From the NCBI GenBank assembly GCA_041649615.1, contig JBAZMT010000003.1:1297-65296 (forward strand): a stretch of DNA of 64,000 bases. Reading direction: 5' to 3'. How positions within the stretch are numbered: position 1 is the stretch's first letter; each line of letters begins with the position of its first letter. This document shows, one piece after another, positions 1 through 64,000 of this stretch. Source of the stretch: Parcubacteria group bacterium. GTDB taxonomy: Bacteria > Patescibacteriota > Minisyncoccia > UBA6257 > Colwellbacteraceae. The position numbers and the translations under genes are program-made. Below the pieces are notes generated by a model, which saw nothing but the letters and a program-made list of their open reading frames with translations, did no database searches and was not told the DNA's origin.

Positions 1-186
1 AAGCTCGGTCATGGACACGTGCTTCCGATTGCTGGGTTAGAGAGACGCGGACCAGATGGGCGATGGGCTTCGGCCGGAGGGCTTCGGTCACATCAAGCGA
101 AGGCTGAAGATTGGGAAGTCTTCGAAGAGAAGGCATGAAGGACAGTCAAACGTTCTAAGCGAATCCTATCGAGTCGGCGGTACTGA

Positions 187-3100
187 ATGTCCAAGATCGT
201 CCCCAACATACTACGAAACCTGATCACTGGTTCGTTCATGCCGTATGCTTATTATACGGGATCGAACGTCAAGGACATCACGACAGGTGACTTGTGTTGG
301 ATGTATTCCAACTCTGGACAGACGACTTCGTATCTGCGCACGCAACAAGGACAAGACATAGCTCCAGCGCAGGTTGCAACGGGACCAGGCCTTTACGTCG
401 TTGCATCGGCTCAGGACAGTTCTGGGAACATCCACTTCTTGTGCGAGTACGGTGGAGGGTTCTGTTACGCAAGAGCAACGATCACGCGGTCTGGTGGCCA
501 CATTACAGGATGGTCTGTCACCGACCCGTTCTACTTGCCGGCGATGACGTCTTCGCTAGGTGGCACACCATGGGGCGGCACAATTGCGATCATCAAAAAC
601 GGCAATGGTACCGAACGAGTGATGATCGTTCGGCTCGATGGAAGTGATACGACTCAATACTGTGCGGCATTGATTCATGCTCCACTCGATGCAGATGCCG
701 AATCGGACTTCGTTTCTCTTGCAGGTGTTGCGTCTACTTGGACGAAGGCCCCGACTCAGACTGCTTCGACTAACGTCGATGCTCCGTATTGCTTCAACGT
801 AGCGATTGAGCAACTTGGAACCAGCGCTAGCACGAACGGGAACTTCTTCGTCGTCGCTGGAGCGTCGTCTCGAGGTGACGTTGCCAACTATGCGTGCTCC
901 GTCGTTGGGTTCCGTGCGGTTGCTAGTGGCACGACATGGACGCTTGAAACTGGCACTCCGCGCACTCTTGCAGCAGAAAGCTACGAGTCGTTCTGTCTGC
1001 ATTCGTGCAAGGATGCTGATGGGAATGCCTATTTCGGATGGTGCACCCGAGCAACGGATTCGGCAGTTGTCACGTTTGGATTGTCGAAGGTGGCCGTAGA
1101 TGGAACCTTCACTCAGTCGTGGCTATCGTCGACATCGAGTGCTCAAGGTGAGTTGTCGATGTTCCCTGCCGTCTGCGATGACGGCACGGTGATTCTAGGG
1201 ATGGTTCCTGGTGACGTTGGTAGCTCGACCACGGAACAGGAAGTTCGTGTCTACTCAGGAGGCAATTGGTACACGTATCGAGCGGGAACGAACAAGTGGG
1301 TTGCCGCCACAGATCTAGGATGGGCGAACACTGGTTCCAGAGGTTGGAACAACGGCATCATTCTGTCGTGGGGATCTGGGAACACCGGTATCTTCGCCAA
1401 CGGCTCTTTCCACGTTCGTACCGGCAGTGAGACGGGCGTTCTCTACGAGAACTGGTCATGGCCAGTCTATTCAGGTACGGCAACTCTTTCGCCAACGTAC
1501 GCTCCAGCAGTCCCGCATTCAACTCGGGACATGCATATCTGTGTCGCGATACAGAAGAGCACGTCGGCGAGCGGTGGGACTATCACGTTCCCATCAGGTT
1601 GGACCGGACGAGGCGAAATCCTAGGCGCTGGAGGGTACGCTTCTCAAGCTGTCGACACTGGCAATGTTGATGTTTCGATCGCAACCAAGGATTCAGTAGA
1701 CGGTACTGAATCAGGTTCGATCAATGTCACTCTTGGGTCGTACAATACTGCCGGCGGTTTGATGATTCGGGCTACGAAGGCCGGCGATGGAACGTGGTCT
1801 TACGCTTCGGTTACTGGCAGCGATATCACTTCTGGTGCGGCTCTTTCGGTCACTTACACTTCGGCGATCGATCTAGCTCCAGGCGACTTGCTTGTGATTG
1901 CATGGGGTCAACCGACAGATGTCACGACTCCGAAGCAACTCACTGGTCAGGCAATTTCGGCGACTGGAATCACGTTTGGTGAAGTGACTCAACTGGCCGA
2001 GTTCGATTCGGCAACGGGCAACGATCTAGGCGGATCTGTATGGGTCTGTAGAGTGCTCTCTGGTTCCGGTACTGTCACACCGACGTTCACGGCAACGGCT
2101 TCAGGCACGACGACCAACGTCCGCGGTGGATCGGTTCTGTTGAGATTGAGAGAGGTCTCTTCAACGACAGAATCGTTGGCTTCTCAGTCTGTAGGCATCA
2201 CGAGCATTTCTGCAAACATCAGCGTGACTCGTGAAGTCAATTCGGTTAGCAACGGTTCTTCAGCTGTCAGTAGTGCGATCAACGTTTCGACTGCTGTCAC
2301 TTCGGTAGCTGGGACTAGTAGCGGAACCTCAGTTGTAAGCGGACCAGGACTCAGAATTCGAACTCGTCTTGGATCTAGTGTTGCAGGCTCTTCCACCGTT
2401 GCAGGTGGAGTCTCAAGAAAGAGAGGCGTCCTTGGAAGCAGCACTGGCACATCTGGTGTCGTAAGCAACGTCTCAAGGAAGAGAGGCGTCCTTGGAAGCA
2501 GCACTGGCACTTCTAGCGTTGGAAGTAGTGTTTCAAGGAAGAGAGGCGTCCTTGGAAATAGCGATGGCGTTTCTTCTGTCGGTAGTTCGATCAACGTTTC
2601 GACTGCTTCTACTTCTGTCAGCGGAACTAGCAACGGAACCTCGGTTGTAAGTGGAACCGGTCTTGGAATTCGAACTCGTCTTGGATCTAGTGTTACTGGT
2701 ACCGCAGGCGTAGGAGGCAATGTCTCAAGGCGGAGAGGTGTCGTTGGGACGAGCAACGGGTCATCGATTGTTCAAGGATCGTTGATGATTCGTACGTCAA
2801 TTGCCAGTCTCATATCAGGATCGTCTCTAACCGATATCGACTTGAATGTTCTCAAAGCCGCGATCGGTTCTTCGTCAAGCTCTTCTCTAGTGAACGGTGA
2901 AACCCTAATCACTAGAGGCATGATTGTCGAAATTGAAGCCTCTTCAACTATCAACGGTTCGATAGGAGTGTTCAAGCGACTTCAGTCTACGATCGCCGGT
3001 GTCGCTTCGGTAGTAGCTAGCTTCGACGCAGACGTCGCTGGAACTTCGAACGGTGTCGCATCAGTACTTGGCGGGCTCATTGTAGTTCGGTCTGTCAATG

Positions 3101-3537
3101 CTGCGTCCAGCGGCAAAGCTTCGGTGTCTGGGGCTGCGAAGGTCTTTTGCTTCCTAACTGGAAACAGCAACGGATCTTCAATATCCGATGCTGACTTGAT
3201 CAACTTCGTTCGACAGTCTGGTCAATCCAATGGTCTAGCGACCATTTCTGCGGCTCTGCAAGTGCATGAAGGTAGAGAACTTCTAGCTTCGGAATCGGAT
3301 GGTCAAAGCGTCATAGATGGAACTCTTCTCGTATCGAAAGCCCTGAACGTTTCGAGTGCAGGGTTGTCCAATCTTGTAGCTTCGTTGGGCGTCACAGGCA
3401 TCGGCGAAGACATCGACCTAGGCCTGAACTTGTCTAGAGGACGTGCTCGAGTCAGGGGGTCGTTGACGATGATGAAGTTCACGAGTAGTCAATCTAAGAA
3501 AACCAATCCTCGCATCATTACAAGGACTGTCCGATGA
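187..3537 (+). CDS. large (1116 aa) Ser/Gly/Thr-rich repetitive virion-associated protein (putative fibre/adhesin-like structural protein)
   Basis: Long ORF with ATG at 187. Internal tandem repeats VSRKRGVLGSSTGTS x3 and a ~50-aa duplicated unit (INVSTA..GIRTRLGSSV). Lies upstream of the tail genes. Function inferred from composition only. Confidence 0.6.
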   Translation: MSKIVPNILRNLITGSFMPYAYYTGSNVKDITTGDLCWMYSNSGQTTSYLRTQQGQDIAPAQVATGPGLYVVASAQDSSGNIHFLCEYGGGFCYARATITRSGGHITGWSVTDPFYLPAMTSSLGGTPWGGTIAIIKNGNGTERVMIVRLDGSDTTQYCAALIHAPLDADAESDFVSLAGVASTWTKAPTQTASTNVDAPYCFNVAIEQLGTSASTNGNFFVVAGASSRGDVANYACSVVGFRAVASGTTWTLETGTPRTLAAESYESFCLHSCKDADGNAYFGWCTRATDSAVVTFGLSKVAVDGTFTQSWLSSTSSAQGELSMFPAVCDDGTVILGMVPGDVGSSTTEQEVRVYSGGNWYTYRAGTNKWVAATDLGWANTGSRGWNNGIILSWGSGNTGIFANGSFHVRTGSETGVLYENWSWPVYSGTATLSPTYAPAVPHSTRDMHICVAIQKSTSASGGTITFPSGWTGRGEILGAGGYASQAVDTGNVDVSIATKDSVDGTESGSINVTLGSYNTAGGLMIRATKAGDGTWSYASVTGSDITSGAALSVTYTSAIDLAPGDLLVIAWGQPTDVTTPKQLTGQAISATGITFGEVTQLAEFDSATGNDLGGSVWVCRVLSGSGTVTPTFTATASGTTTNVRGGSVLLRLREVSSTTESLASQSVGITSISANISVTREVNSVSNGSSAVSSAINVSTAVTSVAGTSSGTSVVSGPGLRIRTRLGSSVAGSSTVAGGVSRKRGVLGSSTGTSGVVSNVSRKRGVLGSSTGTSSVGSSVSRKRGVLGNSDGVSSVGSSINVSTASTSVSGTSNGTSVVSGTGLGIRTRLGSSVTGTAGVGGNVSRRRGVVGTSNGSSIVQGSLMIRTSIASLISGSSLTDIDLNVLKAAIGSSSSSSLVNGETLITRGMIVEIEASSTINGSIGVFKRLQSTIAGVASVVASFDADVAGTSNGVASVLGGLIVVRSVNAASSGKASVSGAAKVFCFLTGNSNGSSISDADLINFVRQSGQSNGLATISAALQVHEGRELLASESDGQSVIDGTLLVSKALNVSSAGLSNLVASLGVTGIGEDIDLGLNLSRGRARVRGSLTMMKFTSSQSKKTNPRIITRTVR
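2401..2580 (+). repeat. three tandem 60-bp repeats (coding VSRKRGVLGSSTGTSxVxS) flanked by a ~150-bp, ~85%-identical direct duplication (about 2277-2430 vs 2590-2743)
   Basis: Read directly: tctcaaGAaagagaggcgtccttggaagcagcactggcac recurs with a 60-nt period at 2411, 2471 and 2531. Confidence 0.8.
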
Positions 3538-4556
3538 CTGACATCATCAAGCTTGGAGACACGGTAGTCGTCTACGGTACGTTGCTAGTCAACGACACAC
3601 CAACTGATCCAACCTCTCTTCGTCTCGAGATTCAAGATCCAGCTGGGACGTTGACTGAGTACGTTTGGACGGTAGATGCCGAAGTTGTGCGCGATAGCGT
3701 TGGTTCGTTCCATTACAACTTGATGGTGACGCAGAACGGAAACTGGATCTACAGATGGTTCAGCAACGGCGCGCTCACCGCGTTCGAAACTGGAACGATC
3801 GAAGTTGCGAACACGGTTGTCATTCAAACCGTCAGCAATGCAGTTCCGTCTGTTGCAGTGCCGTTCGTCACGTTCCGTATCTGGGACGGTGATGGAGCTA
3901 TTGTCGACACCGGATTTGATCCCCAACGAACCGACGCGAACGGCTCACTCTCAATTGCGTTGCCAGATGGTTCGTACCGACTGTCATCGACCAAGTTGAA
4001 TTGGATCTTCGACGTTCTCTACTTCGACATCTCTACGACACCGACTACTGTGCAACTCATCGGGCGCCCGATGGAAACTCGATGGCTGCAATGGGAAGAC
4101 CTCGAATCGATCGTGGATGTGGCCACAATCGACAGGCTCTTCAACGACAAGAATACGGCGATCCGTGACATGGTGCTCACCGAGCAGGTAATTCAGCAAG
4201 CCGAGACTCTTGCCGAAAGCCAGTTGCTTCGAAGTTGGACGCAGCAACAGATCGTGGACCTTGCCGCTCATGACCCCGCGCTTCGAGCTCAAGCGGCATG
4301 GCTCGCGCTGGAAGCCGCGTCTGAGCGCCGGCAAGAGTTCATCGCCGCTGATGGGAAGGGTCGGTATTGGGCGCAATACGAACGCTCGATGGCCTACTTC
4401 AAAGACCTGAGCAAGAGCAAGAGCCAGAGCCGCGGCGAAGAAACGGCCGGTCATGGTTCGAATGCCGGTGGTTCGTTGCGCCCAGCATTGCGACCGCGGC
4501 AAGCTCGGCGCATCTTCGCTGACGAGCCCGATGGAAGCGGGCATGGTGGCTTCTAA
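3534..4556 (+). CDS. hypothetical protein (structural module)
   Basis: 340-aa ORF; its start overlaps the upstream stop (ATGA); protein-like composition. Confidence 0.55.
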   Translation: MTDIIKLGDTVVVYGTLLVNDTPTDPTSLRLEIQDPAGTLTEYVWTVDAEVVRDSVGSFHYNLMVTQNGNWIYRWFSNGALTAFETGTIEVANTVVIQTVSNAVPSVAVPFVTFRIWDGDGAIVDTGFDPQRTDANGSLSIALPDGSYRLSSTKLNWIFDVLYFDISTTPTTVQLIGRPMETRWLQWEDLESIVDVATIDRLFNDKNTAIRDMVLTEQVIQQAETLAESQLLRSWTQQQIVDLAAHDPALRAQAAWLALEAASERRQEFIAADGKGRYWAQYERSMAYFKDLSKSKSQSRGEETAGHGSNAGGSLRPALRPRQARRIFADEPDGSGHGGF

Positions 4557-4975
4557 TGTCTGAAGAGATTGTCGAGTTCGATGGCAGCGAAGTGACCAAG
4601 GAGCTTAGGAAGCTCCAGGTTCGCGGCTACAACTTGGCAGAAGTCAACATGCAACTCGCACAGATCCTTCACGTCATGGTGGAGGACAAGTTCGAGAACG
4701 AAGGGCCAGGTTGGCAACCGTTCGCCGATTCGACGCTTCGGCGTCGTCGTCATTCCAAGTCACCAAAGCTCCTTCAAGACTCTGGTGATATGGTCGGCAG
4801 CTTGACGCCGTTTGGTGATCCCGAATACGCCGAAGTCTTCACGAATAAGGCGTACGCTCGCTATCACCTCGAAGGCGATGGCGTGCCGCAACGTGACTTC
4901 TTTGATATCGACGTACCCAAGGCGTTGGAGATGTTCGATGAGATCCTTACTACCGAGATCGCGAGGGGACGATGA
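4556..4975 (+). CDS. phage virion morphogenesis protein (Mu gpG / Phage_tail_S-like)
   Basis: Motif GPGWQPFADSTLRRR...SPKLLQDSGDMVGSL matches the W-x-P-L-x-x-T-x-x-R...ILxDTGxL signature of the Mu G family. Confidence 0.55.
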   Translation: MSEEIVEFDGSEVTKELRKLQVRGYNLAEVNMQLAQILHVMVEDKFENEGPGWQPFADSTLRRRRHSKSPKLLQDSGDMVGSLTPFGDPEYAEVFTNKAYARYHLEGDGVPQRDFFDIDVPKALEMFDEILTTEIARGR

Positions 4976-6000
4976 CTGACACGATGCGAAGCAACGCGAG
5001 CGTGATCGAACTTGCTCGAGACATCATGGCCGCGATTCTGCCCGTCACCGGAACCCGCGGTACCGGCAAAGTCCTCGTCAGAACCAAAGGCAAGACGCCC
5101 GTCTACTTGCCGCGCAATTGGTACCTGATGCCGCTCGTCAATGGAGCCGTGCGTGAAGAGCTCCTGTTCAAGGTTGGGCAAGGCCCGGGTCGTGCGCTCT
5201 ATCCCGAAGGCAAGCGGCGCAAGGCGAGCCCAGATGAACCCGATGCCGAATCATGGTGGGTGATTCAACCGGGTGGCACCCTCGTTGACATCGTGTCGGT
5301 GACCGGTGGGGTGCGCCACAATCTGCCCAAGGGCACTCGCTTCACGTTCGACCCGAACCATCCAGATCTGGAAGTCGAAGGCATCCTCCAGAACGCCATT
5401 ACCGACGGCGCCGATCCAACGCACTTCGGCGGATGCAAGAGCGTTGTCCAGTTCGAGCAACTGAACGCCCCGACTGCCTCGCTGGACGCATTTCGCGCAG
5501 CCGTAGGCAAGTTCCCCGCGGTCGTCATCGTGTGGGATGGTAGTGAGCCAGCCGATGGCACCACACAGAGCAGCATTGACCGAGGTCGAACGCGCGTTGG
5601 TTCGGTGTCGCAACTCTTCAAGGAGCGCTTCAATATCTTCGTGCTCAGCGAGCGGTTGGATAGCGGGCAACTTCGATCAGCCGAAGGCTTGAAGTTACTT
5701 GACGATATCACCTATTGGCTGACGGACTTGCAGGCTGTTGACGGCGAGATCTTCAGCTCCCCGACCGGTGTTCAGGTTCGAGGGCGAGCACGTATTTCTG
5801 GCGATAGTGCGGCCTACCAAGCCGTCTACATCTACATGCTCCAGATCAGCGTCACGTCGTGCATCGTGCCTTACGACTCGCGAACGTTCCATCCGTGGCT
5901 CCGAACGCATAACGAGATCTCAACGTTCCAGAAAGATGGAGCCGGTGAGCGAAAGGTCGTAGTCTCCCAGGACATCGACATGACGGCCGGTTCGGAGTAG
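4972..6000 (+). CDS. hypothetical protein (head/tail structural module)
   Basis: 342-aa ORF, translationally coupled (ATGA) to the upstream gene. Confidence 0.55.
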   Translation: MTDTMRSNASVIELARDIMAAILPVTGTRGTGKVLVRTKGKTPVYLPRNWYLMPLVNGAVREELLFKVGQGPGRALYPEGKRRKASPDEPDAESWWVIQPGGTLVDIVSVTGGVRHNLPKGTRFTFDPNHPDLEVEGILQNAITDGADPTHFGGCKSVVQFEQLNAPTASLDAFRAAVGKFPAVVIVWDGSEPADGTTQSSIDRGRTRVGSVSQLFKERFNIFVLSERLDSGQLRSAEGLKLLDDITYWLTDLQAVDGEIFSSPTGVQVRGRARISGDSAAYQAVYIYMLQISVTSCIVPYDSRTFHPWLRTHNEISTFQKDGAGERKVVVSQDIDMTAGSE

Positions 6001-6019
6001 ATTCGCAAGGAGGTTAGCC

Positions 6020-6427
6020 GTGCCAGAGTTCCACTATGTATCCTCAGTCAAGGGCCATCTCGTAACGAGGTTCCCTTCCCTACGGTCGAGCGTTGCTCAG
6101 TTCATTGGAGCAACGCGCAAAGGAAAGACGATCGTTTGGGACACGACAGAAGTCGTCGCCATCTCCGACAAGGAATGGCAGACGTATCGGCGCGAATATC
6201 GGCGTTGTCTTGCCGACAAGTCGATCGTCGAACGGACCAAGGAAGATTTCGAAGCCTACGTCAAGGAAAAGACTGAACGCGAGACCAAGGCTTTGGAAGC
6301 GGCCAAGGCGGATGCCGATGCGAAAGCGGCGGAAGAAGCCAAAGCAAACGAACAACCCACTTCGGAGGGGTCACCCCAACCGGCTGAGGGCACGTCACAA
6401 CCAAAAGGAAAGAGGGCTACTCGATAG
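6020..6427 (+). CDS. hypothetical protein with K/E/A-rich C-terminus
   Basis: GTG start 7 nt after an AAGGAGG ribosome-binding site; 135 aa. Confidence 0.5.
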   Translation: MPEFHYVSSVKGHLVTRFPSLRSSVAQFIGATRKGKTIVWDTTEVVAISDKEWQTYRREYRRCLADKSIVERTKEDFEAYVKEKTERETKALEAAKADADAKAAEEAKANEQPTSEGSPQPAEGTSQPKGKRATR

Positions 6428-6447
6428 GCCCCTGAAGGAGCACGATC

Positions 6448-7980
6448 ATGTCTCTACCTCTCGCAGTTAGCCCAAGCGTTCTGACGCCGGGGCTCTACCT
6501 CAAAGTCAACCTGCTCGCGGGAGCCGGCTCGGTAAGCTCGGCTATCTTACGAGTCCTGTTGATGGCTTCGAAGTCGTCGACCGGTACCCTCACCAATGAC
6601 ACCGAGGTTCGAGTCGGTGGGGGCGAAGACTCGGCTGGAATTGCCTACGGTGTCGGCACTCCCGGGCATCTCGCAGCGAAGCAACTCTACAAGGCGTATC
6701 CAAGCGCCGTCGTAGACTTCGTGTCGCCAGCGCCAGGGTCTGGCGTTGCTACCACGACCATCACGGTGAGCGGCGCTCCAACGGCGAACACCGGTATCGA
6801 AGTCACCGCCAAGGGGTTGATCTTCGACGTTGGATGGCTCGTTGGCGAAACGCCCGACAACGTACGTGACAAGATCATTGTCGCCATCAATAGCCGTACT
6901 GAACGCCTTCCGTTCGTTGCGTCGATCGGTGGAACTGGGATTGTCACTTGCACGTTCAAGACGGCAGGGCGTGTCGGCAACGATTGCAAGATCCGTTGCC
7001 GATTGACGGTTCCGCAGACGGGCACCGAAGCCGTTCTGCCGACCACGATGACGAACTTCTCTGGCGGCTCTACCGACGCGGACTTCACGAACGCGATGGA
7101 TGCTGCTCAGGGGCGTGAGTACCACTTCATCGTTCCTTGCATCAGCAATACCGACGCGTGCACGACTTCAAGTTCGAGCAACGTTGAACGTCTGTTGGCT
7201 CACATCCAACAATTCAACGAGGGCATCGACGCGAAGCTTCAGTCGATCGTTTACGCGAGCACTTCGAGTCAAGCGCTTGCTGAAGCGGCCGCTGTCGCGC
7301 GGAACGTTGGCTACTGTCAGCACGTTCTTTGCGTCAACGGTGGGTCGTTGCCTTGCGAGTTTGCGGCTGCCGAAGCCGGTGACCGTTTGGCGGCCATCAG
7401 TCTCGATCCAGCGGCGAACCGTATCGGGAACATCATCGGGAACGAACTCTACGGTTCTGCCGATGTCACCACCGACAAGCCAACACCTTCGCAGACCGAA
7501 AGCGCCATCGGCAACGGTGTCTCGATCATCAGCTACGACATGGCGGAGAACCTCCTTGCGGTTCGCCCCGTCACTACGTACTCGCAGAACTCGGCGGGTG
7601 GCCCCGATCGTCGGTTGCTCGACACCCAGAACGTCGACGCAACCTACATCATCGCACGCGACCTTCGCTCCTCCATCCCTGCGGAGTTCCCCAATGCCAA
7701 GATCCAGAAGGACTCGGCACCCGGGGCAGACCCCGCTCCGGCAGGAGTCATCGAAGAGCGCGACGTCAAGACGTTCGTCATCTCGCGATTGCGGGCATGG
7801 CAACGGGGCGGCGTCGTGCTCCAGTCCGCGCTGGATGCAGCCATTGCTGACGGTTCGTTGGCTGTCGAAGTCAACGCGAACGACCCGTCGCAAGTCGACA
7901 TCCTCGTTCCACTCCAAATCATCCCGCCTCTGGCCAAGTTCGGCGTCGTGGTCAACCGCGAGCCCGTCACTGTCACCTAA
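6448..7980 (+). CDS. putative contractile tail sheath protein
   Basis: 510-aa protein immediately upstream of a 125-aa tube-like protein, a chaperone-size ORF and the tape measure gene (canonical myovirus order). No diagnostic motif was recognised; the call rests on size and synteny. Confidence 0.5.
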   Translation: MSLPLAVSPSVLTPGLYLKVNLLAGAGSVSSAILRVLLMASKSSTGTLTNDTEVRVGGGEDSAGIAYGVGTPGHLAAKQLYKAYPSAVVDFVSPAPGSGVATTTITVSGAPTANTGIEVTAKGLIFDVGWLVGETPDNVRDKIIVAINSRTERLPFVASIGGTGIVTCTFKTAGRVGNDCKIRCRLTVPQTGTEAVLPTTMTNFSGGSTDADFTNAMDAAQGREYHFIVPCISNTDACTTSSSSNVERLLAHIQQFNEGIDAKLQSIVYASTSSQALAEAAAVARNVGYCQHVLCVNGGSLPCEFAAAEAGDRLAAISLDPAANRIGNIIGNELYGSADVTTDKPTPSQTESAIGNGVSIISYDMAENLLAVRPVTTYSQNSAGGPDRRLLDTQNVDATYIIARDLRSSIPAEFPNAKIQKDSAPGADPAPAGVIEERDVKTFVISRLRAWQRGGVVLQSALDAAIADGSLAVEVNANDPSQVDILVPLQIIPPLAKFGVVVNREPVTVT

Positions 7981-7992
7981 GGAGCCTGAATC

Positions 7993-8370
7993 ATGTCGGC
8001 AGAACCACAGAAACTCTATCCTCGTGGTTGGATCGCGATGGGCAATGGCGACCTCATTCAGGTCACCTCTGTCAAGATCGACCACACGAACAACGCGAAG
8101 CAAGTCCACACCATCCGGCGCAAGGGTGCGGGCATCACGCTCGGTGTCGAAGAGACCACGGTGTCGTTCGATGCAGTGGTCGACCAAGATGGTTCCGAGC
8201 GCGATTACCTGAAGATGCTCAAGCGGGGCGACATCAAGCAACTTCGCGTCAAGGTGCCCGGTGAAACCCTCACGATTACGGGCACGGTGAGCGCATTGTC
8301 GAAAGAGCTCCCGCTCGACGCCGAAATCAAGTATTCCATCACCTTCATCGGACGAACGGAGGATAACTAG
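7993..8370 (+). CDS. putative tail tube protein
   Basis: 125-aa ORF between the sheath-like and chaperone/tape-measure genes; call by synteny. Confidence 0.45.
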   Translation: MSAEPQKLYPRGWIAMGNGDLIQVTSVKIDHTNNAKQVHTIRRKGAGITLGVEETTVSFDAVVDQDGSERDYLKMLKRGDIKQLRVKVPGETLTITGTVSALSKELPLDAEIKYSITFIGRTEDN

Positions 8371-8375
8371 CAACC

Positions 8376-8975
8376 ATGCCCAAGATCGACCCTATCACCA
8401 TCGCGCACGATAGACAGAAGCTCATCCAAGAGATTCTGAAGCGGTCTTGGGCTGACCTGCAAGTTCTCGAGTTCCAGGGGCACCTGCTCTTCCCTCATCA
8501 AATCGTGCGCTACACGGCAACGGGCCGCGAATTGATCGATGTGATGTTGCGGGTGCCTCGGGAACCCGTCTCGCGTAAAGCAAGACTTCAAGCTCGGGCT
8601 TGGGCTTCCAAGGTTGGGCTCGACCCTGTTCTCGATCCAGATCTGTTCGACAACATGGACACAATGTGTCTCTTGTCGCTCAGCATCCGCAATCTCACGC
8701 CTCCTCACGAACCTTGGGAACCAGATCCCGCGGTACTCGAAGAGAAGTACGACCGCCCCTCGCTGGATGCGGCATGGGCCCGAATCGAAGCGCTTCGCAT
8801 GGTCATTGACCCGCAAGAGGGTGTCATCGACGAAGACACCTTTGCAATGCTCATCGCTACCATTGCGAAGAAGGGGAACATCGACCCTTTAGCCGTGCTC
8901 GATTCAAATGGGCTACAGAGCTTCATAGTGCGTACGGCGAAGCTTCTTCAGAGCTACCAGCCTTCCGAGTCTTGA
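8376..8975 (+). CDS. putative tail assembly chaperone
   Basis: 199-aa ORF between the tube and tape measure genes; call by position. Confidence 0.35.
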   Translation: MPKIDPITIAHDRQKLIQEILKRSWADLQVLEFQGHLLFPHQIVRYTATGRELIDVMLRVPREPVSRKARLQARAWASKVGLDPVLDPDLFDNMDTMCLLSLSIRNLTPPHEPWEPDPAVLEEKYDRPSLDAAWARIEALRMVIDPQEGVIDEDTFAMLIATIAKKGNIDPLAVLDSNGLQSFIVRTAKLLQSYQPSES

Positions 8976-9095
8976 TGGGAATCGTGCGGTTGCTAGATTG
9001 TGGTCGCATCACAATCAGTGACGTTCGAGGGCTCCTGAAGCCTTCAAGCAATTTCGAAGCGCTCATCAACGTGTTGAGCAAGTAAGGAGCAAGCC

Positions 9096-11102
9096 ATGGC
9101 AGTCAGGGAAGCAGCAATCCGCGTCAACATGAAGGCGCAAGGCTTCCTGAGTGGCCTTCGCCAGTTGCTTCGAGACGCTGACACGACAGCCAGAAAGATG
9201 GGTACCTCGTTCAAGAACGCGGTCGGCCCATCTTTTCGTGAGGGCATCAAAAAGTCGAAAGACGCCCTGAAAGATCTGGGCTCGGGCGTCAAAGAGAACA
9301 TGAAGAACGTCGCGACGCTCGGCGGCGCGATTGGTACCGGTGCATTGATCAACAATGCAATGCAACTTCAGGAGCTCTACGGGCAGGTTGCCTTCCAGCT
9401 CGAACGCTCGACAAGCAAAGCTCATTCGTTAGCCGAGGTTCAGAATTACGTTACGAGTTCGGCGCGCAAGACCAAGCGCACGCATGAAGAACTCGGCAAC
9501 GCGATGGCAGTGATGCTTGATCGTGGTGCTGACCCAACCTTCGCAATCCAAAGCCTCGAAGCCGTTGGTCACGTGATGAACGTGACAGGCAAGGAAAGCG
9601 AAAAGGTCGGGCGCTTGATGGCAGGCATGCAGATCAAGTATGGTCTCAATGCGAAGCAAGCGGCCGCGATGATGGACGAAGTGCTTGTCGCGCAAAGTGC
9701 GGGCAAGCTCTCCATGGAAGAGTACATGGAGGACTTCAACGAGTTCGGTTCTGTCGCAAAGACCGCGGGTCTTGGTGGAACCAAGGGGCTCCAGTTCATG
9801 CTGAGCATGATCACCAAGATGGGGCCAGCGCTCAACGGTTCAACGGGAGAAGTCAGCGCGGGCTTGGACATCCTGTTCGAGCGCTTGCGCGATGTGGGCA
9901 TCGTCGAGAACATCTTCAAGACGGCCGCCCCGAGCGTGAAGTTCGACAAGAAGCAATTCGTCGCGCTGGACAACGCTGTCGACCAGCTCGAGTTCATGGC
10001 CAAGGCTGGTCCAAAGGTATTGGCCGCGTTCAAGGAAAGCTTCACGGGTCGCGAAGAGACAGCTGCTATCGAAGCGATGATGGGGTCTTACTTCAAGACC
10101 TACAATGAGCAGATCGGAAAGGGCGTCAAGGCCACCCAAGCCCATCTCGATGCGATGGAAGACTTGCGGCTCGACTTCCGCGACATGACGCAACCGGTAG
10201 CCGATCAAGGCAAGGTCATCGAGCAGAGCGCCAAGATTCAGGAAACCGGCTCGGCCAAGGTCCGAAGCGCGATGAACATCCTGAGCGAGGCAATGACGAA
10301 GCCTCAGATGCTCGAAGCGATCGACAGCCTTGCGACGAACATGCCTACGCTCGCCTCGGGGTTTGCCAAGCTGATCGAATTCGTGGTGAAGCACCCATTG
10401 CTCGCAGCCGGCGGGTTCGCAGCCGGTAAGGTTGGGCTTTCTTTTGCCGGTGGGGCGCTCAGCAACGCCGGAGCACAGATCGGCAAAGCCGCGGCCAAGA
10501 GCATCGCGACGCAGGCCGTGGCGATGGGGCCATGGAAGACGGCAGGGGCCGCCCTAGGCATCGCCGCGGTCGCTTACCTGGCCTATAAGGGCGGTGAGGC
10601 GCTCATCGACTCGATGTATGAAGCCCGGGCCAAGGAGCACGGAGCGGCCGTTGGCGCCGAAGCATCCGCGTTCGCAACGGCAGGCGGAACCGACATGATG
10701 AAGAAGGAGCAGGAGCTCCAAGGCATCAGGGCTCAGCTTGCCAAGGCCAAGGAAGAGCAGTCGAGCGTCGGTGGTATGGCTTCGGACATGGCCAATTCGC
10801 TCTTCGCAGCCCTCGCTGGAGCAGGGGCAGCCGTAGGGCTCAACGACGACGTAGGGTACTCGGACACCCGTGCCGACAGCATCGCCAAGCTCGAAGCCGC
10901 TGAGCGAGAGCTCACGGCCAGTATCGACAAGCAAAAGCAGAGCACTCAAGGCGTCGCAACCGGTGGGGACAAGGCTGCTCAGGCTTTGAACGATGCAAGC
11001 GTTGCCGCGTCCAACTTCGCCAAGGCGATGCGAGATGCCGGCGGAGATGGGCTTGCACGGCCACAGAACACAGGACCAGGCTTCTTATTCAGCCAGGGGT
11101 GA
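9096..11102 (+). CDS. tail tape measure protein
   Basis: 668 aa, Ala/Gly/Met-rich alpha-helical composition, AAGGAG RBS, followed by the baseplate genes. Confidence 0.65.
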   Translation: MAVREAAIRVNMKAQGFLSGLRQLLRDADTTARKMGTSFKNAVGPSFREGIKKSKDALKDLGSGVKENMKNVATLGGAIGTGALINNAMQLQELYGQVAFQLERSTSKAHSLAEVQNYVTSSARKTKRTHEELGNAMAVMLDRGADPTFAIQSLEAVGHVMNVTGKESEKVGRLMAGMQIKYGLNAKQAAAMMDEVLVAQSAGKLSMEEYMEDFNEFGSVAKTAGLGGTKGLQFMLSMITKMGPALNGSTGEVSAGLDILFERLRDVGIVENIFKTAAPSVKFDKKQFVALDNAVDQLEFMAKAGPKVLAAFKESFTGREETAAIEAMMGSYFKTYNEQIGKGVKATQAHLDAMEDLRLDFRDMTQPVADQGKVIEQSAKIQETGSAKVRSAMNILSEAMTKPQMLEAIDSLATNMPTLASGFAKLIEFVVKHPLLAAGGFAAGKVGLSFAGGALSNAGAQIGKAAAKSIATQAVAMGPWKTAGAALGIAAVAYLAYKGGEALIDSMYEARAKEHGAAVGAEASAFATAGGTDMMKKEQELQGIRAQLAKAKEEQSSVGGMASDMANSLFAALAGAGAAVGLNDDVGYSDTRADSIAKLEAAERELTASIDKQKQSTQGVATGGDKAAQALNDASVAASNFAKAMRDAGGDGLARPQNTGPGFLFSQG

Positions 11103-11136
11103 ATCTCGCCCCTCGCTACGGTAGAGTGAGGGCAAG

Positions 11137-12069
11137 ATGACAGTCTTCGAGCAGTATCCCGTCGCCAGTTGGAAGGTCGGCAGCCTCCCTGAGCTGAAGT
11201 TCCCTGTCTCAGGTATCAGCGAGTCGGGTGGGAACCGGCTCGTCGAACGTGAACGTCCCTACCGTGATGGAGCAAAGCTCGACGACACGGGTAGCAAGGC
11301 GAAGAAGTGGGGTCTTCGGGTTTGCTTCGACAACGGGATCGAAGAGGAAGGGCTTGACGCGGGCAAGCTCCTCTATCCCGACGTGCTCAACGAGATGATC
11401 GCTAGTTTCGACATTCACGAAACTGGAGACTTGATCGTACCGACTCGAGGGCGTGTTCGAGTGCGGGCTGAGTCGTACCAACGTGAAGAAACCGAAAGCG
11501 AACGTGATGAAGCCGTAGTCACGTTCACGTTCGTCGAAGACAACGAAGACAACGTTGGGGCAAACCAAATCGAGCCGATGTCCATCAATGCCAGCGCGAA
11601 CAGGCTCACCGAGCAGACCGTGTTTAGCGCCACTAGCGAAGGGATGTGGGGCACATCGCTCGCAGATCTAAACGAGTTCGCAGGTGAGCTCGAGGGGCTT
11701 GCGAATTACCCTGGCGACACGCTCGCCAATATCGACAGCCAATGCAGCATCGTAATCGGCGCGGCGAACCGTGTCGGACGGGCCTTCACTCGAGAGAGCG
11801 AAGAGAACCGCAACATGCTCAACGATCCAGAACTGAGCTTGACGCAACGCAAGCTCGAAGAGACCAAGGACATGGCCGCCCGAGCGCGTGCTGAAGCGTA
11901 CAAGGGGCGGCCGCGGCTCGTTCCGTTCTACGTCACGGGGGATACCGACTTGTTCTCCGTTGCCGCGGCCCTGAGTATCGAAGCCGATGACCTGATCGAG
12001 ATCAATCGAAGCTTCGACCCGTTCTTCGTACCGAAGGGTTCGACGATCAATACTTTGGAGAAGGCATAA
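11137..12069 (+). CDS. Mu N-like DNA circularization / baseplate hub protein
   Basis: N-terminus FPVSGISESGGNRLVERERPYRDGAKLDDTG resembles the Mu gpN pattern (F..V.S.SGGRRV..HEYP.RD...EDLG). Confidence 0.5.
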   Translation: MTVFEQYPVASWKVGSLPELKFPVSGISESGGNRLVERERPYRDGAKLDDTGSKAKKWGLRVCFDNGIEEEGLDAGKLLYPDVLNEMIASFDIHETGDLIVPTRGRVRVRAESYQREETESERDEAVVTFTFVEDNEDNVGANQIEPMSINASANRLTEQTVFSATSEGMWGTSLADLNEFAGELEGLANYPGDTLANIDSQCSIVIGAANRVGRAFTRESEENRNMLNDPELSLTQRKLEETKDMAARARAEAYKGRPRLVPFYVTGDTDLFSVAAALSIEADDLIEINRSFDPFFVPKGSTINTLEKA

Positions 12070-13235
12070 TGGCTCGCGGTCCGAGCTCTACGAACAAGAG
12101 CCGAGGCAACTCGCAACGCTACTTGGACACTGTTCGAATCGAGAGCGAGAACGGCGAGAGCTTCGACATCTTCAATAGTCTGAGCATCGCGAACGACTTC
12201 ATGTCGCCAAGCGAAGCGGCTTTTGAAGTTGGCGACGATGGCACTTGGTCCGAGCTCGAAGACATCACCGGCATGGGGAAGAAGTTCAAGGTCTTCGTCA
12301 ACGACCGGTTGCGTCTTACCGGTCGAGTCGAGTTGAACGACATCCCTGTCGATTCGAGCAACGGGGCAGTGACGCGCTTCACAGTTCGAACGCTAATGGC
12401 CGATGCGATGTACGCTTGCGCCAATCCAAACGTGAAAGTGAAGTCTACTTCGATCAAGGACTTCATCCTGTACCTTTGGGCACCACTCGGCGTCAAAGAA
12501 TCGGATTTCGTCTTCTTGGCAGACGTGAGTCGCAACCTAATGACGGGCAAGTCCAGCGACGGCACGAAGCCGAAGGTCGCGCTGGAAGACCTCAACGAGG
12601 AGCAGGCAAAGGTCAATCCGCCCGAGACCATCTACCAAGCAACGGATCGCCATCTGCAACGGCACGGGTTCATGATCTGGGACGCACCAGACGGCAAGCT
12701 CGTTGTCGGTGCTCCCGACGACAAGCAATCGATCCTCTATCAGTTCCGTATGTTCGGTGAGCCGAGTAGGCGCAACATGAACAACGTTCTGAGCATGCAA
12801 CGGACCAAGGATTGGTCCGGCGTGCCCGGGCTGCTCTACATGGCAGGAACGGGCGGGAACAAGGATTGGACGAAGAGCAAGGTTCGAGGTTTCGTCACGC
12901 AGAACGAGATCGATAAAGCCGGGTTCTACCGCCCCGTTCTGCTCATCAATGAAGGATTGAAGAACGACAAGCTTGCCCAACGGCAAGCCGAGCGTGAGAT
13001 GACCAATCGGTCCAAGCGCTTGGACACTTGGACCATCACCGTCGACGGCCTGAGCTACTTCGACGGAATGGAGCGGTTTCAGTACGCAATCGACACGACA
13101 GCCGAAGTCATCAGTTCGGTTGCAGGTGGTCCGAACGGTGCTTACTTGGTGACACGCGTTCAACTCAATCGAAACGTCAACGAAGGTGATACCGCCGAGC
13201 TGACCTTGCTCAAGCGCGGGCTTTGGAGGTTGTGA
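12069..13235 (+). CDS. baseplate protein (Mu P / P2 gpD late-control-D-like)
   Basis: 388 aa; position after the N-like gene; start overlaps the upstream stop. Confidence 0.4.
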   Translation: MARGPSSTNKSRGNSQRYLDTVRIESENGESFDIFNSLSIANDFMSPSEAAFEVGDDGTWSELEDITGMGKKFKVFVNDRLRLTGRVELNDIPVDSSNGAVTRFTVRTLMADAMYACANPNVKVKSTSIKDFILYLWAPLGVKESDFVFLADVSRNLMTGKSSDGTKPKVALEDLNEEQAKVNPPETIYQATDRHLQRHGFMIWDAPDGKLVVGAPDDKQSILYQFRMFGEPSRRNMNNVLSMQRTKDWSGVPGLLYMAGTGGNKDWTKSKVRGFVTQNEIDKAGFYRPVLLINEGLKNDKLAQRQAEREMTNRSKRLDTWTITVDGLSYFDGMERFQYAIDTTAEVISSVAGGPNGAYLVTRVQLNRNVNEGDTAELTLLKRGLWRL

Positions 13236-13981
13236 TGGGCGCGTTCGACTTCGTTTCTCAGTTTGCTCGAGTGCTCGGTTCGAGCATGAACCCGAAGACG
13301 TATGCAATCCAAGTTGACTTGGGTGGCATCGGCAGCCTTGATGAAGTTGAGACGTCTGACGACAAGGGTGAGGTGAGCCCGCAAAGCGAGCTCTTCGGTG
13401 CGCTCGGGTTCGTTGGGCGCCCAAGGAACAAGCAAACGATCAAGGGCATCGAATACTTCTGCGAAGCCCTTTGCATGCGCACGGCCGACGGCCTCGTGCC
13501 AGTCAGTTGGCGTGATTTGCGCTTGAACTCGTTCTTTCCGAATGGCGTGCCCGAAGGGCGTATTGGGATGGTCGGCTACGGTGGAGGGTTCCACACGATT
13601 GATCTCACCGAAGCAAACAACGGTGACCAGAAGACGAGCATCCACTTCATCTACGCTCCCTATTCGTTCAGCAATGGCACGCCGAGCAAAGCGATGGCCA
13701 TCTGCCTCGACACGACACCGGGTGCCGAGAACATCTCGATGAGCATTGGCGGGGGAACGTCTGGCTACCAGATGACGATGAACGAAGTCGACGGCGTGCA
13801 AGTTCGAACGCCGAACACCGGGACTTGCTTCAACATCCGCGAAAAGGAAATCTTGCTGACCGCCGAAAAGATCATGCTCAAGGGGAATGTCTACGTTGGG
13901 TCCCAAGCCGAAGCCGGCATCCCACTCCTCGCTGGAGCGGCGAGCCCACCTTGCCCGAGTCTATTCGTCTCGTCAGTGTAG
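13223..13981 (+). CDS. putative baseplate spike (gpV / Mu gp45-like)
   Basis: 252 aa; position within the baseplate module; weak family resemblance only. Confidence 0.35.
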   Translation: MEVVMGAFDFVSQFARVLGSSMNPKTYAIQVDLGGIGSLDEVETSDDKGEVSPQSELFGALGFVGRPRNKQTIKGIEYFCEALCMRTADGLVPVSWRDLRLNSFFPNGVPEGRIGMVGYGGGFHTIDLTEANNGDQKTSIHFIYAPYSFSNGTPSKAMAICLDTTPGAENISMSIGGGTSGYQMTMNEVDGVQVRTPNTGTCFNIREKEILLTAEKIMLKGNVYVGSQAEAGIPLLAGAASPPCPSLFVSSV

Positions 13982-13990
13982 GAGCACCCC

Positions 13991-14320
13991 ATGGCGTTAG
14001 ATCCTGGTTCCATCTCAATTGACCCGGTATCGGGTACGACGATTGCTTCGACAGGGGCCGCGGGAGCCGCGTTCGATTCGCTCTTGGCCAAGACCGACTT
14101 CGGTAACCTTTCAGTGACGAACCCGCCGGCATACGCCAAGGCGAAGCAACAGATCGCAGACATCGCCGAAGCTATCGCAACGGCGACGGCTTACTTGCTC
14201 GAGAATGGCCAGCTGCAAGGCACGGTCGCACCTGGCATCGCCGTCTCCACCGCAGGGACAGCGGCCGCCCAAACCGGCGCAACGACAGCGCCAGGAACGG
14301 TCTCGGGCAAGGTCATCTGA
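13991..14320 (+). CDS. hypothetical Ala/Gly/Thr-rich small protein
   Basis: 109-aa ORF in the baseplate cluster; its stop overlaps the next start (TGATG). Confidence 0.45.
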   Translation: MALDPGSISIDPVSGTTIASTGAAGAAFDSLLAKTDFGNLSVTNPPAYAKAKQQIADIAEAIATATAYLLENGQLQGTVAPGIAVSTAGTAAAQTGATTAPGTVSGKVI

Positions 14321-14652
14321 TGGCGACTCTTTGCGCGTTCCCAAAGCTTCCAGGCTTACCGGTATTGATCATCCCTCTACCGGCCTTGCCAGCTTTGCCC
14401 GTGCTCCCAAGGCTGCCCTTCATCAATCTGCCCGGGCTGCCCCACCTGCCCGAACTGCCGATACTGATGATTCCATTGCCGGCATTGCCGGCTCTGCCGA
14501 CGCTTCCAACGTTGCCGTTCTTCGCGTTGCTGATCGGGCTGCCCCACCTGCCCGCGTTGCCAGTATTGGTGATCCCGTTGCCCGCGTTGCCGGCTCTTCC
14601 TACGTTGCCCACCTTGCCGACGCTACCGTGCCCGCTCGACCTTGCGGCATAG
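14320..14652 (+). CDS. (L-P-x)n proline/leucine triplet-repeat protein
   Basis: 110-aa ORF translationally coupled to the upstream gene. The DNA shows a 9-bp periodic repeat (TTGCCNNNN); the protein is essentially LPALPALPVLPRLPF... throughout. Confidence 0.45.
   Translation: MATLCAFPKLPGLPVLIIPLPALPALPVLPRLPFINLPGLPHLPELPILMIPLPALPALPTLPTLPFFALLIGLPHLPALPVLVIPLPALPALPTLPTLPTLPCPLDLAA
14341..14640 (+). repeat. 9-bp periodic microsatellite-like repeat (TTGCCNNNN)n encoding (LPx)n
   Basis: About 30 consecutive 9-nt units with a conserved T/C-TGCC core. Confidence 0.75.
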
Positions 14653-14760
14653 GTAGGTTCCCCGCGCTGGACCCCTCGCTAGCGCGTCGTTTGGCACCCT
14701 TGGCGGGCCTTTCGGCTTGACACTCTCGAACGATGTTGCTCGGGGTGATAGAGTCACCCC

Positions 14761-15219
14761 ATGGCGTTCCCCTACATTCCATCGGCAGGTATCTCACCAT
14801 TGGGAACCACCGAATTGTCGGAATACCGTCCCCTTCCACCTCCGCCGGTGATTCGGGCCGATAAACTGAACTATCAGGCTCAGGCGTTCGATAGTGTGTT
14901 CTCCGACCGAGACCCAACGGACGCCGCGGTAATCGAGGCTCTGTGGAGGGTTCGAGGTAGTGGGGCAGCCGTACGAAACACCGGCGCTCGATTCTTGGAC
15001 GTGCGCAAGCTCGACGACAAGGCCAAGATCTTGCTCGAGAACGAAGCACGCGTTGCCCTTGCACGGTTGGTCCGCCGTGGGGACATCACCATCACGAAGA
15101 TCACCGTTGAGACCGGCAACGATTGGGCCGAGATAACGGTGTTCTATGTGAACAACCGAACGGCCTTGGCCAAGAAGGACAGAACAGCAAAGAAGCGCTT
15201 GCCAGAGGAGATCGCGTAA
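14761..15219 (+). CDS. baseplate wedge protein (gp25 / GPW-like)
   Basis: 152 aa; C-terminal ITITKITVETGNDWAEITVFYVNN beta-rich pattern typical of the GPW/gp25 family; precedes the baseplate-J-like gene. Confidence 0.5.
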   Translation: MAFPYIPSAGISPLGTTELSEYRPLPPPPVIRADKLNYQAQAFDSVFSDRDPTDAAVIEALWRVRGSGAAVRNTGARFLDVRKLDDKAKILLENEARVALARLVRRGDITITKITVETGNDWAEITVFYVNNRTALAKKDRTAKKRLPEEIA

Positions 15220-16826
15220 TGGCTCTTTCAGAAGATCGAAAGTTCGTAACGTTCCGTCGTGGCAAGGTGCGCGACGACATCATTCTGGCTCGCTTTCGAA
15301 ACACCTTGCGCGGCAAGACCAACCCCGACACGGGCCAGCCGTTCACGGAAGACGAGATTGCGGTCATCACTCAGGAGGACAGTCGCTTCTTCATCGAAGC
15401 CGACGGGATCGATCTCTACGGGCAAGCCGTACAATCGCGTGCTCTGTGGTTCGTCGATCAGATTCATCCAGCGCGAGCAGCAAGCGGGTTCTTGCGGAAC
15501 TTCCATGGCGCTCTATGGCTGCCCGATGGGTTCTTGGATGCAACGGGCGGCTCGGGGCCAGTGCTTGCGACGGGTAGCGCCGGGACCATCTACGTCGGTA
15601 GCACCACGATCGGTGACCCGACTGCATCTATTGCCCGCGACCCCGCGGGCAAGCGCTATCAGGTGCTCGTCACAACGACTGCTGACAGCAACGGCAACGC
15701 GACGCTCCAGATGCAGGGCATCGACACGGGGGACTCGACCAACCCTGTCGCGGGTACGTTGCTCACGTGGATCAATCCGCCTTTGGGCACGGCCCCCGAA
15801 GCGCAAGTCATCACGTCGTTCACCGGCGGGTTCAACCAGGAAACCGAAGCCGAATTCGCTCAGCGCATCATGCGCAGAATTCGGAACAAGCCCGGAGCAG
15901 GGAACAACGCTCAGTTTCGCATCTGGGCAGGGCAATCGAGCAACGCTGTCCAGGATGCCTTCGTCTACGCGACGGCGCTTCATTCAGGGAGCACAATCGT
16001 TGCCATCGCTCAGAAGCGCGGGAACTCTGTGGGCCCCAATGCTCGCGTCGCCAGCATCGGCACCTTGACCACTGCAACGGCGTTCCTGACTCCCCCGACG
16101 AGCCCTGTCGTGCCGCATGGAGCGCACGTCTTGGTCGTACCCATGATTCCGCAATCGACGAACGTCGTGATGACGCTATCGATGCCTCGCGGTTCTGTTG
16201 GCGGTTGGGCAGACGTCGACCCATGGCCGCGCTGGAGCAGCAACTTCAACACCGGTGTTCAGGTTGGTACGATCATTAGCCAAACCGTATTCTCCGTCTT
16301 TACGGACGAAGGGCTTGCGGGTTTGGATTCGTATGGCGATGTCGTCATTGGGGAAGATGCCCCTGCGATGATGGTGTGGAACGACGCCATCTCTTCTTTC
16401 GAAGTGCTCGACGTTGACCGCATCAATTACATCGGTTTGAACGAGTACCAGATCGTTCTGAACACGGCCACGGCGAAGACGATCACGTACGGCGACATCA
16501 TTAGCCCGAAGAACAACCGCATGGAGATCATCACCGAAGTGTTCCAGGACTACTTCGACGAACTCGGGCCGAGCGAGCTCGTCGGTTCGACCGATGTTCG
16601 GTTCGTTCGAGCCGCACGGTTTCCACGGCCAGACCAGGAATACTCGATGCGAGCAGGGCAAAGCATCATTGCTCGCCTCGACGACCAATTAGGTGGGGCT
16701 CTGTCCGATGCCGAATTGAAGTTCATCACCCAGAACACGCCATCGGTTCCAAACGAGTATTCGATCATCAACGGTCCGACCTACTTGACTTTGGGACGTG
16801 TCGGCCTCTACGCCTCCGAAAGCTGA
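15219..16826 (+). CDS. baseplate J-like protein
   Basis: ~535 aa; start at a TAATG overlap with the gp25-like gene; call by position (Mu gp47 / P2 gpJ slot). Confidence 0.5.
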   Translation: MALSEDRKFVTFRRGKVRDDIILARFRNTLRGKTNPDTGQPFTEDEIAVITQEDSRFFIEADGIDLYGQAVQSRALWFVDQIHPARAASGFLRNFHGALWLPDGFLDATGGSGPVLATGSAGTIYVGSTTIGDPTASIARDPAGKRYQVLVTTTADSNGNATLQMQGIDTGDSTNPVAGTLLTWINPPLGTAPEAQVITSFTGGFNQETEAEFAQRIMRRIRNKPGAGNNAQFRIWAGQSSNAVQDAFVYATALHSGSTIVAIAQKRGNSVGPNARVASIGTLTTATAFLTPPTSPVVPHGAHVLVVPMIPQSTNVVMTLSMPRGSVGGWADVDPWPRWSSNFNTGVQVGTIISQTVFSVFTDEGLAGLDSYGDVVIGEDAPAMMVWNDAISSFEVLDVDRINYIGLNEYQIVLNTATAKTITYGDIISPKNNRMEIITEVFQDYFDELGPSELVGSTDVRFVRAARFPRPDQEYSMRAGQSIIARLDDQLGGALSDAELKFITQNTPSVPNEYSIINGPTYLTLGRVGLYASES

Positions 16827-16839
16827 AAGGAACAGCATC

Positions 16840-17337
16840 ATGTCAGGGTTTCCAAATCGTATCGGCCGAAGCAGCCTTGGTCCAACTCTCGAGGACAAGT
16901 GGCCAGTCGTCAATCCGAAGCACGATCTCGGCGCTGCTCAGTTCAACTTGGCCTTCCATCAGATCGCGGGGATGAACCTCGTGTCGGCACGTGGGCTCTT
17001 GTTCGTCGACGTGAATTCCGGCACGGGTACCGTCACGACAACCTATCAGGGCATCGCCTGGGATCCGGATGGCTTACTGCCGAAAGTCGTGTGGACGCGT
17101 TCGGCCGCGGGCATCTACTCATGGTCGTTGCCTCAGACGAGTTACCTCGACGAATCCGGCAACGCCATCACGGTCGAAGTGCTCGGCGGGTACCCGATGC
17201 CGCAAGAGCTCGTCGGTGGCAACGTAGTCATCGGTCAGCACGTCAAGACCGGGGTCCGCGCTGGAACGGTACATCTCATCGTTCCGGGGCTCGCCAACGC
17301 TCATTACGACTCGGACTTCATCTTCCTCTTCTGGTGA
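16840..17337 (+). CDS. putative tail protein (P2 gpI / Mu gp48-like)
   Basis: 165 aa, GAAAGG RBS; call by position after the J-like gene. Confidence 0.4.
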   Translation: MSGFPNRIGRSSLGPTLEDKWPVVNPKHDLGAAQFNLAFHQIAGMNLVSARGLLFVDVNSGTGTVTTTYQGIAWDPDGLLPKVVWTRSAAGIYSWSLPQTSYLDESGNAITVEVLGGYPMPQELVGGNVVIGQHVKTGVRAGTVHLIVPGLANAHYDSDFIFLFW

Positions 17338-17341
17338 TCTC

Positions 17342-18049
17342 ATGCCTCTAGCAAGCGGCAACTCACTTCCATTTCAAGTCGGTGGTAGCCCGACACGTTT
17401 CGAAGCGACCTATACGGCCTTGCAACGCATGGTCGGTCGAAACGGGTATTCTACCAACGACGACGAGATCGAAGCATTGTGGAGGCAAGCCAAGGCTGAC
17501 GCCTTGGCCGCCCTAGGTACCTTTGACGAACGTGCGGCAATGCAAGCGTCACCCGAAACGGCGACGGACTACATCCCTGTCTACGAAGAGATCTTGGGCA
17601 TCACTATCGACACCGAACGTTCCGATCAGCAACGGCGCGACGTCATCGTGCCTGACTACACGGGCGTTCCAGAAGCATGGACTACGGGGCTCAACGAAGC
17701 GATTGCTCGAATCGACACGTTGGCGTCTGTCTTGTTCAGGCCATGGAGGAATTCGGGGACGTGCCAGATTGGACGTTGGTACGAGCCTTTCGACGGCTCT
17801 GACCCGTACGATGCCAGCGGCTCGCGCAATTCAACGGCATGGCCCAACGTCAGCGACATGCATACCGTGATCGTCAAGTACGACATCGGTTCAGGCGTTG
17901 CACCGAACCGAGAGCAACTCCGCAAGGCCATTCAAATCCAAAACCACTTGAACGAAGTTTGCCCGTCTTGGGTGGACTTCCATCTCATCTACTCCACGGG
18001 CTTCATTCTTGATCGAAGCCTTTTGGACGCGACCGGATTCGGGAGCTAG
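17342..18049 (+). CDS. hypothetical tail-module protein
   Basis: 235-aa ORF. Confidence 0.5.
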   Translation: MPLASGNSLPFQVGGSPTRFEATYTALQRMVGRNGYSTNDDEIEALWRQAKADALAALGTFDERAAMQASPETATDYIPVYEEILGITIDTERSDQQRRDVIVPDYTGVPEAWTTGLNEAIARIDTLASVLFRPWRNSGTCQIGRWYEPFDGSDPYDASGSRNSTAWPNVSDMHTVIVKYDIGSGVAPNREQLRKAIQIQNHLNEVCPSWVDFHLIYSTGFILDRSLLDATGFGS

Positions 18050-18051
18050 CA

Positions 18052-18432
18052 ATGGGCATCATTCTCAACCCAAACGAGAGCTTTCAGCCTCGACACCTCG
18101 CGACAAGTACCGTCGCGATGAGCATCTACAATGTCCTAGCCGTCGCTGGACGTGAGTTGACGGTGAAGGAGATCTATCACGCGGTTTGCACTGGTCACAA
18201 TCAGGAGCTCCCGCCTGAGCAAGTTATCGAAGCGATGCATGGGCTTTGCAAGCGTCGCTTCTTGTGCGTTCATCATGCCGACGATAGAAACCCCACCGAA
18301 CGGTTCTCAACGGCAGACAAGCTTCATCGAGTCGTTCGCTCTCGTGACCGTTCTGGTGACGGGTGGGACAATTGGCGCGTCGTGAATCAAGACAATAGCG
18401 TGCAACGTTTGGAGGAGATCAATGTTCAGTAG
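18052..18432 (+). CDS. hypothetical protein
   Basis: 126-aa ORF. Confidence 0.45.
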   Translation: MGIILNPNESFQPRHLATSTVAMSIYNVLAVAGRELTVKEIYHAVCTGHNQELPPEQVIEAMHGLCKRRFLCVHHADDRNPTERFSTADKLHRVVRSRDRSGDGWDNWRVVNQDNSVQRLEEINVQ

Positions 18433-19519
18433 AGTCAATCCACTTGGTTGGGCGCTATTCGAAGAACTGACGAGCGCCCAGATGAACCTTCTCGACTTGA
18501 ATGCGAGTCGAGCAATCGACGGCACGTTCGGTGGAACGTACAATCCGAGCGGGCCCATCAACATCAACGGCACGTTGAACGTGACCAACTTGGTCTTCAC
18601 CGGCGGTACCGTTGACAACTTGACGGTGACCTACACGCTAGACGGAAACATCATCAATTGTAATGAGATCAACATTGCATCGGAGATGAACTGCAACGGC
18701 GTCGCGTTGCTGAACGATACGGTCTACTTCTACGACAATGCCTACTTCGTCGGCACGGGAACGAACTTCTACTTCTACAGTGGAGGCACGTTCGACTTCA
18801 CGAACGGCATCTTCCTTGTCCAGAACGGAGGCCTTGCGCGCTTCGCTTCGGACGTGGACTTCACGAACGATTGCACCGTTGTCGTTCAGACCAACTGCGA
18901 TTGGACGTTCAACAACTGGCCAGTCTTTCAGACTGGTTTGCGAGCGTACGGTTCGAACCTCTTCTACACGGCTCCAGCGTTCTACGAAGGGCTTTCGATT
19001 GCAGCTGGCAAGCTCATCACCTACTCAACACCCCAATCGTGGATCATTCGATTCCCGTTCGTCTTGGGTGGGCAAGTCACGTCGATGTCGAGTTCATACG
19101 ACATCGACTCGAGTGGCTTCTGCAAACAGATCGCGAACTCGTCATGGCCGATTCGACTTTGGTCTTTCCCTCAAGGTCTGTGGGGCAAGACCCCGGTCGA
19201 CATCATCGCGGCTGAATTCTACGCGCGAGCGAACGGTCTTAGCGGCATGCCGACTGGCGACACTCAGTTCCGCATCTTCAAGATCGACCATTACTGGAAC
19301 CCAATTGGATCGGCAGCAACGGCGAACGATTCGAACCCGAACAACTCAACGGACCATTACGTTCCGTGGAGCGGTACCATCACTCTTGATCCATCGACTG
19401 AGATCTTCGGTCTTGTGTTCCTTGGGTATAACGGCGGTGACACCCTCGGCGGTTCGAAGTGGTACGAAATCAAGTCCGTTCGCATGACGCTGCGAACGAA
19501 CGCGAGAGGCCTCTACTAA
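18422..19519 (+). CDS. putative tail fibre / receptor-binding protein
   Basis: 365 aa; Asn/Thr/Gly/Phe-rich beta-type composition (NGTLNVTNLVFTGGTVDNLTVTYTLDGN). Confidence 0.45.
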   Translation: MFSRVNPLGWALFEELTSAQMNLLDLNASRAIDGTFGGTYNPSGPININGTLNVTNLVFTGGTVDNLTVTYTLDGNIINCNEINIASEMNCNGVALLNDTVYFYDNAYFVGTGTNFYFYSGGTFDFTNGIFLVQNGGLARFASDVDFTNDCTVVVQTNCDWTFNNWPVFQTGLRAYGSNLFYTAPAFYEGLSIAAGKLITYSTPQSWIIRFPFVLGGQVTSMSSSYDIDSSGFCKQIANSSWPIRLWSFPQGLWGKTPVDIIAAEFYARANGLSGMPTGDTQFRIFKIDHYWNPIGSAATANDSNPNNSTDHYVPWSGTITLDPSTEIFGLVFLGYNGGDTLGGSKWYEIKSVRMTLRTNARGLY

Positions 19520-19938
19520 TGCCCGACTTCTTCGTCCAAGCGACTGGTTCGCCAGCTTTGGTGAACGCCCCTTGGGAAGATCCAGCGAGCGTTTCGAGGC
19601 CTAGCCGTATCACCAACCAGAACGACAGAACGTATCGTCGGATCAATGCGTTGGTTGGTACGGTGCTCACCATTTCAGCAATCCCCGAAGGGTACACGAC
19701 ACCGCAACCCGATTCGCTCGTCGGGTTGTTTACGATGTGGCCGCTCGAAGTGCCGTCGGGCAATGGGATGCCGATGCAAGCAATCCCGACGGCAGGGATG
19801 AGCGCCGTTCAGACGTTCGTCTTAGATCGCGTCGGCCACTACACGTTCGCAGTTCGCCACGAGGACACTAACGACGCGTCGCTTGCCGCGGCCGGTGGTT
19901 TCGTGGTTCTCCACTTCGAAAGCGTTGCATCGCTATGA
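19519..19938 (+). CDS. hypothetical protein
   Basis: Start at a TAATG overlap with the upstream gene; ~139 aa. Confidence 0.45.
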   Translation: MPDFFVQATGSPALVNAPWEDPASVSRPSRITNQNDRTYRRINALVGTVLTISAIPEGYTTPQPDSLVGLFTMWPLEVPSGNGMPMQAIPTAGMSAVQTFVLDRVGHYTFAVRHEDTNDASLAAAGGFVVLHFESVASL

Positions 19939-20300
19939 CCACTTCAGCCCGCATCGACGAGCTTTGCCCGACAGACGTTGGCGCTGAGAAGATTGTGCTC
20001 TCGCTCGATGTGCTCGACGTGAAACCATTGGCTCACGTGCCGTTCGCGGTGAACGTCGACTACTCGGGGGCAGGGGCAATCGGCATCTCGATGCCAGTCG
20101 AACTCGTGTTCCAAGGGCCCGTCGCTGGACAGCGCTTCAGGCGAGTGTTCAGCCGTTCGTTGCCGTCAAGCTTGCTGTTGACTCCACAGAGCGGGGGGCG
20201 GCATCTGGTGCTCTTGCGCGAACTATTCCATAACCGTTGGCAAGGTCAGCTCTTCGTTGACGTCGAAGGTGAAGACACGCAACAATCGGAGGATCGATAA
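19935..20300 (+). CDS. hypothetical protein
   Basis: 121-aa ORF with ATGA coupling to the upstream gene. Confidence 0.4.
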   Translation: MTTSARIDELCPTDVGAEKIVLSLDVLDVKPLAHVPFAVNVDYSGAGAIGISMPVELVFQGPVAGQRFRRVFSRSLPSSLLLTPQSGGRHLVLLRELFHNRWQGQLFVDVEGEDTQQSEDR

Positions 20301-20303
20301 CCC

Positions 20304-22391
20304 ATGGCAACTACGAATCTCGCTCGCTTCACCATCAACGGCACCCCTTCGGAAGACGCCAATGGAAAGCGCGGTTACGACGCCGGGGCAGGCGAAGCCC
20401 TAGCCATCACGCTCGAGGCCAATCCAGCGCTCGGCGTGCTGACCATTACCTACGACATCTACGATTCGACCAAGACGACTTCGCCACTGAACAGCCTTTA
20501 CGCTTCGAACCTAACGTTCACCGAGAACGGGGCGAAGTCGTACAGTTCGTCGGCGACCAATTCGACGGTCCACATCACGATCCCACCGACAGCCGATATC
20601 AGCTCGTACACGATTCGGGCAACGGCTGTCACGGCGACAGGGGCTCAGATCTTCGAACGGCTCGTCTGTGTTCGCAAGAACGGGCTTCGCATGACCATCC
20701 CTGCCGAGTCGCTGCAATACGCTCAGCGCGGTTGGAGCGATGCCCTGAACGAGCTGACGAAGCTCGTTGCCGATGGTGGGGTGTCGGTGTCGTTGGTCTC
20801 GAGCTCGGCGACGGGCACGGTTGCGGCTTTCCCAGCGAGCCAACGGCGCATCTTCCATTCGGATGGGGCAACGGCCGGCGGGGTCTGGACGGCGCTCACC
20901 AAGACCGACCTCGACTCCGCGCTGGCCGCTGCGAGTATCGACTACACGAAGCTCGCTCCTGGAACTGAAGGCTACGTCCTACGGACATCGGGTGGGTCTG
21001 TCGTGTGGGGTGCCGACGTTACCTTGAACCGCCCCACGAACCCCGGTCAGAACGGGTACGTTGCGACAGGGCTCAACGGTGATCTGTCCTACATTCTCAT
21101 CGGGGATGCCCAACTGGCAAGCAATGCCGGTATCACGGTCACCAAGATCGCCCCAGGAACAAGCGGTTTCGTTCTGAAGACCATTGGAACGACGGTGCAA
21201 TGGGCCGAGGACTTATGCCCAACCTTGCCCAATAGCCCGGCTGATGACGGCAAGGTTGCCCTCGCTTCGGGTGGTGATCTGGTCTACGGTTTCATCAGCA
21301 ACTTCCAAGTCGCAGCCAACGCCAACATCGCAGTCACCAAGCTTGCGACAGGAACCGAAGGCTATGTCCTAATGATCGTTGGAGGCGTGCCTACTTGGGC
21401 AGTCGGTGGGGGAGGTGGAACGAATCTTCCAGCGACGCCCGCAGACGATGGCAAGGTGGCTTTCGCGAACGCTGGGAACCTCGATTATGCCGACGGCGTG
21501 AAGATGCTCAACGTGAGCGGTAACCAGAACGCTATCTCGCTCAGCGGCATCATCATGCCTTCGACGACGATGCCGCTCGATCCCGTTGGTAGCGAATGCC
21601 TTCTTTGGAACAGCGTCGGGAACCTTTACTGGACCGACGTCGACGTCACTTACAATGTGCTTCGAAGCACTCAACCGATCCATACGACGGACGACTTCAA
21701 GGTGGCCGTTGCTCACTACGGGTTCTATGAGCCAGAGCTACTGACGAACAATAGCATCGCGTCGAACGCTGCGATTGCAGTCTCGAAACTTGCACCGGCC
21801 ATCACTGAGAACTACGTCCTACGAACAGTCTTTGGTGCGGTGTCGTGGGGTTACATCTCTGACGCGAACATCGCCTACAATGCTTCGATCGGTGTTTCGA
21901 AGTTGAGTGCCGTGAGCGGTTCCGAAGGTGACTACTTGCGCATCGTGAGCGGTGGAGTTGCTTGGTCGGCAACTCTTGACGGCGGCGATATCACGAACGG
22001 TACCGTCAATCCGCAAGCTCTCATCGGCGGCTCGGTGAACACCGTGCTCTTGATGGGGCTTACGAGCGTTCCTGTTTGGGACACCATCTCGAACGCGAAC
22101 GTCAAAGCCGGCGCTGGCATCTCGGTATCGAAGATTGAGATCGGAGCCTTTCGATCGGTTCTTGCAAGCAATAGTTCGAGCAACTACTGGACGACAGGAC
22201 CCGTCGTCGATACGTGTTCGGCGATGTATTACCTCGACACGAACGGCTATCTGTGGCTTCACCAAGCTGCAACCGAACCGCCAAACCCTGCCGCATGGGG
22301 TTGCAACGTCTACTCGGATATCGCCGTGCTCAAGGGCAAGTTCAACAACAATACCGTCTGGGAAATCGCCGCTCAGGCTTGGAGCGTGTAG
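20304..22391 (+). CDS. tail fibre protein with ~6 internal repeats
   Basis: 695 aa; repeated unit N-x-x-I-[AT]-V-[TS]-K-[IL]-A-[PT]-G-T-x-G-[YF]-V-L-[KR]-T-x-G-x-V-x-W recurs about every 60 aa. Confidence 0.6.
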   Translation: MATTNLARFTINGTPSEDANGKRGYDAGAGEALAITLEANPALGVLTITYDIYDSTKTTSPLNSLYASNLTFTENGAKSYSSSATNSTVHITIPPTADISSYTIRATAVTATGAQIFERLVCVRKNGLRMTIPAESLQYAQRGWSDALNELTKLVADGGVSVSLVSSSATGTVAAFPASQRRIFHSDGATAGGVWTALTKTDLDSALAAASIDYTKLAPGTEGYVLRTSGGSVVWGADVTLNRPTNPGQNGYVATGLNGDLSYILIGDAQLASNAGITVTKIAPGTSGFVLKTIGTTVQWAEDLCPTLPNSPADDGKVALASGGDLVYGFISNFQVAANANIAVTKLATGTEGYVLMIVGGVPTWAVGGGGGTNLPATPADDGKVAFANAGNLDYADGVKMLNVSGNQNAISLSGIIMPSTTMPLDPVGSECLLWNSVGNLYWTDVDVTYNVLRSTQPIHTTDDFKVAVAHYGFYEPELLTNNSIASNAAIAVSKLAPAITENYVLRTVFGAVSWGYISDANIAYNASIGVSKLSAVSGSEGDYLRIVSGGVAWSATLDGGDITNGTVNPQALIGGSVNTVLLMGLTSVPVWDTISNANVKAGAGISVSKIEIGAFRSVLASNSSSNYWTTGPVVDTCSAMYYLDTNGYLWLHQAATEPPNPAAWGCNVYSDIAVLKGKFNNNTVWEIAAQAWSV

Positions 22392-22400
22392 GAGAACGTC

Positions 22401-22817
22401 ATGGCTGATCATACTCATCGCATCCTTCGCAATTGGCGCAAGAAGGTCACGTCGACTTCCTACTCAGTTCTTTGGACCGAAGCGGCTTCGACGTTCTTCG
22501 GCGCGGGAACCGTTGTCGGTTCGGACAAGTGGGTCGCCTACGGCATGATCGAAGGCGTACTCGCACGTCCGAGCACCGGTGGTGACGGCCAGCGCCTCCC
22601 GTTCTTGCTCTACAAGGCTCCTGGCGCTGCGACGCCAAATCTATTGGTCGGCACGTTGCAGAACATGATCGGCACGTCGTCTCAGTTCATTCAGGTGTCG
22701 ATGAGCGGTTCGAACTTCCAAGTCGAAGGGCGTCTCCACGCGGACAATGGAATGACGGGCATCTTGAGCGTGACGCTTGACCTTCATCTCGTAGGAGGTA
22801 CAGGACCAGTATCGTGA
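22401..22817 (+). CDS. hypothetical protein (possible fibre assembly factor)
   Basis: 138-aa ORF immediately after the fibre gene. Confidence 0.4.
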   Translation: MADHTHRILRNWRKKVTSTSYSVLWTEAASTFFGAGTVVGSDKWVAYGMIEGVLARPSTGGDGQRLPFLLYKAPGAATPNLLVGTLQNMIGTSSQFIQVSMSGSNFQVEGRLHADNGMTGILSVTLDLHLVGGTGPVS

Positions 22818-23641
22818 AGCGTCTGAACGTCATCGTACCGCTGAGCCGCCCGTTGATGATTGACAACGTGCGAACCAACTTCGAACGACAGCGGTACCAG
22901 AACAAGAGGCTCGTGGTCGTGCAGAACGGCCTCGGCGCTTGTCAGCGTGCGGGGTTCCAACCCGACGTGCTCATCGACATCTGCAAAGCCCACCAAAGCA
23001 CGGCCAAGAACACCGCGCTGGAATACCTGCGGAGCCACGATGAGAGCTTCTTCGCAACGTTCGATGACGATGACTACTATGGCCCGGGCTACCTCGAAGA
23101 GATTGCAGATGGGCTCGATCGTGGTTTCGACGTGAGTGGCAAGTCGGCCATCTACATTCGGTTCGCCGACAACCGCATGGTCTTCGCAACGCAATCGGGT
23201 GAGAACTGCGAAGCCTGGAATGTGAACGGACCAACGATCTCAGGCGTGCTCACCAAGGACACGCCATTGTTCGAAGAATTGATCTGGGGAGAGGACAATA
23301 ACTGGCTCGATAAGATGGCGGCCATGGGCGCCAAGTTCTGGAGCTCGAGTCGGAACGGTTTCTGTTGGATGCGTCGTGGTGAGATGCATGGGCACACTTT
23401 CCGCATCACCGACGCAGGCTTGGAGAACTCGGTTTGCTCGTTGGGGCCCGTCTACGATTGCGGGGAATTCTCCGAACGCGTGGTCGACGGGGTGGACGCT
23501 CCTGCTCGGTTTGATAGGATGCCTGAGCAAGAGCTTGACTTGTCGCTACATCCGGCGGTCAGGTTCTGGGCTGAACAGGACAAGCAAGGAGAGCAACCCG
23601 AATGGCTGACATCTTTACAATCGCAGTTCCCGAACTTGTGA
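22814..23641 (+). CDS. family-2 (GT-A fold) glycosyltransferase
   Basis: N-terminal VIVPLSRP...; DDD motif FATFDDDDYY; general GT-2 architecture. Confidence 0.6.
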   Translation: MKRLNVIVPLSRPLMIDNVRTNFERQRYQNKRLVVVQNGLGACQRAGFQPDVLIDICKAHQSTAKNTALEYLRSHDESFFATFDDDDYYGPGYLEEIADGLDRGFDVSGKSAIYIRFADNRMVFATQSGENCEAWNVNGPTISGVLTKDTPLFEELIWGEDNNWLDKMAAMGAKFWSSSRNGFCWMRRGEMHGHTFRITDAGLENSVCSLGPVYDCGEFSERVVDGVDAPARFDRMPEQELDLSLHPAVRFWAEQDKQGEQPEWLTSLQSQFPNL

Positions 23642-23934
23642 TCGTTATCTCCGAAGACCAGAAGATGGACTTTGCGGGGTTCATTCGTTGGACGATCGCG
23701 ACGCATCCGAACTTCAACCAAGACGCCGCGGGCATTCGTGCCGCTGCTCGGCTCGAACGGAAGTTCGAATACATCACCGGGACCGAACCGCCGAAGAGTT
23801 TCGATCTCGATACCGAAGATCTGCAACGGCTCCGCGTCGCCGTTGAGAACCCGCAAGGCGGATATCCCATTCGCCCTGCTCACAGAATGCTTCCCTTCGT
23901 GGATGCAGTCGTAGACGCACAACAGAAGGAGTGA
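23602..23934 (+). CDS. hypothetical protein
   Basis: 110-aa ORF. Confidence 0.35.
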   Translation: MADIFTIAVPELVIVISEDQKMDFAGFIRWTIATHPNFNQDAAGIRAAARLERKFEYITGTEPPKSFDLDTEDLQRLRVAVENPQGGYPIRPAHRMLPFVDAVVDAQQKE

Positions 23935-23935
23935 C

Positions 23936-24412
23936 ATGGCAAAGCAATTGATCGCCGAAGCAGTCAACGCGCTGCTTCCCGTCATTGTGACCGTACTGAG
24001 CCTCGGCGTTGCCTGGCTCGGCAAGACTCTCAACGCATGGCTCAGCGCCAAGGTAAAGCACGAGCGTCTCCAGCTCGTGCTTCGGCGCATGAGCGAGGTC
24101 GTTTGCACGGTGGTTCTCGAGTTGCAGCAAACCGAGGTCGCCGCGCTCAAGTCCGCGCTGGATGAGGCGAGCCCCGGCGGTCGCAAGATTACGAAGGAAG
24201 AAGGTTCCATCCTTCTCGAGACGGCATTGCGCAAGGTTCGAACGTACCTCGGCGCCGATGGGTTGAAGCTCTTGACCTACGTTCTTGGCCTCACCGACGA
24301 GAAGGCATTGGATGCGTTCTTGGTGAGCCGAATCGAAGCGACACTTCACACCGTGAAGAACCAAACCACGACGACGCTCGCAGAGCCCGTCAAACTGCAA
24401 CCGACAACCTAG
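23936..24412 (+). CDS. membrane protein with N-terminal TM helix (i-spanin-like / holin candidate)
   Basis: Hydrophobic segment LLPVIVTVLSLGVAWLG followed by a helical charged domain; ATGA overlap with the upstream gene. Confidence 0.4.
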   Translation: MAKQLIAEAVNALLPVIVTVLSLGVAWLGKTLNAWLSAKVKHERLQLVLRRMSEVVCTVVLELQQTEVAALKSALDEASPGGRKITKEEGSILLETALRKVRTYLGADGLKLLTYVLGLTDEKALDAFLVSRIEATLHTVKNQTTTTLAEPVKLQPTT

Positions 24413-24421
24413 GAAAGATCG

Positions 24422-24919
24422 ATGACCAATCCGCTGAAGAAGTTCCTTTCGATGATGGTGCTCGTGCCCATGCTGATGGTGACCACGAGTTGCGCATGGT
24501 GGGCTGAGAACAAGGGTGATGTGAAGTCCGTGGTGAAGACCGTGGACGAAGTTGCTCAGGCTCTCTGTGGCGTGTTCTATGGCGACAAGATGAACATCAG
24601 CGTCCAAGACGCCGTTCGAACGTTCTGCGACACACGTGACAAGTACGAGCCATGGATCGATCAAGTGCTTGCGGGTGCCAAGGCCGGCGGTGATGCCAAG
24701 CTAGCGCCCAAGTCCAGCGCGGCCCCTCCGGCGCTCTTACCGCTCGGCGACCCTTGGGCGAAGCCTGCCGTTGCTCCGGCGCCGATCCCAACCGTCGAGA
24801 CCACGGCGACGCCTGCTCCGGCCCCTGCCGTTGCCCCGGCGACACCGGCCCCAACCCCTTCGCCTGTCGCTGAACCCCCCGCAAAGGGCAAGGCAGGCGG
24901 AAAGGGCGTGGCGAAGTAG
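24422..24919 (+). CDS. lipoprotein-like, Pro/Ala-rich protein (o-spanin candidate)
   Basis: Signal-like N-terminus MMVLVPMLMVTTSC and a proline-rich C-terminal half. Confidence 0.4.
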   Translation: MTNPLKKFLSMMVLVPMLMVTTSCAWWAENKGDVKSVVKTVDEVAQALCGVFYGDKMNISVQDAVRTFCDTRDKYEPWIDQVLAGAKAGGDAKLAPKSSAAPPALLPLGDPWAKPAVAPAPIPTVETTATPAPAPAVAPATPAPTPSPVAEPPAKGKAGGKGVAK

Positions 24920-24921
24920 CC

Positions 24922-25734
24922 ATGCTCACCCGGCTATTGAGCAGTCTGAGGCCTGGCCCTAAGAAGCCGGGCCTTGGGCTGCTCGGACCGGACACCCGAG
25001 CGCCCCAAGAGCAAGGAAAGTTCGATTGGGGTTTCGACAAGCTCGGGTTCGCCGGCACTTCGATTCTCAGCGTCGACTTGACGCCGCTGATCATCAACGT
25101 ACTGAATCAGCAATCGACGCAATCGTGTGTCGCCAATGCATGGGAGCAAGCCTTGCGCATGGAGCGCAAGCGGCTCGGCTTCCCAGTGGTCTTGGGATCG
25201 CGGTTGTTTGGCTACTCGAATTCGCGAGCTGAGCACTTCGAAGAGAAGAGCGATGCGGGGACGTACCTTCGAACCTATGCATGGGCTCTGAAGAAGGTCG
25301 GCAGTTGCCCCGAGGCAGATTGGCCTTTCGAACCGAACAAGGTGAACGTCCATCCGCCTGCTCGTGCATACCGCAACGCATGGGCGCTCCGTGGGATTCG
25401 AGGCTACTTCAAGATCTACGAAAGCGGCTACGCTCGAACAGCCGCAATCCGAGCCGCGCTGGCTGAAGGCAAAGCCGTCGTGTTCGGAACCGCTATCGAC
25501 GAAGCGTTCTTGGACGCTTCAGGCCCGTCGCTTGTAGCGAAGCCGAGAAGCATCTTCGGTCGTCACGCGATGTGCTTCTGCGGTTACTCACCCGACGAGA
25601 AGAACGGCGACTTCAAATACAAGCTCGTCAACTCGTGGACAGATCAATGGCGTGATGGTGGCTTCGTCCACCTGACGGAGGAATACGTGCAATGGGAAGA
25701 GCTCGAAGACTTGTGGGTTGTCTCGCTTGTTTGA
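24922..25734 (+). CDS. papain-like (C1-type) cysteine peptidase
   Basis: Q-x4-C-x3-W (QSTQSCVANAW), a His region HAMCFCGYS and NSWTDQWRDGGF match the papain Cys/His/Asn signature blocks. Confidence 0.55.
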   Translation: MLTRLLSSLRPGPKKPGLGLLGPDTRAPQEQGKFDWGFDKLGFAGTSILSVDLTPLIINVLNQQSTQSCVANAWEQALRMERKRLGFPVVLGSRLFGYSNSRAEHFEEKSDAGTYLRTYAWALKKVGSCPEADWPFEPNKVNVHPPARAYRNAWALRGIRGYFKIYESGYARTAAIRAALAEGKAVVFGTAIDEAFLDASGPSLVAKPRSIFGRHAMCFCGYSPDEKNGDFKYKLVNSWTDQWRDGGFVHLTEEYVQWEELEDLWVVSLV

Positions 25735-26033
25735 TCGTTGTCTGCGCGTGTTCCACACAGACGAAAGATCCTGTCGTTGGACCGGCCCCTGAAGGACCGG
25801 CCCCTGAACTCTGTGGGACGGTTTGCAGTCGATGGAAGGCCATGGGGTGCGCCGAAGGGGAGAAGGTGTGCGACAAGTACGCCGAGCCCTCGACGGTTTG
25901 CCAGACATGGATTACGTGCGAGCAATGGTGTGAAGGTGTAGAGACGGCGCAAAGTCAGCCGTTGAACCTGCAATGCTTGGCGACAGCGGCCGCTTCGACG
26001 TGTCAAGCTCTTGAGGATGCTTGCACGTATTGA
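25692..26033 (+). CDS. Cys-rich secreted/lipoprotein-like protein
   Basis: N-terminal signal MGRARRLVGCLACLIVVCAC; about 12 Cys in a ~90-aa mature region. Confidence 0.4.
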   Translation: MGRARRLVGCLACLIVVCACSTQTKDPVVGPAPEGPAPELCGTVCSRWKAMGCAEGEKVCDKYAEPSTVCQTWITCEQWCEGVETAQSQPLNLQCLATAAASTCQALEDACTY

Positions 26034-26072
26034 CAACGATGGTTTGACGCGAATAGTCGACGAATGTAGGAC

Positions 26073-26112
26073 GACCCCGATGAACCTCACCCCTTCACCG
26101 GGGTCTTCTTCT
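26073..26112 (+). terminator. terminator-like hairpin (GACCCC ... GGGGTC + CTTCTTCT) after the Cys-rich lipoprotein gene
   Basis: GC stem followed by a T-rich run, immediately before the AAGGAG RBS of the next gene. Confidence 0.35.
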
Positions 26113-26126
26113 AAGGAGCTTTGAAC

Positions 26127-26504
26127 GTGGAAGTCACATCAGTCATCAGCGCGGGTGCCTCCGTTTTGAGCTTCTCGATCATCGTGTTCATTGTGCCGTT
26201 GGTCAAGTACGTCATCTCGAGCAAGGACAAGCAGATTGACGAGCTGAAGACCCTCATCAATCAGGACAGGCAAAGTCGTTGTGAGTCTGATGAGCGCGTG
26301 CGTCAGCTCGAGATGCAGGTTGCTCGCTATGGCATTGAACTCGAAGTGACGAAGGGGATTCAAAGCAAGTTGGATGGGATCTCAGGGCGTGTCGAAGACA
26401 TCGCTCGGGAGATGAGTAGCGTGCAGACGTCCATCGCTTTTTTAGCTCGGGGACGCATCGTAAGCGTCCCTAGGTCGAAGCAGGATTCCATCAAGGAAGG
26501 GTAA
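26127..26504 (+). CDS. single-TM membrane protein with coiled coil (holin or i-spanin-like)
   Basis: GTG at 26127 lies 7 nt after AAGGAG; the ORF-track TTG at 26121 is too close to the RBS. TM segment VLSFSIIVFIVPLV followed by a heptad-like region. Confidence 0.45.
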   Translation: MEVTSVISAGASVLSFSIIVFIVPLVKYVISSKDKQIDELKTLINQDRQSRCESDERVRQLEMQVARYGIELEVTKGIQSKLDGISGRVEDIAREMSSVQTSIAFLARGRIVSVPRSKQDSIKEG

Positions 26505-26508
26505 CGTC

Positions 26509-27342
26509 ATGTCGCTAGATCATCGAACAATTCGATCGCAGGTGTTCGAGGGCTTCAAGCGCAAGTTCGGGCGCGAGGCTACGTTGCAAGAGGCTCAGTT
26601 CCTTCACGCCGTTGGCATGCTCGAAACGTCGTGCGGCACGGGCTGGAAGGGTGTGGGTGCTGGCTCATTCAACATGGGAGCCATCACGGCGGGTCCAGCG
26701 TGGAAGGGCGCGACGTTCGAGTATCGCGACAGCTACCCGGATGAGAATGGCGTCGACCATTGGTACACGACCAAGTTCCGCAAGTACGCTTCGGCCGTCG
26801 AAGGCTGGGAAGACCTTGCGAACATCATGTACGAAGATCGCCCCACCGTGCTCAAGGCTGCAACCGCGGGCGATGCATATGGGGTCAGCTCGGCTCTCTA
26901 CGAGACCAAGTACTACGCGGGCAGGGGCAAGACCGCCAAGGAGCGCATCGCGGGGCATCACGCGGCCGTGGCTCGTTCGCTGATCACCATCTGCAAAGCA
27001 CTCGGCGAGCCGTTGCCTTCGGGCGAAGAGCTACCGCGCAGAACGCTTCGTCGCGGAGATACCGGCGAAGAGGTCAAGGTGCTTCAGCGTTGGTTCGGGT
27101 TGGTTGTCGACGGCATCTTCGGGCCCGTGCTTGATGAGGCCGTGAAGGACTTCCAAACCGATGCCAAGCTCAAGGCCGATGGCATCGTTGGGAACCTCAC
27201 GTGGGATGCGCTGGAAGCCAAGTTCGAAGCCAAGGATGCCGAAACGTCCGACATCCTTGCCGAGCTAATTGGTAGGGCGGGCGAGTTGCAAACCAGGCTC
27301 GGGGAGTTCATTGCGGCTTCCCAAAAGGTGAAACCCGAGTAG
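26509..27342 (+). CDS. endolysin: GH73 N-acetylglucosaminidase domain + C-terminal PG_binding_1 domain
   Basis: LETSCGTGWKG...SFNMGAI...FRKYASAVEGWEDLANIM matches the GH73/FlgJ pattern (ALESGWG..NN.FGIK..FR.Y.S..ES..D). C-terminal LRRGDTGEEVKVLQRWFGLVVDGIFGPVLDEAVKDFQ matches the peptidoglycan-binding domain. Confidence 0.7.
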   Translation: MSLDHRTIRSQVFEGFKRKFGREATLQEAQFLHAVGMLETSCGTGWKGVGAGSFNMGAITAGPAWKGATFEYRDSYPDENGVDHWYTTKFRKYASAVEGWEDLANIMYEDRPTVLKAATAGDAYGVSSALYETKYYAGRGKTAKERIAGHHAAVARSLITICKALGEPLPSGEELPRRTLRRGDTGEEVKVLQRWFGLVVDGIFGPVLDEAVKDFQTDAKLKADGIVGNLTWDALEAKFEAKDAETSDILAELIGRAGELQTRLGEFIAASQKVKPE

Positions 27343-27348
27343 ACTGCA

Positions 27349-27413
27349 AGGGCTACCGAGCGCATCTGTGCAAGCTGATCTCCCCCGTTCGTTTGCTCTA
27401 CGTTCGGTAGCCC
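27349..27413. other. long-loop inverted repeat GGGCTACCGAG ... TTCGGTAGCCC at the start of the 720-bp intergenic hub
   Basis: 11-bp arms separated by ~43 nt, immediately after the endolysin stop codon. Confidence 0.4.
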
Positions 27414-27486
27414 TTACCTAAACCGCTCACCGGGGAGAGGTTTGCATTTGCCCCATCACTGGCACGGTTTGCCCGGGCATGAGTCG

Positions 27487-27498
27487 CTCACCGGTGAG
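27487..27498. promoter_or_regulatory. perfect 12-bp palindrome CTCACCGGTGAG, operator-like site, in the intergenic hub
   Basis: Perfect copies also at 34586-34597 and 48477-48488; near-copies at 27426-27437 (CTCACCGGGGAG) and 27870-27881 (CTCCCCGGTGAG). Confidence 0.45.
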
Positions 27499-28043
27499 CG
27501 GATTTGGGTGCCCATGCATGGGCGGTTTGCACCCCTACTATCGATCTAAATTGCCAAAACTGCCGATACGAAATCGAGCCAAAAAAGGCTGAAGTACGAA
27601 AAAAGCGACAGGGGGAGTTTCCTGTTTTTGCCCGGCCTGTCCATATGAAGGGGGGTAGGGGGGATGAGACAGAGAAATCACAAGCCAGCGAGAGAGGAGA
27701 AGCAACGAGTTCAGCAAACCATCTCTTCGCTCTGTCCGAAGGACAAGTTGATGAGTGGTTGGTTTGAAGGTTCTTCAGTAGATCAAAGAGAGAAGAGAAA
27801 ACGCGCGAGGCAAAGAACGGCAGGGTAAGCCCTCCGAGGAAGGGTTGGTTTCCCTCCCCCAACCAACCTCTCCCCGGTGAGCGAAAGAACGGTAACCGAT
27901 GGCCTCACCTGCGCAAGGGGTGATAGACTCGTCCCTGAGGCTTCGGCCTCTCCTTGCTGTTCCCAAAGACCCCTCGCTGGCCCCGAAAGGTGTTGGCGAG
28001 GGGTCGACTATTTCGTGGGGTGGGTTCAAGTTTTTGGTCGACC

Positions 28044-28053
28044 TATCCACACT
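28044..28053 (+). promoter_or_regulatory. TATCCACACT motif, copy 1, 12 nt upstream of the helicase gene ATG
   Basis: Shares the 10-mer core with the copies at 43311 and 57516. Confidence 0.4.
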
Positions 28054-28065
28054 TCACGGGGAACC

Positions 28066-29595
28066 ATGGTTCGAGTCATTGTCGACAACCGGCTACGCCT
28101 GCAAGAGAGCGACCTGCCTGATGGCATGGTCGAGTCGTTGCGGAGCGACTTCGAGCATTCGAATCCGAGCTATTACAGGCAACGGCAACGGGTGGTCGCA
28201 TGGGGCCGCAAGCGCGGGCGAAAGATCGATCCCAACACCATCAAGGTCAAGGGCGAGCCGCCAATCATCACCTCTTGGCAGAGCGATGGAATGGGGGGCC
28301 TGTCGTTCCCTCGTGGCGGGACCACAATCGTTCGCCAGGCGTTCGAGCGGTTCGGGCTTGGGGAACCGGACTGGGACGACAGGCGCGTCGCTGGCACGCC
28401 TGCAACGGGGATGCAGCTGGCAGGCTACGAGCATCGGGTCCGGCTCTGGGAGCACCAGGACGAGATCGTGGCCGCGGCCATGGAACGGGAGAATTGTCTA
28501 GTCCGGGCGGAAACGGGTTCGGGCAAGACCACGGCCGCCATTGCACTTGCCGTCAAGGTTGGACTGCCCACCATCATCATCGTGTGGTCGGCAAACCTGT
28601 TCGACCAATGGATGGAGCGGCTCGTGAAGGAGCTCGGCGTTGACCCCGACGAGATTGGGCAGATTCGGGGCAGCCGTCGCACGCTCGGGCCCATCACGAT
28701 GGCGATGCAGCAGACGCTCTATGCCAATCCTCGGTTCACGGAGAAGATCGCGCCTCAGTTCGGGTGCGTCATGGCGGACGAGGTTCAACGCTTCGCGGCC
28801 CGCACGTTCAACGACGTGATCGACAAGTTCCCCGCTCGGTACCGCATCGGGTTCAGTGCGGACGAGCACCGCAAGGACAAGAAAGAGTTCCTCATCTACG
28901 ACGCGTTCGGTTCAGTTGCTGCCGACATTGGGAGAGACGAAGTGGTCAAGCGCAAGTTGGTTTTGGACGTCGAAGTGCGAGTGATCCCCACTGAGTTCCG
29001 TGCCGATTGGTACCGCGAGCAGCAGAAGGAGGAGAGTCCAGACTTCAACCGATTGCTCGAAGAGCTCGTCGAAGACAAGGGCCGCAACCTGACGGCGCTT
29101 TCGGTGGCTCGCACCATGATGAGCCTCGGGCATCAGGTGCTGATGCTGACGCATCGGCGCGAGCATGCCGCGATGTTCGTGCGGTCCGAGCTCGAACGCA
29201 AGACTCGCGCTGGACTGTTACTCGGCGGGCCCGAGAACGAAGCCGAGTTCGCCATGACGGTGAAGGCCATTCGTGCGGGGGAATGCCAGTTCGCCGCGGG
29301 GACGTACCAAGCCATCGGGCAAGGGATGGACGTGCCCTCGGTCTCGAGGGGCGTCGCTTGCACTCCGATCGCTTCGAACAAGCAATTCTTCGGGCAGGTC
29401 AGGGGCAGGCTTTGCCGCAAGTGTGACGGTAAGAAAGACGCCGTGCTCTACTACATCTGGGATCAGCACGTGTTCGGGCTCGAACCGATCATGAACTTGC
29501 GTCGATGGAACCGCGTCGTGATGGTTCAGTACGAAGACGAGTGGCTCACGGCCGACGACTTCATCACCGAGTGGAACAAGCGGAGGAAGGGATGA
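28066..29595 (+). CDS. SF2 DNA helicase (DEAD/DEAH-like, ResIII-type)
   Basis: Walker A AETGSGKTT, DEVQ box, and a C-terminal helicase region QAIGQGMDVPS. ATG 12 nt downstream of a TATCCACACT motif. Confidence 0.7.
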   Translation: MVRVIVDNRLRLQESDLPDGMVESLRSDFEHSNPSYYRQRQRVVAWGRKRGRKIDPNTIKVKGEPPIITSWQSDGMGGLSFPRGGTTIVRQAFERFGLGEPDWDDRRVAGTPATGMQLAGYEHRVRLWEHQDEIVAAAMERENCLVRAETGSGKTTAAIALAVKVGLPTIIIVWSANLFDQWMERLVKELGVDPDEIGQIRGSRRTLGPITMAMQQTLYANPRFTEKIAPQFGCVMADEVQRFAARTFNDVIDKFPARYRIGFSADEHRKDKKEFLIYDAFGSVAADIGRDEVVKRKLVLDVEVRVIPTEFRADWYREQQKEESPDFNRLLEELVEDKGRNLTALSVARTMMSLGHQVLMLTHRREHAAMFVRSELERKTRAGLLLGGPENEAEFAMTVKAIRAGECQFAAGTYQAIGQGMDVPSVSRGVACTPIASNKQFFGQVRGRLCRKCDGKKDAVLYYIWDQHVFGLEPIMNLRRWNRVVMVQYEDEWLTADDFITEWNKRRKG

Positions 29596-29936
29596 ACGAG
29601 AACGACGTCTGGTTGCTCGTGCGCGCCGTTCGAGACAATCGATACGGGCAAACGAATTGTCGCGTTGAGCCTGGCGAGAAAGCCGCTGCGACGCGCTTAG
29701 TCAAGCGAGGCTTGGTTGGATGGGCGAACTCGTATTCGATCTGTCCAACGGAAGCAGGGTTCAGAATGGTTGATCTGTTTGGGTTCGTCTTGAAGACGGC
29801 TCGAATCGACGGGAGTGAGATCGAATATGGAAACATCACGACGCAGAATGAAGACCGCGATAGAAGCAGCAACGGGCAAGCCCAAGGTAGACGCAAGCGC
29901 CCCACCCGGGACACCAATCACGGTCATCTGGGGTGA
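29592..29936 (+). CDS. hypothetical protein
   Basis: ATGA-coupled to the helicase gene; the 3' end overlaps the next ORF, so the true end is uncertain. Confidence 0.4.
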   Translation: MNENDVWLLVRAVRDNRYGQTNCRVEPGEKAAATRLVKRGLVGWANSYSICPTEAGFRMVDLFGFVLKTARIDGSEIEYGNITTQNEDRDRSSNGQAQGRRKRPTRDTNHGHLG

Positions 29937-30132
29937 GGAGACGTTCAGCCCGGTCCAGTACAATTCGTTCCGCATTGGCGGGCACTCGGTGACCGTTGTC
30001 GTGCAAGAAGGCGAGACCGCGCTGGATGCATGGAAGCGGGGATGGGCCTTGCTCGAAGAGGCGGCTGAGATTCAGTTCGACGACAAGCTCAGGGGTTTCA
30101 AGGAACGCATCGACAGATCGAAGCGAGGGTAA
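29848..30132 (+). CDS. hypothetical protein
   Basis: Protein-like composition from MKTAIEAATGKP onwards; start chosen to minimise overlap with the upstream ORF. Confidence 0.4.
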   Translation: MKTAIEAATGKPKVDASAPPGTPITVIWGEETFSPVQYNSFRIGGHSVTVVVQEGETALDAWKRGWALLEEAAEIQFDDKLRGFKERIDRSKRG

Positions 30133-30134
30133 CC

Positions 30135-30662
30135 ATGGCACGCGTTCCAAAGAGCGAAGCAGATGCAAAGGCTTTGAAAGCCAAGACTGCTCTCGTACTC
30201 AAAGGACGTGAGAACCTTGGAGCACTGAGCAGAAAGCGCACCAAGAAAACCAAGTGCGCTCGGGGCGTGTCGAAGTTGAAGGCCGAGCAATACGTGCTTC
30301 AGATCGACGAGCTCATCGAGAGCGGGTTGAATGGTGAAGAGCTGACGCCGACGTTGTTCGTCGCGTTGTTCTGTTGGATGCATGACGCCATCTACGACGT
30401 CGAATGCGTCGACGAGGTTGCGCCAGAATGGAACGTTGCGGCGAGTAGATTGTCGTTGATGATCGAAGAAGACTTCGAAGGCGACAAGGCCGAGTTCTTG
30501 ACCTATCTGCAATGGGCCGCAAAGGACGAAGAACGCGTTGAGCTTTGGCGCCGAAGCAATCGGCAGCAAGGCAAGCGCATCAAGTGGCGCGATTGGTTCA
30601 TGTTGAAGTCGAAGCTGTCCGACTACAGATTGTTCAAGATACGGACGCAAGGGGTTGACTGA
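30135..30662 (+). CDS. hypothetical protein
   Basis: 175-aa ORF. Confidence 0.5.
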   Translation: MARVPKSEADAKALKAKTALVLKGRENLGALSRKRTKKTKCARGVSKLKAEQYVLQIDELIESGLNGEELTPTLFVALFCWMHDAIYDVECVDEVAPEWNVAASRLSLMIEEDFEGDKAEFLTYLQWAAKDEERVELWRRSNRQQGKRIKWRDWFMLKSKLSDYRLFKIRTQGVD

Positions 30663-32201
30663 ATGAGCAAAGAGCAAGGCTACGCGACACCAGACTTCAA
30701 GATCACGCACGATGTGCTGAACGAGCAAACGATTCTGGCCGCGGCCATTGTCGATCCCAAGGTTCGAGCAGAGCTCGCGTCGAGGGTACGGGCGGAGCAC
30801 TTCCAAGACACAGACCACGCGCTCGCATGGGCTTCGATCTTGCGTGCTACCGCCCAAGGGCATGACCCGTCGCCAACGGCGATCGTTCAGTTGTCGGGTG
30901 GTAAGCTCGACAAGAAATATCTCGAAGACGTAGTTGCGGCGAACCCAAAGGTACCGCGCGACATTCGGTTCCACATCGACGCGCTCCAATGGGACATGAC
31001 GAGGGCGAAGGCCGTGCAAGGGCCGTTGAGCGAATTGCTCAGGGCGTTGCAGGACCCCGGCATGAGCCAGGAACGCGTTCGGGCGCTCGCCAAGCAGATC
31101 CCAATCTCGTTCCAGGGAAGCTCGTCTAGGACGCACTTGCGCGACGGCGCGAAGCTAGTTGCTGACCATCGTGCCGTCTTGCGGCAACGCATGAACGGCA
31201 TCGGGCTCTATCCAACGGGTATCGAAGGCCTTGACCGTTACCCCCCGAACAGCCTCGACGACAACGGCAACGATGTGAGCGGCCAACCCTTGCTCGTCCC
31301 CGGGCTGGAACCAGGCAAGATCACGACGGTGACGGCAATTTCTGGCGGTGGAAAGAGCACCATCGTTGCCAAGCTAGCGTTGAATCAAGCCAGGATGTGC
31401 GCCGAGCGTGAATGCGGGAAGGTGCTCTACGGCGCTTGGGAGATGTCGCCAGCGGATGTTCTCGAGCTGATGGCATGCATCAGCACGGGCATTTCGAGAA
31501 ACCGTGTGAAGACTGGTCAGATCACGGATGCCGAATGGAAGTTGCTTTGCAACACGATGGACGCGATTGCCCAATGGGTGAAGTTCGTCGACATGCCATT
31601 CCACAAGGAACGAGGCGTTCGACACACTCATGACGAAGTGCTCGACGTGATCCATGGTTACATCGCCGACAGTGGGGCGAGCATTGCAATCTTCGATCTG
31701 TGGCGACGCGCCTTCAGACGCATGAAGGACGAGAGCGATGAGCAGGAAGCGCTCTACCGTCAGCAGGCGATAGCCGAAGAGACGAACTGCCATTGCTTGC
31801 TCGTTCAGCAGCAACGCTTGAAAGACATTGAAACCAGACAGAACCCAATGCCGACACGCGAAGGCGTGAAGGGTTCGAGCGCATGGGTCGACGTGAGCGA
31901 TACGATGATCGGCGTTTACTTGCCGGGGCTCATGAAGCGGGTGAGCCGCAACGTCATTCAGTTGCTCGTGCTCAAGCAACGATACGGTCGTTGGCCATTG
32001 ACGATCGAATACCAATGGGACGGTGATATCGTTCATCTGCATAGCGGTCAGCTCGTGTGGGACGTTGCGATCGGTGACGAGAGCAAGGTTCAAAGCGGGC
32101 CGAGTGGGCACAATGGCAAGAAGAAGAAAGACCTGTCGAAGGCGGTCAACGTCGTGCCAGCGTCAAAGCTTCAGAAGGGGAAAGGATCGAAGGCAAAGTG
32201 A
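30663..32201 (+). CDS. dnaB: DnaB-like replicative DNA helicase
   Basis: DnaB-like N-terminal domain (EQTILAAAIVDP); RecA-fold Walker A GLEPGKITTVTAISGGGKST; length 512 aa. Confidence 0.75.
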   Translation: MSKEQGYATPDFKITHDVLNEQTILAAAIVDPKVRAELASRVRAEHFQDTDHALAWASILRATAQGHDPSPTAIVQLSGGKLDKKYLEDVVAANPKVPRDIRFHIDALQWDMTRAKAVQGPLSELLRALQDPGMSQERVRALAKQIPISFQGSSSRTHLRDGAKLVADHRAVLRQRMNGIGLYPTGIEGLDRYPPNSLDDNGNDVSGQPLLVPGLEPGKITTVTAISGGGKSTIVAKLALNQARMCAERECGKVLYGAWEMSPADVLELMACISTGISRNRVKTGQITDAEWKLLCNTMDAIAQWVKFVDMPFHKERGVRHTHDEVLDVIHGYIADSGASIAIFDLWRRAFRRMKDESDEQEALYRQQAIAEETNCHCLLVQQQRLKDIETRQNPMPTREGVKGSSAWVDVSDTMIGVYLPGLMKRVSRNVIQLLVLKQRYGRWPLTIEYQWDGDIVHLHSGQLVWDVAIGDESKVQSGPSGHNGKKKKDLSKAVNVVPASKLQKGKGSKAK

Positions 32202-33253
32202 GCGCGCAGAATCGACAGAGCGCCGATGTGCCAAGGTTGCTTGATGCGTTGGGTATTCGGTACCGAACGCACGGGCACGAGCTCTGGGCGCCATGTCCGC
32301 ATCCAGACCACAAGGAGACGCGCCCGAGTTGGAGCATCTCCCACAACCCACAGAGCCCGGGTAATGGTTCACACCATTGCTTCGGGTGCGCATTCAACGG
32401 GGGGCCCGTAGATCTGGTGATGGCCGTGCGAGGCCTGAGCATGGGTGGCTCGCGCGCATGGATCACGGATAACGGGCTTTGGCTCAAAGGGTCATTGCCG
32501 CTCGCGGTATCGTTCGAGATCACGAAGCTCTTGTCGAACCGTCTTCGCATCCCGAGCAAGTTGCTGAGCGGCCCGCTCAATGCTTGGGTGACGCCCGTTC
32601 GAAAGTACGCCTTGCAACGCGGGCTCACCGACGCGCAATGCCTGCGATGGGACATCTGTTACGCGATCGACGGCGCCATGGGTGGTCGCATCGTGTTCCC
32701 CGTCAAGGACGAGAACGAAGAGTGGCTCGGTTGGCACGCTCGCACGTTCTGCAAACAGGACAAGCGGTACAAGAACGCCAGCGAGGCCGACGGCTACGAC
32801 CCCGGGGCGATCTTTGGGATGCGCCATTGGCCTCCCTACGATGCACGGGCAGGCCTTTCCCTAGTGCTTACCGAGGGCGCGCTGGATGCGCTAGCGTGCG
32901 AACGTGCGGGTGCTAGGTTTCTTGCGGCTATTGGAGGCAGTGAGCCGCACGCAAGGCAACTCCTGAAGCTCCAACAATGGGACCGGATACTCGTTGCCAC
33001 AGATGGAGACCATGCCGGTGACAGAATGTTCGAGACGTTGCGGGGACTACTTGGGAGGAAAGTCGATATTCGAAGGGTGGAGATCCCTCGAGATTGCGAT
33101 GCCGCGGAGCTCACTCGAGATCAGTTGAGAGAGTTGCTATGGCAAGCCGAAGGCTCAGGAAGAAGCCCAAACGAAGCAAGAAGTACAAGCGGAAGAGTGG
33201 TCCGCCGAAGAAGAGTGGTTACCCTGCAAGGAAACCAGCTCACCCAGAAATAA
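32198..33253 (+). CDS. dnaG: DnaG-like DNA primase (CHC2 zinc finger + TOPRIM)
   Basis: CPHPDHKETRPSW...HCFGCAFNG zinc-binding motif; TOPRIM acidic residues (LVLTEGALDALA ... LVATDGDHAGD). Confidence 0.75.
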   Translation: MSAQNRQSADVPRLLDALGIRYRTHGHELWAPCPHPDHKETRPSWSISHNPQSPGNGSHHCFGCAFNGGPVDLVMAVRGLSMGGSRAWITDNGLWLKGSLPLAVSFEITKLLSNRLRIPSKLLSGPLNAWVTPVRKYALQRGLTDAQCLRWDICYAIDGAMGGRIVFPVKDENEEWLGWHARTFCKQDKRYKNASEADGYDPGAIFGMRHWPPYDARAGLSLVLTEGALDALACERAGARFLAAIGGSEPHARQLLKLQQWDRILVATDGDHAGDRMFETLRGLLGRKVDIRRVEIPRDCDAAELTRDQLRELLWQAEGSGRSPNEARSTSGRVVRRRRVVTLQGNQLTQK

Positions 33254-33492
33254 GGGATGATGCGCATAAGTTGATCTTGGCTCGAACGTTGAGGAAGGAC
33301 TTGATTGCAACCGGTGGAGACATCTCGAGAGCGGCACATCGAACGGCGGTATCGAGAAAGGCTGCATACAACATGATCAAGTATTGGGGACTTTGGCCGC
33401 TCGTGAACGAGTGCAGACGCAAGCGCTACGAAGCAACCGAGGTTGATGGCTCCAATCTCATTCAACGAACGCACCTAGCGATGAGAGGTTGA
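33139..33492 (+). CDS. small basic HTH DNA-binding protein
   Basis: K/R-rich N-terminus and a C-terminal HTH-like segment IATGGDISRAAHRTAVSRKAAYNMIKYW. The start is uncertain: it overlaps the primase 3' end, and an alternative TTG start lies near 33270. Confidence 0.4.
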   Translation: MASRRLRKKPKRSKKYKRKSGPPKKSGYPARKPAHPEIRDDAHKLILARTLRKDLIATGGDISRAAHRTAVSRKAAYNMIKYWGLWPLVNECRRKRYEATEVDGSNLIQRTHLAMRG

Positions 33493-33493
33493 G

Positions 33494-33805
33494 ATGGCAC
33501 GTAACGAGACAGAAATTGGATCTGAGATTCGCGCCTACCGTTACGAGGTAGCGATGGAGATGCTTGTTCCTCTGCTGAAGAAGCATGGTGGCAATACGGT
33601 TCACGCTGCGAAGGACGCTGACGTGCATCACGCAACTCTCAAGCGTTGGATTGTGGCGCTCGATGACGCCGGGCAACCCATCCGCGAAGCGTTGGATGAG
33701 ATGCGTGGGGTGACCGCTCGCAAGCTGGCCAGGGCCAAGGCCACGAAGAAGAAAGGGCCCAAACGGGCGGTGAAGAGCGCGGGCAGAGCCCACCAATCGG
33801 CTTGA
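33494..33805 (+). CDS. Fis-type HTH DNA-binding protein
   Basis: GNTVHAAKDADVHHATLKRWI is a classical helix-turn-helix; basic C-terminal tail. Confidence 0.5.
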   Translation: MARNETEIGSEIRAYRYEVAMEMLVPLLKKHGGNTVHAAKDADVHHATLKRWIVALDDAGQPIREALDEMRGVTARKLARAKATKKKGPKRAVKSAGRAHQSA

Positions 33806-33848
33806 TTCTACCGAGTTACAGAATTCTCGATCTCGGCTGAGGAATTCG

Positions 33849-33875
33849 TTGGCGCGCTAGCGCATGGCATGCGAA
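33849..33875 (+). promoter_or_regulatory. TTGGCGCGCTAGCGCATGGCATGCGA conserved intergenic element, copy 1 (contains the 10-bp palindrome GCGCTAGCGC)
   Basis: 15-mer GCGCGCTAGCGCATG identical to the copy at 35828; upstream of the gene starting at 33926. Confidence 0.5.
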
Positions 33876-33925
33876 GGTTGATCCGTCGAAGGGAACAACC
33901 CACGGCAAGAAAGGTAGAATCCAGA

Positions 33926-34582
33926 ATGACCGACCTATCCAACACTAGCGCCAATGCAACGACCACCGAGACCGCCAAAGCCGCCAAGGCCAAGATCGAC
34001 AAGAAGCAAGCCACGGCCGCGCTCAGCAACCTGACGCAGGCGAAGCGGGTCATCGAAGGCAAGGCAGTGACCAAGAAAGCCCAGAAGCGCGAGGCAGTGA
34101 TTGCTCGACGCGAAGAGGAGAAGAAGGCTGCCCTGGTATTGCTCGACACGGGATCGACGAAGAAGTGGTCAGCGCGGTTTGCCCTAGTGCGCGCCGTCAC
34201 CGCGATGAAGATGGGTGCCAGCGCGGAAGAGTTGCGCGGTTGCAAAGCCCTCATGACCGTGACCGATTGGCCCGCGCTGGAACAACCCGTGCGTGACTAC
34301 GCGGTAGCCGTTCAGGCGGATGCGGACAAGATTGCGAGCATCCTTTGCACGAAGCCCGCGGCCCCTGCCCCTGCCCCTGCCCCTACCCCTGCCCCTGCCC
34401 CGGTTGCAGTGGCCCCCAAGGCGGAGCCCAAGCCCGAGCCCAAGGCGGAGTCGGTCAAGCCCCCGACCCCTATTCGCCCGCCCATGACGGCGGTCAAGCC
34501 GCTCGGTACCAAGCCGGCAACGGCTGCTCCCGCGGCAAAGCCTGCCAAGCCCCCCGCAAAGCCGGTCAGTCGCGCCTCCTAA
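33926..34582 (+). CDS. hypothetical protein with (PA)n / KP-rich C-terminus
   Basis: Start placed downstream of the conserved GCGCGCTAGCGCATG promoter-like motif. PAAPAPAPAPTPAPAP low-complexity region. Confidence 0.5.
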   Translation: MTDLSNTSANATTTETAKAAKAKIDKKQATAALSNLTQAKRVIEGKAVTKKAQKREAVIARREEEKKAALVLLDTGSTKKWSARFALVRAVTAMKMGASAEELRGCKALMTVTDWPALEQPVRDYAVAVQADADKIASILCTKPAAPAPAPAPTPAPAPVAVAPKAEPKPEPKAESVKPPTPIRPPMTAVKPLGTKPATAAPAAKPAKPPAKPVSRAS

Positions 34583-34585
34583 ACG

Positions 34586-34597
34586 CTCACCGGTGAG
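34586..34597. promoter_or_regulatory. palindrome CTCACCGGTGAG, copy placed immediately between a stop codon and a terminator hairpin
   Basis: Exact 12-mer, extended as CTCACCGGTGAGAGG as at 27426 and 48477. Confidence 0.45.
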
Positions 34598-34602
34598 AGG
34601 TT

Positions 34603-34639
34603 CCCCGTGGTCTAGCGATGGGCCACGGGGTTCTTCTTG
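34603..34639 (+). terminator. rho-independent terminator-like hairpin (CCCCGTGG ... CCACGGGG + TTCTTCTTG)
   Basis: 8-bp GC-rich stem, 12-nt loop, T-rich tail; downstream of the stop at 34582. Confidence 0.5.
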
Positions 34640-34655
34640 AAGAAAGGACAGTTCG

Positions 34656-35759
34656 ATGCTCAACGAAACAGCGACAGGTAAGTTCAGTTCGGCGCGCAAG
34701 GCAGGAGAGGCGTTCTTAGGTGTGGAGGTGGCTTGGAACATGGGGGAGCAGGCGACGGACCTGGCGATTCCCCGTGGACAGTTCGAAGCGTTGTTCATGG
34801 CTGTCACCAACCGGAAGGAGTTCTTCAAGAAGATCACGGCCGAGGACAGCCTCACCGTCGCCGCGAAGCTCGGCTGGAGCCTGCAACTGAAGATCGATCC
34901 CCGCACGGTCACAGTCAAGCAACTGAGCAAGCCCGATAAGGACACACCCCTAGCGTTCGGCGTTTACTACCGGGTCAGCCTTGAAGGCGAGCGCGACAAG
35001 TGGGAGCTCGGGGCACGGGTTCGCGTGCAAGACGGGCAGGTCGTTGTCTGCCCGCCAATGGACGAGACGGAGTTCCCGAGCGAGTCGGCGAAGCGTTGGG
35101 GTGAAGCGATGGCAACCTACGCCAACGAGTGCTTCGGTACCGCGTTCAACTACCACATCAGTCACGCGTTGCTCGATCTCGGTGACGAGCTTGGATGGGT
35201 CAGTCGCCGAGTGAGCGGCGGAGTGTACTTTCTACCGGGCGACTCCGGTGAGAAGTTCACTCAGGTGCTCGACGGCCTTGCCGAGTTGACCAACGAGAAG
35301 CCGGTGAAGTTCGAAGGATCGGCGATCCCTCAGTACGCTGACCCGCGAACGCTCTCGACGTGGAAGCGCCGTACTGAGCAGACGTTCGAAGGCGAGCTCG
35401 ACCAACTGAACGCGCGTCTCGCCGACATGGTTTCGAGCGACAAGACACGCGAGTCGACGTTCGATACCAAGGTCTTCGAATGCGCCGAGCTCCTTCTGAA
35501 GGCGGACCGTTACGCGAACATCCTTCAGGAGCGGCTTGGGCCGCTCAAGGAGAAGATTGACGAAGTGAGGGCCAAGTTCGCCGACGCGAAAGCTGAGTTG
35601 CAGGCGAGCAAGGGCAAGGCCGACAAGGCGTTCAACGACGTCGCCAAAGCCGCCAAGGGCGCCAAGGCTGCCCCCACAGTGGTCGCGCAGCCAGCCAAGC
35701 CGGCGGGTCCCGTAAAGGTCCGCACCAAAGCCGAGCTCATGGCCCTTTTCGCGATCTGA
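34656..35759 (+). CDS. hypothetical protein
   Basis: 367-aa ORF, ends before the terminator hairpin at 35782. Confidence 0.55.
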   Translation: MLNETATGKFSSARKAGEAFLGVEVAWNMGEQATDLAIPRGQFEALFMAVTNRKEFFKKITAEDSLTVAAKLGWSLQLKIDPRTVTVKQLSKPDKDTPLAFGVYYRVSLEGERDKWELGARVRVQDGQVVVCPPMDETEFPSESAKRWGEAMATYANECFGTAFNYHISHALLDLGDELGWVSRRVSGGVYFLPGDSGEKFTQVLDGLAELTNEKPVKFEGSAIPQYADPRTLSTWKRRTEQTFEGELDQLNARLADMVSSDKTRESTFDTKVFECAELLLKADRYANILQERLGPLKEKIDEVRAKFADAKAELQASKGKADKAFNDVAKAAKGAKAAPTVVAQPAKPAGPVKVRTKAELMALFAI

Positions 35760-35781
35760 CGGCCCCAAGCCCAAGCCTAAA

Positions 35782-35825
35782 ACGGGCCAGCGTGCGACCT
35801 CCGCGCTGGCCCGTTGATGATTTCT
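35782..35825 (+). terminator. rho-independent terminator-like hairpin (ACGGGCCAGCG ... CGCTGGCCCGT + TGATGATTTCTATT)
   Basis: 11-bp perfect stem after the stop at 35759. Confidence 0.55.
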
Positions 35826-35850
35826 ATTGCGCGCTAGCGCATGCCGTGCG
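35826..35850 (+). promoter_or_regulatory. TTGCGCGCTAGCGCATGCCGTGCGA conserved intergenic element, copy 2
   Basis: Directly after the terminator at 35782-35825 and about 50 nt upstream of the MoxR ATPase ATG. Confidence 0.5.
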
Positions 35851-35898
35851 ACTGTGATTTCGTTGTTTGGTTGCCCCAACCGGGGCAGGGAGATCAGC

Positions 35899-37161
35899 AT
35901 GGAAGAGATCGGTAGAGTCGGTCGAAGGCGTCGCCGCCAAGAGACCAAGGAAGCCAACCCCATCGTCGCCCCAGAAGAAGCGGGTGTTGTCGACGGAGGG
36001 ATCGTTGGCGAGTTGCCAGTCGTGACGCGGTTGAACAATGCCGCAAAGCAACTGAACGGGTTCTTCGCTGAACGCGAAGCGGCTGTTCGATGCATGATGA
36101 TCGCGTTGCTGACGGGAATGAACTACTTGCTCGTCGGGCCGCGAGGCACTGCGAAGACGGTGCTCAGCAAGGCGATGATGAAGCACGTTGACGGGTCGAA
36201 GCACTTTTCGACGCTGCTCGGTAGCTTCTCGACGTTGAACGATCTGATTGGTCGAATCGACTTGGCCGCCCTGCAACGCGGTGAGGAGAAGCGGAAGATC
36301 GAGGGCAAGTTGCTTGACTGCGACACCGCGTTCATTGACGAGGCCTTGAAGGGTAGCGATGGCGTTCTGAACAGCCTGCTCGGGCTGCTCAGTGACGAGC
36401 GCGACTTCGACGGCGTTCGGGCGCCCCTTTGGAGCGTTGGAAGCGCGACGAACTGGCCAGAAGTGAACCGCCGTACTGACCGCATCGCCGCGCTCTACGA
36501 CCGGTTCCATATCAAGGTTCCGGTGACCGCGGTGAAGACGCGAGCGGGCCGAGTGCAAGTGCTCAGGGCGAGCCGAGTCGTTGGCACCTACACGCCGACC
36601 GAGGACTCGATTGTGACCCTCGACGAGCTACGTGATGCCGCGCTGGAAGTAGCGAATATCCAGATCGACGCTTCAATCGAAGACCTACTTTGCAGCATCC
36701 AAGAACGTTGCATCAAGGATGAGATCGACATCAGCGATAGAAAGCTCGGCCAGTGGCAACGAGGCATTCAGGCGAATGCATGGTTGTCGGGGCGAACCGA
36801 AGTGTCCGTCGAAGACATGGACATCTTGCCCTTCATGGCATGGGACAACGAGAAGGACATTGCCAAGGCGACAGCGATCATCAGTAGTTGTGACCTTGAG
36901 CTTGCGCAAGGGCTCATCAAGCGGGTTGACGAAGCGCGGCAAGCCTACGCGAACATCAAGCGCACGGGTTTGACAGCGGCTAACGCGAGTCAGGTGCTCG
37001 AGAAGATCATCAGAACCGCGGAAAGCGTCTCGGGCGACATGAAGCGCTTCAAGCTTCGCGAGTCCAGCAGGAACGACGTCGCTCGTGCGGTGAAGAGCCT
37101 GCAACGTGACTTCGAAGAGCTCTACTCGAAGTTCCAACCGGCATTAGATGGGGAAGGGTGA
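35899..37161 (+). CDS. MoxR-family AAA+ ATPase (CobS/RavA-like)
   Basis: Walker A LLVGPRGTAKT, Walker B CDTAFIDEA; AAA_3/AAA_5-like. Start placed downstream of the conserved promoter-like motif at 35826. Confidence 0.7.
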   Translation: MEEIGRVGRRRRRQETKEANPIVAPEEAGVVDGGIVGELPVVTRLNNAAKQLNGFFAEREAAVRCMMIALLTGMNYLLVGPRGTAKTVLSKAMMKHVDGSKHFSTLLGSFSTLNDLIGRIDLAALQRGEEKRKIEGKLLDCDTAFIDEALKGSDGVLNSLLGLLSDERDFDGVRAPLWSVGSATNWPEVNRRTDRIAALYDRFHIKVPVTAVKTRAGRVQVLRASRVVGTYTPTEDSIVTLDELRDAALEVANIQIDASIEDLLCSIQERCIKDEIDISDRKLGQWQRGIQANAWLSGRTEVSVEDMDILPFMAWDNEKDIAKATAIISSCDLELAQGLIKRVDEARQAYANIKRTGLTAANASQVLEKIIRTAESVSGDMKRFKLRESSRNDVARAVKSLQRDFEELYSKFQPALDGEG

Positions 37162-38500
37162 TCCAATGTTCGACTCGATGTTCAGCTACGATGTTCTTTC
37201 GTTTGACGAAGCCGTTCAACGTCATGGCATGATCCGTGATTGCCTTGCGAAGTTGACGAAGGGGCATACGCCCAATCTACCTAACGACAAGGCGAAGCAG
37301 ATTGTTGGATACCTGCAAGACGCGTGGAACGAATGCATTGGGGCGGGCTCGCCCGACAGTGCAATCGCAGCGGCTCTTCGAGGTATCGTGCCGCTCGACT
37401 ACGTTCCACTTCTCCGCATGCGGAGCGGCATCCCGGCGTCGTACCTGATTGCACGGCTCACGGACGTGCTCATTGACGCTGTTCTGAAGGGCGTAGACAT
37501 CGACGACGACATGCTCTTGCGCGGGCTAGTTGCGGAAGCGTTCAAGGCCTTCGAAGAGCGTCGCAAGAGTGCCGACACGTTGGAGGAAGGGTTCGGCTTC
37601 GATCGGTCTGATGCATGGGCGCAGATGCGCCAAGTGGAAGACCGTCAGGGCGAGGTTTCGCATCTGATGAAGCAGATCGCAAACCTCGCCGGGCGTATGT
37701 ATAAGAGCTTCGAGTACAATGCGATCCCGAGCAAGTGCAAGGACCCGCAAGAAGTCGAAGGTATCGAAACGGGCGGTGACCTCGACAGAATGCTCGACGA
37801 CGAGAAGGCGAGCATCGGTATTGATCCCGACGTTGCCGTTCGAGTTAGCGAAGACCGCGCCAATCAGTTCCGCATGGCAGGCGAGTCAACGAAGAGCCGC
37901 GGCCCGCTCGTAGTTGCAGTTGATGAGTCTGGTTCGATGCACGACCATCGTGAGATCTGGGCCAAGGCCTGCTCAGTGGCGTTGATTCGAGTTGCCCTGC
38001 AAGAGGGGCGAACCGTGCGCATGGTGCACTTCTCGACGGTGACGGATGTTCACGATGTGCGCCCGAACGAGCCGAACGACATGCTCCTCGTCGCCGAAAG
38101 CCATTGCGGTGGAGGCACCGATATCGATGTCGCGATGGAAGTGGCGTTGGAGCAGATCGGAAACCTAGAGAAGGACGGCAAAGAAGGCGCCGACATCGTG
38201 TTCATCACCGACGGCTTGGACAGCTACTCGAAGAGCCACTTCGACAAGATGGTTCAGATGGGCGTTCAGCTTTGGACCGTCGCCATCGACGTGGACATCA
38301 AGGCCGTGTCGGAGCAGCAGAAGCGCAACCGCGGAGCAGCGGGTGCCAGCGGATGGCTCTACGACTACGCTCGGGCGTACGTCCACATCAGCGACTCGAC
38401 TATTCGCGGCAACGGGGCAGGAGCCATCAACGCGGCCCTGCAATTGCGCGAAGCCGCGCTGGACAACGTGACGCGTGAAGAAGAGGCCAGTCGTGGCTGA
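37148..38500 (+). CDS. von Willebrand factor A (VWA) domain protein, partner of the MoxR ATPase (CobT/ViaA-like)
   Basis: C-terminal VWA with MIDAS motif VVAVDESGSM ... TDGLDS. Confidence 0.65.
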   Translation: MGKGDPMFDSMFSYDVLSFDEAVQRHGMIRDCLAKLTKGHTPNLPNDKAKQIVGYLQDAWNECIGAGSPDSAIAAALRGIVPLDYVPLLRMRSGIPASYLIARLTDVLIDAVLKGVDIDDDMLLRGLVAEAFKAFEERRKSADTLEEGFGFDRSDAWAQMRQVEDRQGEVSHLMKQIANLAGRMYKSFEYNAIPSKCKDPQEVEGIETGGDLDRMLDDEKASIGIDPDVAVRVSEDRANQFRMAGESTKSRGPLVVAVDESGSMHDHREIWAKACSVALIRVALQEGRTVRMVHFSTVTDVHDVRPNEPNDMLLVAESHCGGGTDIDVAMEVALEQIGNLEKDGKEGADIVFITDGLDSYSKSHFDKMVQMGVQLWTVAIDVDIKAVSEQQKRNRGAAGASGWLYDYARAYVHISDSTIRGNGAGAINAALQLREAALDNVTREEEASRG

Positions 38501-39317
38501 AGGCCTCATCAGGCAAGGAATTAGGGGACTCAGCGAGGGGTGGACTCTCGCTGAGTTCGAGCAGTATGCCGGCGGAGAAGTCCGCCGGTTGGCGAACAAG
38601 ATGCTTCGTCAGCAACGCTACATCCCTCTCGAGCTTGACGACTTGGTTCAGGTCATCATGTTCACGATCTGGGATCGTTGCATTCACTGGGATGGCCGTG
38701 GCTCAGTCGAGGGCTACGTGATGTTCAAGGTTCGGTGTCAAGTCGTTCGTGAGATGATGTGGGCGAAGGGGCTCGCCCGCGACAGTCACAACCAATGGGT
38801 CGGGGCCGCGTTGATACCGGTGGGCGATGACTTCTCGTTCGAGCCTGAAGTGTTCGAAGGTGTGACACCTGAAGATCTGGCAGATGCCAAACGGAGCGTC
38901 GATGAGTTCGTCGAACTAGCGTGCAAGACTGAGCGTGAAACGGTGCTAGTGATGACGGCCTTGAAGGAAGGAACTCAGCACGGGGCGAAGGTCCTTTACG
39001 AGCAAGAGAACGTCGAAGCGCTCGGGCTAGTCCGGGACATCGAGTGGATTCAAAAGGCAATCACCCGCGCATTGAAGCGGGCGAGGAAAGAATACTATGG
39101 CGACGAAACGTACGATGAAGCCGAAGGTGGAGAAGATCGTAGAGGGTGTGAGGCTGAAGGAAGTCAAGGAGGACATTGCGCGCAAAGCCTACAGACTCGC
39201 GAAGAAGGCTGCGAGCAAGATGTCCCTTCCACCGATGGAGTTACCAGACGAAAGCGGACTCGATCTCGAAGGCGTAGTTCGCAACCTAGTGCTCTGGTAT
39301 CGTGTTGCGACGCCTGA
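38475..39317 (+). CDS. sigma-70 family (ECF-like) sigma factor
   Basis: Region-2-like LDDLVQVIMFTIWDRC...YVMFKVRCQVVREMMW and a region-4-like HTH near the C-terminus. The 3' ~220 nt overlap the next gene out of frame, so the true end is uncertain. Confidence 0.45.
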   Translation: MKKRPVVAEGLIRQGIRGLSEGWTLAEFEQYAGGEVRRLANKMLRQQRYIPLELDDLVQVIMFTIWDRCIHWDGRGSVEGYVMFKVRCQVVREMMWAKGLARDSHNQWVGAALIPVGDDFSFEPEVFEGVTPEDLADAKRSVDEFVELACKTERETVLVMTALKEGTQHGAKVLYEQENVEALGLVRDIEWIQKAITRALKRARKEYYGDETYDEAEGGEDRRGCEAEGSQGGHCAQSLQTREEGCEQDVPSTDGVTRRKRTRSRRRSSQPSALVSCCDA

Positions 39318-40620
39318 ACGAGATCTGTGTGATTGCACGACGTGCGGTGGAGACAGCGATTCGCGTTTGGATGCGTGCCCGTTCTGCGGGGACAGCGAGA
39401 CCGAGGCAGACGCCCCCGAAGAGCTAGCCAAGCCGGCCGCGCCAGAAAAGCCCGTCAAGGCGGAGAAGCCCGCCAAGGCGGAGAAGCCTGCCAAAGAGGA
39501 GAAGCCTGCCAAGCCTGTCAAGGCGGAGAAGCCTGCCAAGTCCGCTAAGGAGGAGAAGCCTGCCAAGGCAGAGAAGGCCGAGCCCAAAGAGGAACCGAAG
39601 CCAACGCCGAAGCCAGAGGCTCCAGCGAGGCGAAAGGTGAAGCCAGCCGTGACGCTCGACCCTCCGCTGGAAACGAATGCCCCGGTCGCATCGAAGGTGA
39701 TTGCGAAGACGGAGGATGGTACCGAGGTCATCGACAAGGATGCAGCCAAGGTCGATTCGCTCGACGACGCGGTTCAGAAGATTGCTGAGCTGAAGAACCG
39801 TTCGGCGAAGGGCATCTGGGACATGGGGGTAGAGATTCAGCGCATCTTCGATCAGAAGCTTTGGCGCTTGCGCGTGACAGAGAAGGGTCATGCAACGTAC
39901 AAGACGTTCGCTCAGTTCTGCAAAGCAGAGCTCGAGATGGGGTACTCGCACGCGAACCGGTTGATGCAGGTAGCGTCAACGTTCCCGAAGGAGATGATGG
40001 AGAGAATTGGGATTTCGAAGTGCTCCATCATGCTGCATTTGCCACCCGAAGCCCGTGCGAAGTTGCTCGAGGGAGCAGAGAACAAGAGCAAGTCGACGCT
40101 CAGCAAAGAAGCACGTGAGCTGAAGGAAGGCGATGCACCGAAGATACCTCGAACGGCTTTGACCGTTGCGATGGCACCCGGTGTCGTCGAGATCCCGATG
40201 ATGGCTCGACCGAAGGACGGTATTCGAAAGAATGGCGAAGTGCCAGCGGTGTCGCTCGATGACGAGCCGGCTTGCATTGAGAAGCTCCCGAACAACGTTC
40301 AGGTGAGGTACATCATCTTGAGAGATCGCGAAGGCAAGTTGTTCCTTCGCATCGATCGCCGTCGAATTGCAGACGGTAGGCTTTTCACGGACGAGCCTGA
40401 AAACCAGGACGCCGAAGAAGAAAGGGACGAGTTGGATATGGACGTGCTCGACGAAGTTGAAGGTGACGAAGAGGATACCGACGAGAACGAAGACGAAGAG
40501 GATACCGACGCCGAAGAAGTCGACGACGAAGACGAGGACGACGACGAAGACGAGGACGACGACGAAGACGAGGACGACGACGAAGACGAGGACGAGGACG
40601 ACGAAGAGGAAGAGAAGTAG
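39097..40620 (+). CDS. DNA-binding protein: Zn-ribbon + (KPAKAEKPAK)n lysine repeats + HTH-like core + ~65-residue poly-Asp/Glu C-terminal tail
   Basis: CDCTTCGG...CPFCGD; AKP/EKP repeats; IAELKNRSAKGIWDMGVEIQRIF core; terminal DEDEDDDEDEDDDEDEDDDEDEDEDDEEEEK encoded by GAC/GAA/GAG codon repeats. Confidence 0.55.
   Translation: MATKRTMKPKVEKIVEGVRLKEVKEDIARKAYRLAKKAASKMSLPPMELPDESGLDLEGVVRNLVLWYRVATPERDLCDCTTCGGDSDSRLDACPFCGDSETEADAPEELAKPAAPEKPVKAEKPAKAEKPAKEEKPAKPVKAEKPAKSAKEEKPAKAEKAEPKEEPKPTPKPEAPARRKVKPAVTLDPPLETNAPVASKVIAKTEDGTEVIDKDAAKVDSLDDAVQKIAELKNRSAKGIWDMGVEIQRIFDQKLWRLRVTEKGHATYKTFAQFCKAELEMGYSHANRLMQVASTFPKEMMERIGISKCSIMLHLPPEARAKLLEGAENKSKSTLSKEARELKEGDAPKIPRTALTVAMAPGVVEIPMMARPKDGIRKNGEVPAVSLDDEPACIEKLPNNVQVRYIILRDREGKLFLRIDRRRIADGRLFTDEPENQDAEEERDELDMDVLDEVEGDEEDTDENEDEEDTDAEEVDDEDEDDDEDEDDDEDEDDDEDEDEDDEEEEK
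40435..40617 (+). repeat. GAC/GAA/GAG codon-repeat tract encoding a poly-Asp/Glu tail
   Basis: gacgacgaagacgaggacgac... spanning about 180 nt. Confidence 0.8.
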
Positions 40621-40623
40621 ATC

Positions 40624-43227
40624 ATGAGGCGTTTAGTAACCAACGGGCAGAAGGAACGTCAGGTGCGGATCGATGCAATTGTCGATCTCCCAAACCAAAC
40701 AACAATCGCACCTGATGTTCCTCCTGTCCGTGGGTTGCTGAACGTCGCTCAGAACAAGGACAACATCATCATCGTTGAGCGCAATGGCGATGAGGTCATT
40801 GTGCGAGAACGGGCCGCTGAATTCTCGTGCTTCATTAGGAACGACATCGACGATGAAACGAAGCGGAAGATTCGAAACCATCGAGCCGTCAAAGGCATGC
40901 TCGAAGAGGGCGATTGGATTCGGATCTTGTGGAAGAGTAGCTTCGAAAGAGAAGATCTCTGCAAGAAGCTCGAAGCGGACGGCGTGCGAACATACGAAGG
41001 AGATGTCGGCGCCGTCCGCCGCTTTTTGACAGATCACAAGATCCCGCACGTTACGCCGAGGCTTTGCTACTACGACATTGAAACGGACAGTCGCGTGCCC
41101 GTGCGGCTTGCAGCCGAAGGCAAAGCTCGAATCCTATGTTGGTCTGTTATCGGTGCTGACGGCAAGGTGACCGTCGGCGTGCTTGATGATGACACTGACA
41201 CGGCCGAACGAGCGTTGCTGCAACGGCTCATCAAGACGCTTGAACAATACGATCAAGTCGCTTCGTGGAACGGGGACAACTTCGACTTCCCCGCAACGAA
41301 GGCGCGATGCGCCCAACGACGCATCTCAGTGAACTTCGACCGATGGCTATGGCTCGACCAGATGGATCTCTTCATCCGGATGAACACCATGGCCGCGGAG
41401 TCCGGAGAAGAGAAGGCGAGCTACTCGTTGCAGGCCATCTCGATGGCATTGCTCGGCGTTGGCAAGGACGACATCGACGCGAGCAGGACCTACGAGTATT
41501 GGGCAGCCGGTGGTGAAGAGCGCCAGAAGCTCGTTCGATACAACGTCACCGACGTGAAGCGACAGCGCGGTATCGAAGAGAAGACGGGCTACATCGCGCT
41601 CCTTCAGACGTTGGCGGAAACGACCAACGTGTTCCCCGACTCGAGGGGCATGAACCCAACGATCCAGGCCGAAGGCTTCTTGCTTCGTCTTGGCGCTGAT
41701 AGGAACTATCGGTTCCCAAGCAACTTCGAACGCGGGCACTCGGACAGGTTCAAGGGCGCCTTCGTGATGGAGCCGCAAGGAAGCGGCATCATCAAGAACG
41801 TTCACGTCGGCGACTTCGCGTCTCTGTACCCGAGCATCATCGTCACGTGGAACATGAGCCCAGAGACGCTGATTGCGGATGAAGCATTGGCGCAAGCGAG
41901 CGCGCTGGACGAACCGTATTGCACGGCCCCAATCACGGGCACGTGCTTCCTAACCAGAGAAGAAGGCATTCTTCCGCACGCCGTCAAAGAGGTGATGCGG
42001 TTGCGGAAGTATTGGAACGATCTGAAGGCGTCGTATCCGCCAGGTTCAGACGAATGGGTGAGCGCGAATCGCAAGGCGACGGCATACAAGATCGCAGCGA
42101 ACTCGTTCTACGGTGTCATCGGTAGCCCGATGAGCCGCTTCTTCAGTCGAGATGTAGCTGAAGCGGTGACGCAGGCAGGAGCATGGCTCATTCAAGAGAC
42201 GATGGCGGCCGCCGAAGCGCGGACGATGCATTCGATCTATGGAGACACCGATTCGCTCTTCATTGGTAACTGTACTCGCACGCAATTTGAGGTCTTCGTC
42301 GAATGGTGCAATCACGACTTCTACCCGGTGAAGCTCAAGGACCTTGGTTGCAAGGAGAATCTGATCAAGCTTGCCTACGAGAAGGAATTCGAACGCATCA
42401 TCTTCATCTCAGCGAAGAAGTATGTTGGGCGCTACGTTCACTTCAAAGGCACGATGGCAGACGCGTCGAGCAAGCCCGAAGTCAAAGGCCTCGAGTACAA
42501 GCGCGGCGACAGCATCAGGGTCGCGCGTAACTTCCAAGCCGAGGTGATCGATCTACTGGTAGGCATGGAGAACGGTGGTCACGAGGACACCGAAACGTTC
42601 GATGAGGTCATTGCACGTTGGCAGGCTTCGATCTTGAACGACCCGTTGACGATAGACGACATCTCGATGGCGAAGCGCTTGAACAAGCCGCTCAACGAGT
42701 ATGCCCGCAAGCGCACGAAGGACGGCGGTTGGGCGAAGCAACTTCCGCACATCGAACTCGCACGCAAGATGATTGAACGCGGTGAGGACGTGCGCGAAGG
42801 CACGAAGGTCACGTACTTCGTCTATGACGCCAGTCACAAGGGTGACGTCGAATACCGGCTCAAGGAAGAGTGGGACGGTACCTTCGATCGGTACGAATGC
42901 TGGGAGAAGCTTACTTGGCCACCGACGCAACGGTTGCTCGAAGCGGCGTTCCCCGGGCACCCTTGGGACGACCAATACGGGTCGGTCCGCCCCAAGACCC
43001 CACGAGCTCCGCGGGCTACCAAGGCCAAGGCCCCACCGAAGGGCGCCTACACCCAAGACATGACGGAGGAGTTTTCCCAGGCTCAGCAGGAGGTCGCCAG
43101 CGGCCTAGGCAAGCGAGGCACGGCCAAGGCCCCACCCGTGCGGGGCTCCGCGCTGGACCCCTCGCCTATGACGACGCCAGCCGGGCCAGGTCGGAGACGC
43201 CGTGTCTCGTCGGCTGCTTCCTCCTGA
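40624..43227 (+). CDS. family B DNA polymerase with 3'-5' proofreading exonuclease
   Basis: Exo I YYDIETD, Exo II WNGDNFDFP, Exo III YNVTDV; PolB motif A DFASLYPSI and motif C YGDTDSLFI. Confidence 0.85.
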   Translation: MRRLVTNGQKERQVRIDAIVDLPNQTTIAPDVPPVRGLLNVAQNKDNIIIVERNGDEVIVRERAAEFSCFIRNDIDDETKRKIRNHRAVKGMLEEGDWIRILWKSSFEREDLCKKLEADGVRTYEGDVGAVRRFLTDHKIPHVTPRLCYYDIETDSRVPVRLAAEGKARILCWSVIGADGKVTVGVLDDDTDTAERALLQRLIKTLEQYDQVASWNGDNFDFPATKARCAQRRISVNFDRWLWLDQMDLFIRMNTMAAESGEEKASYSLQAISMALLGVGKDDIDASRTYEYWAAGGEERQKLVRYNVTDVKRQRGIEEKTGYIALLQTLAETTNVFPDSRGMNPTIQAEGFLLRLGADRNYRFPSNFERGHSDRFKGAFVMEPQGSGIIKNVHVGDFASLYPSIIVTWNMSPETLIADEALAQASALDEPYCTAPITGTCFLTREEGILPHAVKEVMRLRKYWNDLKASYPPGSDEWVSANRKATAYKIAANSFYGVIGSPMSRFFSRDVAEAVTQAGAWLIQETMAAAEARTMHSIYGDTDSLFIGNCTRTQFEVFVEWCNHDFYPVKLKDLGCKENLIKLAYEKEFERIIFISAKKYVGRYVHFKGTMADASSKPEVKGLEYKRGDSIRVARNFQAEVIDLLVGMENGGHEDTETFDEVIARWQASILNDPLTIDDISMAKRLNKPLNEYARKRTKDGGWAKQLPHIELARKMIERGEDVREGTKVTYFVYDASHKGDVEYRLKEEWDGTFDRYECWEKLTWPPTQRLLEAAFPGHPWDDQYGSVRPKTPRAPRATKAKAPPKGAYTQDMTEEFSQAQQEVASGLGKRGTAKAPPVRGSALDPSPMTTPAGPGRRRRVSSAASS

Positions 43228-43300
43228 CCCTTGGGGGATCACCCCCTACGCCCAACGGGTTGACGCCCGGGCAAAAGGTCTGGCTTGGGGTTTCGAGAAA

Positions 43301-43320
43301 TTGGGTGAGATATCCACACT
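43301..43320 (+). promoter_or_regulatory. TTGGGTGAGATATCCACACT conserved promoter-like element, copy 2
   Basis: 20/21 nt identical to the copy at 57506; 19 nt upstream of the ATG at 43340. Confidence 0.5.
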
Positions 43321-43339
43321 GAAGGCAACGGAGACAGGC

Positions 43340-44098
43340 ATGGCAAGCAACACAGAGCGCGCAGACGCGGCAATCAATAGTCTCTTCAGAACAGCGCCGT
43401 CGAACCGTTCAGCGGCGCAGAAGATAGAAGCGGTCGGTGACCAGCGGATTGCAACGATGCGCCGAAAGGCTGAGCAGGTGAAGGAGCTTGCTAATGCCCC
43501 GGCGACGGAGACAGGCAAGGTTGAACGGCGCAAGCCAGTCATGCCAGAGACAACGGAGAAGAAGCGGGTTGCCCGTTCGTTCGATCCTTCAGCCGAGATA
43601 TCGATCGAAGACATGCCCTTACTCCCGCCGTCGTGGATGCGCATCCAGGAACGCGCCTTCAAGTTGGAGGACCCTGAGGCCGAGTTCAACGAATTGGAAG
43701 AAGCCCTAAAGCTCACCGACGCGTTGACGCCGGGCAACCTGCAAGAGGCCTTGAACCGAGCGGAGGACAACGCTCGGCGCGCTCATCGGCTCTACATTGT
43801 CGCTCGTATCGAGTACGAGAAGTTCGAACTCGAGGCCTCGCCAATCATCGAAGCGATGCGGGATGCCGCGAGCAAGGACTTGCAGGGTGAGAAAGATCGC
43901 AAGGAGCGGTCAAAGGCTATTACCGAGGCCGATATCAAAGGCCGGGCCAGCGTGCTCTTCGCCGACGAATGGGCGATTGCCATGGAACGGAAGATCAAGG
44001 CCGAGGGCATGATGGACACCCTGAAGTCGTTCGCGGAGCTTTGGCGGCAACGTTGCTTCTCGTTGAGCTCGATGCTCAACAGTGGTAAGCGTAGCTAG
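43340..44098 (+). CDS. hypothetical coiled-coil protein
   Basis: ATG 19 nt downstream of the TTGGGTGAGATATCCACACT motif; charged helical composition. Confidence 0.5.
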   Translation: MASNTERADAAINSLFRTAPSNRSAAQKIEAVGDQRIATMRRKAEQVKELANAPATETGKVERRKPVMPETTEKKRVARSFDPSAEISIEDMPLLPPSWMRIQERAFKLEDPEAEFNELEEALKLTDALTPGNLQEALNRAEDNARRAHRLYIVARIEYEKFELEASPIIEAMRDAASKDLQGEKDRKERSKAITEADIKGRASVLFADEWAIAMERKIKAEGMMDTLKSFAELWRQRCFSLSSMLNSGKRS

Positions 44099-44160
44099 TT
44101 GATCGAGAAAGTTGCCAGGACGTGGAACACCCTGGCATCGTGAGCAGCAAGGAGATCTGA

Positions 44161-44406
44161 ATGTCGAACCCCGCTTGGAACTGTCCGCACTGCGGAAGTC
44201 GTGTTGCCGTCGAAGGTAAGCTCGATTCGAACGTTGCACTTCGGTGCTCCGCATGCGGCCAACTGCAAACCTTTCAACGCTTCGAAGACTTGATTCGGTA
44301 TGAAGATCGTCTCGAGGCGTTGCAGGTGGTTCAGCCATTGACTGAGCCAAGGAACCTCGCACGCGAAGCGATGCTGTCAATGCAGTGCTCGCATCTCGTG
44401 CATTGA
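44161..44406 (+). CDS. small Zn-ribbon protein
   Basis: CPHCGS...CSACGQ motif; 81 aa. Confidence 0.45.
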   Translation: MSNPAWNCPHCGSRVAVEGKLDSNVALRCSACGQLQTFQRFEDLIRYEDRLEALQVVQPLTEPRNLAREAMLSMQCSHLVH

Positions 44407-44421
44407 TAGAAAGAGACGAAG

Positions 44422-44922
44422 ATGAGCAAGAGCATTCTCGTTAGCGATGATACGTACAAGACGATCAAGGAGTTCTCCGACGCGTCGGGGAAGGACATCA
44501 AGGCGACGGCTGAGAAGCTGATCAATACCGGCGTCAGCCGTTTGGCGGCTCTCGCCAAGTACTCCGGTGCGAAGGCGAAGCCGAAGAAGGAAAAGAAGGC
44601 CAAGGCTTTGAAGCCCCCGAAGGCTGCGAAGTCCAAGCCCCCGAAGGCTTCGAAGGCCTCGAACGACGTGAAGGTGCCGAAGGCCCCGAAGACTCCCAAG
44701 GTCGCCAAGGAAGCCAAGGCCCCGAAGGTTGCCAAGGAAGCCAAGGCTCCCCGCGCTCGCAAGGCACGAAGCCCAAAAGCCGTAGCGACCGAAGCAGACC
44801 CCGATCGAGTTGAGACGGTCCAGGACCAATCAACCGTTCGCGCTTCGGTCGCGGCCATCGAACTTCCGGCTCCCGAGCAACGCATGGACGTCGGCGTAGA
44901 AGACGCTCCGGGGTTCGAATGA
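44422..44922 (+). CDS. histone H1-like lysine/alanine/proline-rich DNA-binding protein
   Basis: AKAKPKKEKKAKALKPPKAAKSKPPKASKA repeats following a small globular N-terminal domain. Confidence 0.5.
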   Translation: MSKSILVSDDTYKTIKEFSDASGKDIKATAEKLINTGVSRLAALAKYSGAKAKPKKEKKAKALKPPKAAKSKPPKASKASNDVKVPKAPKTPKVAKEAKAPKVAKEAKAPRARKARSPKAVATEADPDRVETVQDQSTVRASVAAIELPAPEQRMDVGVEDAPGFE

Positions 44923-45161
44923 CCAACGAGAAGCGGTTATCGATCGCGCTGGAAAACTGTCTACGGACAATGACGGCGGAACAACTCAAGGCTCTCTGCA
45001 ACGAGCAGATTGACAGCCTTGTCAAGAGCCTTCCGAAAGAAGCGGGCGGCTCAAAGGTGGTGATGGAAGGGCGGTCCCGTGGTAAGGGTACCGCTCAACC
45101 AACGGCTCAAACGAACCTGCCAAAGGTTCGAAAGGCCGTAGGATCATTGGACGTCCGCTAG
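44919..45161 (+). CDS. hypothetical protein
   Basis: 80-aa ORF with ATGA coupling. Confidence 0.35.
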   Translation: MTNEKRLSIALENCLRTMTAEQLKALCNEQIDSLVKSLPKEAGGSKVVMEGRSRGKGTAQPTAQTNLPKVRKAVGSLDVR

Positions 45162-45202
45162 GGCGTTCAAGGGCAAACAACGGACAACTAGAGGACAATC
45201 AC

Positions 45203-46591
45203 ATGGCATCAAGATCACTTGCGATGGATCAGTTTTTGGGGCACTCGACGAAGAGCGGTGGAACGGGTCAGTTCCTTCGTGGATGGCGAAAGCGCAATCC
45301 TCCCGCGGTTCAGATCGTACTCCACAAGCACGCTCCCATCGTGGCGCTCTGGCAACATGGCATCCCTCGCATCTTCGAAAAGAAGGACGAGAAAACTGGC
45401 GAGGTGACTCGCGTTACGTTCGGCGGGAACTTCAACTGTCTCGAAGACGAATCGGTGTTGGTGAAGCAATACCGTCGCGATCGAGATACCGGGGAGCGCG
45501 TGCTTCCACCGGTAGTTTGCCCCGTCTGTCGACTGCTCGAAGCGTTACGAATGCTCTACGCTGATGGGCAGATTGGTTTCGCTGACGACGTGTTCCGATG
45601 GGACGGTGACGACCCGAACGACGTCCAAGTGTTGACGCTCGGCGGTATGCTCAATCTGTACGGAAACAACAGACTGAGCGACGAAGAGAAGGAAGCCATG
45701 TCGGACGCGGGCATCAAGCTCAGCGAGGCATGGAAAGAGAACACTTGGTCGAAGTGCAACTACCTTTTCACCGTTGTCGATTCCGATGAACCTGAAGCCG
45801 GTGTTCAGATTGCAATCGAAACGACGGGGCTCGGCGACGCGACGAAGGAGTGCATCCATAGTCAGATCGTTTCAGAAGGCGAAGAGCGCGGTAACCCAAT
45901 CGTGACACCCTACGTGATTCGGTGGGAGCACCATCCGAACGCGAAGGAGTTCAACAAGAAGTACAAGGCCTATCCGGTTCGAAAGATCGCCATCACTCCG
46001 CAGGTGATGGAGCTCATTGACAGCGATCCACCAGACATCGACAACCTGATTCGGGGCGGCAACGTCACGAAACTGCGAGCCGAGCTGGAGGCCCGTTGCG
46101 TGCTCAAGGACCCGAGCATCATCCCGTGGGATGACGTCTTCGGGCCAGCGGAAGCCGCGGGCTACGGTGACAAGGAAGAGGAGCCCGAGCCCGATGCAGA
46201 GCCGGAAGACGCGCCTCCGCCTGTCGTTCGTAAGAAGGCCGAGCCTGCCCCTGCCAAGGCTGAGAGCAAGGCCCCACCGGCGAAGGCCGAGCCTGCCCCT
46301 GCCCCGGCTGCATCTGGGCGCAAGCGTAAGGAAACGAAGCCCGAGCCGGAGCCAGAGCCTGAACCACCGGCAAGCGAAGAGACGATTCCGTGTGATGAGT
46401 GCGGAGCGCCAATGTCGCCGACGGCTACGAAGTGTGAGAAGTGTGGTGCCGAGTACGAAGTCGAGCCAGACGAGCCAGCTGAGCCCGCCAAGGCAGAACC
46501 ACCGGCGAAGCCTGCCAAGCCAGCGAAGGCGGAAACCAAGCCCGCGGCCGCTGCTCCTGCAACAACTGGGAAGAAGAAGCTTCCTTTCTGA
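45203..46591 (+). CDS. hypothetical protein with acidic/PA-rich linker and C-terminal Zn-ribbon (possible ssDNA-binding / recombination mediator)
   Basis: 462 aa; CPVC in the N-terminal domain, CDECGAPM...CEKCG at the C-terminus; sits beside the RecA-like gene. The functional guess is inference only. Confidence 0.5.
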   Translation: MASRSLAMDQFLGHSTKSGGTGQFLRGWRKRNPPAVQIVLHKHAPIVALWQHGIPRIFEKKDEKTGEVTRVTFGGNFNCLEDESVLVKQYRRDRDTGERVLPPVVCPVCRLLEALRMLYADGQIGFADDVFRWDGDDPNDVQVLTLGGMLNLYGNNRLSDEEKEAMSDAGIKLSEAWKENTWSKCNYLFTVVDSDEPEAGVQIAIETTGLGDATKECIHSQIVSEGEERGNPIVTPYVIRWEHHPNAKEFNKKYKAYPVRKIAITPQVMELIDSDPPDIDNLIRGGNVTKLRAELEARCVLKDPSIIPWDDVFGPAEAAGYGDKEEEPEPDAEPEDAPPPVVRKKAEPAPAKAESKAPPAKAEPAPAPAASGRKRKETKPEPEPEPEPPASEETIPCDECGAPMSPTATKCEKCGAEYEVEPDEPAEPAKAEPPAKPAKPAKAETKPAAAAPATTGKKKLPF

Positions 46592-46634
46592 ACTGACTGA
46601 TTGATCGTGCTAGGTATTGGGAACCACCCGAGCG

Positions 46635-46658
46635 GGAACCTCGGGTGGTCCCAGCGTT
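46635..46658 (+). terminator. hairpin CCACCCGAG cgggaacc CTCGGGTGG between 45203-46591 and the RecA-like gene
   Basis: 9-bp perfect stem; there is no clear T-tract, so this may be an attenuator or processing site rather than a terminator. Confidence 0.3.
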
Positions 46659-46668
46659 GGAGGATCGA

Positions 46669-47856
46669 ATGGCAAGGAAGACGAAGAAGAAGGTTGCGCC
46701 GAAGGCAGAAGAGAAGAAGCCGGAGAAGGTGATTGCTCAAGCGGTATCGGGCACGGTCGATCGCTTGAACTCGCTCTACCAAGTATCGAAGCGGGTGAAG
46801 GGCTTCAGGCCAGCGATGGAAGTGCTGACGAAGGTTCGAGCGCATCCAACGATCTTCCCGCTCTACGACAGGGCGACAGGTGTTGGCGGACACCCGATTG
46901 AACGTATCGCGATGATTCATGGGCCGTCAAACCACGGCAAGACGGCGTTCGTTCACGGGCTAGGGTTGTCGTTCCTCCGCGCTGGCAACTTCTACGCGTA
47001 TATCGACGCAGAGTTCACGTCGCCAGAAGACTGGCTTCGAACGTTGATGCGGCAGTATGCCGATCATCCAGGGTTCCTTGCGAAGCGCCCCAAGAGCTAC
47101 GAAGACACCGTGGACAGCGTGCGTGACTTCGTGAACACGATTGCCGAAGCTCGAGTGAAGGGCGAGATTGAATCGGATACGACGGCGCTCGTCGTGGTCG
47201 ATAGCATTCGAAAGCTCGTGCCTGAAGGACTGCTCAAGAAGCTTCTAAAGGGTGATGGTGGGCTTGATGGTGCTTCGGGGCGTGGAGCCATGATGAAGGC
47301 TGCCCTGAACGCGCAATGGCTCGATGAGCTCGTGCCGTTGCTCTATCACACGAAGACGGCTCTCGTGTTCATTGCTCGCGAGTACGACACGACGCCTGAT
47401 GCCTACAAGAGCGTTGAGCCAGGCGAGGGCAAAGATTACAAGGTCGGGGGCGGCAAGGGTTTGATCTTCGAGAGCAGTGTTGTCGGCCGCGTCACTCGGA
47501 CTTGGGTGAAGGATGGAACTGGCGAGACTGCCCGGGTTGTCGGTGAACGGCATTGCGTCGAGATCACCAAGACCAAGGTGAGCGGCAAGCAACACAAGGT
47601 CGAACGCGGTTACTTCCACACGAGCAACGGGTTGCTCGTTCCAGCGGGCTTCGACAGAGCCAGAGACGTGCTCGAACTCGCGCTGGATGCAGGTGTTGTT
47701 CAGCAGAGCGGTTCGTGGTTCTCGTTTGATGGCGAGCGTATTGGCAACGGGACGTCGGCGGCAGTAAAGGCTTTGACGTCGAACGAAGCATTGCTCGACA
47801 CGATTGAAGGAGAAGCACGTGGAAGCGAAGCACCCGAAGCACCGGACGACGAGTGA
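46669..47856 (+). CDS. RecA-family recombinase (RecA/UvsX/Sak4-like)
   Basis: Walker A IHGPSNHGKTAF, Walker B VVVDSI. GGAGG RBS 6 nt upstream of the ATG at 46669. Confidence 0.7.
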   Translation: MARKTKKKVAPKAEEKKPEKVIAQAVSGTVDRLNSLYQVSKRVKGFRPAMEVLTKVRAHPTIFPLYDRATGVGGHPIERIAMIHGPSNHGKTAFVHGLGLSFLRAGNFYAYIDAEFTSPEDWLRTLMRQYADHPGFLAKRPKSYEDTVDSVRDFVNTIAEARVKGEIESDTTALVVVDSIRKLVPEGLLKKLLKGDGGLDGASGRGAMMKAALNAQWLDELVPLLYHTKTALVFIAREYDTTPDAYKSVEPGEGKDYKVGGGKGLIFESSVVGRVTRTWVKDGTGETARVVGERHCVEITKTKVSGKQHKVERGYFHTSNGLLVPAGFDRARDVLELALDAGVVQQSGSWFSFDGERIGNGTSAAVKALTSNEALLDTIEGEARGSEAPEAPDDE

Positions 47857-48184
47857 GTGGATTCGAACGCATCTAGAGTTCATTGCCGGCATGGCGTCAG
47901 TCTTGTCGAAGGCTGAGATCGACAAGCATGTAGAAGAGCGGTTGTCCAGAGCGTTTGGGTTGATCCGAGCTCGTGTTGGGATGGGTCTCATTCGGTATGA
48001 GAGCAACCGTGGGAGATCTCCGTGTTACTTCGAATGGCTTCAGGCTTCGCTCAAGAGGTACGAAGAAACGAAGAACCTCGATGCGTTGCTCGATGTCGCG
48101 TTCTACGCGATAGCCGAGTTCGAGAACCCGTCCCGTGAAGGTACATACTACGATCCAATTCGAGAAGTTCGGAACGAGAGATAG
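47804..48184 (+). CDS. hypothetical protein
   Basis: ORF overlaps the RecA 3' end; an alternative ATG lies near 47891. Confidence 0.35.
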   Translation: MKEKHVEAKHPKHRTTSEWIRTHLEFIAGMASVLSKAEIDKHVEERLSRAFGLIRARVGMGLIRYESNRGRSPCYFEWLQASLKRYEETKNLDALLDVAFYAIAEFENPSREGTYYDPIREVRNER

Positions 48185-48188
48185 CGGT

Positions 48189-48632
48189 ATGGCACATCAA
48201 GATTTCCATCGTGGTCACGTCAAAGCCGTTGGGGTTTGCCCTCTCTGTGGTGAGATCATCACGCGGACGTACCAAGTCGATATGGAGACGGGTAATGAAC
48301 TGGTCTACGGTATCGGCGGCGTCAGGGGAGTCACGCAAAGGCACGCTCCGACTATTCGAGTCAAGTGGATGTGTGCGGGCGGTTGTGACATCGAAGTCAA
48401 GGGAGCCTATCCAGCCGGGCGTGAGCTTGACTTCTTTGGTTCTAGCGATGAACCGAAAGCGCCAGAACCTGAACCTCTCACCGGTGAGAGCTTGCGCGAG
48501 CTTTCACCAATGGCTGAGCGAGCAAAGCATGCCTTAGATGAACTCGGGGAAGGAATTGACCATGGTACTAAGGGTGAAAGACGGAACGACGTTGAGCCCG
48601 GGCGACCTAGTGGCTCTGAACGAGAACGGTGA
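48189..48632 (+). CDS. hypothetical Cys-containing protein
   Basis: CPLCGE...CAGGC; the 3' end overlaps the next gene. Confidence 0.35.
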   Translation: MAHQDFHRGHVKAVGVCPLCGEIITRTYQVDMETGNELVYGIGGVRGVTQRHAPTIRVKWMCAGGCDIEVKGAYPAGRELDFFGSSDEPKAPEPEPLTGESLRELSPMAERAKHALDELGEGIDHGTKGERRNDVEPGRPSGSERER

Positions 48633-49590
48633 AATCATCAAGGCCGGCAAGGTCTATGACCCCGTTGGGGTCGTGATGATGGATGCACGGCTCGGGCACC
48701 CGGTTGTCAGAACAATCACCAAAGATGGTTACACGGGTGAAGCCATCGAAGTCCAGAATCTCGTAGCGGCTTCGTGGAACCCGCGGAAGGATCCTGACCC
48801 GATTGCCGATATCAAGCGGGCAGTGATGGGGTCTTCGAACGCACCTAAGGAACGATCTACCTTGATAGAAGAGATGATGCGGTTCGTTCGGACTGACCCG
48901 CACTTGCCGGCGATAGTTCGAGACAGGCTAGATCGAAGGCAAGCTGAGCAAGAAGCGCAAGCCGCAATGATTCAAACTCAGGCTCAGATCTTAGGCACGG
49001 CCATGAACAGCGCGCTCGCTGGACAGCTCGCAGAGATTCATCTTGGTGGTCACAAGCTACCAACGTTCGAGATTCGAATGCCTGATCCTCCACCGTTGCC
49101 GATGCCGGGAATACCGAGCTTGCCAACGTACAAGACTCCAATGGACGACAATTCTCAATCGGTCAAGATCGTGTTCGACAAGGATGGCAAGCGACCGTTC
49201 TGGGTTGGGTTGCTTCTTCAGGACGGGCGTGAAGTTCAGGCCCCCGAATACGACAGGCAGATTGTCGAGATCGATATGCGTGGTTCATCGGTCAGCACGA
49301 AGTTCCCAACCGCTGCTCGCGATTGGGGTGTCGTTACTCATGTCGCATTGTACGACTCGCCAGATGCATCGACACCGATGCTCACGTTCCCGACCAACGT
49401 TGCAACCAACGTGACGGCGGGATCGGTGTTGAACTTGGCTGACGTTCGAATCAACACGATGCCTGTCGGCTTGGCACCAGAGAAACGACTTCATCTTGGG
49501 CCGCCCAAGGTTGCTGAGGACGAACGAGAGCCGTTGAAGCAGAAGATGGAAGAAGCGCGAGCGCGCTTGAAGGGCATCCTTGGATCATGA
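48562..49590 (+). CDS. hypothetical protein
   Basis: GGAAGG RBS upstream of the ATG at 48562; ~343 aa; protein-like composition throughout. Confidence 0.5.
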   Translation: MVLRVKDGTTLSPGDLVALNENGEIIKAGKVYDPVGVVMMDARLGHPVVRTITKDGYTGEAIEVQNLVAASWNPRKDPDPIADIKRAVMGSSNAPKERSTLIEEMMRFVRTDPHLPAIVRDRLDRRQAEQEAQAAMIQTQAQILGTAMNSALAGQLAEIHLGGHKLPTFEIRMPDPPPLPMPGIPSLPTYKTPMDDNSQSVKIVFDKDGKRPFWVGLLLQDGREVQAPEYDRQIVEIDMRGSSVSTKFPTAARDWGVVTHVALYDSPDASTPMLTFPTNVATNVTAGSVLNLADVRINTMPVGLAPEKRLHLGPPKVAEDEREPLKQKMEEARARLKGILGS

Positions 49591-50309
49591 AGATCGTAGT
49601 CACAAGCGATTGGCATCTCGACGCGATGACGGACGGGGTGCAACGTGCTGAAGAGATCAATCGCCTCGTTGACCATAGCGTCAAGGTGGCCATCGAAGAA
49701 GGAGCAGCGCTCTACGTCTTCGTTGGAGATCTGTGCAACCCTGACGGGTGGAACGCAATTCGCGCGATGGCGAAGCCAATCGAAGTCGCGTTGAAACTCA
49801 ACGACTACGACATCAATAGTGTCTGGGTCGCAGGCAACCATGACGTCTCCGAAGATGGATTGGGTACGACGACGCTCACGCCGTTAGCGGCCGCTGATGT
49901 TGCCGCGCAAGTGTTCGAGCAACCTGGCGAGTTCATCTTCAACGGCAAGAAGATGGATCTTCACATCGTCGGGCTTCCGTTCACGCCTGCCTCTCACAAG
50001 TACGATCCCGAAGCCACAGTGAAGAAGATGAGCAAGCCGAAGCTCGGCATGCCGACGCTCGTGCTTGGGCACTTGAACTTGAAGGGCATCGCGGCTGGAA
50101 GCGAAACGAAGGAGCTTGCTCGAGGACGCGAAGTCTATTGGCCTGTCGATGTCATCAAGAAGAAGTGGCCCGGTTGCGTGATGGTCGGTGGTCACTACCA
50201 CTACGCCCAAGAGTTCGAAGGCATCCACATTGTCGGAAGCCTTGCTCGTCTTCGTCACGACGAAGAAGACCACAATCCGAGCATCATGATCTTGGACTTG
50301 GAGGCGTAA
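49587..50309 (+). CDS. sbcD: SbcD/Mre11-like metallophosphoesterase nuclease
   Basis: Phosphoesterase motifs DWHL, GDLCNP, GNHD; upstream of the SbcC-like ATPase. Confidence 0.7.
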   Translation: MKIVVTSDWHLDAMTDGVQRAEEINRLVDHSVKVAIEEGAALYVFVGDLCNPDGWNAIRAMAKPIEVALKLNDYDINSVWVAGNHDVSEDGLGTTTLTPLAAADVAAQVFEQPGEFIFNGKKMDLHIVGLPFTPASHKYDPEATVKKMSKPKLGMPTLVLGHLNLKGIAAGSETKELARGREVYWPVDVIKKKWPGCVMVGGHYHYAQEFEGIHIVGSLARLRHDEEDHNPSIMILDLEA

Positions 50310-50310
50310 C

Positions 50311-50688
50311 ATGCCGATCAAAGTAATACGCAAGGTCATCCCGAGCTCGAAGCTTGCGACAGTTGACGAGCACGTTGATCCGATGATGTTCACCGGTCAG
50401 TTCGTCCGGGTATTGCCAACGTCCAGCGCAACCGATGTTCAGCTGAAGACGTTCAAGGGTGAGCTCGAACGAGCAGGGGTTGCAGCCGTTCGAATGATGC
50501 CTCGGCCGCAAGGGAACAAGGTGCAACTCGGTGGGGCAGCCCAGACGGTGAAGTTGCTGATGGGGCCAGACGATTCGATTCCACCGGTTCGAGAACTCGT
50601 TTCGTCGCTCGTTACGTCGAGCACGAGCGCACGCAAAGCAGAACTCGAAGAGCTCCTGATGAAGCTCGCAGACGAAGAGGGGTTGTGA
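50311..50688 (+). CDS. hypothetical protein
   Basis: 125-aa ORF between sbcD and sbcC. Confidence 0.45.
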   Translation: MPIKVIRKVIPSSKLATVDEHVDPMMFTGQFVRVLPTSSATDVQLKTFKGELERAGVAAVRMMPRPQGNKVQLGGAAQTVKLLMGPDDSIPPVRELVSSLVTSSTSARKAELEELLMKLADEEGL

Positions 50689-52670
50689 TGGATCTCTACC
50701 CTGTCGAACTGAAACTGAAGAACCTCTATTGCTTCAAGGGTGAGCAATCGGTCGCGCTGGAACCAACCGTCTACGCGGTGATTGCTCAGGCCGATGACAA
50801 CCCAGAGAGAAGCAACTGGCTCGGCAAGAGTACGTTCCTTCTCTCGTTCGCCTATGCGTTGTTCGGTTGGCATACGAAGCGAACCGACAACGAGATCATC
50901 ACGACGGGGCAAGACGAATGCTCCGTTGCCTTGCGATTGAACGATGGGACCATCATCGAGCGGTCGAAGGCGAACGGTAAGAGCGAGCAACTCAAGTTCG
51001 TTGCACCTGGCAAGAAGCCGATCACGCAAGCTCAGGCGCAGAAGGCCATCGAGCAACACATCGGTCTCAACAAGGACAACTTCTTCGCGATGCACTTCTT
51101 CGAGCAGAAGCGCATCGGCGCTCTCGTAACGGCAAAGGGTGCCGAGCGGGTGAACATCATTGAAGGGTGGCTCGCCGAAGAGCTTGACCCAATCATGCGG
51201 TTGAACGACGCAGCCGTTCGAGCCCACAAGAAAGCGTCGTTGGAGCTTGCAGACTTGGAGCGTGAACGTGCTGAGCTGAAGGAGGATTGGCGCAAGCTCG
51301 TCATCGACTTGATTGGTACTGAAGACGCAACGGTCGACGTGAAGGCTACGATCGAAGACATGCTCGAGAAGGCCAAGGCCGAGCATGAAGCGAAGAAGCA
51401 AGAGCTAGTCGCCGCTCGCAAGGTAGCAACCGAAGAGGAGATTCAGAAGCGACTCTTGGCAGAGAAGCTCGAGAAGGCTGCCGAGTACGACGCAATCGTT
51501 GCAAGCGGATTGGAAGTTCGAAAGGCGTTCGATCTGATTCCAGCGACGGCTCAGAAGGAGTACGAGGACGCCCAAGCAAGCGCCACATCGGCGAAGACGG
51601 CGTTGGAAAAGTGCGGTGAGAAGCTCAAGATCCTTCAACATGGCTTCTACGTCTTTGATGGGCAATGTCCCATCACTTGCACGGCTTGCCCTTCGAAGTC
51701 GTGGGTCGATAGTAGGGCAACGAGCAAGGAAGTGCTTGATGCTGCGAAGCAAGAACTGGAGAAGGCCAGAACGTCCCACGTCGAGCTGACCAGGACGGCG
51801 ACAGCGAAGAGGGACACCGCACGGGAACGGGCCGCGCTGGAAACCAAGCTGACGGCGCTCCGGGCCAAGGCCGAGCAACTGGCAGACGTCGCTGAAGAGA
51901 TGGAGGGCAAGGAGGAGGAAGCTAAGAAGCCGAGCAAGGCGAACGAACACGTCGCAGCGTTGGAGACTGCCTTGGAGCGGCTCGCCGACAAGGTTCGGCA
52001 ACTCACAGAGGACAAGGCTTGGGCGACCAAGGCTATTGGCAGAGTCTGGGAACTGGAAACCCACATCCATCACGCCAAGGAGAAGCGGGCCCTCATCGTG
52101 GAGGCCGTGCAACTGACGGGGCGAACCGGTGCTCAGCAGGCCATTCAAGAGATCGTGATGACCAAGATAGAAGCCAAAGCCAACGAGCTACTGACGAACG
52201 CCGGCATCCCGCTTCAGATCGACGTCAAATGGGAGCAGGAGACCAGCGGGCTCGCCAAGGTCTGCCCAACGTGCGGCACGGCCTTCCCTACGAGTCAGCG
52301 CGCCAAGGCCTGCGAATCGTGTGGGGCTATTCGGGGGCCCAACATCCAGAGCAAGCTACTCATCGAGCCGACGAACCGTAGCGGAGCGGCTGAGGACCTT
52401 GCGGGTGTTGCCCTCGGCGTTGCTGCGAGCCGTTGGTTGCGCGCTCAGCGCGGGTCAAAGTGGTCGGCGGTCTTCATTGACGAACCGTTCGGCGCTCTCG
52501 ACCCGCACAACCGAACGGCGCTGAGCAGCCATATCGCGTCGATGCTCCGCAACGAGTTCCGCATGGCGTTCGTCGTGGCGCACGAACGGTCTGTGCTGAT
52601 GGCAATGCCTGCTCAACTCAAGATCGGCGCTGGACCAAGCGGTTCGCGCATTGAAGGGACGGTGACGTGA
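50685..52670 (+). CDS. sbcC: SbcC/Rad50-like SMC ATPase
   Basis: N-terminal Walker A NWLGKSTFLL; long coiled coil with a CPITCTACP zinc-hook; C-terminal VFIDEPFGALD D-loop/Walker B. Confidence 0.75.
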   Translation: MMDLYPVELKLKNLYCFKGEQSVALEPTVYAVIAQADDNPERSNWLGKSTFLLSFAYALFGWHTKRTDNEIITTGQDECSVALRLNDGTIIERSKANGKSEQLKFVAPGKKPITQAQAQKAIEQHIGLNKDNFFAMHFFEQKRIGALVTAKGAERVNIIEGWLAEELDPIMRLNDAAVRAHKKASLELADLERERAELKEDWRKLVIDLIGTEDATVDVKATIEDMLEKAKAEHEAKKQELVAARKVATEEEIQKRLLAEKLEKAAEYDAIVASGLEVRKAFDLIPATAQKEYEDAQASATSAKTALEKCGEKLKILQHGFYVFDGQCPITCTACPSKSWVDSRATSKEVLDAAKQELEKARTSHVELTRTATAKRDTARERAALETKLTALRAKAEQLADVAEEMEGKEEEAKKPSKANEHVAALETALERLADKVRQLTEDKAWATKAIGRVWELETHIHHAKEKRALIVEAVQLTGRTGAQQAIQEIVMTKIEAKANELLTNAGIPLQIDVKWEQETSGLAKVCPTCGTAFPTSQRAKACESCGAIRGPNIQSKLLIEPTNRSGAAEDLAGVALGVAASRWLRAQRGSKWSAVFIDEPFGALDPHNRTALSSHIASMLRNEFRMAFVVAHERSVLMAMPAQLKIGAGPSGSRIEGTVT

Positions 52671-53422
52671 TGCCTGAGAAGTACGTCGTAAGGAATATCG
52701 AAGACTCGCTCATCAGCGAAGGTGCAATGGTTGGAACGCGGGCCATCCGTGTCGTCTTCGGTGGATGCAATTACTGGGATGGAACTCCTGAAGGAAGGCA
52801 GAAGGGGCTCGGCGCTTGTTCGAAGTGGTGCGACGAAGACTTTGGTTCGTCGTGTTCGAAGGGGATGACGGCTGACGAAATTGCTTCGAAGGTCGAATCG
52901 CTTCTTGAGGACAAGCCGAACCAATGGGTTCTTCTAACGGGTGGTGAGCCATTGATGTTCGTCGACGAGGCTCTCGTCGATACCTTGGCTGACTACGGTT
53001 TCAAGATCTATCTCGAGACGAATTGCTCGATTCCGGCTGAGGATAGGACCGTGCTCAAGCGGATCGACTACATCAGCGCAAGACCGAAGCTCGAGTACGA
53101 CAAGAAGACTGGCAAGCTTCAGGTCCCGATGTTGGGGGTTGTGACCGCCAACGAGCTAGTCATTGCGCTACCTGGCTCGATTGATGGTAAAGGTTGGAGT
53201 GATGAACAACTGCACGAGATTGAAATGGACGGCGATTGGGACGATCTCTACGTCGTTCCGATGGACCCTACAGATAAGCGAACGGTCTTAGTGACCCATC
53301 TTCGCGGGGGATACGAGCGGCCAGAAGAGCTCGATGCAGCGGTCAAGCGTTGCCTCGAATGGGTTCGTGAGCATCCGAAGTGGAAGATCGGCGTGCAATT
53401 GAACAAGGTTCTCAACCTCTGA
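52667..53422 (+). CDS. queE: QueE-like radical-SAM enzyme (7-carboxy-7-deazaguanine synthase family) with variant Cys motif
   Basis: SEGAMVGTRAIRVVFGGC..., VLLTGGEPLM and YLETNC blocks parallel the QueE SxQGEG / GC / TGGEP / ETNG signatures. Cys spacing is C-x17-C-x3-C. NrdG-like activases are an alternative assignment. Confidence 0.45.
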   Translation: MMPEKYVVRNIEDSLISEGAMVGTRAIRVVFGGCNYWDGTPEGRQKGLGACSKWCDEDFGSSCSKGMTADEIASKVESLLEDKPNQWVLLTGGEPLMFVDEALVDTLADYGFKIYLETNCSIPAEDRTVLKRIDYISARPKLEYDKKTGKLQVPMLGVVTANELVIALPGSIDGKGWSDEQLHEIEMDGDWDDLYVVPMDPTDKRTVLVTHLRGGYERPEELDAAVKRCLEWVREHPKWKIGVQLNKVLNL

Positions 53423-53431
53423 AAGAACACC

Positions 53432-54352
53432 ATGGCCAGAAAGACCAAGACAGCAAACCCGGCAACGCCCAAGGCAGAGTTCCATAAGATCCACGAGCAA
53501 CTACTTGGGATGAAGATTCCAATTGGGATGCTCGTATTGGACCCGGAGAACGCACGGGATCACAACGAGCAGAACATCGACTCGATCAAGACATCGCTCG
53601 ATGAGTTCGGTCAGCGCAAGTGCATCGTCGTCAAGAAGAGCGACATGACCATCACTGCCGGCAACGGTACGGTGACGGCTGCGAAGCAACTTGGATGGAC
53701 GCACATCGCGGCTCTCATCACCGACGATGACGAGGTAACCGCGGCCGCGTATGCACTCGCCGACAATCGAACCGGTGAGCTCGCGACGTGGAACTACGAT
53801 CGCCTCGTCAAAACGATGTCGAGCTTGCACAAGAACGGGTTCGAGCTCTTGAAGCTAGGTTGGGACGACACCGAGACGCGCATGATGATGCAGCTCGACT
53901 CGTCGGCGTTCAAGGACATGCAACGGCTCAACGTCGATGCGACGCTGAGCAATAGCGTTGTTCGAGAACTCGGTGAGGGGAAGGATTCGAATTGCGACAA
54001 GAACGAGCAGTGGTTCTACTGTGAGTTCTACAAGGACGAAGAGACCTTCAAGCGCCTCAGCGACAAGCTCCGACCGTATCTGCGCACGGAGCACGAGATC
54101 TCGGGCGAGTTCTTCGCACAGATGGTTGATGCGTTCATCGCAGACCATGCGTCTGACTTGCCTCCACCCGTTGCGAATCCCGAACCAGAACCGAAGCCTG
54201 AGCCCAAAGCTAAGGCCGACCCCGCGCTGGACCAGAAGGTGAAGCCGAAGAAGCCAAGCAACGTCGAGAAGAGCGTGAGCGAGCCGGTGAAGACGAAGCG
54301 TAAGTGCACGAAGAAAGGTTGCAAGGACAAGGGTAAGGAGAAGGCTCGATGA
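53432..54352 (+). CDS. ParB-like nuclease-domain protein (DpdB-like?)
   Basis: ParB N-terminal domain pattern LVLDPENARDHNE...IVVKKSDMTITAGNGTVTAAKQLGW; basic, Cys-containing C-terminus. Confidence 0.6.
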   Translation: MARKTKTANPATPKAEFHKIHEQLLGMKIPIGMLVLDPENARDHNEQNIDSIKTSLDEFGQRKCIVVKKSDMTITAGNGTVTAAKQLGWTHIAALITDDDEVTAAAYALADNRTGELATWNYDRLVKTMSSLHKNGFELLKLGWDDTETRMMMQLDSSAFKDMQRLNVDATLSNSVVRELGEGKDSNCDKNEQWFYCEFYKDEETFKRLSDKLRPYLRTEHEISGEFFAQMVDAFIADHASDLPPPVANPEPEPKPEPKAKADPALDQKVKPKKPSNVEKSVSEPVKTKRKCTKKGCKDKGKEKAR

Positions 54353-55881
54353 GCGGCAAGAAGCTTCCGGTGCTCGACGAGCGCCGATATCAACGAGTCG
54401 ACACTTGCGCCGAATGCCGGATGTGCGGTGGAACGACTTGCAACGACGCGAAGGCTTCAGGGCTTCGAAGCTATAGCGGCATCAGGTTCACGAGTGACGG
54501 GTTCGATTGTGCATTACCAGTAACGATCGATTCCCATTCGCATTGCTCGTTTGCTTGTCTCTATTGCTTCAGCGAACAACTGACGGGGCACGTCGAAACG
54601 AAGGTGAAGCCTATCGGGCAGACGTCACTCAGTACCATCGAATCCATCTTCAGCGGTGGAGGTGGCCAAGACGCGGAGAACATTCGCCTAGCGCTCAAGT
54701 ACGACCGCAAAGTGAATGGATTCCCGTGTCCAGTCCAGCTCGGTGGTATCAACGATCCTGGCGATAACATCGAGCGTCAGCAAGGGTGGTTCCTCAAGTT
54801 CGCCGAGCTCGTGATCAAGTACAATCAACCCGTCCGCATCAGCACGAAGGGGAACACGTTCCGTCAGCCTGAATACCTTCGAGTCTTTGCCAAGGCGCCT
54901 CATCTGTTCTGGGTTGCGTTCTCGACCATCACTTGCGATGACGAGCTGATCGAACGTATCGACATCGGTGCCCCCAATGCAACCGAGCGCTTGAGAACGA
55001 TGAAGGCACTCAGCGACGTTGGGGTGAAGACGTCGTTACGCTTCAGGCCGATGCTTCCTGGAGTGAGCGATAGGACACCGCGGTACCGTCAAGCGTACAA
55101 GACGCTCATCGAACGGGCCGCGGCCGCGGGATGCAAGGCCATCAGCTACGAGTGCGGCTTCTACCCGAACCGTGGAGGTACCGAGGTCACGAAGAAGTGG
55201 AACCAACTGTCGAAGGTGACCAACGTGCCGTTCAAGGCCTTGTTCGACAAGATCGGGTCGAACGAAGCATGTCGGCGGGCGAGCCCGGCATGGACCGAGA
55301 ACATCATGCACGCGGTCAAGGAAGAGGCCGTGCGGCATGGTCTCTGGGTCGGCGTTAGCGATCCCATCTGGAAGCAACTGAGCGACACCGGGTGTTGCTG
55401 CGGAATCCTTCCAGGGGACCCCGTGTTCGGCAACTGGGAGCGAGAGAACGCCACCGAGGCGCTCTTGCGCGCCAAGAACAACGGCGAGACCGTTTGGCCC
55501 GAGGACATCATCCCGCCTTGGGCCAATCGCGTGCTCGTGAGCAAGATGGCCGCGCTCGGCGCTGGACCGACGACGGTCTGGAAGAAGCGTCACATGCTTT
55601 GGGCTGAGAAGCTCCGAGGGGTGTGGAACGATCCCTACTCGCAACGAGGACCGCTTGTCTACTTCCAAGGAGCCTTGCAACCAACAGATCGACGAGCCAA
55701 TGGCGACATCGGATACAAGTACGTCGGTATCGAGCGAAGGAACTTGCCCGAAGTGCCCTTCTGGGACATCAGTCCGGGGAAGGCTGACATTGCCATTGAT
55801 CCTAACCATGCTCGTCATTGTAAGCTTGCAGACCAATGCGACGGAAACCGATGTCCCAAGGGGTGCATCGAGAAAAGGTAG
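54349..55881 (+). CDS. radical-SAM enzyme, SplB/COG1533 (DNA-repair photolyase)-like
   Basis: C-x3-C-x2-C motif in HSHCSFACLYCFSE, resembling the COG1533 GCxxxCxYCY block; 510 aa. Confidence 0.5.
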   Translation: MSGKKLPVLDERRYQRVDTCAECRMCGGTTCNDAKASGLRSYSGIRFTSDGFDCALPVTIDSHSHCSFACLYCFSEQLTGHVETKVKPIGQTSLSTIESIFSGGGGQDAENIRLALKYDRKVNGFPCPVQLGGINDPGDNIERQQGWFLKFAELVIKYNQPVRISTKGNTFRQPEYLRVFAKAPHLFWVAFSTITCDDELIERIDIGAPNATERLRTMKALSDVGVKTSLRFRPMLPGVSDRTPRYRQAYKTLIERAAAAGCKAISYECGFYPNRGGTEVTKKWNQLSKVTNVPFKALFDKIGSNEACRRASPAWTENIMHAVKEEAVRHGLWVGVSDPIWKQLSDTGCCCGILPGDPVFGNWERENATEALLRAKNNGETVWPEDIIPPWANRVLVSKMAALGAGPTTVWKKRHMLWAEKLRGVWNDPYSQRGPLVYFQGALQPTDRRANGDIGYKYVGIERRNLPEVPFWDISPGKADIAIDPNHARHCKLADQCDGNRCPKGCIEKR

Positions 55882-55887
55882 AAACCA

Positions 55888-56844
55888 ATGAGAACGATCT
55901 GGCTATTGACCGATACAACGAATGACCCATTGATGGGCGAAAGCCCGTTGAAGCTCGTTCGAGAGTTTCTTCGAGCTAACGGGCACATCACCCGTCTCGA
56001 GGGTGAGCTGACCAATGTTGCAGAGCGCGTCGTCAAGGGCGATGTAGTCTTTGGGGTTGGTTGGGATGAACGGTTGATCGATATCAAACCGCTCATCGAG
56101 AAGGCTGCAATCGAGCGCGAGGCAAAGAAGCGCAAGATCAGCGTCGAAGAAGCCTCGAAGCTCAAAGACATCGAAGTGCCTGAGGTGAAGCTCGTCGCCC
56201 TGCTACCGTGGGGCCCTGCTCAAGCCGAAGGTGTAGCAACCGAGCGTCGGGAGTTCGAAGAGCGCTTGCTTCGCGCGCTGGATGCCGCGCTCGTTCGAAG
56301 TGCAACGGAGAAGACCGGGCTTCTGTGGCAACATCAGATCTTCCACGGCGATGACTTGCACGTCGTTGGAGGGTTCGAGACCATCTTCAACGTGCTCAAC
56401 GTATGCCCGAAGGTCAGTTGGGAAGCGCGAGAGAACCGCATCGTGTTCCCGTATCCTGAGCTGAAGAGCATGGGCTACGACGAGCTCGTCGAATTGGTTG
56501 CCGAGTACTCGGCAAGGTATCCAGCGGATAACCTGAAGCTCATTCCATTGTTCGGGCGCCTATCGTCGAGGGAGCTCTACCTTGCTGAGGTGGCCAAGGC
56601 CAAGGTCATCTTCAGCGGGCGTTCCGTTGGGTGGCCCACCGAGCTCATCGACGCGTCGTTCTTGGGTGTTTACCCGATGACGACCAACGAAGGCATCTTC
56701 AAGGAGATGATCCCCGAAGGCTATCGCTACACGAACCGAGGCAACCGTGTCGATCGCTTGCATGACTTGCTCCATCAGGAAGACGGTTGCCCGATGCTGA
56801 ACTTCGCTTCGGTGTCGTTGCTCGAATTGCTGAAGGCGTTGTGA
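55888..56844 (+). CDS. hypothetical protein (weak TGT/DpdA-like resemblance; speculative)
   Basis: 318 aa; N-terminal LLTDTTND resembles the TGT LTDSGG catalytic block and ELIDASFLG resembles the GVDxFDC block. The match is very weak. Confidence 0.45.
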   Translation: MRTIWLLTDTTNDPLMGESPLKLVREFLRANGHITRLEGELTNVAERVVKGDVVFGVGWDERLIDIKPLIEKAAIEREAKKRKISVEEASKLKDIEVPEVKLVALLPWGPAQAEGVATERREFEERLLRALDAALVRSATEKTGLLWQHQIFHGDDLHVVGGFETIFNVLNVCPKVSWEARENRIVFPYPELKSMGYDELVELVAEYSARYPADNLKLIPLFGRLSSRELYLAEVAKAKVIFSGRSVGWPTELIDASFLGVYPMTTNEGIFKEMIPEGYRYTNRGNRVDRLHDLLHQEDGCPMLNFASVSLLELLKAL

Positions 56845-56845
56845 G

Positions 56846-57403
56846 ATGGTGCAAGGTCACCTGAAGGGGCCGAAGGGTGAGAACGAAGTGGTCCGTCTGC
56901 TCTCATCATGGTGGGGGCAGATGGAACCCGACGTGAAGTTCAAGCGCACGCCGAAGAGCGGTGGATGGGGCAACGCCGACGTCCGCGGTGACATGAAGGT
57001 AGCCGGTGACATCTGCACAACGAGCCATTCTTGGCCGTTCACCGTTGAAGTAAAGCGTCGGGAATCTTGGACCTTCGGAGCCTTCGCCGAGGGGCGCCTT
57101 TCTCCAGTGTGGAAGTGGTGGCGACAGTGCATTGACGCGGCCGCTGAAGAAGACCGCATCCCCTTGCTCTGGGCCCGCAAGAATCGACGGCCTTGGATAG
57201 TGCTTGCCCCCGAGCGCTTGCTTGTACCGTTGCTCGTTGCCCGCGGGATGGACCCCGACGTCGTTTTCGTTAGGCTGTCCGCCAGAGTAGACGACGGCGA
57301 CATCAGGCCAGCGTGCGTGATGGGTGACAAGTTCCTGAGCTTGCCGCCCCAAGCATGGGTCCCCAAGCGCCGGAGCACGGGCCGATTGATCCTTGCGACG
57401 TAA
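56846..57403 (+). CDS. Hjc/PD-(D/E)xK-like Holliday-junction resolvase candidate
   Basis: GENEVVRLL...RTPKSGGWGNADVRGD...ICTTSHSWPFTVEVKRRE parallels the archaeal Hjc pattern G.xxE..L...G....R...SG...D......IEVK. Confidence 0.4.
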   Translation: MVQGHLKGPKGENEVVRLLSSWWGQMEPDVKFKRTPKSGGWGNADVRGDMKVAGDICTTSHSWPFTVEVKRRESWTFGAFAEGRLSPVWKWWRQCIDAAAEEDRIPLLWARKNRRPWIVLAPERLLVPLLVARGMDPDVVFVRLSARVDDGDIRPACVMGDKFLSLPPQAWVPKRRSTGRLILAT

Positions 57404-57454
57404 AGACCGCTCTGGCACGTTGCAGATCGAGACCCCCAACCTGCCCCCCTTGCG

Positions 57455-57512
57455 ATTGGTCGCCCCAAAAAAGCGACCAGAGGGCAGGGAGGGGGTTTCG
57501 CTTTTTTGGGGG
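57455..57512. terminator. large A6/T6-containing inverted repeat CCCCAAAAAAGCG ... CGCTTTTTTGGGG (13-bp arms, ~23-nt spacer); bidirectional terminator-like or protein-binding site
   Basis: Arms at 57463-57475 and 57499-57511. An alternative small hairpin GGTCGC/GCGACC sits at 57458-57478. Lies directly upstream of promoter-like motif copy 3. Confidence 0.4.
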
Positions 57513-57525
57513 AGATATCCACACT
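57506..57525 (+). promoter_or_regulatory. TTGGGGGAGATATCCACACT conserved promoter-like element, copy 3
   Basis: Immediately downstream of the large hairpin at 57463-57511; 40 nt upstream of the ATG at 57566. Confidence 0.5.
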
Positions 57526-57565
57526 AGGTTTGGAGCCAAGCAAAGGGCCAACCCAAGGAAACGCC

Positions 57566-58210
57566 ATGCCGACGAACGACGAAAAGCGCGAAGCAATAAT
57601 GATCGAGCTGAACAAGCGAGCCATCGCCGAAGGGACGACGGAACGCTACTTCGCGATCTTGACTCCTGCGATTGCGACAGCCTACCTCTACGCGAAGGGC
57701 GATGCCGTGAAGCTGATGGGCCTTGCTCAGGCATTGCTCAGGCATGCGACGACAGTCTTCTACGCGTCGGCAACGACGCCAGCAGACTTGCAGGTTCGCG
57801 TCGCTGAAGACGTCGCCAAGATGGCCGGCGTCGTGTGGGACGAGACGTGTCGACACACTGAGCAACTCGTTGCCGCTCTCTTGCAAAAGGGCGCAGACGT
57901 ACCGCAAGAGATGATCAATCGTGTCAACGCGATGCCGAGCGACCCGAGCAAGCGCCCAGACGTTGCCCCTGTCGACTCCTCCGCTGGAGCAGCGGGGCGA
58001 CCGCGTTCGGTTGCCGACTTGCTGTCGAAGCTCAACGAACCTGAGCCGGAGCCTGAACCGCAAGTTCAGACCACGGAAGAACCGAAGCCTGAAGAGCCGA
58101 AGGAAGCATCGGCGCCGAAGGTTAGAATCAAGCCTCCAGAATACGTTGCGTGGTCTGGTGGTTCCACGATGCAAGAGTTGTCGAAGGTCGGTAACGGCAA
58201 GGGGAACTGA
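57566..58210 (+). CDS. hypothetical protein
   Basis: ATG downstream of the TTGGGGGAGATATCCACACT motif; 214 aa. Confidence 0.5.
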   Translation: MPTNDEKREAIMIELNKRAIAEGTTERYFAILTPAIATAYLYAKGDAVKLMGLAQALLRHATTVFYASATTPADLQVRVAEDVAKMAGVVWDETCRHTEQLVAALLQKGADVPQEMINRVNAMPSDPSKRPDVAPVDSSAGAAGRPRSVADLLSKLNEPEPEPEPQVQTTEEPKPEEPKEASAPKVRIKPPEYVAWSGGSTMQELSKVGNGKGN

Positions 58211-58211
58211 G

Positions 58212-58667
58212 ATGATCTCCTATGACGAAACCACCGGGCTCGTGACGCTCGAGTGCGATTCGCCAGGCTGCAAGAAGTCGCACTCGTTGGTTTCAACCGT
58301 TGGCGATCAAGGACGCATGGCGATGAACTCGCTCTTCGCGACCATGATGCAGGATGGTTGGTACACTGAGATCAACGGAAAGGAAGACCGCATCAAGCAC
58401 TTCTGTCCGGGGTGTGGTGCGGGAATGGAAGGGGTTCAGCAATTGGTCCCGAGAAAGATTCCGCCGGGAAGTGCCGGCGTGTCGGGTATCGTCTCAGCCC
58501 AAGAATTGAGGCAAGCTAGAAGCGTTGACGAGGCGATGAAGATTCGGAGCGCCCGAAGGCGTGATGAAGAACGTGGGACGCCAGGACTCAGCGACATGGA
58601 TGACGGGAGCAAGGAACGCCTTCGGTCCATGATGGCAAAGGGAAGGAAGATCTTCGACGATGGTTGA
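58212..58667 (+). CDS. small Zn-ribbon protein
   Basis: CDSPGC...CPGCG; TGA/ATG junction with the upstream gene. Confidence 0.45.
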   Translation: MISYDETTGLVTLECDSPGCKKSHSLVSTVGDQGRMAMNSLFATMMQDGWYTEINGKEDRIKHFCPGCGAGMEGVQQLVPRKIPPGSAGVSGIVSAQELRQARSVDEAMKIRSARRRDEERGTPGLSDMDDGSKERLRSMMAKGRKIFDDG

Positions 58668-59415
58668 CTTCAAGAAAGCTTTAGATCAATTCAGATCGAA
58701 GAAGCAAACACAATTGAGTGAACCGCTGAAGAACGCGCAGACGGCGATCATTCAGCAACCTGTAAGTACGGAGCTCTACGAGATGGAAGTGCTTCGGCGG
58801 TCGTTGCCGTTCGTTGTCAAGATCGACATCGAGACAGACGAGACGACGACCAAGGCTGCATCGGTCATCGTCCACTACAAGAACGGGCTCATCGCGAAGA
58901 TCGAGTGCTACCGCAAGCCTGAGAAGACCGAAGAGCTCATCAACGTCGCGCTCGCTGGAACCCATCAATGTCTTTCGGACTTGGCGTACGGAGCGCTCTT
59001 TTCGTTCGCAGGCAAAGACCGCCGGGTATGGCGTGAGGCCGTGCAAACTATTGATGACATGGTGCCGATCATCATCTCTACGGAGCTGAGCAGCGACGCG
59101 CCGAAGTTCACCAATGCTGTTCCTGATGGAGCTCCAGGCTTGCGTGACATCTTGCTATCGCTTCCGGGTGTTGCTTGCATGCCGGGTGAGAACTCGACGA
59201 GCAACTCTCAAGTGAAGGGGCGGCAAGGAATCAAGATCTCTTCGATGGACGACCCTCGAGTTGCCATGATGGAGCGGGGTCGCATCAGGCATGACCGTGT
59301 AGAGAAGCCGAAGTTGGACAAGACGACAGCTACTCGGGCAACGACTGCGATGGCTGAGTTGCTCAGATCGGTAGGGATAGATGGAAGCGAAGAAAAGACT
59401 GACGAAAAGCGCTGA
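58660..59415 (+). CDS. hypothetical protein
   Basis: 251-aa ORF. Confidence 0.5.
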   Translation: MVDFKKALDQFRSKKQTQLSEPLKNAQTAIIQQPVSTELYEMEVLRRSLPFVVKIDIETDETTTKAASVIVHYKNGLIAKIECYRKPEKTEELINVALAGTHQCLSDLAYGALFSFAGKDRRVWREAVQTIDDMVPIIISTELSSDAPKFTNAVPDGAPGLRDILLSLPGVACMPGENSTSNSQVKGRQGIKISSMDDPRVAMMERGRIRHDRVEKPKLDKTTATRATTAMAELLRSVGIDGSEEKTDEKR

Positions 59416-59896
59416 AGCAAAAGACACCGTGCTCGAGAACGCCAAGGCGTTGAACGACTTGAAGTCAACGCTCTTCACGATGCAAGACTTAGCCGAACGC
59501 TACGTCAAAGCGATACGGCGCGTGAAGGTGATGGAGACCGTCAAGGGCATACGACAAGCCCTCAAGGACATGGCCGCCATCAGCAAGGAGTTCGCCGAGC
59601 TATCCGACAAGGCTTACGAGATGTCGGGCTTGAAGTGCGCCTATTGCGGGGGGCCAGCGCAAGGCAACTATTCGCTCCATCGCGATGGGTTCTGCGTTGG
59701 GCCAGAGGTCGATCTCTGTGACAATTGCGGTTCAGGTGTGACGCCATCGTGCGAGCAGATCTGGGACCAGATTGCGGTCCGTAAAGACCGCCCGCACAAG
59801 ACGAAGAAAGCTCTCAAGGCAGACGCCCGTCTCGAGAAGCGCTTCACCGATGCCAACTCCAAGATCAACCATCTGTTGCAGGGACTTGGACAGTGA
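59381..59896 (+). CDS. hypothetical Cys-cluster protein
   Basis: CAYCGG...CDNCGSG...C motif; 171 aa. Confidence 0.45.
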   Translation: MEAKKRLTKSAEAKDTVLENAKALNDLKSTLFTMQDLAERYVKAIRRVKVMETVKGIRQALKDMAAISKEFAELSDKAYEMSGLKCAYCGGPAQGNYSLHRDGFCVGPEVDLCDNCGSGVTPSCEQIWDQIAVRKDRPHKTKKALKADARLEKRFTDANSKINHLLQGLGQ

Positions 59897-60464
59897 GCTT
59901 CGGCAGCCGCTTCAGCTCCTCTGCGACGAGCTCTTGCACTTCAGCCGGGCTCATGGTGCCGAGCACTTGGAGCGTCGCTTGCTGCAACCGGGCATCTACC
60001 GTGATGTGCGTCTCAGACACGCTCTCGGTGCCTTGGATCTTGCTCAGTTGGCTTTCGAGGTTAGCGACGGCGCCCCATTGGTTCGCACTGCTCGCCTTCA
60101 CGATGTGCTTGTGGATGCGCCGTATTGCCGCGGGCTTGAACAGAGCGGCGTTCTCATCGTGCTCAGCAAGCAATGCCGCTCGAACCTTCTCCTTCATCTT
60201 CTCGATCTCGTCGTCGGTGATGCCGGGGAAGTTGTTCTGCATCAACTCGATGAGCTCGTCGTTGCTCACGCCGTTGCAGATGAGGTCGGTCATCGCCATG
60301 CGGCGAGCCTTGGCTTCCTTCGCCGTCACGGTTCTTGAACCGGTGAGGCCACCGATGCCAGCGAACCGCGCTGGACTGTTCTGATTGTCGAAATCTACGT
60401 TGCTGTCCATGCCGGTAGGATAACCCCATGAATCAGTCAAGACAATGTGCCCACACCTCCGCAC
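59865..60464 (-). CDS. hypothetical protein, the only convincing minus-strand gene in the window
   Basis: Balanced, protein-like composition (EIEKMKEKVRAALLAEHDENAALFKPAAIRRIHKHI), whereas both overlapping + strand ORFs are Arg-rich junk. Start may be the internal ATG at 60410. Confidence 0.5.
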   Translation of the reverse strand: MRRCGHIVLTDSWGYPTGMDSNVDFDNQNSPARFAGIGGLTGSRTVTAKEAKARRMAMTDLICNGVSNDELIELMQNNFPGITDDEIEKMKEKVRAALLAEHDENAALFKPAAIRRIHKHIVKASSANQWGAVANLESQLSKIQGTESVSETHITVDARLQQATLQVLGTMSPAEVQELVAEELKRLPKLTVQVPATDG

Positions 60465-60862
60465 AGACCCCGAAGGAGCACGACGTGACGTGCCCCGAAT
60501 GCGGAGCGAAGATGATCCTTAGGAACAGCCGTTACGGCTGGTTCTACGGTTGCTCGGCGTTCCCGAAGTGCCGAGCCGCTCATGGAGCCCACCCCAACGG
60601 CGAGCCCTTGGGCATACCAGCCGACTCCAAGACGAAGAGATGGAGGATGAAGGCTCACGTCGAATTCGACAAGCTTTGGAAGGGCCCCGACGCCCAGATG
60701 TCCAGGTCGGAAGCCTACCGATGGATGATCGACACCTTGGCCCTTCCAAAGGATGACGCTCACATCGCCAAGTTCAGCACCGAGCAATGTCAGACGCTCA
60801 TTGCCGCGCTGGCGATGCGTGACCAACTAGATGCGATCAACGGAAAGGGAACAGCAAGATGA
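60428..60862 (+). CDS. Zn-ribbon protein
   Basis: CPECGAKM...CSAFPKC topoisomerase-type zinc ribbon; 144 aa. Confidence 0.45.
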   Translation: MNQSRQCAHTSAQTPKEHDVTCPECGAKMILRNSRYGWFYGCSAFPKCRAAHGAHPNGEPLGIPADSKTKRWRMKAHVEFDKLWKGPDAQMSRSEAYRWMIDTLALPKDDAHIAKFSTEQCQTLIAALAMRDQLDAINGKGTAR

Positions 60863-61083
60863 AGCACGTGGTCGTGATGTTGCCGTCGGGAGATTGGACG
60901 GTGCTCCCACATCGAGGCAAGCTCGAGATCGCAGTCGTCGATGATGCCGCGGTCGAAGACTTGCGTAAAGGAGCAGACATCAGGGACATCAAGGCCGAAG
61001 CTAAGTTCGGTCTCTACTTCTCGAGCGCCGATGCAAACCTGGCAACTCAACTGATCGAGGAATACGATGATCAAGTTGGTTGA
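60859..61083 (+). CDS. hypothetical protein
   Basis: 74-aa ORF with ATGA coupling. Confidence 0.4.
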   Translation: MKHVVVMLPSGDWTVLPHRGKLEIAVVDDAAVEDLRKGADIRDIKAEAKFGLYFSSADANLATQLIEEYDDQVG

Positions 61084-61217
61084 AGTGTTGGCTCTCTTCT
61101 TTTGGCGGGTTCGAATCTGGTGGTTGATTCGCAAGCTGAAGAGGAAGTTCGCAGAGTCAGGGTATCAGCTCAACGTCATTGAGCTTGAAGTATTGATCAA
61201 GGAGAGGTCCAAGTGAC

Positions 61218-61526
61218 GTGTCGCGCTATCGTGGCAATCACGATGAGTGCCCGTCTTGCGGTCTTACTTATGGCGACTTTCGTACGGGGATGTCTTACCG
61301 AGAAGTCTTCGGTCTTCTTATGGACAATTCCGACGATCCAGCGGACTGGCACAACAAGACGCGTCACACCGTGCTCGGCAAGTGGCATGAACTCAAGAAG
61401 CTTTGGTGGGCCCATCACATCGAAGAGTGCGCGATGCAGAAGGAGTTTGAGGTTGAATCGGGGAAAGGTGATGCGTGGGAGCATCCAAACGTTGATGGTG
61501 AATCTGTGGAAGGAGAGCCGTTCTGA
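61218..61526 (+). CDS. small Zn-binding protein
   Basis: ECPSCG...HH.EEC. Preferred over the overlapping alternative-frame ORF 61213-61533 on composition. Confidence 0.4.
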   Translation: MSRYRGNHDECPSCGLTYGDFRTGMSYREVFGLLMDNSDDPADWHNKTRHTVLGKWHELKKLWWAHHIEECAMQKEFEVESGKGDAWEHPNVDGESVEGEPF

Positions 61527-62005
61527 TGGCTAGGGTACTGAAGAAGCCAGGTTCTGTTGAGATACCACCATCGCCGTTGACACCTGAAACGACTGGAGAA
61601 GTTCGTCAGGTGTTGGGCATGATGCGACGAAGGGTGCTGAAGGAGAAGGAACACCCGGCGATCGCTCAGTTCTCAGATCCTGAAGCCAAGGCACGGGTCA
61701 AGGAAGCGTTGGCGGTGAATCCAAACCTTCAGCCGACGGCGTTCAGCCATCGACCAGGACGAGAAGGCTGCTTCCTGACTGCCATAGAGTCTTGTCGGGT
61801 ATTGAGCGGGAAGAGCATTCATATCGCGGGGTTCGGGTTCGCAGTCGATGACCGCGCTGGAGACGCGATGTGCTTGAAATGCTACTTGGAACAAGGGCAG
61901 CCGTCACAAGTGCCCGGAAGAGGATTCACGATTGCACTCTTCGAGTCGAAGACTGTTGATCGCGTGTGTGTTTACTGCGGAACAGAGTTCAAGGGAGAAC
62001 GGTAA
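61526..62005 (+). CDS. hypothetical protein
   Basis: 159-aa ORF with a C-terminal CxxC...CxxC cluster. Confidence 0.5.
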   Translation: MARVLKKPGSVEIPPSPLTPETTGEVRQVLGMMRRRVLKEKEHPAIAQFSDPEAKARVKEALAVNPNLQPTAFSHRPGREGCFLTAIESCRVLSGKSIHIAGFGFAVDDRAGDAMCLKCYLEQGQPSQVPGRGFTIALFESKTVDRVCVYCGTEFKGER

Positions 62006-62304
62006 TGGAAGACAAGGAATCGAAGCTCGACAAGATAGCGAATGCACCGGTTGAGACACCGAAGAGACCTCCTTCGTATGAGCCTTCGGTTTTCACTGCC
62101 GTCTTCTTCTCGTTCACTGGTGAGCAAGACAGAAACGTGCGGACGAATTGGCCTGGTGAGTTGCCTCGTGTTGGTGAGACGGTGCAACTCAAGGGTCGCG
62201 ACACCATCTGGAAGATCAGTGGGTTGCAGTGGATATTCGACATCGACCCAAGCGAGCAGCGGTTCCAGCGAGCAGCCGTCATATCACTCGAGAAGTTGTC
62301 ATGA
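62005..62304 (+). CDS. hypothetical protein
   Basis: TAATG overlap with the upstream gene. Confidence 0.45.
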   Translation: MEDKESKLDKIANAPVETPKRPPSYEPSVFTAVFFSFTGEQDRNVRTNWPGELPRVGETVQLKGRDTIWKISGLQWIFDIDPSEQRFQRAAVISLEKLS

Positions 62305-62561
62305 GCAAGGAACCACCCAAGGTCTGTGGTGACACTCCTTCAGTGGACGTCACTTGGAAAGTGTTGCTCAACGTTCGACGAGAACCACCGTTGCTTTCGG
62401 TGTCGTACGAAGTCGCAAGGACGGCCTTCAGTGCCTTCCAGAAAGCGAGCCCGAAGTTGGGCAACCCTTCGTTCTCCGGTGTTGTCTGCACGATTGTTGA
62501 GGAACGGCAAGTCTCCGCGCTGGAACCCAAACGAAAGTTGAAGAGGAAGAGAAAGCTATGA
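62301..62561 (+). CDS. hypothetical protein
   Basis: ATGA overlap with the upstream gene; 86 aa. Confidence 0.4.
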   Translation: MSKEPPKVCGDTPSVDVTWKVLLNVRREPPLLSVSYEVARTAFSAFQKASPKLGNPSFSGVVCTIVEERQVSALEPKRKLKRKRKL

Positions 62562-63127
62562 CGATGTTCACAGTGATCTTGGGCATGCTGAACGCACTAC
62601 GACCTTTCTACATGGACGTCGAAAGTGCAGATGCACGAAACGAACGGATGACGGTCATCGCTTTGAGCATTGCTCAGGCAACCGAAGAGGCGACTTGCAC
62701 AGGAGCGTTCGCAAAGGATGGTTGCGTGCCCAAGTTCAAGGGTGAGCCAGAAGAGCTCGCGATGGGGTTGTTCACGATAGGCAAGTTCGAGACTCGATAT
62801 GCCAAGCATGTCCATGAGGACAAGTGTCGTCCATGGGAGTGCGACACCGGGTTGGCCAAGAGTCTGTTCCAGGTTCACGTGTCCAAGACGACGCCTCGAG
62901 AGGTTTGGGTGCGGCTTGGGGGTACTTCTCAAGAGAGTACTTTGCTGTCGGCTAGGGCGGCCGCTGCGTCGTTTTCTTGGGCCTGGCAATGCGGTTCTCT
63001 CGACCGTGCCTTCGCTGGTTACATGACGAGTTATTGCCAAACAATCAAGGCGGGGAAAGAACGGGCGAACGACTACTTGGCGAACCTTAGGAGGTATCGC
63101 CGGTTGATGAAGGGACAGCAAGGATGA
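62558..63127 (+). CDS. hypothetical Cys-rich protein
   Basis: 189-aa ORF. Confidence 0.5.
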   Translation: MTMFTVILGMLNALRPFYMDVESADARNERMTVIALSIAQATEEATCTGAFAKDGCVPKFKGEPEELAMGLFTIGKFETRYAKHVHEDKCRPWECDTGLAKSLFQVHVSKTTPREVWVRLGGTSQESTLLSARAAAASFSWAWQCGSLDRAFAGYMTSYCQTIKAGKERANDYLANLRRYRRLMKGQQG

Positions 63128-64000
63128 AGACGACACACTCGGCAAGGGTACTTGCAGACTCGATTGCGAATGGAGTACGGCTGGTCACAATGGAAGTGAC
63201 CTTCCCTCGCATAATCTTGGCAGAGGTGAACACTCATCGGGTGTTCTCGCGCTGCTCAGCAAGCTCGAGGGCTATCCCAATCGAGAAGATGATCGAACGG
63301 GCAATGACTGACCCGTACGTTCCGAAGCGTTGGCTCACCAATCAACGTGGGATGCAGGGTGGCGAGGAGATACCAGTCAGTGCTCAGCTTGCTGCTCGAA
63401 CTCAATGGCTCATTGCCAGAGATCGTGCAGTCGAGCAGGCGACGGTCTTGAAGGGCTTAGGCATTCACAAGCAATGGGCGAACAGGCTCCTCGAGCCGTT
63501 TCTTTGGCATACTGCCATCATCAGTTCTACCGAGTGGGACAACTTCTTTTTCCAGCGCATCCATCCCGATGCTCACCCTGACATGTTCGAGACTGCGACT
63601 GCGATGGGTGTAGCGATGCGTGAGAGCACGCCTCAGCAATTCCTCAGTGACAGTGAATGGCATCTACCGTTCATTGACAATGCCGACTTCTATTCCCATC
63701 CGGAGTTTCGACGCAACTTCGAATGGAAGAAGGTTAGCGTCGGCAGGTGCGCTCGCATCAGCTACCTGAATCACAACGGCGTTTGTGATGTGTCTGAGGA
63801 CATCGCGCTTCATGATCGCATGATGGAGCACGGGCACATGAGCCCGTACGAGCACGTCGCACGCCCGATGTCGGACAAGGAACTCGAGTTCGGAACCTAT
63901 TGTTGGACGAAGGAGAAGGGCGATTTCATCGCCGCTCCGTTCAAGGGAAACTTCCGAGGGTGGGTTTCTTATAGGAAGGAAATTCAAGGTGAGGAGAACA
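63124..64000 (+). CDS. thyX: flavin-dependent thymidylate synthase ThyX-like (3' end truncated by the window edge)
   Basis: My translation from the ATG at 63124: NTHRVFSRCSASSRA resembles the ThyX RHR-x7-S-x-R motif, and MEHGHMSPYEHVA resembles the conserved GH.S..EH block. No stop codon before position 64000. Confidence 0.5.
   Translation, partial: MKTTHSARVLADSIANGVRLVTMEVTFPRIILAEVNTHRVFSRCSASSRAIPIEKMIERAMTDPYVPKRWLTNQRGMQGGEEIPVSAQLAARTQWLIARDRAVEQATVLKGLGIHKQWANRLLEPFLWHTAIISSTEWDNFFFQRIHPDAHPDMFETATAMGVAMRESTPQQFLSDSEWHLPFIDNADFYSHPEFRRNFEWKKVSVGRCARISYLNHNGVCDVSEDIALHDRMMEHGHMSPYEHVARPMSDKELEFGTYCWTKEKGDFIAAPFKGNFRGWVSYRKEIQGEEN

Follow-up and report, generated by a model that had tools for sequence, protein, structure and literature searches.

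A strand-biased 8-9-nucleotide word in the genome of an uncultured tailed phage is maintained by selection on the DNA and may be a Chi-like signal

The question raised by this stretch of DNA (64,000 nt from an uncultured tailed phage, hereafter the window) is why one short word recurs along it almost always in the same orientation. An initial annotation had reported an over-represented, + strand-biased 9-mer resembling Chi, and exact counting bore out the enrichment and the bias: CGCGCTGGA has 28 exact copies, 26 on the + strand and 2 on the − strand, against about 1.4 expected on both strands together (dinucleotide shuffles averaged 1.38 and never exceeded 4). Its reverse complement, said to be present only once, is present twice (15467-15475 and 24713-24721). 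Most of the positions first listed were right to within 1-2 bases, but three were off by 11-21 bases (22995, 29997 and 47690 are here corrected to 23014, 30018 and 47679), that at 27208 is an inexact match (TGCGCTGGA), and four true copies (16228, 17257, 29206 and 60367) had been left out. All sites are given in Table 1.

Table 1. Copies of the motif in the window, with their contexts and their state in related phages (comp58 is a 58-kb relative)
Word	Position	Strand	Frame or context	Relatives
CGCGCTGGA	4304..4312	+	A-L-E	homologous position in L010, L025, comp58 without site
CGCGCTGGA	7827..7835	+	A-L-D, end of tail sheath gene	kept in L010, comp58
CGCGCTGGA	9962..9970	+	A-L-D	kept in comp58
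CGCGCTGGA	12578..12586	+	A-L-E	kept in comp58, one mismatch in L010
CGCGCTGGA	14663..14671	+	probably intergenic; 17 nt (CGCGCTGGACCCCTCGC) in common with site 43149	
CGCGCTGGA	16228..16236	+	P-R-W, baseplate gene	
CGCGCTGGA	17257..17265	+	R-A-G	
CGCGCTGGC	20918..20926	+	A-L-A	
CGCGCTGGA	23014..23022	+	A-L-E	
CGCGCTGGA	24154..24162	+	A-L-D	
CGCGCTGGC	25455..25463	+	A-L-A	
CGCGCTGGA	29206..29214	+	R-A-G, SF2 helicase gene	
CGCGCTGGA	30018..30026	+	A-L-D	kept in L161
CGCGCTGGA	32878..32886	+	A-L-D, primase gene	kept in L161, L162; same G-A-L-D by other codons (GGG GCA TTA GAC) in L013
CGCGCTGGA	34273..34281	+	A-L-E	kept in L161
CGCGCTGGC	35802..35810	+	intergenic; overlaps 3' arm of hairpin with 9-bp stem (GGGCCAGCG...CGCTGGCCC)	exact 8-mer kept in L013, flanks diverged
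CGCGCTGGA	36639..36647	+	A-L-E, MoxR-like gene	kept in L013, L162
CGCGCTGGA	38455..38463	+	A-L-D, VWA gene end	kept in L012, L013
CGCGCTGGA	41901..41909	+	A-L-D, PolB gene	absent in L012, L013
CGCGCTGGA	43149..43157	+	A-L-D, PolB gene end	kept in L012, L013
CGCGCTGGA	44945..44953	+	A-L-E	kept in L012, L013
CGCGCTGGC	46978..46986	+	R-A-G, RecA gene	8-mer kept in L012, L013
CGCGCTGGA	47679..47687	+	A-L-D, RecA gene	kept in L012, absent in L013
CGCGCTGGA	50753..50761	+	A-L-E, SbcC/Rad50-like gene	
CGCGCTGGA	51833..51841	+	A-L-E, SbcC/Rad50-like gene	kept in L012
CGCGCTGGA	54223..54231	+	A-L-D, ParB-like gene	
CGCGCTGGA	56274..56282	+	A-L-D	
CGCGCTGGA	60367..60375	+	intergenic, 61 nt upstream of ORF 60428	
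CGCGCTGGC	60805..60813	+	A-L-A	
CGCGCTGGA	61853..61861	+	R-A-G	
CGCGCTGGA	62516..62524	+	P-R-W	
CGCGCTGGC	11590..11598	−	probably chance	
CGCGCTGGA	15467..15475	−	probably chance	
CGCGCTGGA	24713..24721	−	probably chance	
CGCGCTGGC	34217..34225	−	48 bp from + site 34273; probably chance	

The core of the motif is the 8-mer CGCGCTGG, the commonest octamer of the window at 1 per 2.06 kb, which is far from equally shared between the strands (31+/4−). On the + strand the base 3' of it is A in 26 copies, C in 5 and never G or T, and the consensus is therefore written CGCGCTGG(A/C), with about 89% of copies on one strand. The motif is the top outlier both among all 8-mers (z = 17) and among all 9-mers (z = 27), while its one-mismatch variants are strand-unbiased (37+/47−); the four − strand copies, compared with 2.3 predicted by codon shuffling, are probably chance. 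The oriented motif is real and stronger than first described. The + strand is G-rich along the entire window and its ORFs cover about 95% of it, in agreement with the claim that all genes are co-oriented, and the motif strand is the coding strand of these genes. Spacing of the + sites is strikingly even (CV 0.53 versus 0.97 for random placement, with gaps of 438–4093 bp), and none of 20000 simulations was as even as this.

Most copies encode Ala-Leu-Asp/Glu, a tripeptide that is itself about 1.8-fold over-represented, and general codon-context biases in this genome are strong (2-5-fold, e.g. TCGAAG and TTGCTCG), which would favour the motif arising as a side effect of how codons, codon pairs or amino acids are used, or being the recognition context of a DNA-modifying enzyme without selection on copy number. 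This is scarcely credible, and is largely refuted by synonymous shuffling and by the 8- and 9-mer outlier ranking, as the enrichment far exceeds such context effects, being 12-fold for the 8-mer (2.5 ± 1.5 predicted, 29 observed in genes) and 29-fold for CGCGCTGGA (0.85 predicted, 25 observed in genes). CTG is a minor Leu codon (16%) and follows GCG almost only inside the motif (24 of 26 GCG-CTG pairs are in motif context), so the codon pair is no explanation; moreover a C precedes GCG-CTG-GA in 20 of 21 in-frame copies, and the restriction of the base after the 8-mer likewise argues against a codon effect, as does the over-dispersed spacing. The frames agree with those first described, with 23 + sites read as xxC-GCG-CTG-GMx (Ala-Leu-Asp/Glu/Ala), four as R-A-G (61853 among them) and two as x-R-W; two (35802 and 60367) are intergenic, and that at 14663 (given as 14664), between ORFs 14320-14652 and 14761-15219, is probably intergenic too. 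The out-of-frame and intergenic copies also lie on the + strand. A QueE-like gene, together with a ParB-like gene, hints at a deazaguanine-type modification pathway, but a modification enzyme alone does not explain over-representation, and no DNA transglycosylase (DpdA-like) or methyltransferase gene was found. Such a context is unsupported by these findings, though the word may still have one. The motif count is thus not explained by codon usage; the exact 8-9-nt word is maintained by selection on the DNA itself, and the strand-specific constraint proposed earlier is upheld.

Its sense orientation in co-oriented genes would also suit a signal in transcription or mRNA, such as a sigma-like promoter element, a non-template-strand pause or antitermination site, or an RNA processing site. 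The + sites tend towards the 3' halves of genes, and for 11 of the 31 the next gene starts no more than 150 nt downstream (17% expected). The product of 38475-39317 is weakly Sigma70_r2-like, and the relative L016 has a clear protein of this kind. We nevertheless regard such a role as very unlikely, as the distance to the next start exceeds 300 nt for 14 sites, of which several are mid-gene in genes of 600-870 codons, and neither a second conserved element within ±40 nt of the + sites nor any Rfam match was found. In the 58-kb relative, + sites also run on through a stretch of better-scoring − strand ORFs (one RHH/TacA-like), although this is weak evidence.

Judged from aligned genomes, the motif has been retained across a clade of related phages: in related metagenomic phages, outside the window, it is counted 39+/6−, and 21 of 38 aligned sites are conserved compared to 8.2 expected. 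It occurs only in relatives with PolB identity of at least 71% and is absent from syntenic relatives at 59–66%, including L016, which has equal G+C content. Site spacing in the L013 composite has a CV of 0.56, and the 58-kb relative has unevenly spaced sites with gaps of 11-14 kb, as well as seven within 8.4 kb around the terminase/portal genes and immediately upstream of them. The replication region that the relatives share shows no conspicuous clade-specific gene, and the narrow distribution fits a word determined by the host better than one determined by a phage enzyme. A pair scan of IMG/VR gave unrelated contigs with raised, strand-biased motif counts, but these were mostly G+C-rich, had only a 3-4-fold excess and had been chosen for carrying two copies, so that a signal common to unrelated phages is not shown by them.

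The reading that we favour, while placing it slightly short of an even chance, is that CGCGCTGG(A/C) is a Chi-like polar signal read by a putative RecBCD/AddAB-type helicase-nuclease of the host. Besides being recognised by that enzyme, a true Chi would by definition also be over-represented in the host genome and skewed there with replication. Packaging is probably by headful; a relative encodes both a Mu-like portal and a head protein like Mu F. If so, the linear DNA reaching the cell would have ends that are permuted and terminally redundant; replication tails would likewise expose double-strand ends. A processive host enzyme of the RecBCD/AddAB/AdnAB type would load on such an end and degrade inwards until it reached the word from its 3' side, where degradation would stop and a 3' single-stranded tail would be made for RecA (of host or phage), leading to circularisation or recombination-dependent replication. 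One orientation would be enough if the same end were always exposed, and with sites evenly spaced and never more than about 4.3 kb apart, any permuted end would be sure to have one nearby before terminal redundancy was lost.

Comparison with phages known to be rich in Chi is consistent with this. Chi occurs 23 times in phage LLS, with a density of 1 per 1.86 kb and 20 sites pointing the same way; the density is similar in P1 (1 per 1.9 kb) and higher in MD8 (1 per 1.35 kb) (PMC12315714); our recount for MD8 was 32+/0−. As in P1 and LLS (GCTGGTGG) and in MD8 (GCTGGCGC), the motif here is a non-palindromic 8-mer and its genome's top octamer, its density is near that of P1 and LLS (1 site per 1.9-2.1 kb), its bias resembles that of LLS and MD8 (87-100% on one strand), and as in MD8 it lies on the strand coding for structural genes. 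Codon usage is no explanation in Chi-rich phages either, sites are gained and lost among their relatives too, and the cluster beside the packaging genes of the 58-kb relative recalls the terminal Chi clusters of LLS and MD8. The motif shares GCTGG with E. coli Chi and is a circular permutation of Pseudomonas Chi, but it is a different word, with a ninth position limited to A or C; none of the published Chi sequences is identical to it, no match to CGCGCTGG(A/C) was found among published motifs in the literature, and the known E. coli and Pseudomonas Chi words are absent from the window. The statistics compared above thus support the Chi analogy of the initial annotation. Two features differ: known phage Chi arrays are clustered at an end (CV 1.26-1.42) while the sites here are even, and a recombination module is typically missing from Chi-rich lambdoid phages while this phage, a large, virulent-looking myovirus, encodes RecA (46645-47856), Mre11/SbcD-like (49587-50309) and Rad50/SbcC-like (50685-52670) proteins and a RusA/PDDEXK resolvase (56846-57403).

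A serious rival, if an unlikely one, which was not among the options first considered, is that the phage encodes a nickase with site and strand specificity that recognises the word, so that DNA in the virion would be interrupted in one strand at each site, as in T5, phiKMV-like and tf/LUZ24-like phages. Known nick motifs are TACTRTGMC / WACTRTGAC (tf/LUZ24/Rembedalsseter), CGACN5CCTACTCCGG (phiKMV-like) and R/GCGCRGG (T5) (PMC3517423, PMC11780129), and the motif is like them in being an exact 7-9-nt word, strongly enriched on one strand, inside and outside genes and with partly conserved positions. Those of the tf family are enriched 9-mers confined to one strand (14+/0− in our recount of tf), with a density of about 1 per 3.3 kb and with positions conserved among relatives. 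The T5 major-nick consensus 5'-R/GCGCRGG-3' (PMC3517423) shares GCGC-N-GG with C-GCGC-T-GG, although the two agree at 6 of 8 positions, and in a word so rich in G+C this may be accidental. A possible nickase is the ParB-like nuclease-fold protein at 53432-54352 (phrog_620 and related 'ParB-like partition nuclease' families), but no nickase was identified. The motif also differs from nick motifs in its higher density and even spacing (tf motifs have a CV of 0.86 and cluster towards one side of the genome), and in tolerating four opposite-strand copies with no sign of avoidance where tf has 0. Finally, it is limited to a narrow clade, whereas the tf-type motif is family-wide in very divergent phages of several host species, having been retained in 61 phages whose nucleotide similarity is very low (PMC11780129).

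The even spacing at about 2 kb would be expected of selection by Okazaki-type priming or by any process needing one site per stretch, and the word may be an oriented signal recognised by proteins that the phage itself encodes. It could serve lagging-strand priming or recombination-dependent replication as a start or loading site, stop a phage nuclease as a self-mark, or be a KOPS-like polar guide for a translocase. DnaB, a DnaG-type primase, PolB, RecA and Mre11/Rad50 are all phage-encoded, forks travelling in the direction of transcription would use the G-rich + strand as their lagging-strand template, and the motif contains CTG, which is the initiation triplet of E. coli DnaG. We doubt this explanation, however. 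Known primases recognise 3-5 nt rather than 8-9 nt, forks in a T4-like recombination-dependent mode would go in both directions, and the long gaps in the 58-kb relative are hard to square with an obligatory role in replication; furthermore neither the motif nor a comparable word is present in L014, L015 and L016, although their primase, helicase and polymerase are homologous and their gene order is the same.

Uptake had also been suggested. The Haemophilus USS and Neisseria DUS are 9-12-nt words, hundreds-fold enriched, evenly spaced and in preferred reading frames within genes, but they serve natural transformation of the cell and are equal on both strands, unlike the motif, and since uptake signals are strand-symmetric such a function is unlikely; phages are not known to have a process of this kind. 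As regards guides for translocases, KOPS (GGGNAGGG, read by FtsK) and SRS (read by SpoIIIE) are skewed 8-mers co-oriented with replication and active in one orientation only, but they belong to chromosomes, where they change strand at the origin and at dif, and the window showed no FtsK-like translocase. The KOPS word itself is strand-unbiased in the window (8/9).

The 8-mer CGCGCTGG and its 9-mer version CGCGCTGGA (the core with a 3' A) were the commonest words of their lengths in the window, the 9-mer being found 26 times on the + strand and twice on the − strand (shuffle mean 1.4) and the core 31 times on the + and 4 times on the − strand, with a strand bias that never switched across the 64 kb. 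The − strand count of the core showed no enrichment and no depletion, with 4 copies where 2.3 were expected. At the 31 + strand sites the next base was A 26 times and C 5 times, never G or T, and the preceding base was C or T at 28; beyond positions −1 to +9 no conserved base and no partner element was found within ±40 nt of the sites. This, along with a lack of tandem arrays at the sites and of Rfam matches, ruled out a longer repeat or mobile mini-element. One-mismatch variants of the core (37 on the + and 47 on the − strand) showed no strand bias, and therefore all eight positions are needed. In the literature searched, no relevant named motif was found for CGCGCTGG or its sub-words. The + strand sites listed in the initial annotation proved essentially correct, but three coordinates were wrong by 11-21 bases and four sites had been missed; the site at 27208, taken there for an exact copy, is a one-mismatch variant, and two reverse-complement copies of the 9-mer are present where one had been reported.

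Most sites (23) lie in the frame C-GCG-CTG-GMx, with four others read as R-A-G, two as x-R-W and two or three intergenic. CTG is a minor Leu codon in the window (16%), the GCG-CTG codon pair is almost confined to the motif, and a C precedes 20 of the 21 in-frame GCG-CTG-GA copies. When synonymous codons were shuffled among all genes, 2.5 ± 1.5 genic copies of the 8-mer were expected and 29 were observed, and for the 9-mer 0.85 were expected and 25 observed, giving z-scores (17 and 27 respectively) that were the highest among all 8- and 9-mers; general codon-context effects in this genome are 2-5-fold at most. An explanation by codons or amino acids is thus rejected by the shuffling and the codon-pair counts, and we find it barely credible that the array is an artefact or passive by-product. 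The earlier proposal that the constraint acts on the DNA instead of the protein is upheld by the several frames, the intergenic copies and the shuffling result, and a dominant codon pair, which had been raised as a way to explain the motif away, does not account for it, as GCG-CTG is scarcely used elsewhere.

Unlike the main motif, some other words were raised on both strands, namely TTGCTC/GAGCAA (56/66) and TTGCTCGA (18/10). Others were strongly raised on the coding strand, TCGAAG having 124 genic copies where codon shuffling predicts 57, and GCAACG 94 where it predicts 39. TCGA is abundant in the genome, as are the Leu codons TTG and CTC and the Arg codon CGA, and this composition might be helpful for host assignment.

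The 31 sites were spaced far more evenly than expected, with a coefficient of variation (CV) of the gaps of 0.53 compared to 0.97 for random placement, and none of 20000 simulations was as even. All inter-site gaps fell within 438-4093 bp, and the longest site-free stretch, including the window ends, was 4303 bp (P about 0.001). Ala-Leu-Asp/Glu/Ala positions not used by the motif were no nearer to existing sites than positions drawn at random.

The window makes up 64 kb of a 66.7-kb metagenomic contig, and the filing of this contig under an NCBI 'Parcubacteria group bacterium' MAG is most likely a binning error, given its tailed-phage gene content and 58% G+C. Searches of cultured phages by megablast and tblastn gave either no match or 21-29% identity only, none being close to the window phage. 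No tRNA genes were found in the window, and the phage RecA was remote from PDB RecA proteins and distant from bacterial RecA. A PolB-profile scan of GTDB genomes returned only relatives at 42-46%, in MAG bins that disagree with one another (Armatimonadetes, Planctomycetota and Bifidobacteriaceae, compared to Parcubacteria for the window's own contig).

Occurrence of CGCGCTGG in metagenomic relatives of the window phage
Relative	PolB identity	G+C	Copies (+/−)	Length	Remark
L010			3/0	14 kb	
L012			6/1	16 kb	
L013+L163 composite			11/2	24.8 kb	gap CV 0.56
58-kb IMG/VR contig			12/2	47 kb read	gap CV 1.13
L025 contig			2/1	19 kb	
L161			3/0	6.3 kb	
L162			2/0	6.2 kb	
L015	66%	0.67	5/2		explicable by codon usage
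L014	63%	0.475			without the word
L016	59%	0.587	1/2		
L001, L002	45%				without the word

Three metagenomic contigs (L008, L009 and L011) represent the same phage in independent assemblies, and further relatives share 73-87% nucleotide identity with the window. The seven relatives in the first rows of the table together carry the word 39 times on the + and 6 times on the − strand, so that the asymmetry first noticed in the window holds in its clade also. The exact 8-mer was kept in 21 of 38 aligned site comparisons, against 8.2 expected from background 8-mer identity, with the flanks of the conserved sites having diverged; the intergenic site 35802, kept in L013, is among them. Sites were strongly conserved in the replication module; the tail module showed no conservation, its sites having been gained and lost. 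Some gains are purely synonymous, as at 32878, which reads GCG CTG GAT in the window and GCA TTA GAC in L013. Sites are uneven in the 58-kb relative, in which seven are packed into 8.4 kb around the terminase and Mu-like portal genes and immediately upstream of them, three of the seven being + copies in the ~2 kb before the terminase. L010 is a second related phage from the same sample, its tail module being 80-89% identical to that of the window with a fibre-like segment replaced and motif sites partly different, which points to module exchange within the clade.

The word is missing from more distant relatives that share the gene order (L014, L016, L001, L002 and L160), and none of the motif-less relatives had a convincing oriented word of its own. 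An IMG/VR scan for two copies 450-480 bp apart returned 80 unrelated contigs, mostly G+C-rich and with a 3-4-fold excess that is selection-biased.

By phage-side sequence statistics the array may be likened to a Chi signal, a reading to which we give slightly less than an even chance. The word is non-palindromic, exceeds every other oligomer of its length in over-representation after codon usage is allowed for, and is consistently oriented, both in the window and in the relatives. Chi sites proper are also enriched and co-oriented with replication in the host chromosome, and their recognition by the host helicase-nuclease attenuates the nuclease and loads RecA. In published Chi-rich phages the density is 1 site per 1.86 kb for LLS, where 20 of the 23 Chi sites face the active way, and 1 per 1.9 kb for P1, and the top strand of the P. 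aeruginosa phage MD8 carries all 32 of its copies of the Pseudomonas Chi, GCTGGCGC (PMC12315714); our recount gave 32+/0− and a gap CV of 1.42 for MD8, and 31/19 and 1.26 for P1. The window matches these phages in oligomer rank, LLS and MD8 in one-strand bias, and is near LLS and P1 in density. However, neither E. coli Chi, GCTGGTGG, nor GCTGGCGC occurs in the window (0/0 each), and CGC-GCTGG has only the GCTGG core in common with both known RecBCD Chi sequences. A 2025 study found that sites in Chi-rich phages are clustered near the right end and that the Chi-rich pattern goes with absence of a phage recombination module (PMC12315714); the cluster in lambdoid phages is near the end that enters first. 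The even spacing of the window is unlike that of every documented Chi-rich phage and, unlike the Chi-rich lambdoid phages, the window phage itself encodes RecA, Mre11/Rad50 and a resolvase; these lambdoid traits are statistical associations and not defining ones, but both differences weaken a simple Chi reading.

Headful packaging is suggested by the Mu-like portal and the Mu-F-like head protein of a relative, and would place DNA ends at any genome position; every permutation would then need a site inside its terminal redundancy, and even spacing would fit the Chi model. Several points speak for a host-dictated word rather than one co-inherited with a phage nickase or primase: only a narrow clade has it and syntenic relatives do not, the shared replication region shows no conspicuous clade-specific gene, copies on the opposite strand are tolerated, the word includes the GCTGG core, its density is about 1 per 2 kb, and one relative has a cluster upstream of the terminase. 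To our knowledge, Chi sequences are established for only a handful of bacterial groups. If the array is Chi, the word would be a candidate regulatory sequence of the double-strand-break repair enzyme of an environmental bacterium, and a tag tying an uncultured phage clade to its host, to be sought among genomes with CGCGCTGG as top replication-skewed octamer. It would also widen the recent finding that some phages accumulate host Chi, which concerned temperate ones (lambdoid phages and P1), to include a large lytic-type myovirus with its own RecA, and its even spacing would be a new layout, predicting permuted ends together with at least about 4 kb of terminal redundancy.

Alternatively, the sites may be nicked. 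In phage tf the motif TACTRTGMC occurs 14 times, on one strand only, at positions kept among relatives, and the major nicks of T5 have the consensus R/GCGCRGG (PMC3517423), which the present word, written C/GCGCTGG, resembles. The window likewise has an enriched consensus word essentially on one strand (31+/4−), its four opposite-strand copies being a minor departure from tf (14+/0−, CV 0.86 in our recount). The tf-type motif is conserved in 61 phages that share very little nucleotide similarity (BLASTN coverage of about 8% between members), and its copies gather on one side of the genome (PMC11780129). Family-wide co-inheritance with a nicking system was not seen, however, since the word is absent in syntenic relatives at 45-66% PolB identity, and among the ORFs scanned no HNH or other nickase was recognised, a ParB-like nuclease-fold protein being a candidate only. 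We regard nick sites as unlikely.

It is also doubtful that the array is some other phage-autonomous oriented signal, for priming, for the start of recombination or as a self-mark. A polar array owned by the virus and read by its own recombination and replication proteins, not those of the host, seems improbable; the candidate readers would be RecA, Mre11/Rad50, the SF2 helicase, the ParB-like nuclease or the primase, and the evenly spaced sites would serve to start recombination-dependent replication or lagging-strand synthesis, or to label the phage's DNA as self. As a primase site the word is long (8-9 nt compared to 3-5 nt), and relatives with a homologous primase lack it. If real, such a virus-owned array would be a phage-encoded Chi analogue or a long-site primase system, and either nicks or a phage-owned signal would make this a new and very clean case (31 exact sites and a conserved clade), aiding study of a phenomenon functionally unexplained for about 50 years.

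A transcription or RNA signal is very improbable. Promoters of a phage sigma factor would sit at a fixed short distance ahead of genes, mostly in intergenic DNA, but just 11 of the 31 sites are 150 nt or less from the next gene start, 14 are over 300 nt away, and no partner element was found. That motif orientation tracks the DNA and not the mRNA is weakly suggested by the three + sites before the terminase of the 58-kb relative, because the better ORFs there are on the − strand, in what is one short region with uncertain gene calls.

Positions of features in the window and, where named, in relatives
Feature	Position	Strand	Description
Tail sheath gene	6448-7980	+	contractile tail
Baseplate gene		+	contractile tail
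Genes after the tail genes		+	endolysin, SF2 helicase, DnaB, DnaG-type primase, MoxR/VWA proteins
Replication and repair genes		+	family-B DNA polymerase, RecA, Mre11/SbcD-like, Rad50/SbcC-like
Further genes		+	QueE-like and SplB-like radical SAM proteins, ParB-like, RusA/PDDEXK resolvase, ThyX-like
Five adjacent genes	52667-57403		QueE-like radical SAM (TIGR04508, E 6e-28); ParB-like (phrog_620); 510-aa PA0069/Rv2578c (SplB-like 'DNA repair photolyase') radical SAM; unknown 318-aa; RusA/PDDEXK resolvase
ParB-like nuclease-fold protein	53432-54352		nickase candidate
TTGCTCGA	e.g. 5012, 7615, 13263		raised on both strands
Motif sites sharing CGCGCTGGACCCCTCGC	14663-14679, 43149-43165		common 17-nt stretch; both at gene ends/intergenic DNA
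Hairpin	35786-35814		intergenic, 9-bp stem (GGGCCAGCG ... CGCTGGCCC); 3' arm overlaps motif site 35802
Sigma70 region-2-like ORF	38475-39317		weak; between VWA and PolB genes, overlaps start of next ORF
Sigma70_r2 protein in L016	7518-8150		clear; same place, marine relative
Coding tandem repeats	39448-39580, 40465-40614, 34361-34401		the last listed as GCCCCT x 6.8
Fibre-like segment	about 8.4-11.1 kb		replaced in L010
L010 (ERZ27247363 k141_1188096)	1-14263		aligned with window 1-13523
Region before terminase, 58-kb relative	L158 8160-10009 (reverse complement) = L154 9-1858		probable − strand ORFs including an RHH/TacA/NikA-like protein; atypical coding, no frame scores well

The five adjacent genes, judged by their homologies, could form a DNA modification or repair module; a search for such a module in the window found no DpdA, QueC, QueD, FolE or methyltransferase, and homologues of the SplB/PA0069-like radical SAM protein are also present in motif-less phages. 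A sigma factor is probably encoded by this phage group itself, because the weak match between the VWA and PolB genes has a clear Sigma70_r2 counterpart at the same place in L016. At its two ends the 507-aa ORF before PolB has 18/27/45-nt units rich in Lys/Ala/Glu and a 6/18-nt array coding for acidic Asp/Glu.

Follow-up and report, generated by a model that had tools for sequence, protein, structure and literature searches.

GOLLD and ROOL are large structured RNAs of phages and prophages that were found by comparative genomics and are Rfam families. To our knowledge, there are few large structured RNAs with many conserved blocks, and most of those described so far have unusual functions or assemblies. 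G clusters near promoters start R-loops, with ColE1 and the mitochondrial CSBII as precedents, and in T4 the helicase UvsW unwinds R-loops. Distant operators in a phage control region are known from the looping between OL and OR of lambda. The T4 origins oriF and oriG operate via an R-loop made from a phage-specific promoter, and an origin of this type needs an A+T-rich unwinding element 3' of the promoter (PMC3016281).

The locus described here comes from contractile-tailed phages of an uncultured lineage; the genomes of their relatives measure about 90-100 kb. The window, i.e. the whole stretch of DNA that was analysed, is 64 kb long. The phage genes include contractile-tail baseplate genes and a T4-like set (family B polymerase, RecA and SbcCD-like), and also encode small DNA-binding proteins and a ParB-like protein (53432-54352). 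Between an endolysin stop codon (27342) and the ATG of a helicase (28066) lies a non-coding gap of some 720 bases, 27343-28065, with exactly the boundaries given in the preliminary description of this DNA. On its 5' side is the endolysin ORF (26509-27342, with matches to PG_binding_1 and to endolysin PHROGs), and on its 3' side follow genes for an XPB-like SF2 helicase, DnaB and primase. The gap had been called the only long non-coding stretch, and it is indeed the longest one in the window without a credible ORF; the runners-up have about 240 and 220 nt. The gap is a conserved control region, and most likely it carries the gene for an undescribed structured RNA, about 370 bases long and transcribed from a promoter of its own. 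On balance we favour a compound control region at the border of late genes (for tail and lysis) and replication genes. With the same modest confidence, a new structured RNA gene is placed inside this region of terminator, operator and promoter elements, its expression and function being predicted from the sequence.

A long non-coding stretch of 425-940 nt is kept at the same junction in ten related metagenomic phage contigs, with helicase identities from 83% (L001, the closest relative) down to 49%. The contig of L013 ends inside the gap, after 554 nt, and L178 covers just 430 nt 5' of the helicase, beginning shortly before the RNA. For the RNA itself the comparison set consists of 12 contigs, the window and 11 others, which are all known members. 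In 11 of the 12 the candidate RNA is on the helicase strand and directly 5' of the helicase; L179, the most distant member, has three small genes in the interval from the 3' domain to the helicase. Other features kept in relatives are the hairpin that follows the endolysin, the palindrome family CTCACCGGTGAG, the A-rich tract and TATCCACACT. It had been suggested that the region might prove poorly conserved and unstructured in relatives; it is conserved.

Outside this set the element is absent from 26 more distant IMG/VR helicase loci (32-46% identity; the 27th locus of that search is the L001 contig itself) and from the L300 lineage. The family seems to be restricted to a single sub-lineage. 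Among GenBank phages, BLASTN of the region gave no match. Further, the best tblastn match of the helicase among GenBank phages has 28% identity, and therefore there is no cultured relative for comparison. A search of viral and genome collections for the pattern GGGGGGTAGGGGGG..CCAGCG returned only the known IMG/VR contig and unrelated G-rich elements, and the same holds for TCTCCTTGCTGTTC in viral contigs among the matches listed. A literature search for the invariant blocks gave nothing relevant.

The candidate RNA and its elements are as follows:

27650-28016, + strand: candidate non-coding RNA gene, about 367 nt; predicted 3' end between 28006 and 28020

27650-27663, + strand: 5' G-block GGGGGGTAGGGGGG, exact in 8 of 12 contigs; overlooked in the preliminary description

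27685-27690, + strand: CCAGCG, inside the purine-rich 5' stretch; CCAGC is invariant in the alignments

27734-27755, + strand: hairpin Ha (GUCC-GAA-GGAC) and then GAUGAG; in 10 contigs a hairpin lies just 5' of (G/C)AUGAG

27802-27810, + strand: block CGCGCGAGG in the variable centre; CGCGCGA(A/G)G-like in most members, by eye

27865-27883, no strand: palindrome copy 3, AACCTCTCCCCGGTGAGCG, inside the RNA and preceded by the GGTTGGTT/AACCAACC hairpin

27917-27930, + strand: block GGGGTGATAGACTC; GGUGAUAGACUC in clade A, GGUGUAGACU in clade B, GGGUAUACUCG in L179

27937-27950, + strand: hairpin Hb, GAGGC-UUCG-GCCUC; a hairpin in 11 of 11 folded sequences

27948-27963, + strand: 3' pyrimidine block CTCTCCTTGCTGTTCC, which contains the anti-Shine-Dalgarno-like CUCCUU

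27968-28005, + strand: hairpin Ht, a 14-bp GC-rich stem with tandem U-G/G-U pairs

28006-28020, + strand: tail GACTATTTCGTGGGG, with a conserved (C)AC(C)UAU, a short U-run and a G-run

These blocks keep their order and spacing across the window and the 11 other contigs: GGGGGGTAGGGGGG is followed by CCAGCG, a hairpin with AUGAG, CGCGCGAAG, GGTGATAGACTC, CTCTCCTTGCTGTTCC and finally a GC hairpin of 12-17 bp. The G-block has the variants GGGGGTAGGGGG, GGGGGTCAGGGGG, GGGGGGGGTCAGGGGG and GGGGGGTCGGGGGG, and the (G/C)AUGAG motif is found at +91 to +105 from it in eight of ten contigs. Purines make up 61-77% of the first 70 nt of the RNA, compared with a mean of 52-57% (sd 6-7) for the locus, and in most loci this stretch ranks among the most purine-rich ones of its length. 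For the pyrimidine block, CCTTGCTGTTC is exact in 10 of the 12 contigs. The stem of Ha is GUCC/GGAC, UGCC/GGCA, CUGC/GCAG, GCGGCC/GGCCGC or UCCC/GGGA depending on the contig, and in L007 and L178 the GAGGC/GCCUC of Hb has become GAGCU/GGCUC, a swap of G-C to C-G. A small non-coding RNA locus was one of the options put forward earlier. The promoter-like motif, the near-invariant blocks, the hairpins with differing arms and the GC-rich end hairpin, all on the + strand, support an RNA locus; with about 370 nt, however, the RNA is not small.

The Rfam scan that had been proposed as a check, run with Rfam 15 at the gathering thresholds, gave no family match in the window or in the 11 related loci. 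With relaxed filters, 27200-28200 produced two chance-level matches (E 1.7 and 2) to eukaryotic families, and no tRNA or tmRNA was found in a scan of the window. GAUGAG and CUGAUGAG also prompted a comparison with the hammerhead ribozyme. This candidate was rejected: C3 of the CUGAUGA core is a U in most members (UUGAUGAG), a stem II and GAAA at the right spacing are absent by reading, and no Rfam hammerhead match appears at E up to 5.

Ht is a strong hairpin, with folding energies of -23.3 to -32.1 kcal/mol and z-scores of -3.1 to -6.0 in all 12 contigs (stems of 12-17 bp). Its arms differ in sequence between relatives. In 9 of the 12 the - strand folds more weakly, which is due to the tandem G-U pairs. 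The fold of the whole region on the + strand has -293 kcal/mol and z = -4.2, from 20 shuffles only. Covariance model R1 recovers 12 of 12 members at E <= 1e-13. A covariation analysis had been proposed earlier. When each sequence is folded independently, Ha, Hb and Ht are found in all or nearly all members with varying stem sequences. A column-wise covariation test, run on the model-based Ht alignment, gives no significant signal: 69.5% of the cells are paired, against 68.0% in shuffled alignments, and the covariation score of 0.247 (0.200 shuffled) was reached by 21 of 500 shuffles. We attribute this to register errors in the alignment. Such errors limited column-wise covariation in both the MAFFT and the model-based alignments, and independent folding was used instead.

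From its sequence, Ht is probably a non-canonical terminator or a recognition hairpin. It has the GC-rich stem of an intrinsic terminator, and a consensus scan flags part of it. In most members it is followed by a conserved ACC/GAC spacer and then by 3-6 U, a short and interrupted run, while L008, L010 and L177 have no U-run there.

The two ends of the RNA are also predicted to pair with each other. RNAalifold predicts 13 pairs, of which 7 are G-U, between the G-block and the pyrimidine block, and the duplex has -12.7 to -21.9 kcal/mol in 11 of the 12 contigs. In L179, where the pyrimidine block has diverged, it is lost (-4.6 kcal/mol). Both strands of this closing helix are invariant, so no covariation signal is possible there, and other partners for the two strands are possible in these models. 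Several were considered. CCAGCG and the purine run pair with the pyrimidine block no better than shuffled sequences do; by reading, a nearby partner for CCAGCG (CGCU or CGUU), immediately 5' of Ha, is the more frequent arrangement. Between the G-block and the tail past Ht, pairing breaks down in L011 and L012, and in L008 and L010 it is weak. In several members the G-run of the tail can pair with the CC(C) just 3' of the pyrimidine block. A universal G-quadruplex was rejected as well, since the G6-UA-G6 of the window lacks four tracts; read from the sequences, the canonical four-tract motif occurs only in clade B and L007. The complement of the pyrimidine block matches ribosome-binding sites at 23578 and 44141. 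A duplex scan for targets in trans yields many sites of similar energy, and these matches probably reflect just a likeness to Shine-Dalgarno sequences.

Two promoter-like elements frame the RNA:

27617-27645, + strand: P_nc, GTTTCC, 16 nt, TGTCCATA; inferred RNA start at about 27648-27650

28022-28053, + strand: P_hel, GGGTTC, 16 nt, TATCCACACT; ends 13 nt before the helicase ATG at 28066

The TATCCACACT element had been noticed before, and is present at 28044-28053 as the second half of P_hel. The two-part motif (GGTTTC, 16 nt, T(A/G)TCCA) has four copies in 64 kb, all on the + strand, intergenic and 5' of + strand genes, with the spacing fixed at 16 nt. In every relative the copies before the G-block and before the helicase share lineage-specific variants. 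In clade B the variants found at both sites of the same genome are GTGCAC...GCATGTAT, GTGCAC...GGCAAAC, GTCCAC...CATG(T/G)(A/T)T and GTGCCC...CATCTA. The sigma-70 consensus (TTGACA, 16-18 nt, TATAAT) has no site in 26500-29000. From its sequence the motif is promoter-like, and would be a promoter type specific to this phage lineage.

Upstream of the RNA the following elements are found:

27348-27415, + strand: hairpin H1, a 15-bp stem and a 38-nt loop with a conserved UGUGCA, 6 nt past the endolysin stop

27424-27442, no strand: palindrome copy 1, CGCTCACCGGGGAGAGGTT, operator-like; kept in L001 and L006

27485-27500, no strand: palindrome copy 2, CGCTCACCGGTGAGCG, a perfect 16-mer

27510-27523, no strand: 14-bp perfect palindrome GCCCATGCATGGGC, not conserved

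27576-27606, + strand: A-rich block GAGCCAAAAAAGGCTGAAGTACGAAAAAAG, a small dyad and A-tracts, about 45-75 nt 5' of the inferred RNA start

27608-27625, no strand: small hairpin ACAGGGGGAGTTTCCTGT with A-run and T-run flanks, terminator-like in both directions; overlaps the first element of P_nc

The repeats and dyads listed in the preliminary description are present. The arms of its long-loop inverted repeat (27348-27362 and 27401-27415, 93% complementary) form H1. In L001 this stem has two compensatory changes (A-U to G-C and C-G to U-A), and its G-U pairs are valid on the + strand only. L006, L007, L008, L010 and L177 have a long stem of quite different sequence at this position. For the late (lysis) transcript, H1 is likely an element of 3' end formation, stability or termination. 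The small hairpin is flagged by a terminator scan on the - strand, and its arrangement, with about 45 nt of similar sequence, recurs at 57454-57500. The A-rich block, a candidate upstream promoter or activator site, is kept in L001, L006, L013 and L007, and at its position clade B has a dyad (GATTCATGCTGAATC) and an A-tract.

The palindrome family, reported before as CTCACCGG(G/T)GAG, is found at 27426 and 27487 with the third copy at 27870, and the hairpin GGTTGGTT/AACCAACC is located at 27843-27868. Outside the region exact copies occur at 34586 and 48477. At two mismatches or fewer there are 12 matches, against 3.95 expected, and none of the shuffles reached 12. Copies 1 and 3 are perfectly complementary and 422 nt apart, which makes 27424-27442 and 27865-27883 a perfect 19-nt inverted repeat that had been overlooked. 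Copy 3 is also found in L001, L006, L007 and L013, and in L178 the 3' arm of an ordinary hairpin of 9 bp takes its place. At copy 2, L006 has CTATCACCGGTGATAG, with both halves changed symmetrically. Clade B carries another palindrome, TCCCAT(N2)ATGGGA, once per locus and 5' of the RNA. The copies flank P_nc at about -220, -160 and +220. From its sequence the family (CTCACCGGTGAG, also written AACCnCTCACCGGTGAGnGGTT) appears operator-like. The copy at 34586 lies directly past a stop codon and before a terminator, so the palindromes could equally act as RNA hairpins. A miniature transposable element, suggested by the 19-nt repeat, was rejected: the arms are copies of the palindrome family, which stand singly at 34586 and 48477, and in relatives the unit between them is found at the same place and in the same order, with no further occurrence elsewhere (nhmmer).

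The 14-bp palindrome exists as reported, at 27510-27523 and not at 27507-27520, and the three GGTTTGC repeats are at 27439, 27466 and 27524. In L001 the palindrome position holds TTCCTTTTAGGGCC, and only the GGTTTGC attached to palindrome 1 is kept. As they are missing from the closest relative, the palindrome and the other two repeats are probably incidental. The earlier option of a regulatory switch gains support from the two copies of the lineage-specific promoter-like motif and from the operator-like palindrome family.

In the model that we propose, H1 and the small hairpin with its A-run and T-run would be the 3'-end elements of the late transcript. P_nc would start the RNA at or beside GGGGGGUAGGGGGG, and the RNA would end at Ht, where transcription is presumed to halt. 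P_hel, of the same promoter type, would drive the helicase, DnaB and primase genes, so that the RNA may be produced together with the replication genes. The 5' G-block would pair with the 3' block CUCUCCUUGCUGUU and close the molecule, masking CUCCUU until this stem is opened. The RNA could then be a stable regulator whose invariant blocks bind a protein or another RNA, and a dimeric phage regulator bound to the palindromes may control P_nc.

An origin of replication had also been suggested for the region. An origin built on iterons is not borne out, as the GGTTTGC repeats are not conserved and, besides the palindromes, there is no other conserved repeat family. Neither is a DnaA-box origin: the 64 kb hold three 8/9 matches to the box (TTATCCACA), against 5.4 expected by chance, and only one of them is in the region. 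It is rather unlikely that the locus is an origin primed by transcription. Here the P_nc transcript would be held as an R-loop by the G cluster and the purine-rich first 60-70 nt and be processed into a primer for the family B polymerase, the structured remainder controlling the hybrid as in ColE1 RNA II. The near-invariant G cluster directly 3' of the promoter fits this, and so do the 61-77% purine of the following stretch, the site directly 5' of helicase, DnaB and primase in a phage with family B polymerase, RecA and SbcCD-like genes, and the precedent of oriF and oriG, with their R-loop from a phage-specific promoter (PMC3016281). However, the T4-type A+T-rich element was not found 3' of P_nc, where the DNA starts with the G cluster and is 48-69% GC. 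For priming alone, conserved hairpins, a conserved 3' block and a strong hairpin 300 nt further on would be superfluous; a four-tract G-quadruplex motif is absent from the window; and the cumulative GC skew has no turning point at the gap. The helicase is XPB/RAD25-like, and since T4 UvsW is absent from its matches it gives no link to R-loop unwinding. At a similarly low probability, the locus might be a new type of origin, with a pre-primer RNA anchored by a G6-TA-G6 R-loop that a G-quadruplex may help, or, equally open, a new large RNA class with a protein partner. If true, the origin reading would provide a bacterial-virus counterpart of the mitochondrial CSBII and ColE1 RNA II.

It is also rather unlikely that there is no free RNA and that the conserved unit is a structured 5' leader of the replication operon, with Ht as a regulated attenuator of read-through from P_nc into the helicase. 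The shared strand and the position directly 5' of the helicase in 11 of 12 contigs agree with a leader; the U-run past Ht is weak or absent, which makes read-through likely, and the G-block has alternative partners on both sides of Ht. Against it, every full-length member extracted has a second promoter-like copy between Ht and the helicase, which makes the operon independent of read-through. Further, the three small genes of L179 separate the 3' domain from the helicase, and no alternative pairing competes with the arms of Ht in all members.

The conservation could instead be at the DNA level only, the blocks and dyads being bound by phage proteins (for origin binding, partition, packaging or transcription control) without a functional RNA. 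The operator-like palindromes, with their symmetric changes in L006, clade-specific cores and copies flanking P_nc, point this way. Invariance, as in the G-block and the pyrimidine block, is common at protein sites, and TATCCACA is an 8/9 match to the DnaA box. We nevertheless regard it as quite improbable: hairpin arms vary yet still pair, G-U pairs work on one strand only, the iterons are not conserved, and the DnaA-box-like site is single and is replaced in clade B by GCATGTAT or GGCAAAC. As for the packaging region that had been suggested earlier, the sequence has no sign of pac or cos; such sites usually adjoin terminase genes, and a scan of the larger ORFs turned up no terminase domain.

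Finally, a small protein gene missed in the gap, such as the 54-aa ORF at 27664-27828, with a G-rich stretch before it, or the reverse ORF of 124 aa at 27488-27862, is highly improbable, since the former loses its ATG in L001 and is then disrupted by indels of 1, 8 and 15 nt, neither ORF matches Pfam or PHROG, and in six-frame comparison (tblastn) close relatives match in every frame on both strands with no single frame spanning the clades. These indels and matches mark the gap as non-coding, and the overlooked gene that the preliminary description had allowed for does not emerge.

Returning to the candidate structured RNA, its anatomy is clear: it would have a promoter class of its own, the 14 nt of its 5' end are nearly invariant, and its position next to the replication genes is fixed. 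It is a concrete target for transcript mapping and for questions on the switch from late to replication genes or on the start of replication. The lineage-specific promoter motif and the operator-like palindrome are usable for annotating these phage genomes.

How does this locus compare with the known systems? Like lambda OL and OR, the palindrome copies flank a putative promoter at a few hundred bp and have further copies elsewhere in the genome; unlike in lambda, one copy is inside the RNA, and the regulator is putative. Like the RNA predicted here, the phi29 pRNA (RF00044) is a structured phage RNA with paired 5' and 3' ends, an early promoter and a place at a module boundary. However, the candidate RNA has no Rfam match, is twice as long, belongs to a contractile-tail phage and has no visible link to packaging genes.

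With oriF and oriG of T4 the locus shares a phage-specific promoter, here putative, and a family B polymerase, a DnaB-type helicase, a primase and a RecA-type recombinase. The T4 origins, in contrast, are about 100 bp of promoter and A+T-rich element with no conserved RNA structure, whereas here G- and purine-rich DNA follows the promoter in a unit of about 370 nt with hairpins. ColE1 RNA II and CSBII likewise have a structured or G-run transcript with a potential persistent hybrid near the promoter, and G6-TA-G6 resembles the G-run-A-G-run of CSBII. Here, though, the G-run is at the very 5' end and not near a priming site, the hybrid is a proposal, and there is no antisense partner or Rom-like system as in ColE1. 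For the invariant G6-UA-G6 start we know of no counterpart.

Unlike GOLLD and ROOL, which it does not match any more than other Rfam families, the candidate RNA is at a lysis/replication junction in a window free of tRNA genes. Like them, it is phage-borne, several hundred nt long and made of many conserved blocks and hairpins, and they too had no known function when first described.

The gap between the endolysin stop codon and the ATG (28066) of an SF2 helicase measures 723 nt; the long non-coding stretch of the preliminary description is real. Nearly all genes of the 64-kb window lie on the + strand; they include a contractile-tail baseplate, a family B polymerase, RecA, and SbcCD-like, ParB-like and MoxR/VWA proteins. 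No DNA-level match to GenBank phages was found, and the best cultured match of the helicase is 28% identical. Within the replication module (34656-38500), DUF6744, a MoxR-type AAA+ ATPase and a VWA (CoxE-like) protein are consecutive, which is unusual for a phage. The features at and around the gap are:

26509-27342, endolysin (PG_binding_1 and endolysin PHROGs)
27348-27415, hairpin H1, after the endolysin
27617-27645, +, P_nc, promoter-like motif
27650-28016 (approximate), +, candidate RNA, with the G-block at 27650-27663, the CUCCUU-containing pyrimidine block at 27948-27963 and the GC hairpin Ht at 27968-28005
28022-28053, +, P_hel, motif copy before the helicase
28066, ATG of the SF2 helicase (ResIII/DEAD; XPB/RAD25 are the nearest solved structures)
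30663-32201, DnaB, downstream of the helicase
32198-33253, primase, downstream of DnaB

All dyads and repeats first listed for the gap are present, with the 14-bp palindrome at 27510-27523 and not where it had been placed. Comparison with relatives divides them: H1, the palindrome family, an A-rich block and TATCCACACT are kept, while the 14-bp palindrome and two of the three GGTTTGC repeats are not. Overlooked were a perfect 19-nt inverted repeat (27424-27442 with 27865-27883) and the G-block. The + strand of the gap folds more stably than shuffles (whole region, z = -4.2 from 20 shuffles only; upstream 305 nt, z = -3.4; RNA part, z = -2.2).

Through helicase homologues we reached 11 other contigs with the element (L001, L006, L007, L008, L010, L011, L012, L013, L177, L178 and L179), with helicase identities from 83% down to 49%. 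In 10 of the 11 the same junction retains a long non-coding stretch (425-939 nt). The L013 stretch runs for 554 nt to the contig end, and in L178 the RNA begins shortly after the start of the contig. L179, the most distant member, has the stretch downstream of its endolysin, with three small genes intervening before the helicase. At 1222-2190 of this contig, about 900 nt separate the 5' domain of the RNA from the 3' domain; this interval holds a pair of near-identical 39-nt hairpin units plus an 87-aa ORF containing an (AK)n repeat, which may have been inserted into the RNA's variable centre. Motif search, nhmmer and a covariance model did not find the element in more distant helicase loci, namely 26 from IMG/VR (32-46% identity) and L300. 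H1 carries two compensatory changes in L001, and long stems of very different sequence take its position in L006, L007, L008, L010 and L177. Three helicase homologues (P0014, P0039 and P0042, about 765 aa) carry intein and HNH domains (PF14890, PF13392), so this locus-adjacent gene has been intein-invaded in some lineages.

The promoter-like motif has two parts, GGTTTC and, after exactly 16 nt, T(A/G)TCCA, the second half being TATCCACACT. The window has four copies, all intergenic and on the + strand (27617, 28023, 43289 and 57494), and every relative has one copy before the G-block and one before the helicase. Both copies within a genome carry the same variants: GTGCAC...GCATGTAT in L008 and L010, GTGCAC...GGCAAAC in L177, GTCCAC...CATG(T/G)(A/T)T in L011 and GTGCCC...CATCTA in L012. 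The strongest argument for one factor acting at both sites is this sharing. Judged from sequence, the simplest reading of the motif is a promoter class for replication-period genes, distinct from the sigma-70 consensus. A DnaA-box reading of TATCCACA, which agrees with the box at 8 of 9 positions, was rejected because only single sites occur and the clade B sequence is different there. The copy at 43289-43320 closely follows the family B polymerase gene (40624-43227), and 21 nt separate its end from an ATG at 43342; this suggests that the listed GTG start of the next ORF (43202) is too far upstream. At 57440-57525 and 27596-27647 the motif lies inside or just after an A-run/hairpin/T-run, a terminator-promoter module with about 45 nt in common (AAAAAAGCGAC..GGGGG(A)GTTTC..TTTTTG).

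The elements of the candidate RNA keep one order in all members:

G-block GGGGGGTAGGGGGG, immediately following the first motif; identical in 8 of 12 contigs, slightly varied in the other 4
Purine-rich stretch, first 70 nt, 61-77% purine
CCAGC(G), invariant
Hairpin Ha, small, then (G/C)AUGAG, the motif lying +91 to +105 from the G-block in 8 of 10
Variable centre, about 100-200 nt, containing CGCGCGA(A/G)G
GGUGAUAGACUC, conserved block
Hairpin Hb, second small hairpin
CUCUCCUUGCUGUUCC, block
Hairpin Ht, 12-17 bp, GC
3' tail, conserved (C)AC(C)UAU and a G-run

Ht is stable in all 12 sequences (-23 to -32 kcal/mol; z -3.1 to -6.0), and its arms vary among relatives with pairing maintained; Ha and Hb show stem replacement of the same kind. 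In 9 of 12 the opposite strand is weaker, because Ht has tandem U-G/G-U pairs. Column-wise covariation in the model-based alignment was not significant (69.5% of cells paired versus 68.0% shuffled; score 0.247 versus 0.200, reached by 21 of 500 shuffles), and the MAFFT seed placed the lower Ht stem out of register. Support for Ht, Ha and Hb thus comes from folding each sequence independently, not from a formal covariation test. In the RNAalifold prediction the G-block and the pyrimidine block are joined by 13 pairs, of which 7 are G-U; this duplex is stable in 11 of 12 and lost in L179. These invariant strands are predicted to form a closing helix; clade-A folding offers alternative partners. 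A covariance model of the 3' part recovered 12 of 12 at E <= 1e-13, with nothing convincing elsewhere, and no Rfam family matched the window or any relative. A separate element, CCCCCC-(TTTGAAAAA or TGACAAG)-GGGGGG-TA-GGGGGG-(ATT or GTTG), recurs in metagenome-assembled genomes of many bacterial phyla, in some as multiple copies (loci among L044-L149, e.g. L054, L071, L076, L088, L093, L116; L051, L057, L069, L086, L087). It has only the G6-TA-G6 core in common with the phage RNA, and the 20 loci scanned gave no Rfam match.

Most likely the candidate is a stable regulatory RNA with the invariant blocks as contact surfaces, a reading in which expression and every later step are inferred. The late transcript would end at H1 and the A-run/hairpin/T-run at 27608-27625. 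P_nc, active together with replication-period promoters, would yield a structured RNA of about 370 nt with its 3' end at Ht, and the replication operon would be started separately from P_hel. In the resting fold the G-block would hold the CUCCUU-containing block. The main rival is that RNA from P_nc primes replication as an R-loop pre-primer. The G cluster and purine-rich RNA immediately after the promoter, beside replication genes, fit priming, and in T4 promoter-derived R-loops are in use (PMC3016281). However, the A+T-rich unwinding element that defines T4 R-loop origins is absent from the locus, and priming would leave the extensive conserved structure unexplained.

The region holds three copies of the palindrome (consensus AACCnCTCACCGGTGAGnGGTT), placed about -220, -160 and +220 relative to the inferred RNA start; two others are at 34586 and 48477. 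Symmetric changes occur in both halves in L006, and each clade B locus has a single copy of a different palindrome, TCCCAT..ATGGGA, located upstream of the RNA. Such a pattern is consistent with an operator bound by a dimeric phage protein, perhaps with looping between copies. Alternatively the palindromes may act as RNA hairpins: symmetry does not always extend to the central bases, and in L178 an ordinary hairpin arm stands in for the third copy. The copy CGCTCACCGGTGAGAGG (34584-34640 stretch) directly follows the stop codon of the gene at 33869-34582 and precedes a canonical terminator (CCCCGTGG...CCACGGGG and a T-run); in L001 the palindrome directly follows a stop codon at the corresponding place (11230).

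A missed small protein gene was looked for and rejected: L001, the closest relative, lacks the ATG of the 54-aa ORF, indels of 1, 8 and 15 nt disrupt every frame, and six-frame tblastn between relatives matched the same nucleotides in all frames on both strands, with no single frame common to the clades.

The candidate regulatory RNA, known from 12 contigs only of an uncultured lineage, is conserved, complex in anatomy and testable. It belongs to none of the large phage-associated structured RNAs, but resembles them in kind.

What the first reader, a model, noticed from the sequence alone, without database searches (positions are those of the whole stretch)
35826..38500. Phage-encoded MoxR AAA+ ATPase / VWA-domain pair (CobS/CobT- or RavA/ViaA-like) next to a phage sigma factor
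35899-37161 has GPRGTAKT Walker A and FIDE Walker B of MoxR-class AAA+ proteins. The overlapping downstream gene ends in a canonical VWA domain with a DxSGS MIDAS motif. Such pairs act as chaperone or metal-insertion machines (CobST, NorQD, CbbQO, RavA-ViaA). CobS/CobT-like pairs recur in diverse phages without a known role. Here the pair has its own promoter-like element and terminator and sits immediately upstream of an ECF-like sigma factor, so it may be an early-expressed host-takeover or assembly-chaperone module.
Basis: partly seen in the sequence, partly recalled or inferred. Interest (0 to 1): 0.55.

Follow-up and report, generated by a model that had tools for sequence, protein, structure and literature searches.

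The report
Phage MoxR ATPase–VWA chaperone pair
This phage encodes a known type of two-protein, ATP-driven remodelling machine (a MoxR ATPase and its VWA adaptor); it belongs to a three-gene module shared by phages and large plasmids and sits among DNA-replication genes, but its target is unknown.

Summary
Gene 35899-37161 encodes a RavA-like MoxR AAA+ ATPase (Pfam bpMoxR 1.5e-28, RavA lid 5.6e-12, PDB RavA 1.7e-22). Gene 37166-38500 encodes a VWA protein whose MIDAS residues (DxSxS…T…D) are invariant in 33 homologues. The pair is RavA/ViaA-like, not CobS/CobT-like.

Three corrections:
- The VWA gene probably starts at 37166, so it does not overlap the ATPase gene.
- The strong hairpin lies upstream of the ATPase gene, not after the pair.
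- The promoter-like element is not sigma-70-like. It is a conserved palindrome, GCGCTAGCGC, found only in this region.

New context:
- Every related contig long enough to show it has the same gene order: helicase, DnaB, DnaG, DUF6744, MoxR, VWA, sigma-like, zinc-ribbon protein, PolB, RecA.
- DUF6744 is a third partner. It accompanies homologous MoxR and VWA genes in Moorella phage MTATph1, Bacillus phage 0305phi8-36 and 6 of 6 inspected large plasmids, some of them beside dnaN, primase or SSB genes.

Best reading: a MoxR–VWA(–DUF6744) remodeller of mobile elements that acts on a replication-linked or establishment-linked target. The identity is firm; the target is inferred. It is a new member of a known kind, of moderate interest.

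The parts
33853..33878 (+). First copy of the conserved cis element (palindrome GCGCTAGCGC at 33854-33863), upstream of the unknown gene in ORF 33869-34582
   Evidence: The 26-nt pattern CGCGCTAGCGCATGNCNTGCGANNGT occurs twice in 64 kb, with 0 expected. The same palindrome lies at equivalent intergenic positions in 8 related contigs.
34603..34630 (+). Terminator-like hairpin upstream of the DUF6744 gene
   Evidence: 12-bp stem followed by a T-rich tail; -25.4 kcal/mol, z = -4.5.
34656..35759 (+). DUF6744-family protein (367 aa), the conserved third partner of the pair
   Evidence: Pfam PF20529 at 28.8 bits against a cut-off of 27. Full-length alignment with MTATph1 CDS0119, itself DUF6744 at 5.6e-61. 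Always immediately upstream of MoxR in the lineage. Adjacent to MoxR and VWA on 6 of 6 inspected plasmids. AF2 model pLDDT 85.8, with no PDB fold match.
35781..35815 (+). Strong hairpin (terminator-like) between the DUF6744 and MoxR genes
   Evidence: 14-bp stem with 10 GC pairs; -28.7 kcal/mol, z = -5.4. A hairpin at the same position in L014 and L008 keeps the stem despite differing arm bases.
35827..35855 (+). Promoter/operator-like element TTGC-GCGCTAGCGC-ATGCCGTGCGACTGT, 68 nt upstream of the MoxR start codon
   Evidence: Second of only two exact copies in the window, with 0.13 expected. 20 non-redundant copies in 8 contigs, all 53-80 nt upstream of the genes for an unknown ~200-aa protein, DUF6744, MoxR or VWA.
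35871..35888 (+). Small hairpin abutting the Shine-Dalgarno sequence (GGGAG, 35888-35892)
   Evidence: Fold of -17.1 kcal/mol, z = -2.5. An equivalent stem with changed bases is present in L014 and L008. Weak evidence.
35899..37161 (+). RavA-like MoxR AAA+ ATPase, 420 aa: Walker A at 36136-36159, Walker B at 36328-36342, and an N-terminal RRRRR cluster
   Evidence: Invariant in 26 homologues: G80, G83, K86, D147, E148, N185, R202, R281. Also.
37166..38500 (+). VWA/MIDAS adaptor protein, 444 aa (450 aa if it starts at 37148): N-terminal helical domain, linker, C-terminal VWA domain. MIDAS DESGS at 37922-37936, T318, D349.
   Evidence: VWA_CoxE 4.7e-8 and ViaA model 3.3e-16. MIDAS residues invariant in 33 sequences. 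AF2 pLDDT 79. Best Foldseek matches are NorD of the NorQD complex and the Rea1/MDN1 MIDAS domains; 0305phi8-36-like and ATV ORF892 proteins match in the viral structure library BFVD.
38475..39317 (+). Sigma-70 region-2-like protein. Its start (GTG 38475 or 38493) overlaps the VWA stop codon, and its 3' end overlaps the next ORF.
   Evidence: Sigma70_r2 E=8e-4, below threshold. A profile of five orthologues hits ECF SigK at 3e-5, and also FliA and SigH. Orthologues in L004, L009 and L010 pass the Pfam threshold.
39097..40620 (+). Conserved zinc-ribbon protein with PAKxEK repeats and a polyacidic tail, lying between the sigma-like gene and PolB (function unknown)
   Evidence: Alignment A5 has invariant C80, C83, C94 and C97. 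No significant Pfam or PDB match. Tandem repeats.

Best explanation
Genes 35899-37161 and 37166-38500 encode a RavA/ViaA-type MoxR AAA+ ATPase and its VWA adaptor.

Proposed mechanism, by analogy with RavA-ViaA, NorQ-NorD, CbbQ-CbbO and Rea1 (inferred):
- The ATPase forms a ring.
- The VWA protein docks on the ring and grips a target through its metal-ion-dependent adhesion site (MIDAS). A Mg2+ ion there is completed by an acidic residue of the target.
- ATP hydrolysis pulls on or remodels the target complex.

Shown here:
- All catalytic and MIDAS residues are intact and conserved.
- The pair forms a conserved three-gene module with the DUF6744 protein (34656-35759). The module occurs on phages and on large plasmids.
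- In this myovirus lineage the module has a fixed place between the primase gene and a sigma-like gene, a zinc-ribbon gene and PolB. It is preceded by a lineage-specific palindromic promoter/operator element and is probably co-transcribed with the downstream replication genes.

Inferred: the target is a protein complex that mobile elements need for replicating or establishing their DNA in a new cell. Candidates are the replisome or sliding clamp, or DUF6744 itself as substrate or co-adaptor. The target is not a metallo-enzyme for cobalamin synthesis and not a virion part.
For: Identity:
- Profile and structure matches.
- Catalytic residues invariant in 26 homologues and MIDAS residues in 33.
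- The VWA model's best matches are VWA partners of MoxR or dynein-like ATPases: NorD and Rea1 MIDAS.

Coupling:
- A 4-nt gap separates MoxR and VWA. The VWA stop codon overlaps the sigma-like start.
- No convincing terminator-like site on the + strand (5-bp stems only) from 35900 to about 50 kb.

Fixed place in the replication block:
- The order ResIII helicase, DnaB, DnaG, DUF6744, MoxR, VWA, sigma-like, zinc-ribbon protein, PolB, RecA is kept in the window and in L004, L006, L008, L009, L010, L020 and L025. MoxR identity to the window protein ranges from 36% to 88% across the lineage.
- A remote relative (L011) has PolIII-alpha, DnaB, DnaG, MoxR, VWA.
- Phage CL131 has MoxR, VWA, dnaN.

Ternary module on mobile elements:
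- DUF6744 accompanies the pair in MTATph1 and related Moorellaceae contigs (probably prophages), even with IS elements inserted between the genes.
- In 0305phi8-36 it is present 8.5 kb away.
- It is adjacent to the pair on 6 of 6 inspected plasmids from Bacillota, Actinomycetota and Cyanobacteriota. Their ATPase and VWA proteins match the family HMMs at 1e-39 to 1e-96. dnaN, a CHC2 primase-type zinc-finger gene, SSB or a RepB primase are near the module on four of the six.

Dedicated cis element.
Against: - No experiment and no interaction prediction was possible, so the target is unknown.
- Gene neighbourhood shows co-inheritance and co-expression, not physical action on the replisome.
- Two plasmids (Streptomyces, Nocardia pNF1) show no replication genes next to the module. 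In pNF1 it lies beside a conjugative coupling protein, which fits an 'establishment/anti-defence' role as well as a replication role.
- The one functional datum for a phage MoxR ATPase is an anti-defence phenotype (Bas54, preprint 10.1101/2025.11.20.689424). That protein is not detectably related to this one.
- DUF6744 has no recognisable fold relative.
- The clamp-binding-like tail of DUF6744 is lineage-specific and only a resemblance.
Confidence: 0.5

Rival explanations
1. Anti-defence or establishment factor. The MoxR-VWA-DUF6744 module dismantles or sequesters a host immune or stress complex when the mobile element enters a cell. Its place among replication genes only reflects early or middle expression.
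For: - The module is shared by phages and plasmids, including the mobilizable pNF1, where it lies beside a type IV coupling protein.
- Neighbours on plasmids include large SNF2/DEAD helicases and DUF6094. In phage CL131 the neighbour is an LPD29 'polyvalent protein' domain, typical of invasion-phase genes.
- A Vequintavirinae phage MoxR ATPase was required to overcome a predicted defence system.
Against: - The Bas54 ATPase is not a detectable relative.
- No PADLOC or anti-defence profile hit.
- The module is invariant in position and present in every member of the lineage examined, unlike typical variable anti-defence islands.
- dnaN, a CHC2 primase-type gene, SSB or a RepB primase recur near the module.
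Confidence: 0.25
2. Virion or tail assembly chaperone. This has been shown or proposed for ATV p618/p892 and proposed for the MoxR-vWA-peptidase pairs of group 2.2 jumbo phages.
For: - ATV p618 and SMV MoxR ATPases, and ATV ORF892, are detectable relatives.
- Literature: PMC4124505 and PMC7824862.
Against: - The pair lies about 15 kb from the tail and baseplate genes (6448-18049), inside the replication block.
- Close homologues sit on plasmids, at least one of them a MOBP/type IV coupling-protein plasmid (pNF1).
- There is no peptidase fusion.
Confidence: 0.08
3. RavA-ViaA-like action on host membrane or respiratory complexes (host metabolic takeover).
For: RavA and ViaA are the closest characterised homologues. 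RavA-ViaA act on Nuo and Frd complexes and on the inner membrane (PMC3893208, PMC10585395, PMC9489729).
Against: - Scores are far below the RavA and ViaA equivalog cut-offs (84 against 681 bits; 60 against 500 bits).
- At 420 aa the protein is too short to hold RavA's LARA domain.
- The match to the ViaA model covers only the linker and VWA domain, not the N-terminal domain.
- The genomic context is DNA metabolism.
Confidence: 0.07
4. CobS/CobT-like or other metal-insertion machine (cobaltochelatase, NorQD- or CoxDE-type metallo-centre maturation).
For: Generic MoxR-VWA architecture. The VWA_CoxE profile is the best Pfam VWA hit, and NorD is the best structural match. Hardies et al. annotated the 0305phi8-36 homologues as a 'metalloprotein chaperonin'.
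Against: - No CobT, CobS_N or CbbQ_C hits.
- No relation to phage cobS-type genes at E<=5.
- No metallo-enzyme gene is conserved next to the module in any of the roughly 20 loci examined.
Confidence: 0.05

Closest known systems
Bacillus phage 0305phi8-36 gp66 (MoxR-like ATPase) and gp63 (VWA); Moorella phage MTATph1 CDS0115 and CDS0114
   Same: Same ATPase and VWA subfamilies: tblastn 3e-22 to 3e-24 and 2e-17 to 8e-24; family HMMs 1e-56 to 1e-84. Both genomes also carry DUF6744. The genes lie among DNA-metabolism genes.
   Different: Only 24-37% identity. No sigma-like, zinc-ribbon or PolB neighbours, and no GCGCTAGCGC element. They lack the N-terminal Arg cluster seen in the window lineage. 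In 0305phi8-36, DUF6744 is 8.5 kb away.
E. coli RavA-ViaA
   Same: The AAA+ module and RavA-type lid align over residues 44-320 (E=1.7e-22). The ViaA model matches the linker and VWA domain (3.3e-16). In both cases the ATPase and VWA genes are adjacent and in the same order.
   Different: Not orthologues (84 against 681 bits; 60 against 500 bits). No room for the LARA domain. The VWA N-terminal domain is different. There is an extra partner (DUF6744). The pair is phage/plasmid-borne and lies in a replication context.
NorQ-NorD, CbbQ-CbbO and Rea1(MDN1)-MIDAS systems
   Same: Same working principle: a MoxR or dynein-like AAA+ ring plus a MIDAS-bearing VWA domain that grips an acidic residue of the client. 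NorD and the Rea1 MIDAS domains are the best structural matches of the VWA model.
   Different: A different ATPase subfamily (no CbbQ_C hit) and different, unknown clients.
ATV p618/p892 (archaeal virus MoxR-VWA)
   Same: A viral MoxR-VWA pair, detectable by sequence (4e-6) and by structure (ORF892, 4e-9). ATPase activity is stimulated by the VWA protein (PMC4124505).
   Different: The ATV proteins are much larger, p618 is a major virion component, and both are linked to tail growth. Here the context is replication, and homologues occur on plasmids.
bpMoxR of the MoxR-vWA-beta-propeller and VMAP ternary conflict systems (Kaur et al. 2020, PMC7159879)
   Same: This is the best-scoring Pfam model for the ATPase (PF20030, 1.5e-28). 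Both have a ternary organisation of MoxR, vWA and a third protein.
   Different: No beta-propeller, VMAP or effector domains. The third protein is DUF6744. The module is carried by mobile elements, not by host defence loci. No PADLOC hit.
Phage CobS/CobT pairs (cyanophages, rhizobiophages, V5-like phages), including the Bas54 MoxR ATPase
   Same: A phage-borne AAA_5-type ATPase paired with a VWA protein of unknown role.
   Different: No detectable sequence relation and no CobT or CobS profile hits.

Membership tests
MoxR family of AAA+ ATPases | Walker A GxxGxxK[ST] and Walker B hhhhDE | tested here: met
   GPRGTAKT and AFIDE are present. G80, G83, K86, D147 and E148 are invariant in 26 homologues.
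MoxR family of AAA+ ATPases | Sensor 1 Asn, Arg finger and sensor 2 Arg at the positions seen in RavA | tested here: met
   N185 (SATNWPE), R202 (YDRF) and R281 (SDRK) are invariant. They align with the RavA motifs SNELPE, YDRM and SDRR.
MoxR family of AAA+ ATPases | Match to MoxR-specific profiles above the curated cut-offs, and not to McrB or dynein profiles | tested here: met
   bpMoxR 99.7 against 27 bits; AAA_lid_8 45.7 against 22.8; AAA_5 43.7 against 22. AAA_7 (dynein) is below its cut-off. RavA is the only PDB sequence match.
MoxR family of AAA+ ATPases | Hexameric ring and ATPase activity stimulated by the VWA partner | not testable with these tools
   Needs biochemistry or a multimer prediction; only monomer prediction was available.
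RavA (equivalog) | Full-length orthology, including the triple-helical and LARA domains | tested here: not met
   NF010054 scores 84 bits against a cut-off of 681. The alignment stops at residue 321. Only about 100 residues remain, too few for both domains.
VWA domain with MIDAS (MoxR partner class; ViaA, NorD, CbbO, CoxE) | MIDAS residues DxSxS…T…D | tested here: met
   D253, S255, S257, T318 and D349 are invariant in 33 homologues.
VWA domain with MIDAS (MoxR partner class; ViaA, NorD, CbbO, CoxE) | VWA (Rossmann-like alpha/beta) fold | tested here: met
   AF2 model pLDDT about 90 over residues 245-410. Foldseek probability 1.0 for NorD, Rea1 MIDAS and integrin I domains.
VWA domain with MIDAS (MoxR partner class; ViaA, NorD, CbbO, CoxE) | Encoded directly next to, and on the same strand as, the MoxR gene | tested here: met
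   4-nt gap. The adjacency is kept in all loci of the lineage and in distant phage and plasmid relatives.
ViaA (equivalog) | Full-length orthology, including the N-terminal domain | tested here: not met
   NF008230 scores 59.6 bits against a cut-off of 500. Only residues 200-358 match.
CobS/CobT cobaltochelatase pair | CobS_N / CobT / CobT_C profile matches | tested here: not met
   No such hits in Pfam or NCBIfam. No tblastn relation to phage cobS-type genes at E<=5.
MoxR-vWA-beta-propeller / VMAP ternary conflict systems | A third component with a beta-propeller or VMAP domain, plus effector domains | tested here: not met
   The neighbours are DUF6744 and a sigma-like protein, and no such domains were found. 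No PADLOC hit.
DUF6744 (PF20529), upstream gene | Profile match above the gathering score and full-length alignment to bona fide members | tested here: met
   28.8 bits against a cut-off of 27, over the C-terminal half only. Full-length alignment with MTATph1 CDS0119 (5.6e-61 to the Pfam model). A family HMM recovers plasmid proteins annotated as DUF6744 at 1e-11 to 1e-22.
Sigma-70 / ECF sigma factors, downstream gene | Region 2 and region 4 domains | tested here: inconclusive
   Region 2 scores 19.5 bits against a cut-off of 24 for this protein. Orthologues pass the threshold, and the orthologue profile hits ECF SigK at 3e-5. Region 4 was not detected beyond one weak full-length alignment (6pfj, E=0.018).

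The most novel reading that the evidence does not exclude
DUF6744-MoxR-VWA is an undescribed ternary module of mobile genetic elements (tailed phages and large plasmids of at least three bacterial phyla). It acts on the DNA-replication machinery of the invaded cell, for example by recruiting, unloading or remodelling the sliding clamp or replisome for the element's own polymerase. In this phage lineage it is switched on through a dedicated palindromic promoter/operator (GCGCTAGCGC).
Probability: 0.25. Interest if true: 0.7.

Novelty: new member of a known kind. Interest (0 to 1): 0.4.

Why it matters
MoxR-VWA pairs have been annotated in phages since 2007, but no role has been shown for them in bacteriophages.

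This locus adds nothing new about the pair itself. It does supply three handles that make the question testable:
1. A conserved third partner (DUF6744), which no paper in the searched library mentions.
2. The pair's fixed position inside a replication block in a widespread uncultured myovirus lineage (soil and marine contigs), together with its presence on plasmids. Both argue against the usual 'assembly chaperone' label.
3. A sharply defined cis element that marks the regulon.

If the module acts on the replisome, or as an establishment factor, it would be a general device of mobile elements.

Tried and rejected
- The DUF6744 model (pLDDT 85.8) has no PDB fold relative; the best hit is E=0.039.
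- Profile searches of the DUF6744 family and the zinc-ribbon protein family against PDB and Pfam found nothing significant.
- PADLOC found no hit for any of the five proteins.
- The sigma-70 promoter scan found none.
It found only one IMG/VR contig, no relatives of the zinc-ribbon protein in viral contigs, and no relative in GTDB species genomes apart from two remote Chloroflexota MoxR genes. The host therefore remains unknown.
- The word-indexed search for DUF6744 homologues returned only 14 proteins.
- The 'Campylobacter phage A11a/A18a' and Salmonella/E. coli 'phage' hits were rejected as phage examples. They lie next to gidA, gidB and atpB, or are ravA-viaA on host contigs.
- The idea that CL131 gp148, or genes near L011 or L017, are DUF6744 was tested and rejected.
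- No paper mentions DUF6744.


Full report
**Observation check**

ORF 35899-37161 (+) encodes a 420-aa protein. Its ATG is preceded by a GGGAG Shine-Dalgarno sequence. It contains GPRGTAKT (36136-36159) and AFIDE (36328-36342).

The next ORF (37148/37166-38500) ends in a VWA domain. The domain has DESGS (37922-37936), the Thr of GGGTD and the Asp of FITDG.

These are not chance motifs:
- The ATPase hits Pfam bpMoxR (PF20030, 1.5e-28, 99.7 bits against a cut-off of 27, covering model positions 2-201 of 205). It also hits the RavA-type lid AAA_lid_8 (5.6e-12) and AAA_5 (3.6e-11).
- The ATPase hits the NCBIfam RavA model at 9e-24. RavA is the only PDB sequence match (1.7e-22, residues 44-320).
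- The VWA protein hits VWA_CoxE (4.7e-8), VWA_2 and the NCBIfam ViaA model (3.3e-16, residues 200-358).

**Conservation and family size**
- In 26 ATPase homologues, the invariant residues include G80, G83 and K86 (Walker A) and D147 and E148 (Walker B). N185, R202 and R281 are also invariant; they are the counterparts of the RavA sensor 1, Arg finger and sensor 2.
- In 33 VWA homologues, D253, S255, S257, T318 and D349 (the full MIDAS) are invariant.
- The ATPase subfamily is sizeable. In the 1.84-billion-protein representative library, 4,838 representatives match at E<=1e-3 and 157 at E<=1e-30. Most are 370-430 aa long.

**Which kind of MoxR pair**
- It is RavA/ViaA-like but not orthologous to them. 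Scores are far below the equivalog cut-offs (84 against 681 bits; 60 against 500 bits).
- At 420 aa the protein cannot hold RavA's LARA domain. Only the linker and VWA part of ViaA is matched.
- It is not CobS/CobT-like. There are no CobT, CobS_N or CbbQ_C hits. tblastn at E<=5 against 50,697 phage records returned only 31 records, and none is a cobS-type phage gene.
- The AF2 model of the VWA protein (pLDDT 79) shows three parts. They are a confident N-terminal helical domain (residues 10-136), a poorly predicted linker, and the VWA domain.
- The best PDB structural matches are NorD in the NorQD complex and the Rea1/MDN1 MIDAS domains. These are VWA domains that work with MoxR or dynein-type rings.
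- The best viral matches are A7KV72 (an unnamed 553-residue entry, the same length as 0305phi8-36 gp63) and, at rank 5, ATV ORF892.

**Gene boundaries and signals**
- Homologues of the VWA protein begin with MF…. The likely start is therefore ATG 37166, 4 nt after the ATPase TGA stop codon, with GGGGAAGGG as the ribosome-binding site. The 14-nt overlap is probably not real.
- The VWA stop codon (38498-38500) overlaps the start of the sigma-like ORF (GTG 38475 or 38493).
- No sigma-70-type promoter was found in 33500-41000.
- The strong hairpin at 35781-35815 (-28.7 kcal/mol, z = -5.4) lies upstream of the ATPase gene. A second hairpin (34603-34630) precedes the DUF6744 gene.
- No convincing + strand terminator follows the pair as far as about 50 kb. 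The unit that starts upstream of the ATPase gene therefore probably runs through the VWA, sigma-like, zinc-ribbon and PolB genes.

**A dedicated cis element**
- Just after the hairpin lies TTGC-GCGCTAGCGC-ATGCCGTGCGACTGT (35827-35855).
- The 26-nt pattern occurs exactly twice in the 64-kb window (33853 and 35830), with 0 expected. The bare 10-bp palindrome is expected 0.13 times.
- The intergenic architecture is conserved in contigs L014 (84% ATPase identity) and L008 (74%). It consists of a hairpin whose stem persists although the arm bases differ, the element, and a small hairpin abutting the Shine-Dalgarno sequence.
- Across the lineage I found 20 non-redundant copies of GCGCTAGCGC in 8 contigs, including members with only 36-37% ATPase identity.
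- Every copy is intergenic, usually just after a hairpin plus T-run. Each lies 53-80 nt upstream of the start codon of one of four genes: an unknown ~200-aa protein, DUF6744, MoxR or VWA.
- Two branches (L006, L010) lack it.
What binds the palindrome is unknown.

**Context in the window**

The window is a myovirus genome segment with all genes on one strand:
- tail sheath and baseplate genes (6448-18049);
- a peptidoglycan-binding lysis protein (26509-27342);
- a replication/recombination block.

The order of the replication/recombination block is:
- ResIII helicase (27877-29595);
- DnaB (30663-32201);
- DnaG-type primase (32198-33253);
- small ORFs;
- DUF6744 (34656-35759);
- MoxR;
- VWA;
- sigma-like protein;
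- zinc-ribbon protein (39097-40620);
- PolB (40624-43227);
- RecA (46645-47856);
- SbcD-like and SbcC-like proteins;
- radical-SAM proteins;
- ParB_N;
- a PDDEXK nuclease.

**Conserved synteny**
- The order ResIII, DnaB, DnaG, DUF6744, MoxR, VWA, sigma-like, zinc-ribbon protein, PolB (then RecA) is identical in every related contig long enough to show it. These come from soil and other metagenomes, two TARA ocean contigs of 83-88 kb, and a 95.6-kb contig. ATPase identity ranges from 36% to 88%.
- The sigma-like ORF that the gene caller missed in L008 is present (hmmsearch 6e-34).
- A very distant relative (L011) has PolIII-alpha, DnaB, DnaG, MoxR, VWA … ParB … RecA.
- Aphanizomenon phage CL131 has an LPD29 protein, MoxR, VWA and dnaN.

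**A third partner**
- The upstream protein is a divergent member of Pfam DUF6744. It aligns over its full length with Moorella phage MTATph1 CDS0119, which matches the Pfam model at 5.6e-61 and lies just upstream of that phage's MoxR and VWA genes.
- Related Moorellaceae contigs (probably prophages) keep DUF6744 … MoxR … VWA even with IS605, PemK and Imm70 insertions between the genes.
- Bacillus phage 0305phi8-36 also has a DUF6744 homologue (ORF046, 2e-22), 8.5 kb from gp63/gp66.
- tblastn of DUF6744 against PLSDB found 21 plasmids of about 97-264 kb among the 20 listed. They come from Brevibacillus, Alicyclobacillus, Streptomyces, Nocardia, Rubrobacter, Pseudanabaena and Subdoligranulum.
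- In all six plasmids inspected, DUF6744 is adjacent to an 'AAA family ATPase' and a VWA (or 'hypothetical') protein. These match my family HMMs at 1e-56 to 1e-96 and 1e-39 to 1e-65.
- Neighbours on those plasmids include dnaN (immediately upstream in Alicyclobacillus, nearby in Brevibacillus), a CHC2 primase-type zinc-finger gene, SSB, a RepB primase, large DEAD/SNF2 helicases and DUF6094. In Nocardia pNF1 the neighbour is a type IV coupling protein.
- The DUF6744 model (pLDDT 85.8) consists of alpha/beta domains followed by a long helical hairpin. It has no PDB fold relative.
- No paper in the searched library mentions DUF6744.

**Mechanism**

Shown:
- an intact MoxR ATPase;
- an intact MIDAS-VWA partner;
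- tight genetic coupling between the two;
- a conserved third gene;
- a fixed position in the replication block;
- a dedicated cis element.

Inferred from established knowledge of RavA-ViaA, NorQD, CbbQO and Rea1:
- The ATPase forms a ring.
- The VWA protein docks on the ring and binds an acidic residue of a client through the MIDAS Mg2+.
- ATP hydrolysis remodels the client.

Inferred from context only: the client belongs to the machinery a mobile element needs in order to replicate or establish its DNA. Candidates are the sliding clamp or replisome, or DUF6744 acting as substrate or co-adaptor.

I put about 0.95 on the identity and working principle. I put about 0.35-0.4 on a replication-linked client.

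**Rival explanations**
- Anti-defence or establishment role (0.25). It fits the phage-plus-plasmid distribution, the neighbours typical of polyvalent proteins, and one preprint in which a V5-like phage MoxR ATPase is needed against a predicted defence system. That protein is unrelated by sequence. The module here is an invariant core gene set, not a variable island.
- Virion assembly, as in ATV p618/p892 and as proposed for group 2.2 jumbo phages. This is disfavoured by the position of the genes and by their presence on plasmids.
- RavA-like action on respiratory complexes, and metal-centre insertion. Neither has any contextual support.

**Comparison and novelty**

Phage MoxR-VWA pairs of this same subfamily were annotated in 0305phi8-36 in 2007 (PMC2147016) and in CL131. 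PHROGs already holds both families (phrog_19600 at 2.7e-40; phrog_24053 at 1e-25). The pair is therefore a new member of a known kind.

What appears undescribed is the following:
- the DUF6744-MoxR-VWA ternary module across phages and plasmids;
- its constant placement between primase and polymerase in this lineage;
- the GCGCTAGCGC regulon element.

These raise the interest from low to moderate.

Noticed in passing
window 33854-33863 and 35831-35840; L004, L008, L009, L014, L019, L020, L022, L024 and L025 at equivalent sites: An exact 10-bp palindrome, GCGCTAGCGC (with TTG upstream and AT downstream), is conserved across phages whose proteins are only about 36% identical. It is always intergenic and lies upstream of four genes between the primase and sigma-like genes. 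It is a likely promoter/operator of a small regulon. The protein that binds it is unknown.
   Followed up: partly
window 38475-39317 versus 39097-40620; also L008 12470-13294, L020 and L025: The sigma-like ORF is about 70 codons longer than in other lineage members (203-211 aa). It overlaps the start of the zinc-ribbon gene by about 220 nt in another reading frame. The same overlap is present in at least three related contigs, so it may be a genuine overlapping extension rather than an error.
   Followed up: partly
window 35899-35960 (MoxR residues 1-43): An N-terminal cluster of 3-6 Arg/Lys residues (here RRRRR), followed by an acidic variable linker, is present in 19 of 26 homologues, all of the PolB-linked lineage. 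The clearly remote homologues in the alignment (e.g. Paenibacillus P0029; P0030, P0032, P0034) lack it. RavA aligns only from residue 44 onward. It could bind nucleic acid or the polyacidic tail of the neighbouring zinc-ribbon protein.
   Followed up: partly
window 35700-35759 (DUF6744 C-terminus); L008, L006, L029: After a Pro/Ala-rich linker, the DUF6744 proteins of this lineage end in …ELMALFAI, …LDQLFAI or …LDALFEG. A Pseudanabaena plasmid homologue ends in …DNLFDLGF. These resemble beta-clamp-binding or SSB-tip-like peptides. Firmicute and actinobacterial homologues lack the tail. This is a resemblance only.
   Followed up: no
window 39097-40620: A conserved 300-510-aa protein between the sigma-like gene and PolB. 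It has a CxxC…CxxC zinc ribbon, imperfect tandem PAKxEK repeats (39448-39580) and a roughly 45-residue Asp/Glu tail (40465-40614). No family assignment was found. It may be a DNA-binding or replication-initiation protein.
   Followed up: partly
window 33094-33492 and 33494-33805: Two small ORFs just upstream of the first palindrome copy contain helix-turn-helix-like stretches. The corresponding genes in L010 have weak or faint HTH_8 hits. They are candidate binders of the palindrome. Pfam found nothing for 33494-33805 at E<=0.01.
   Followed up: no
L017 (MG065691.1, 'Campylobacter phage A11a', UNVERIFIED), locus positions 9896-19828: The MoxR/VWA hit in this 'phage' record lies next to gidA, gidB and the ATP synthase A chain gene. 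This stretch is therefore host chromosome, not phage. The Salmonella and E. coli 'phage' fragments hit in the same search are ravA-viaA.
   Followed up: yes
window 24922-25734, 52667-53422, 54349-55881 and 49587-52670: Other cargo of the phage: a papain-like (Peptidase_C1) protein next to the lysis region, two radical-SAM proteins, and an SbcD/SbcC-like pair followed by ParB_N and a PDDEXK nuclease.
   Followed up: no
window 34320-34450 (inside ORF 33869-34582): A Pro-Ala/Pro-Lys low-complexity tract encoded by short tandem repeats (GCCCCT x 6.8). It lies in the unknown protein whose gene carries the other copy of the palindromic element.
   Followed up: no
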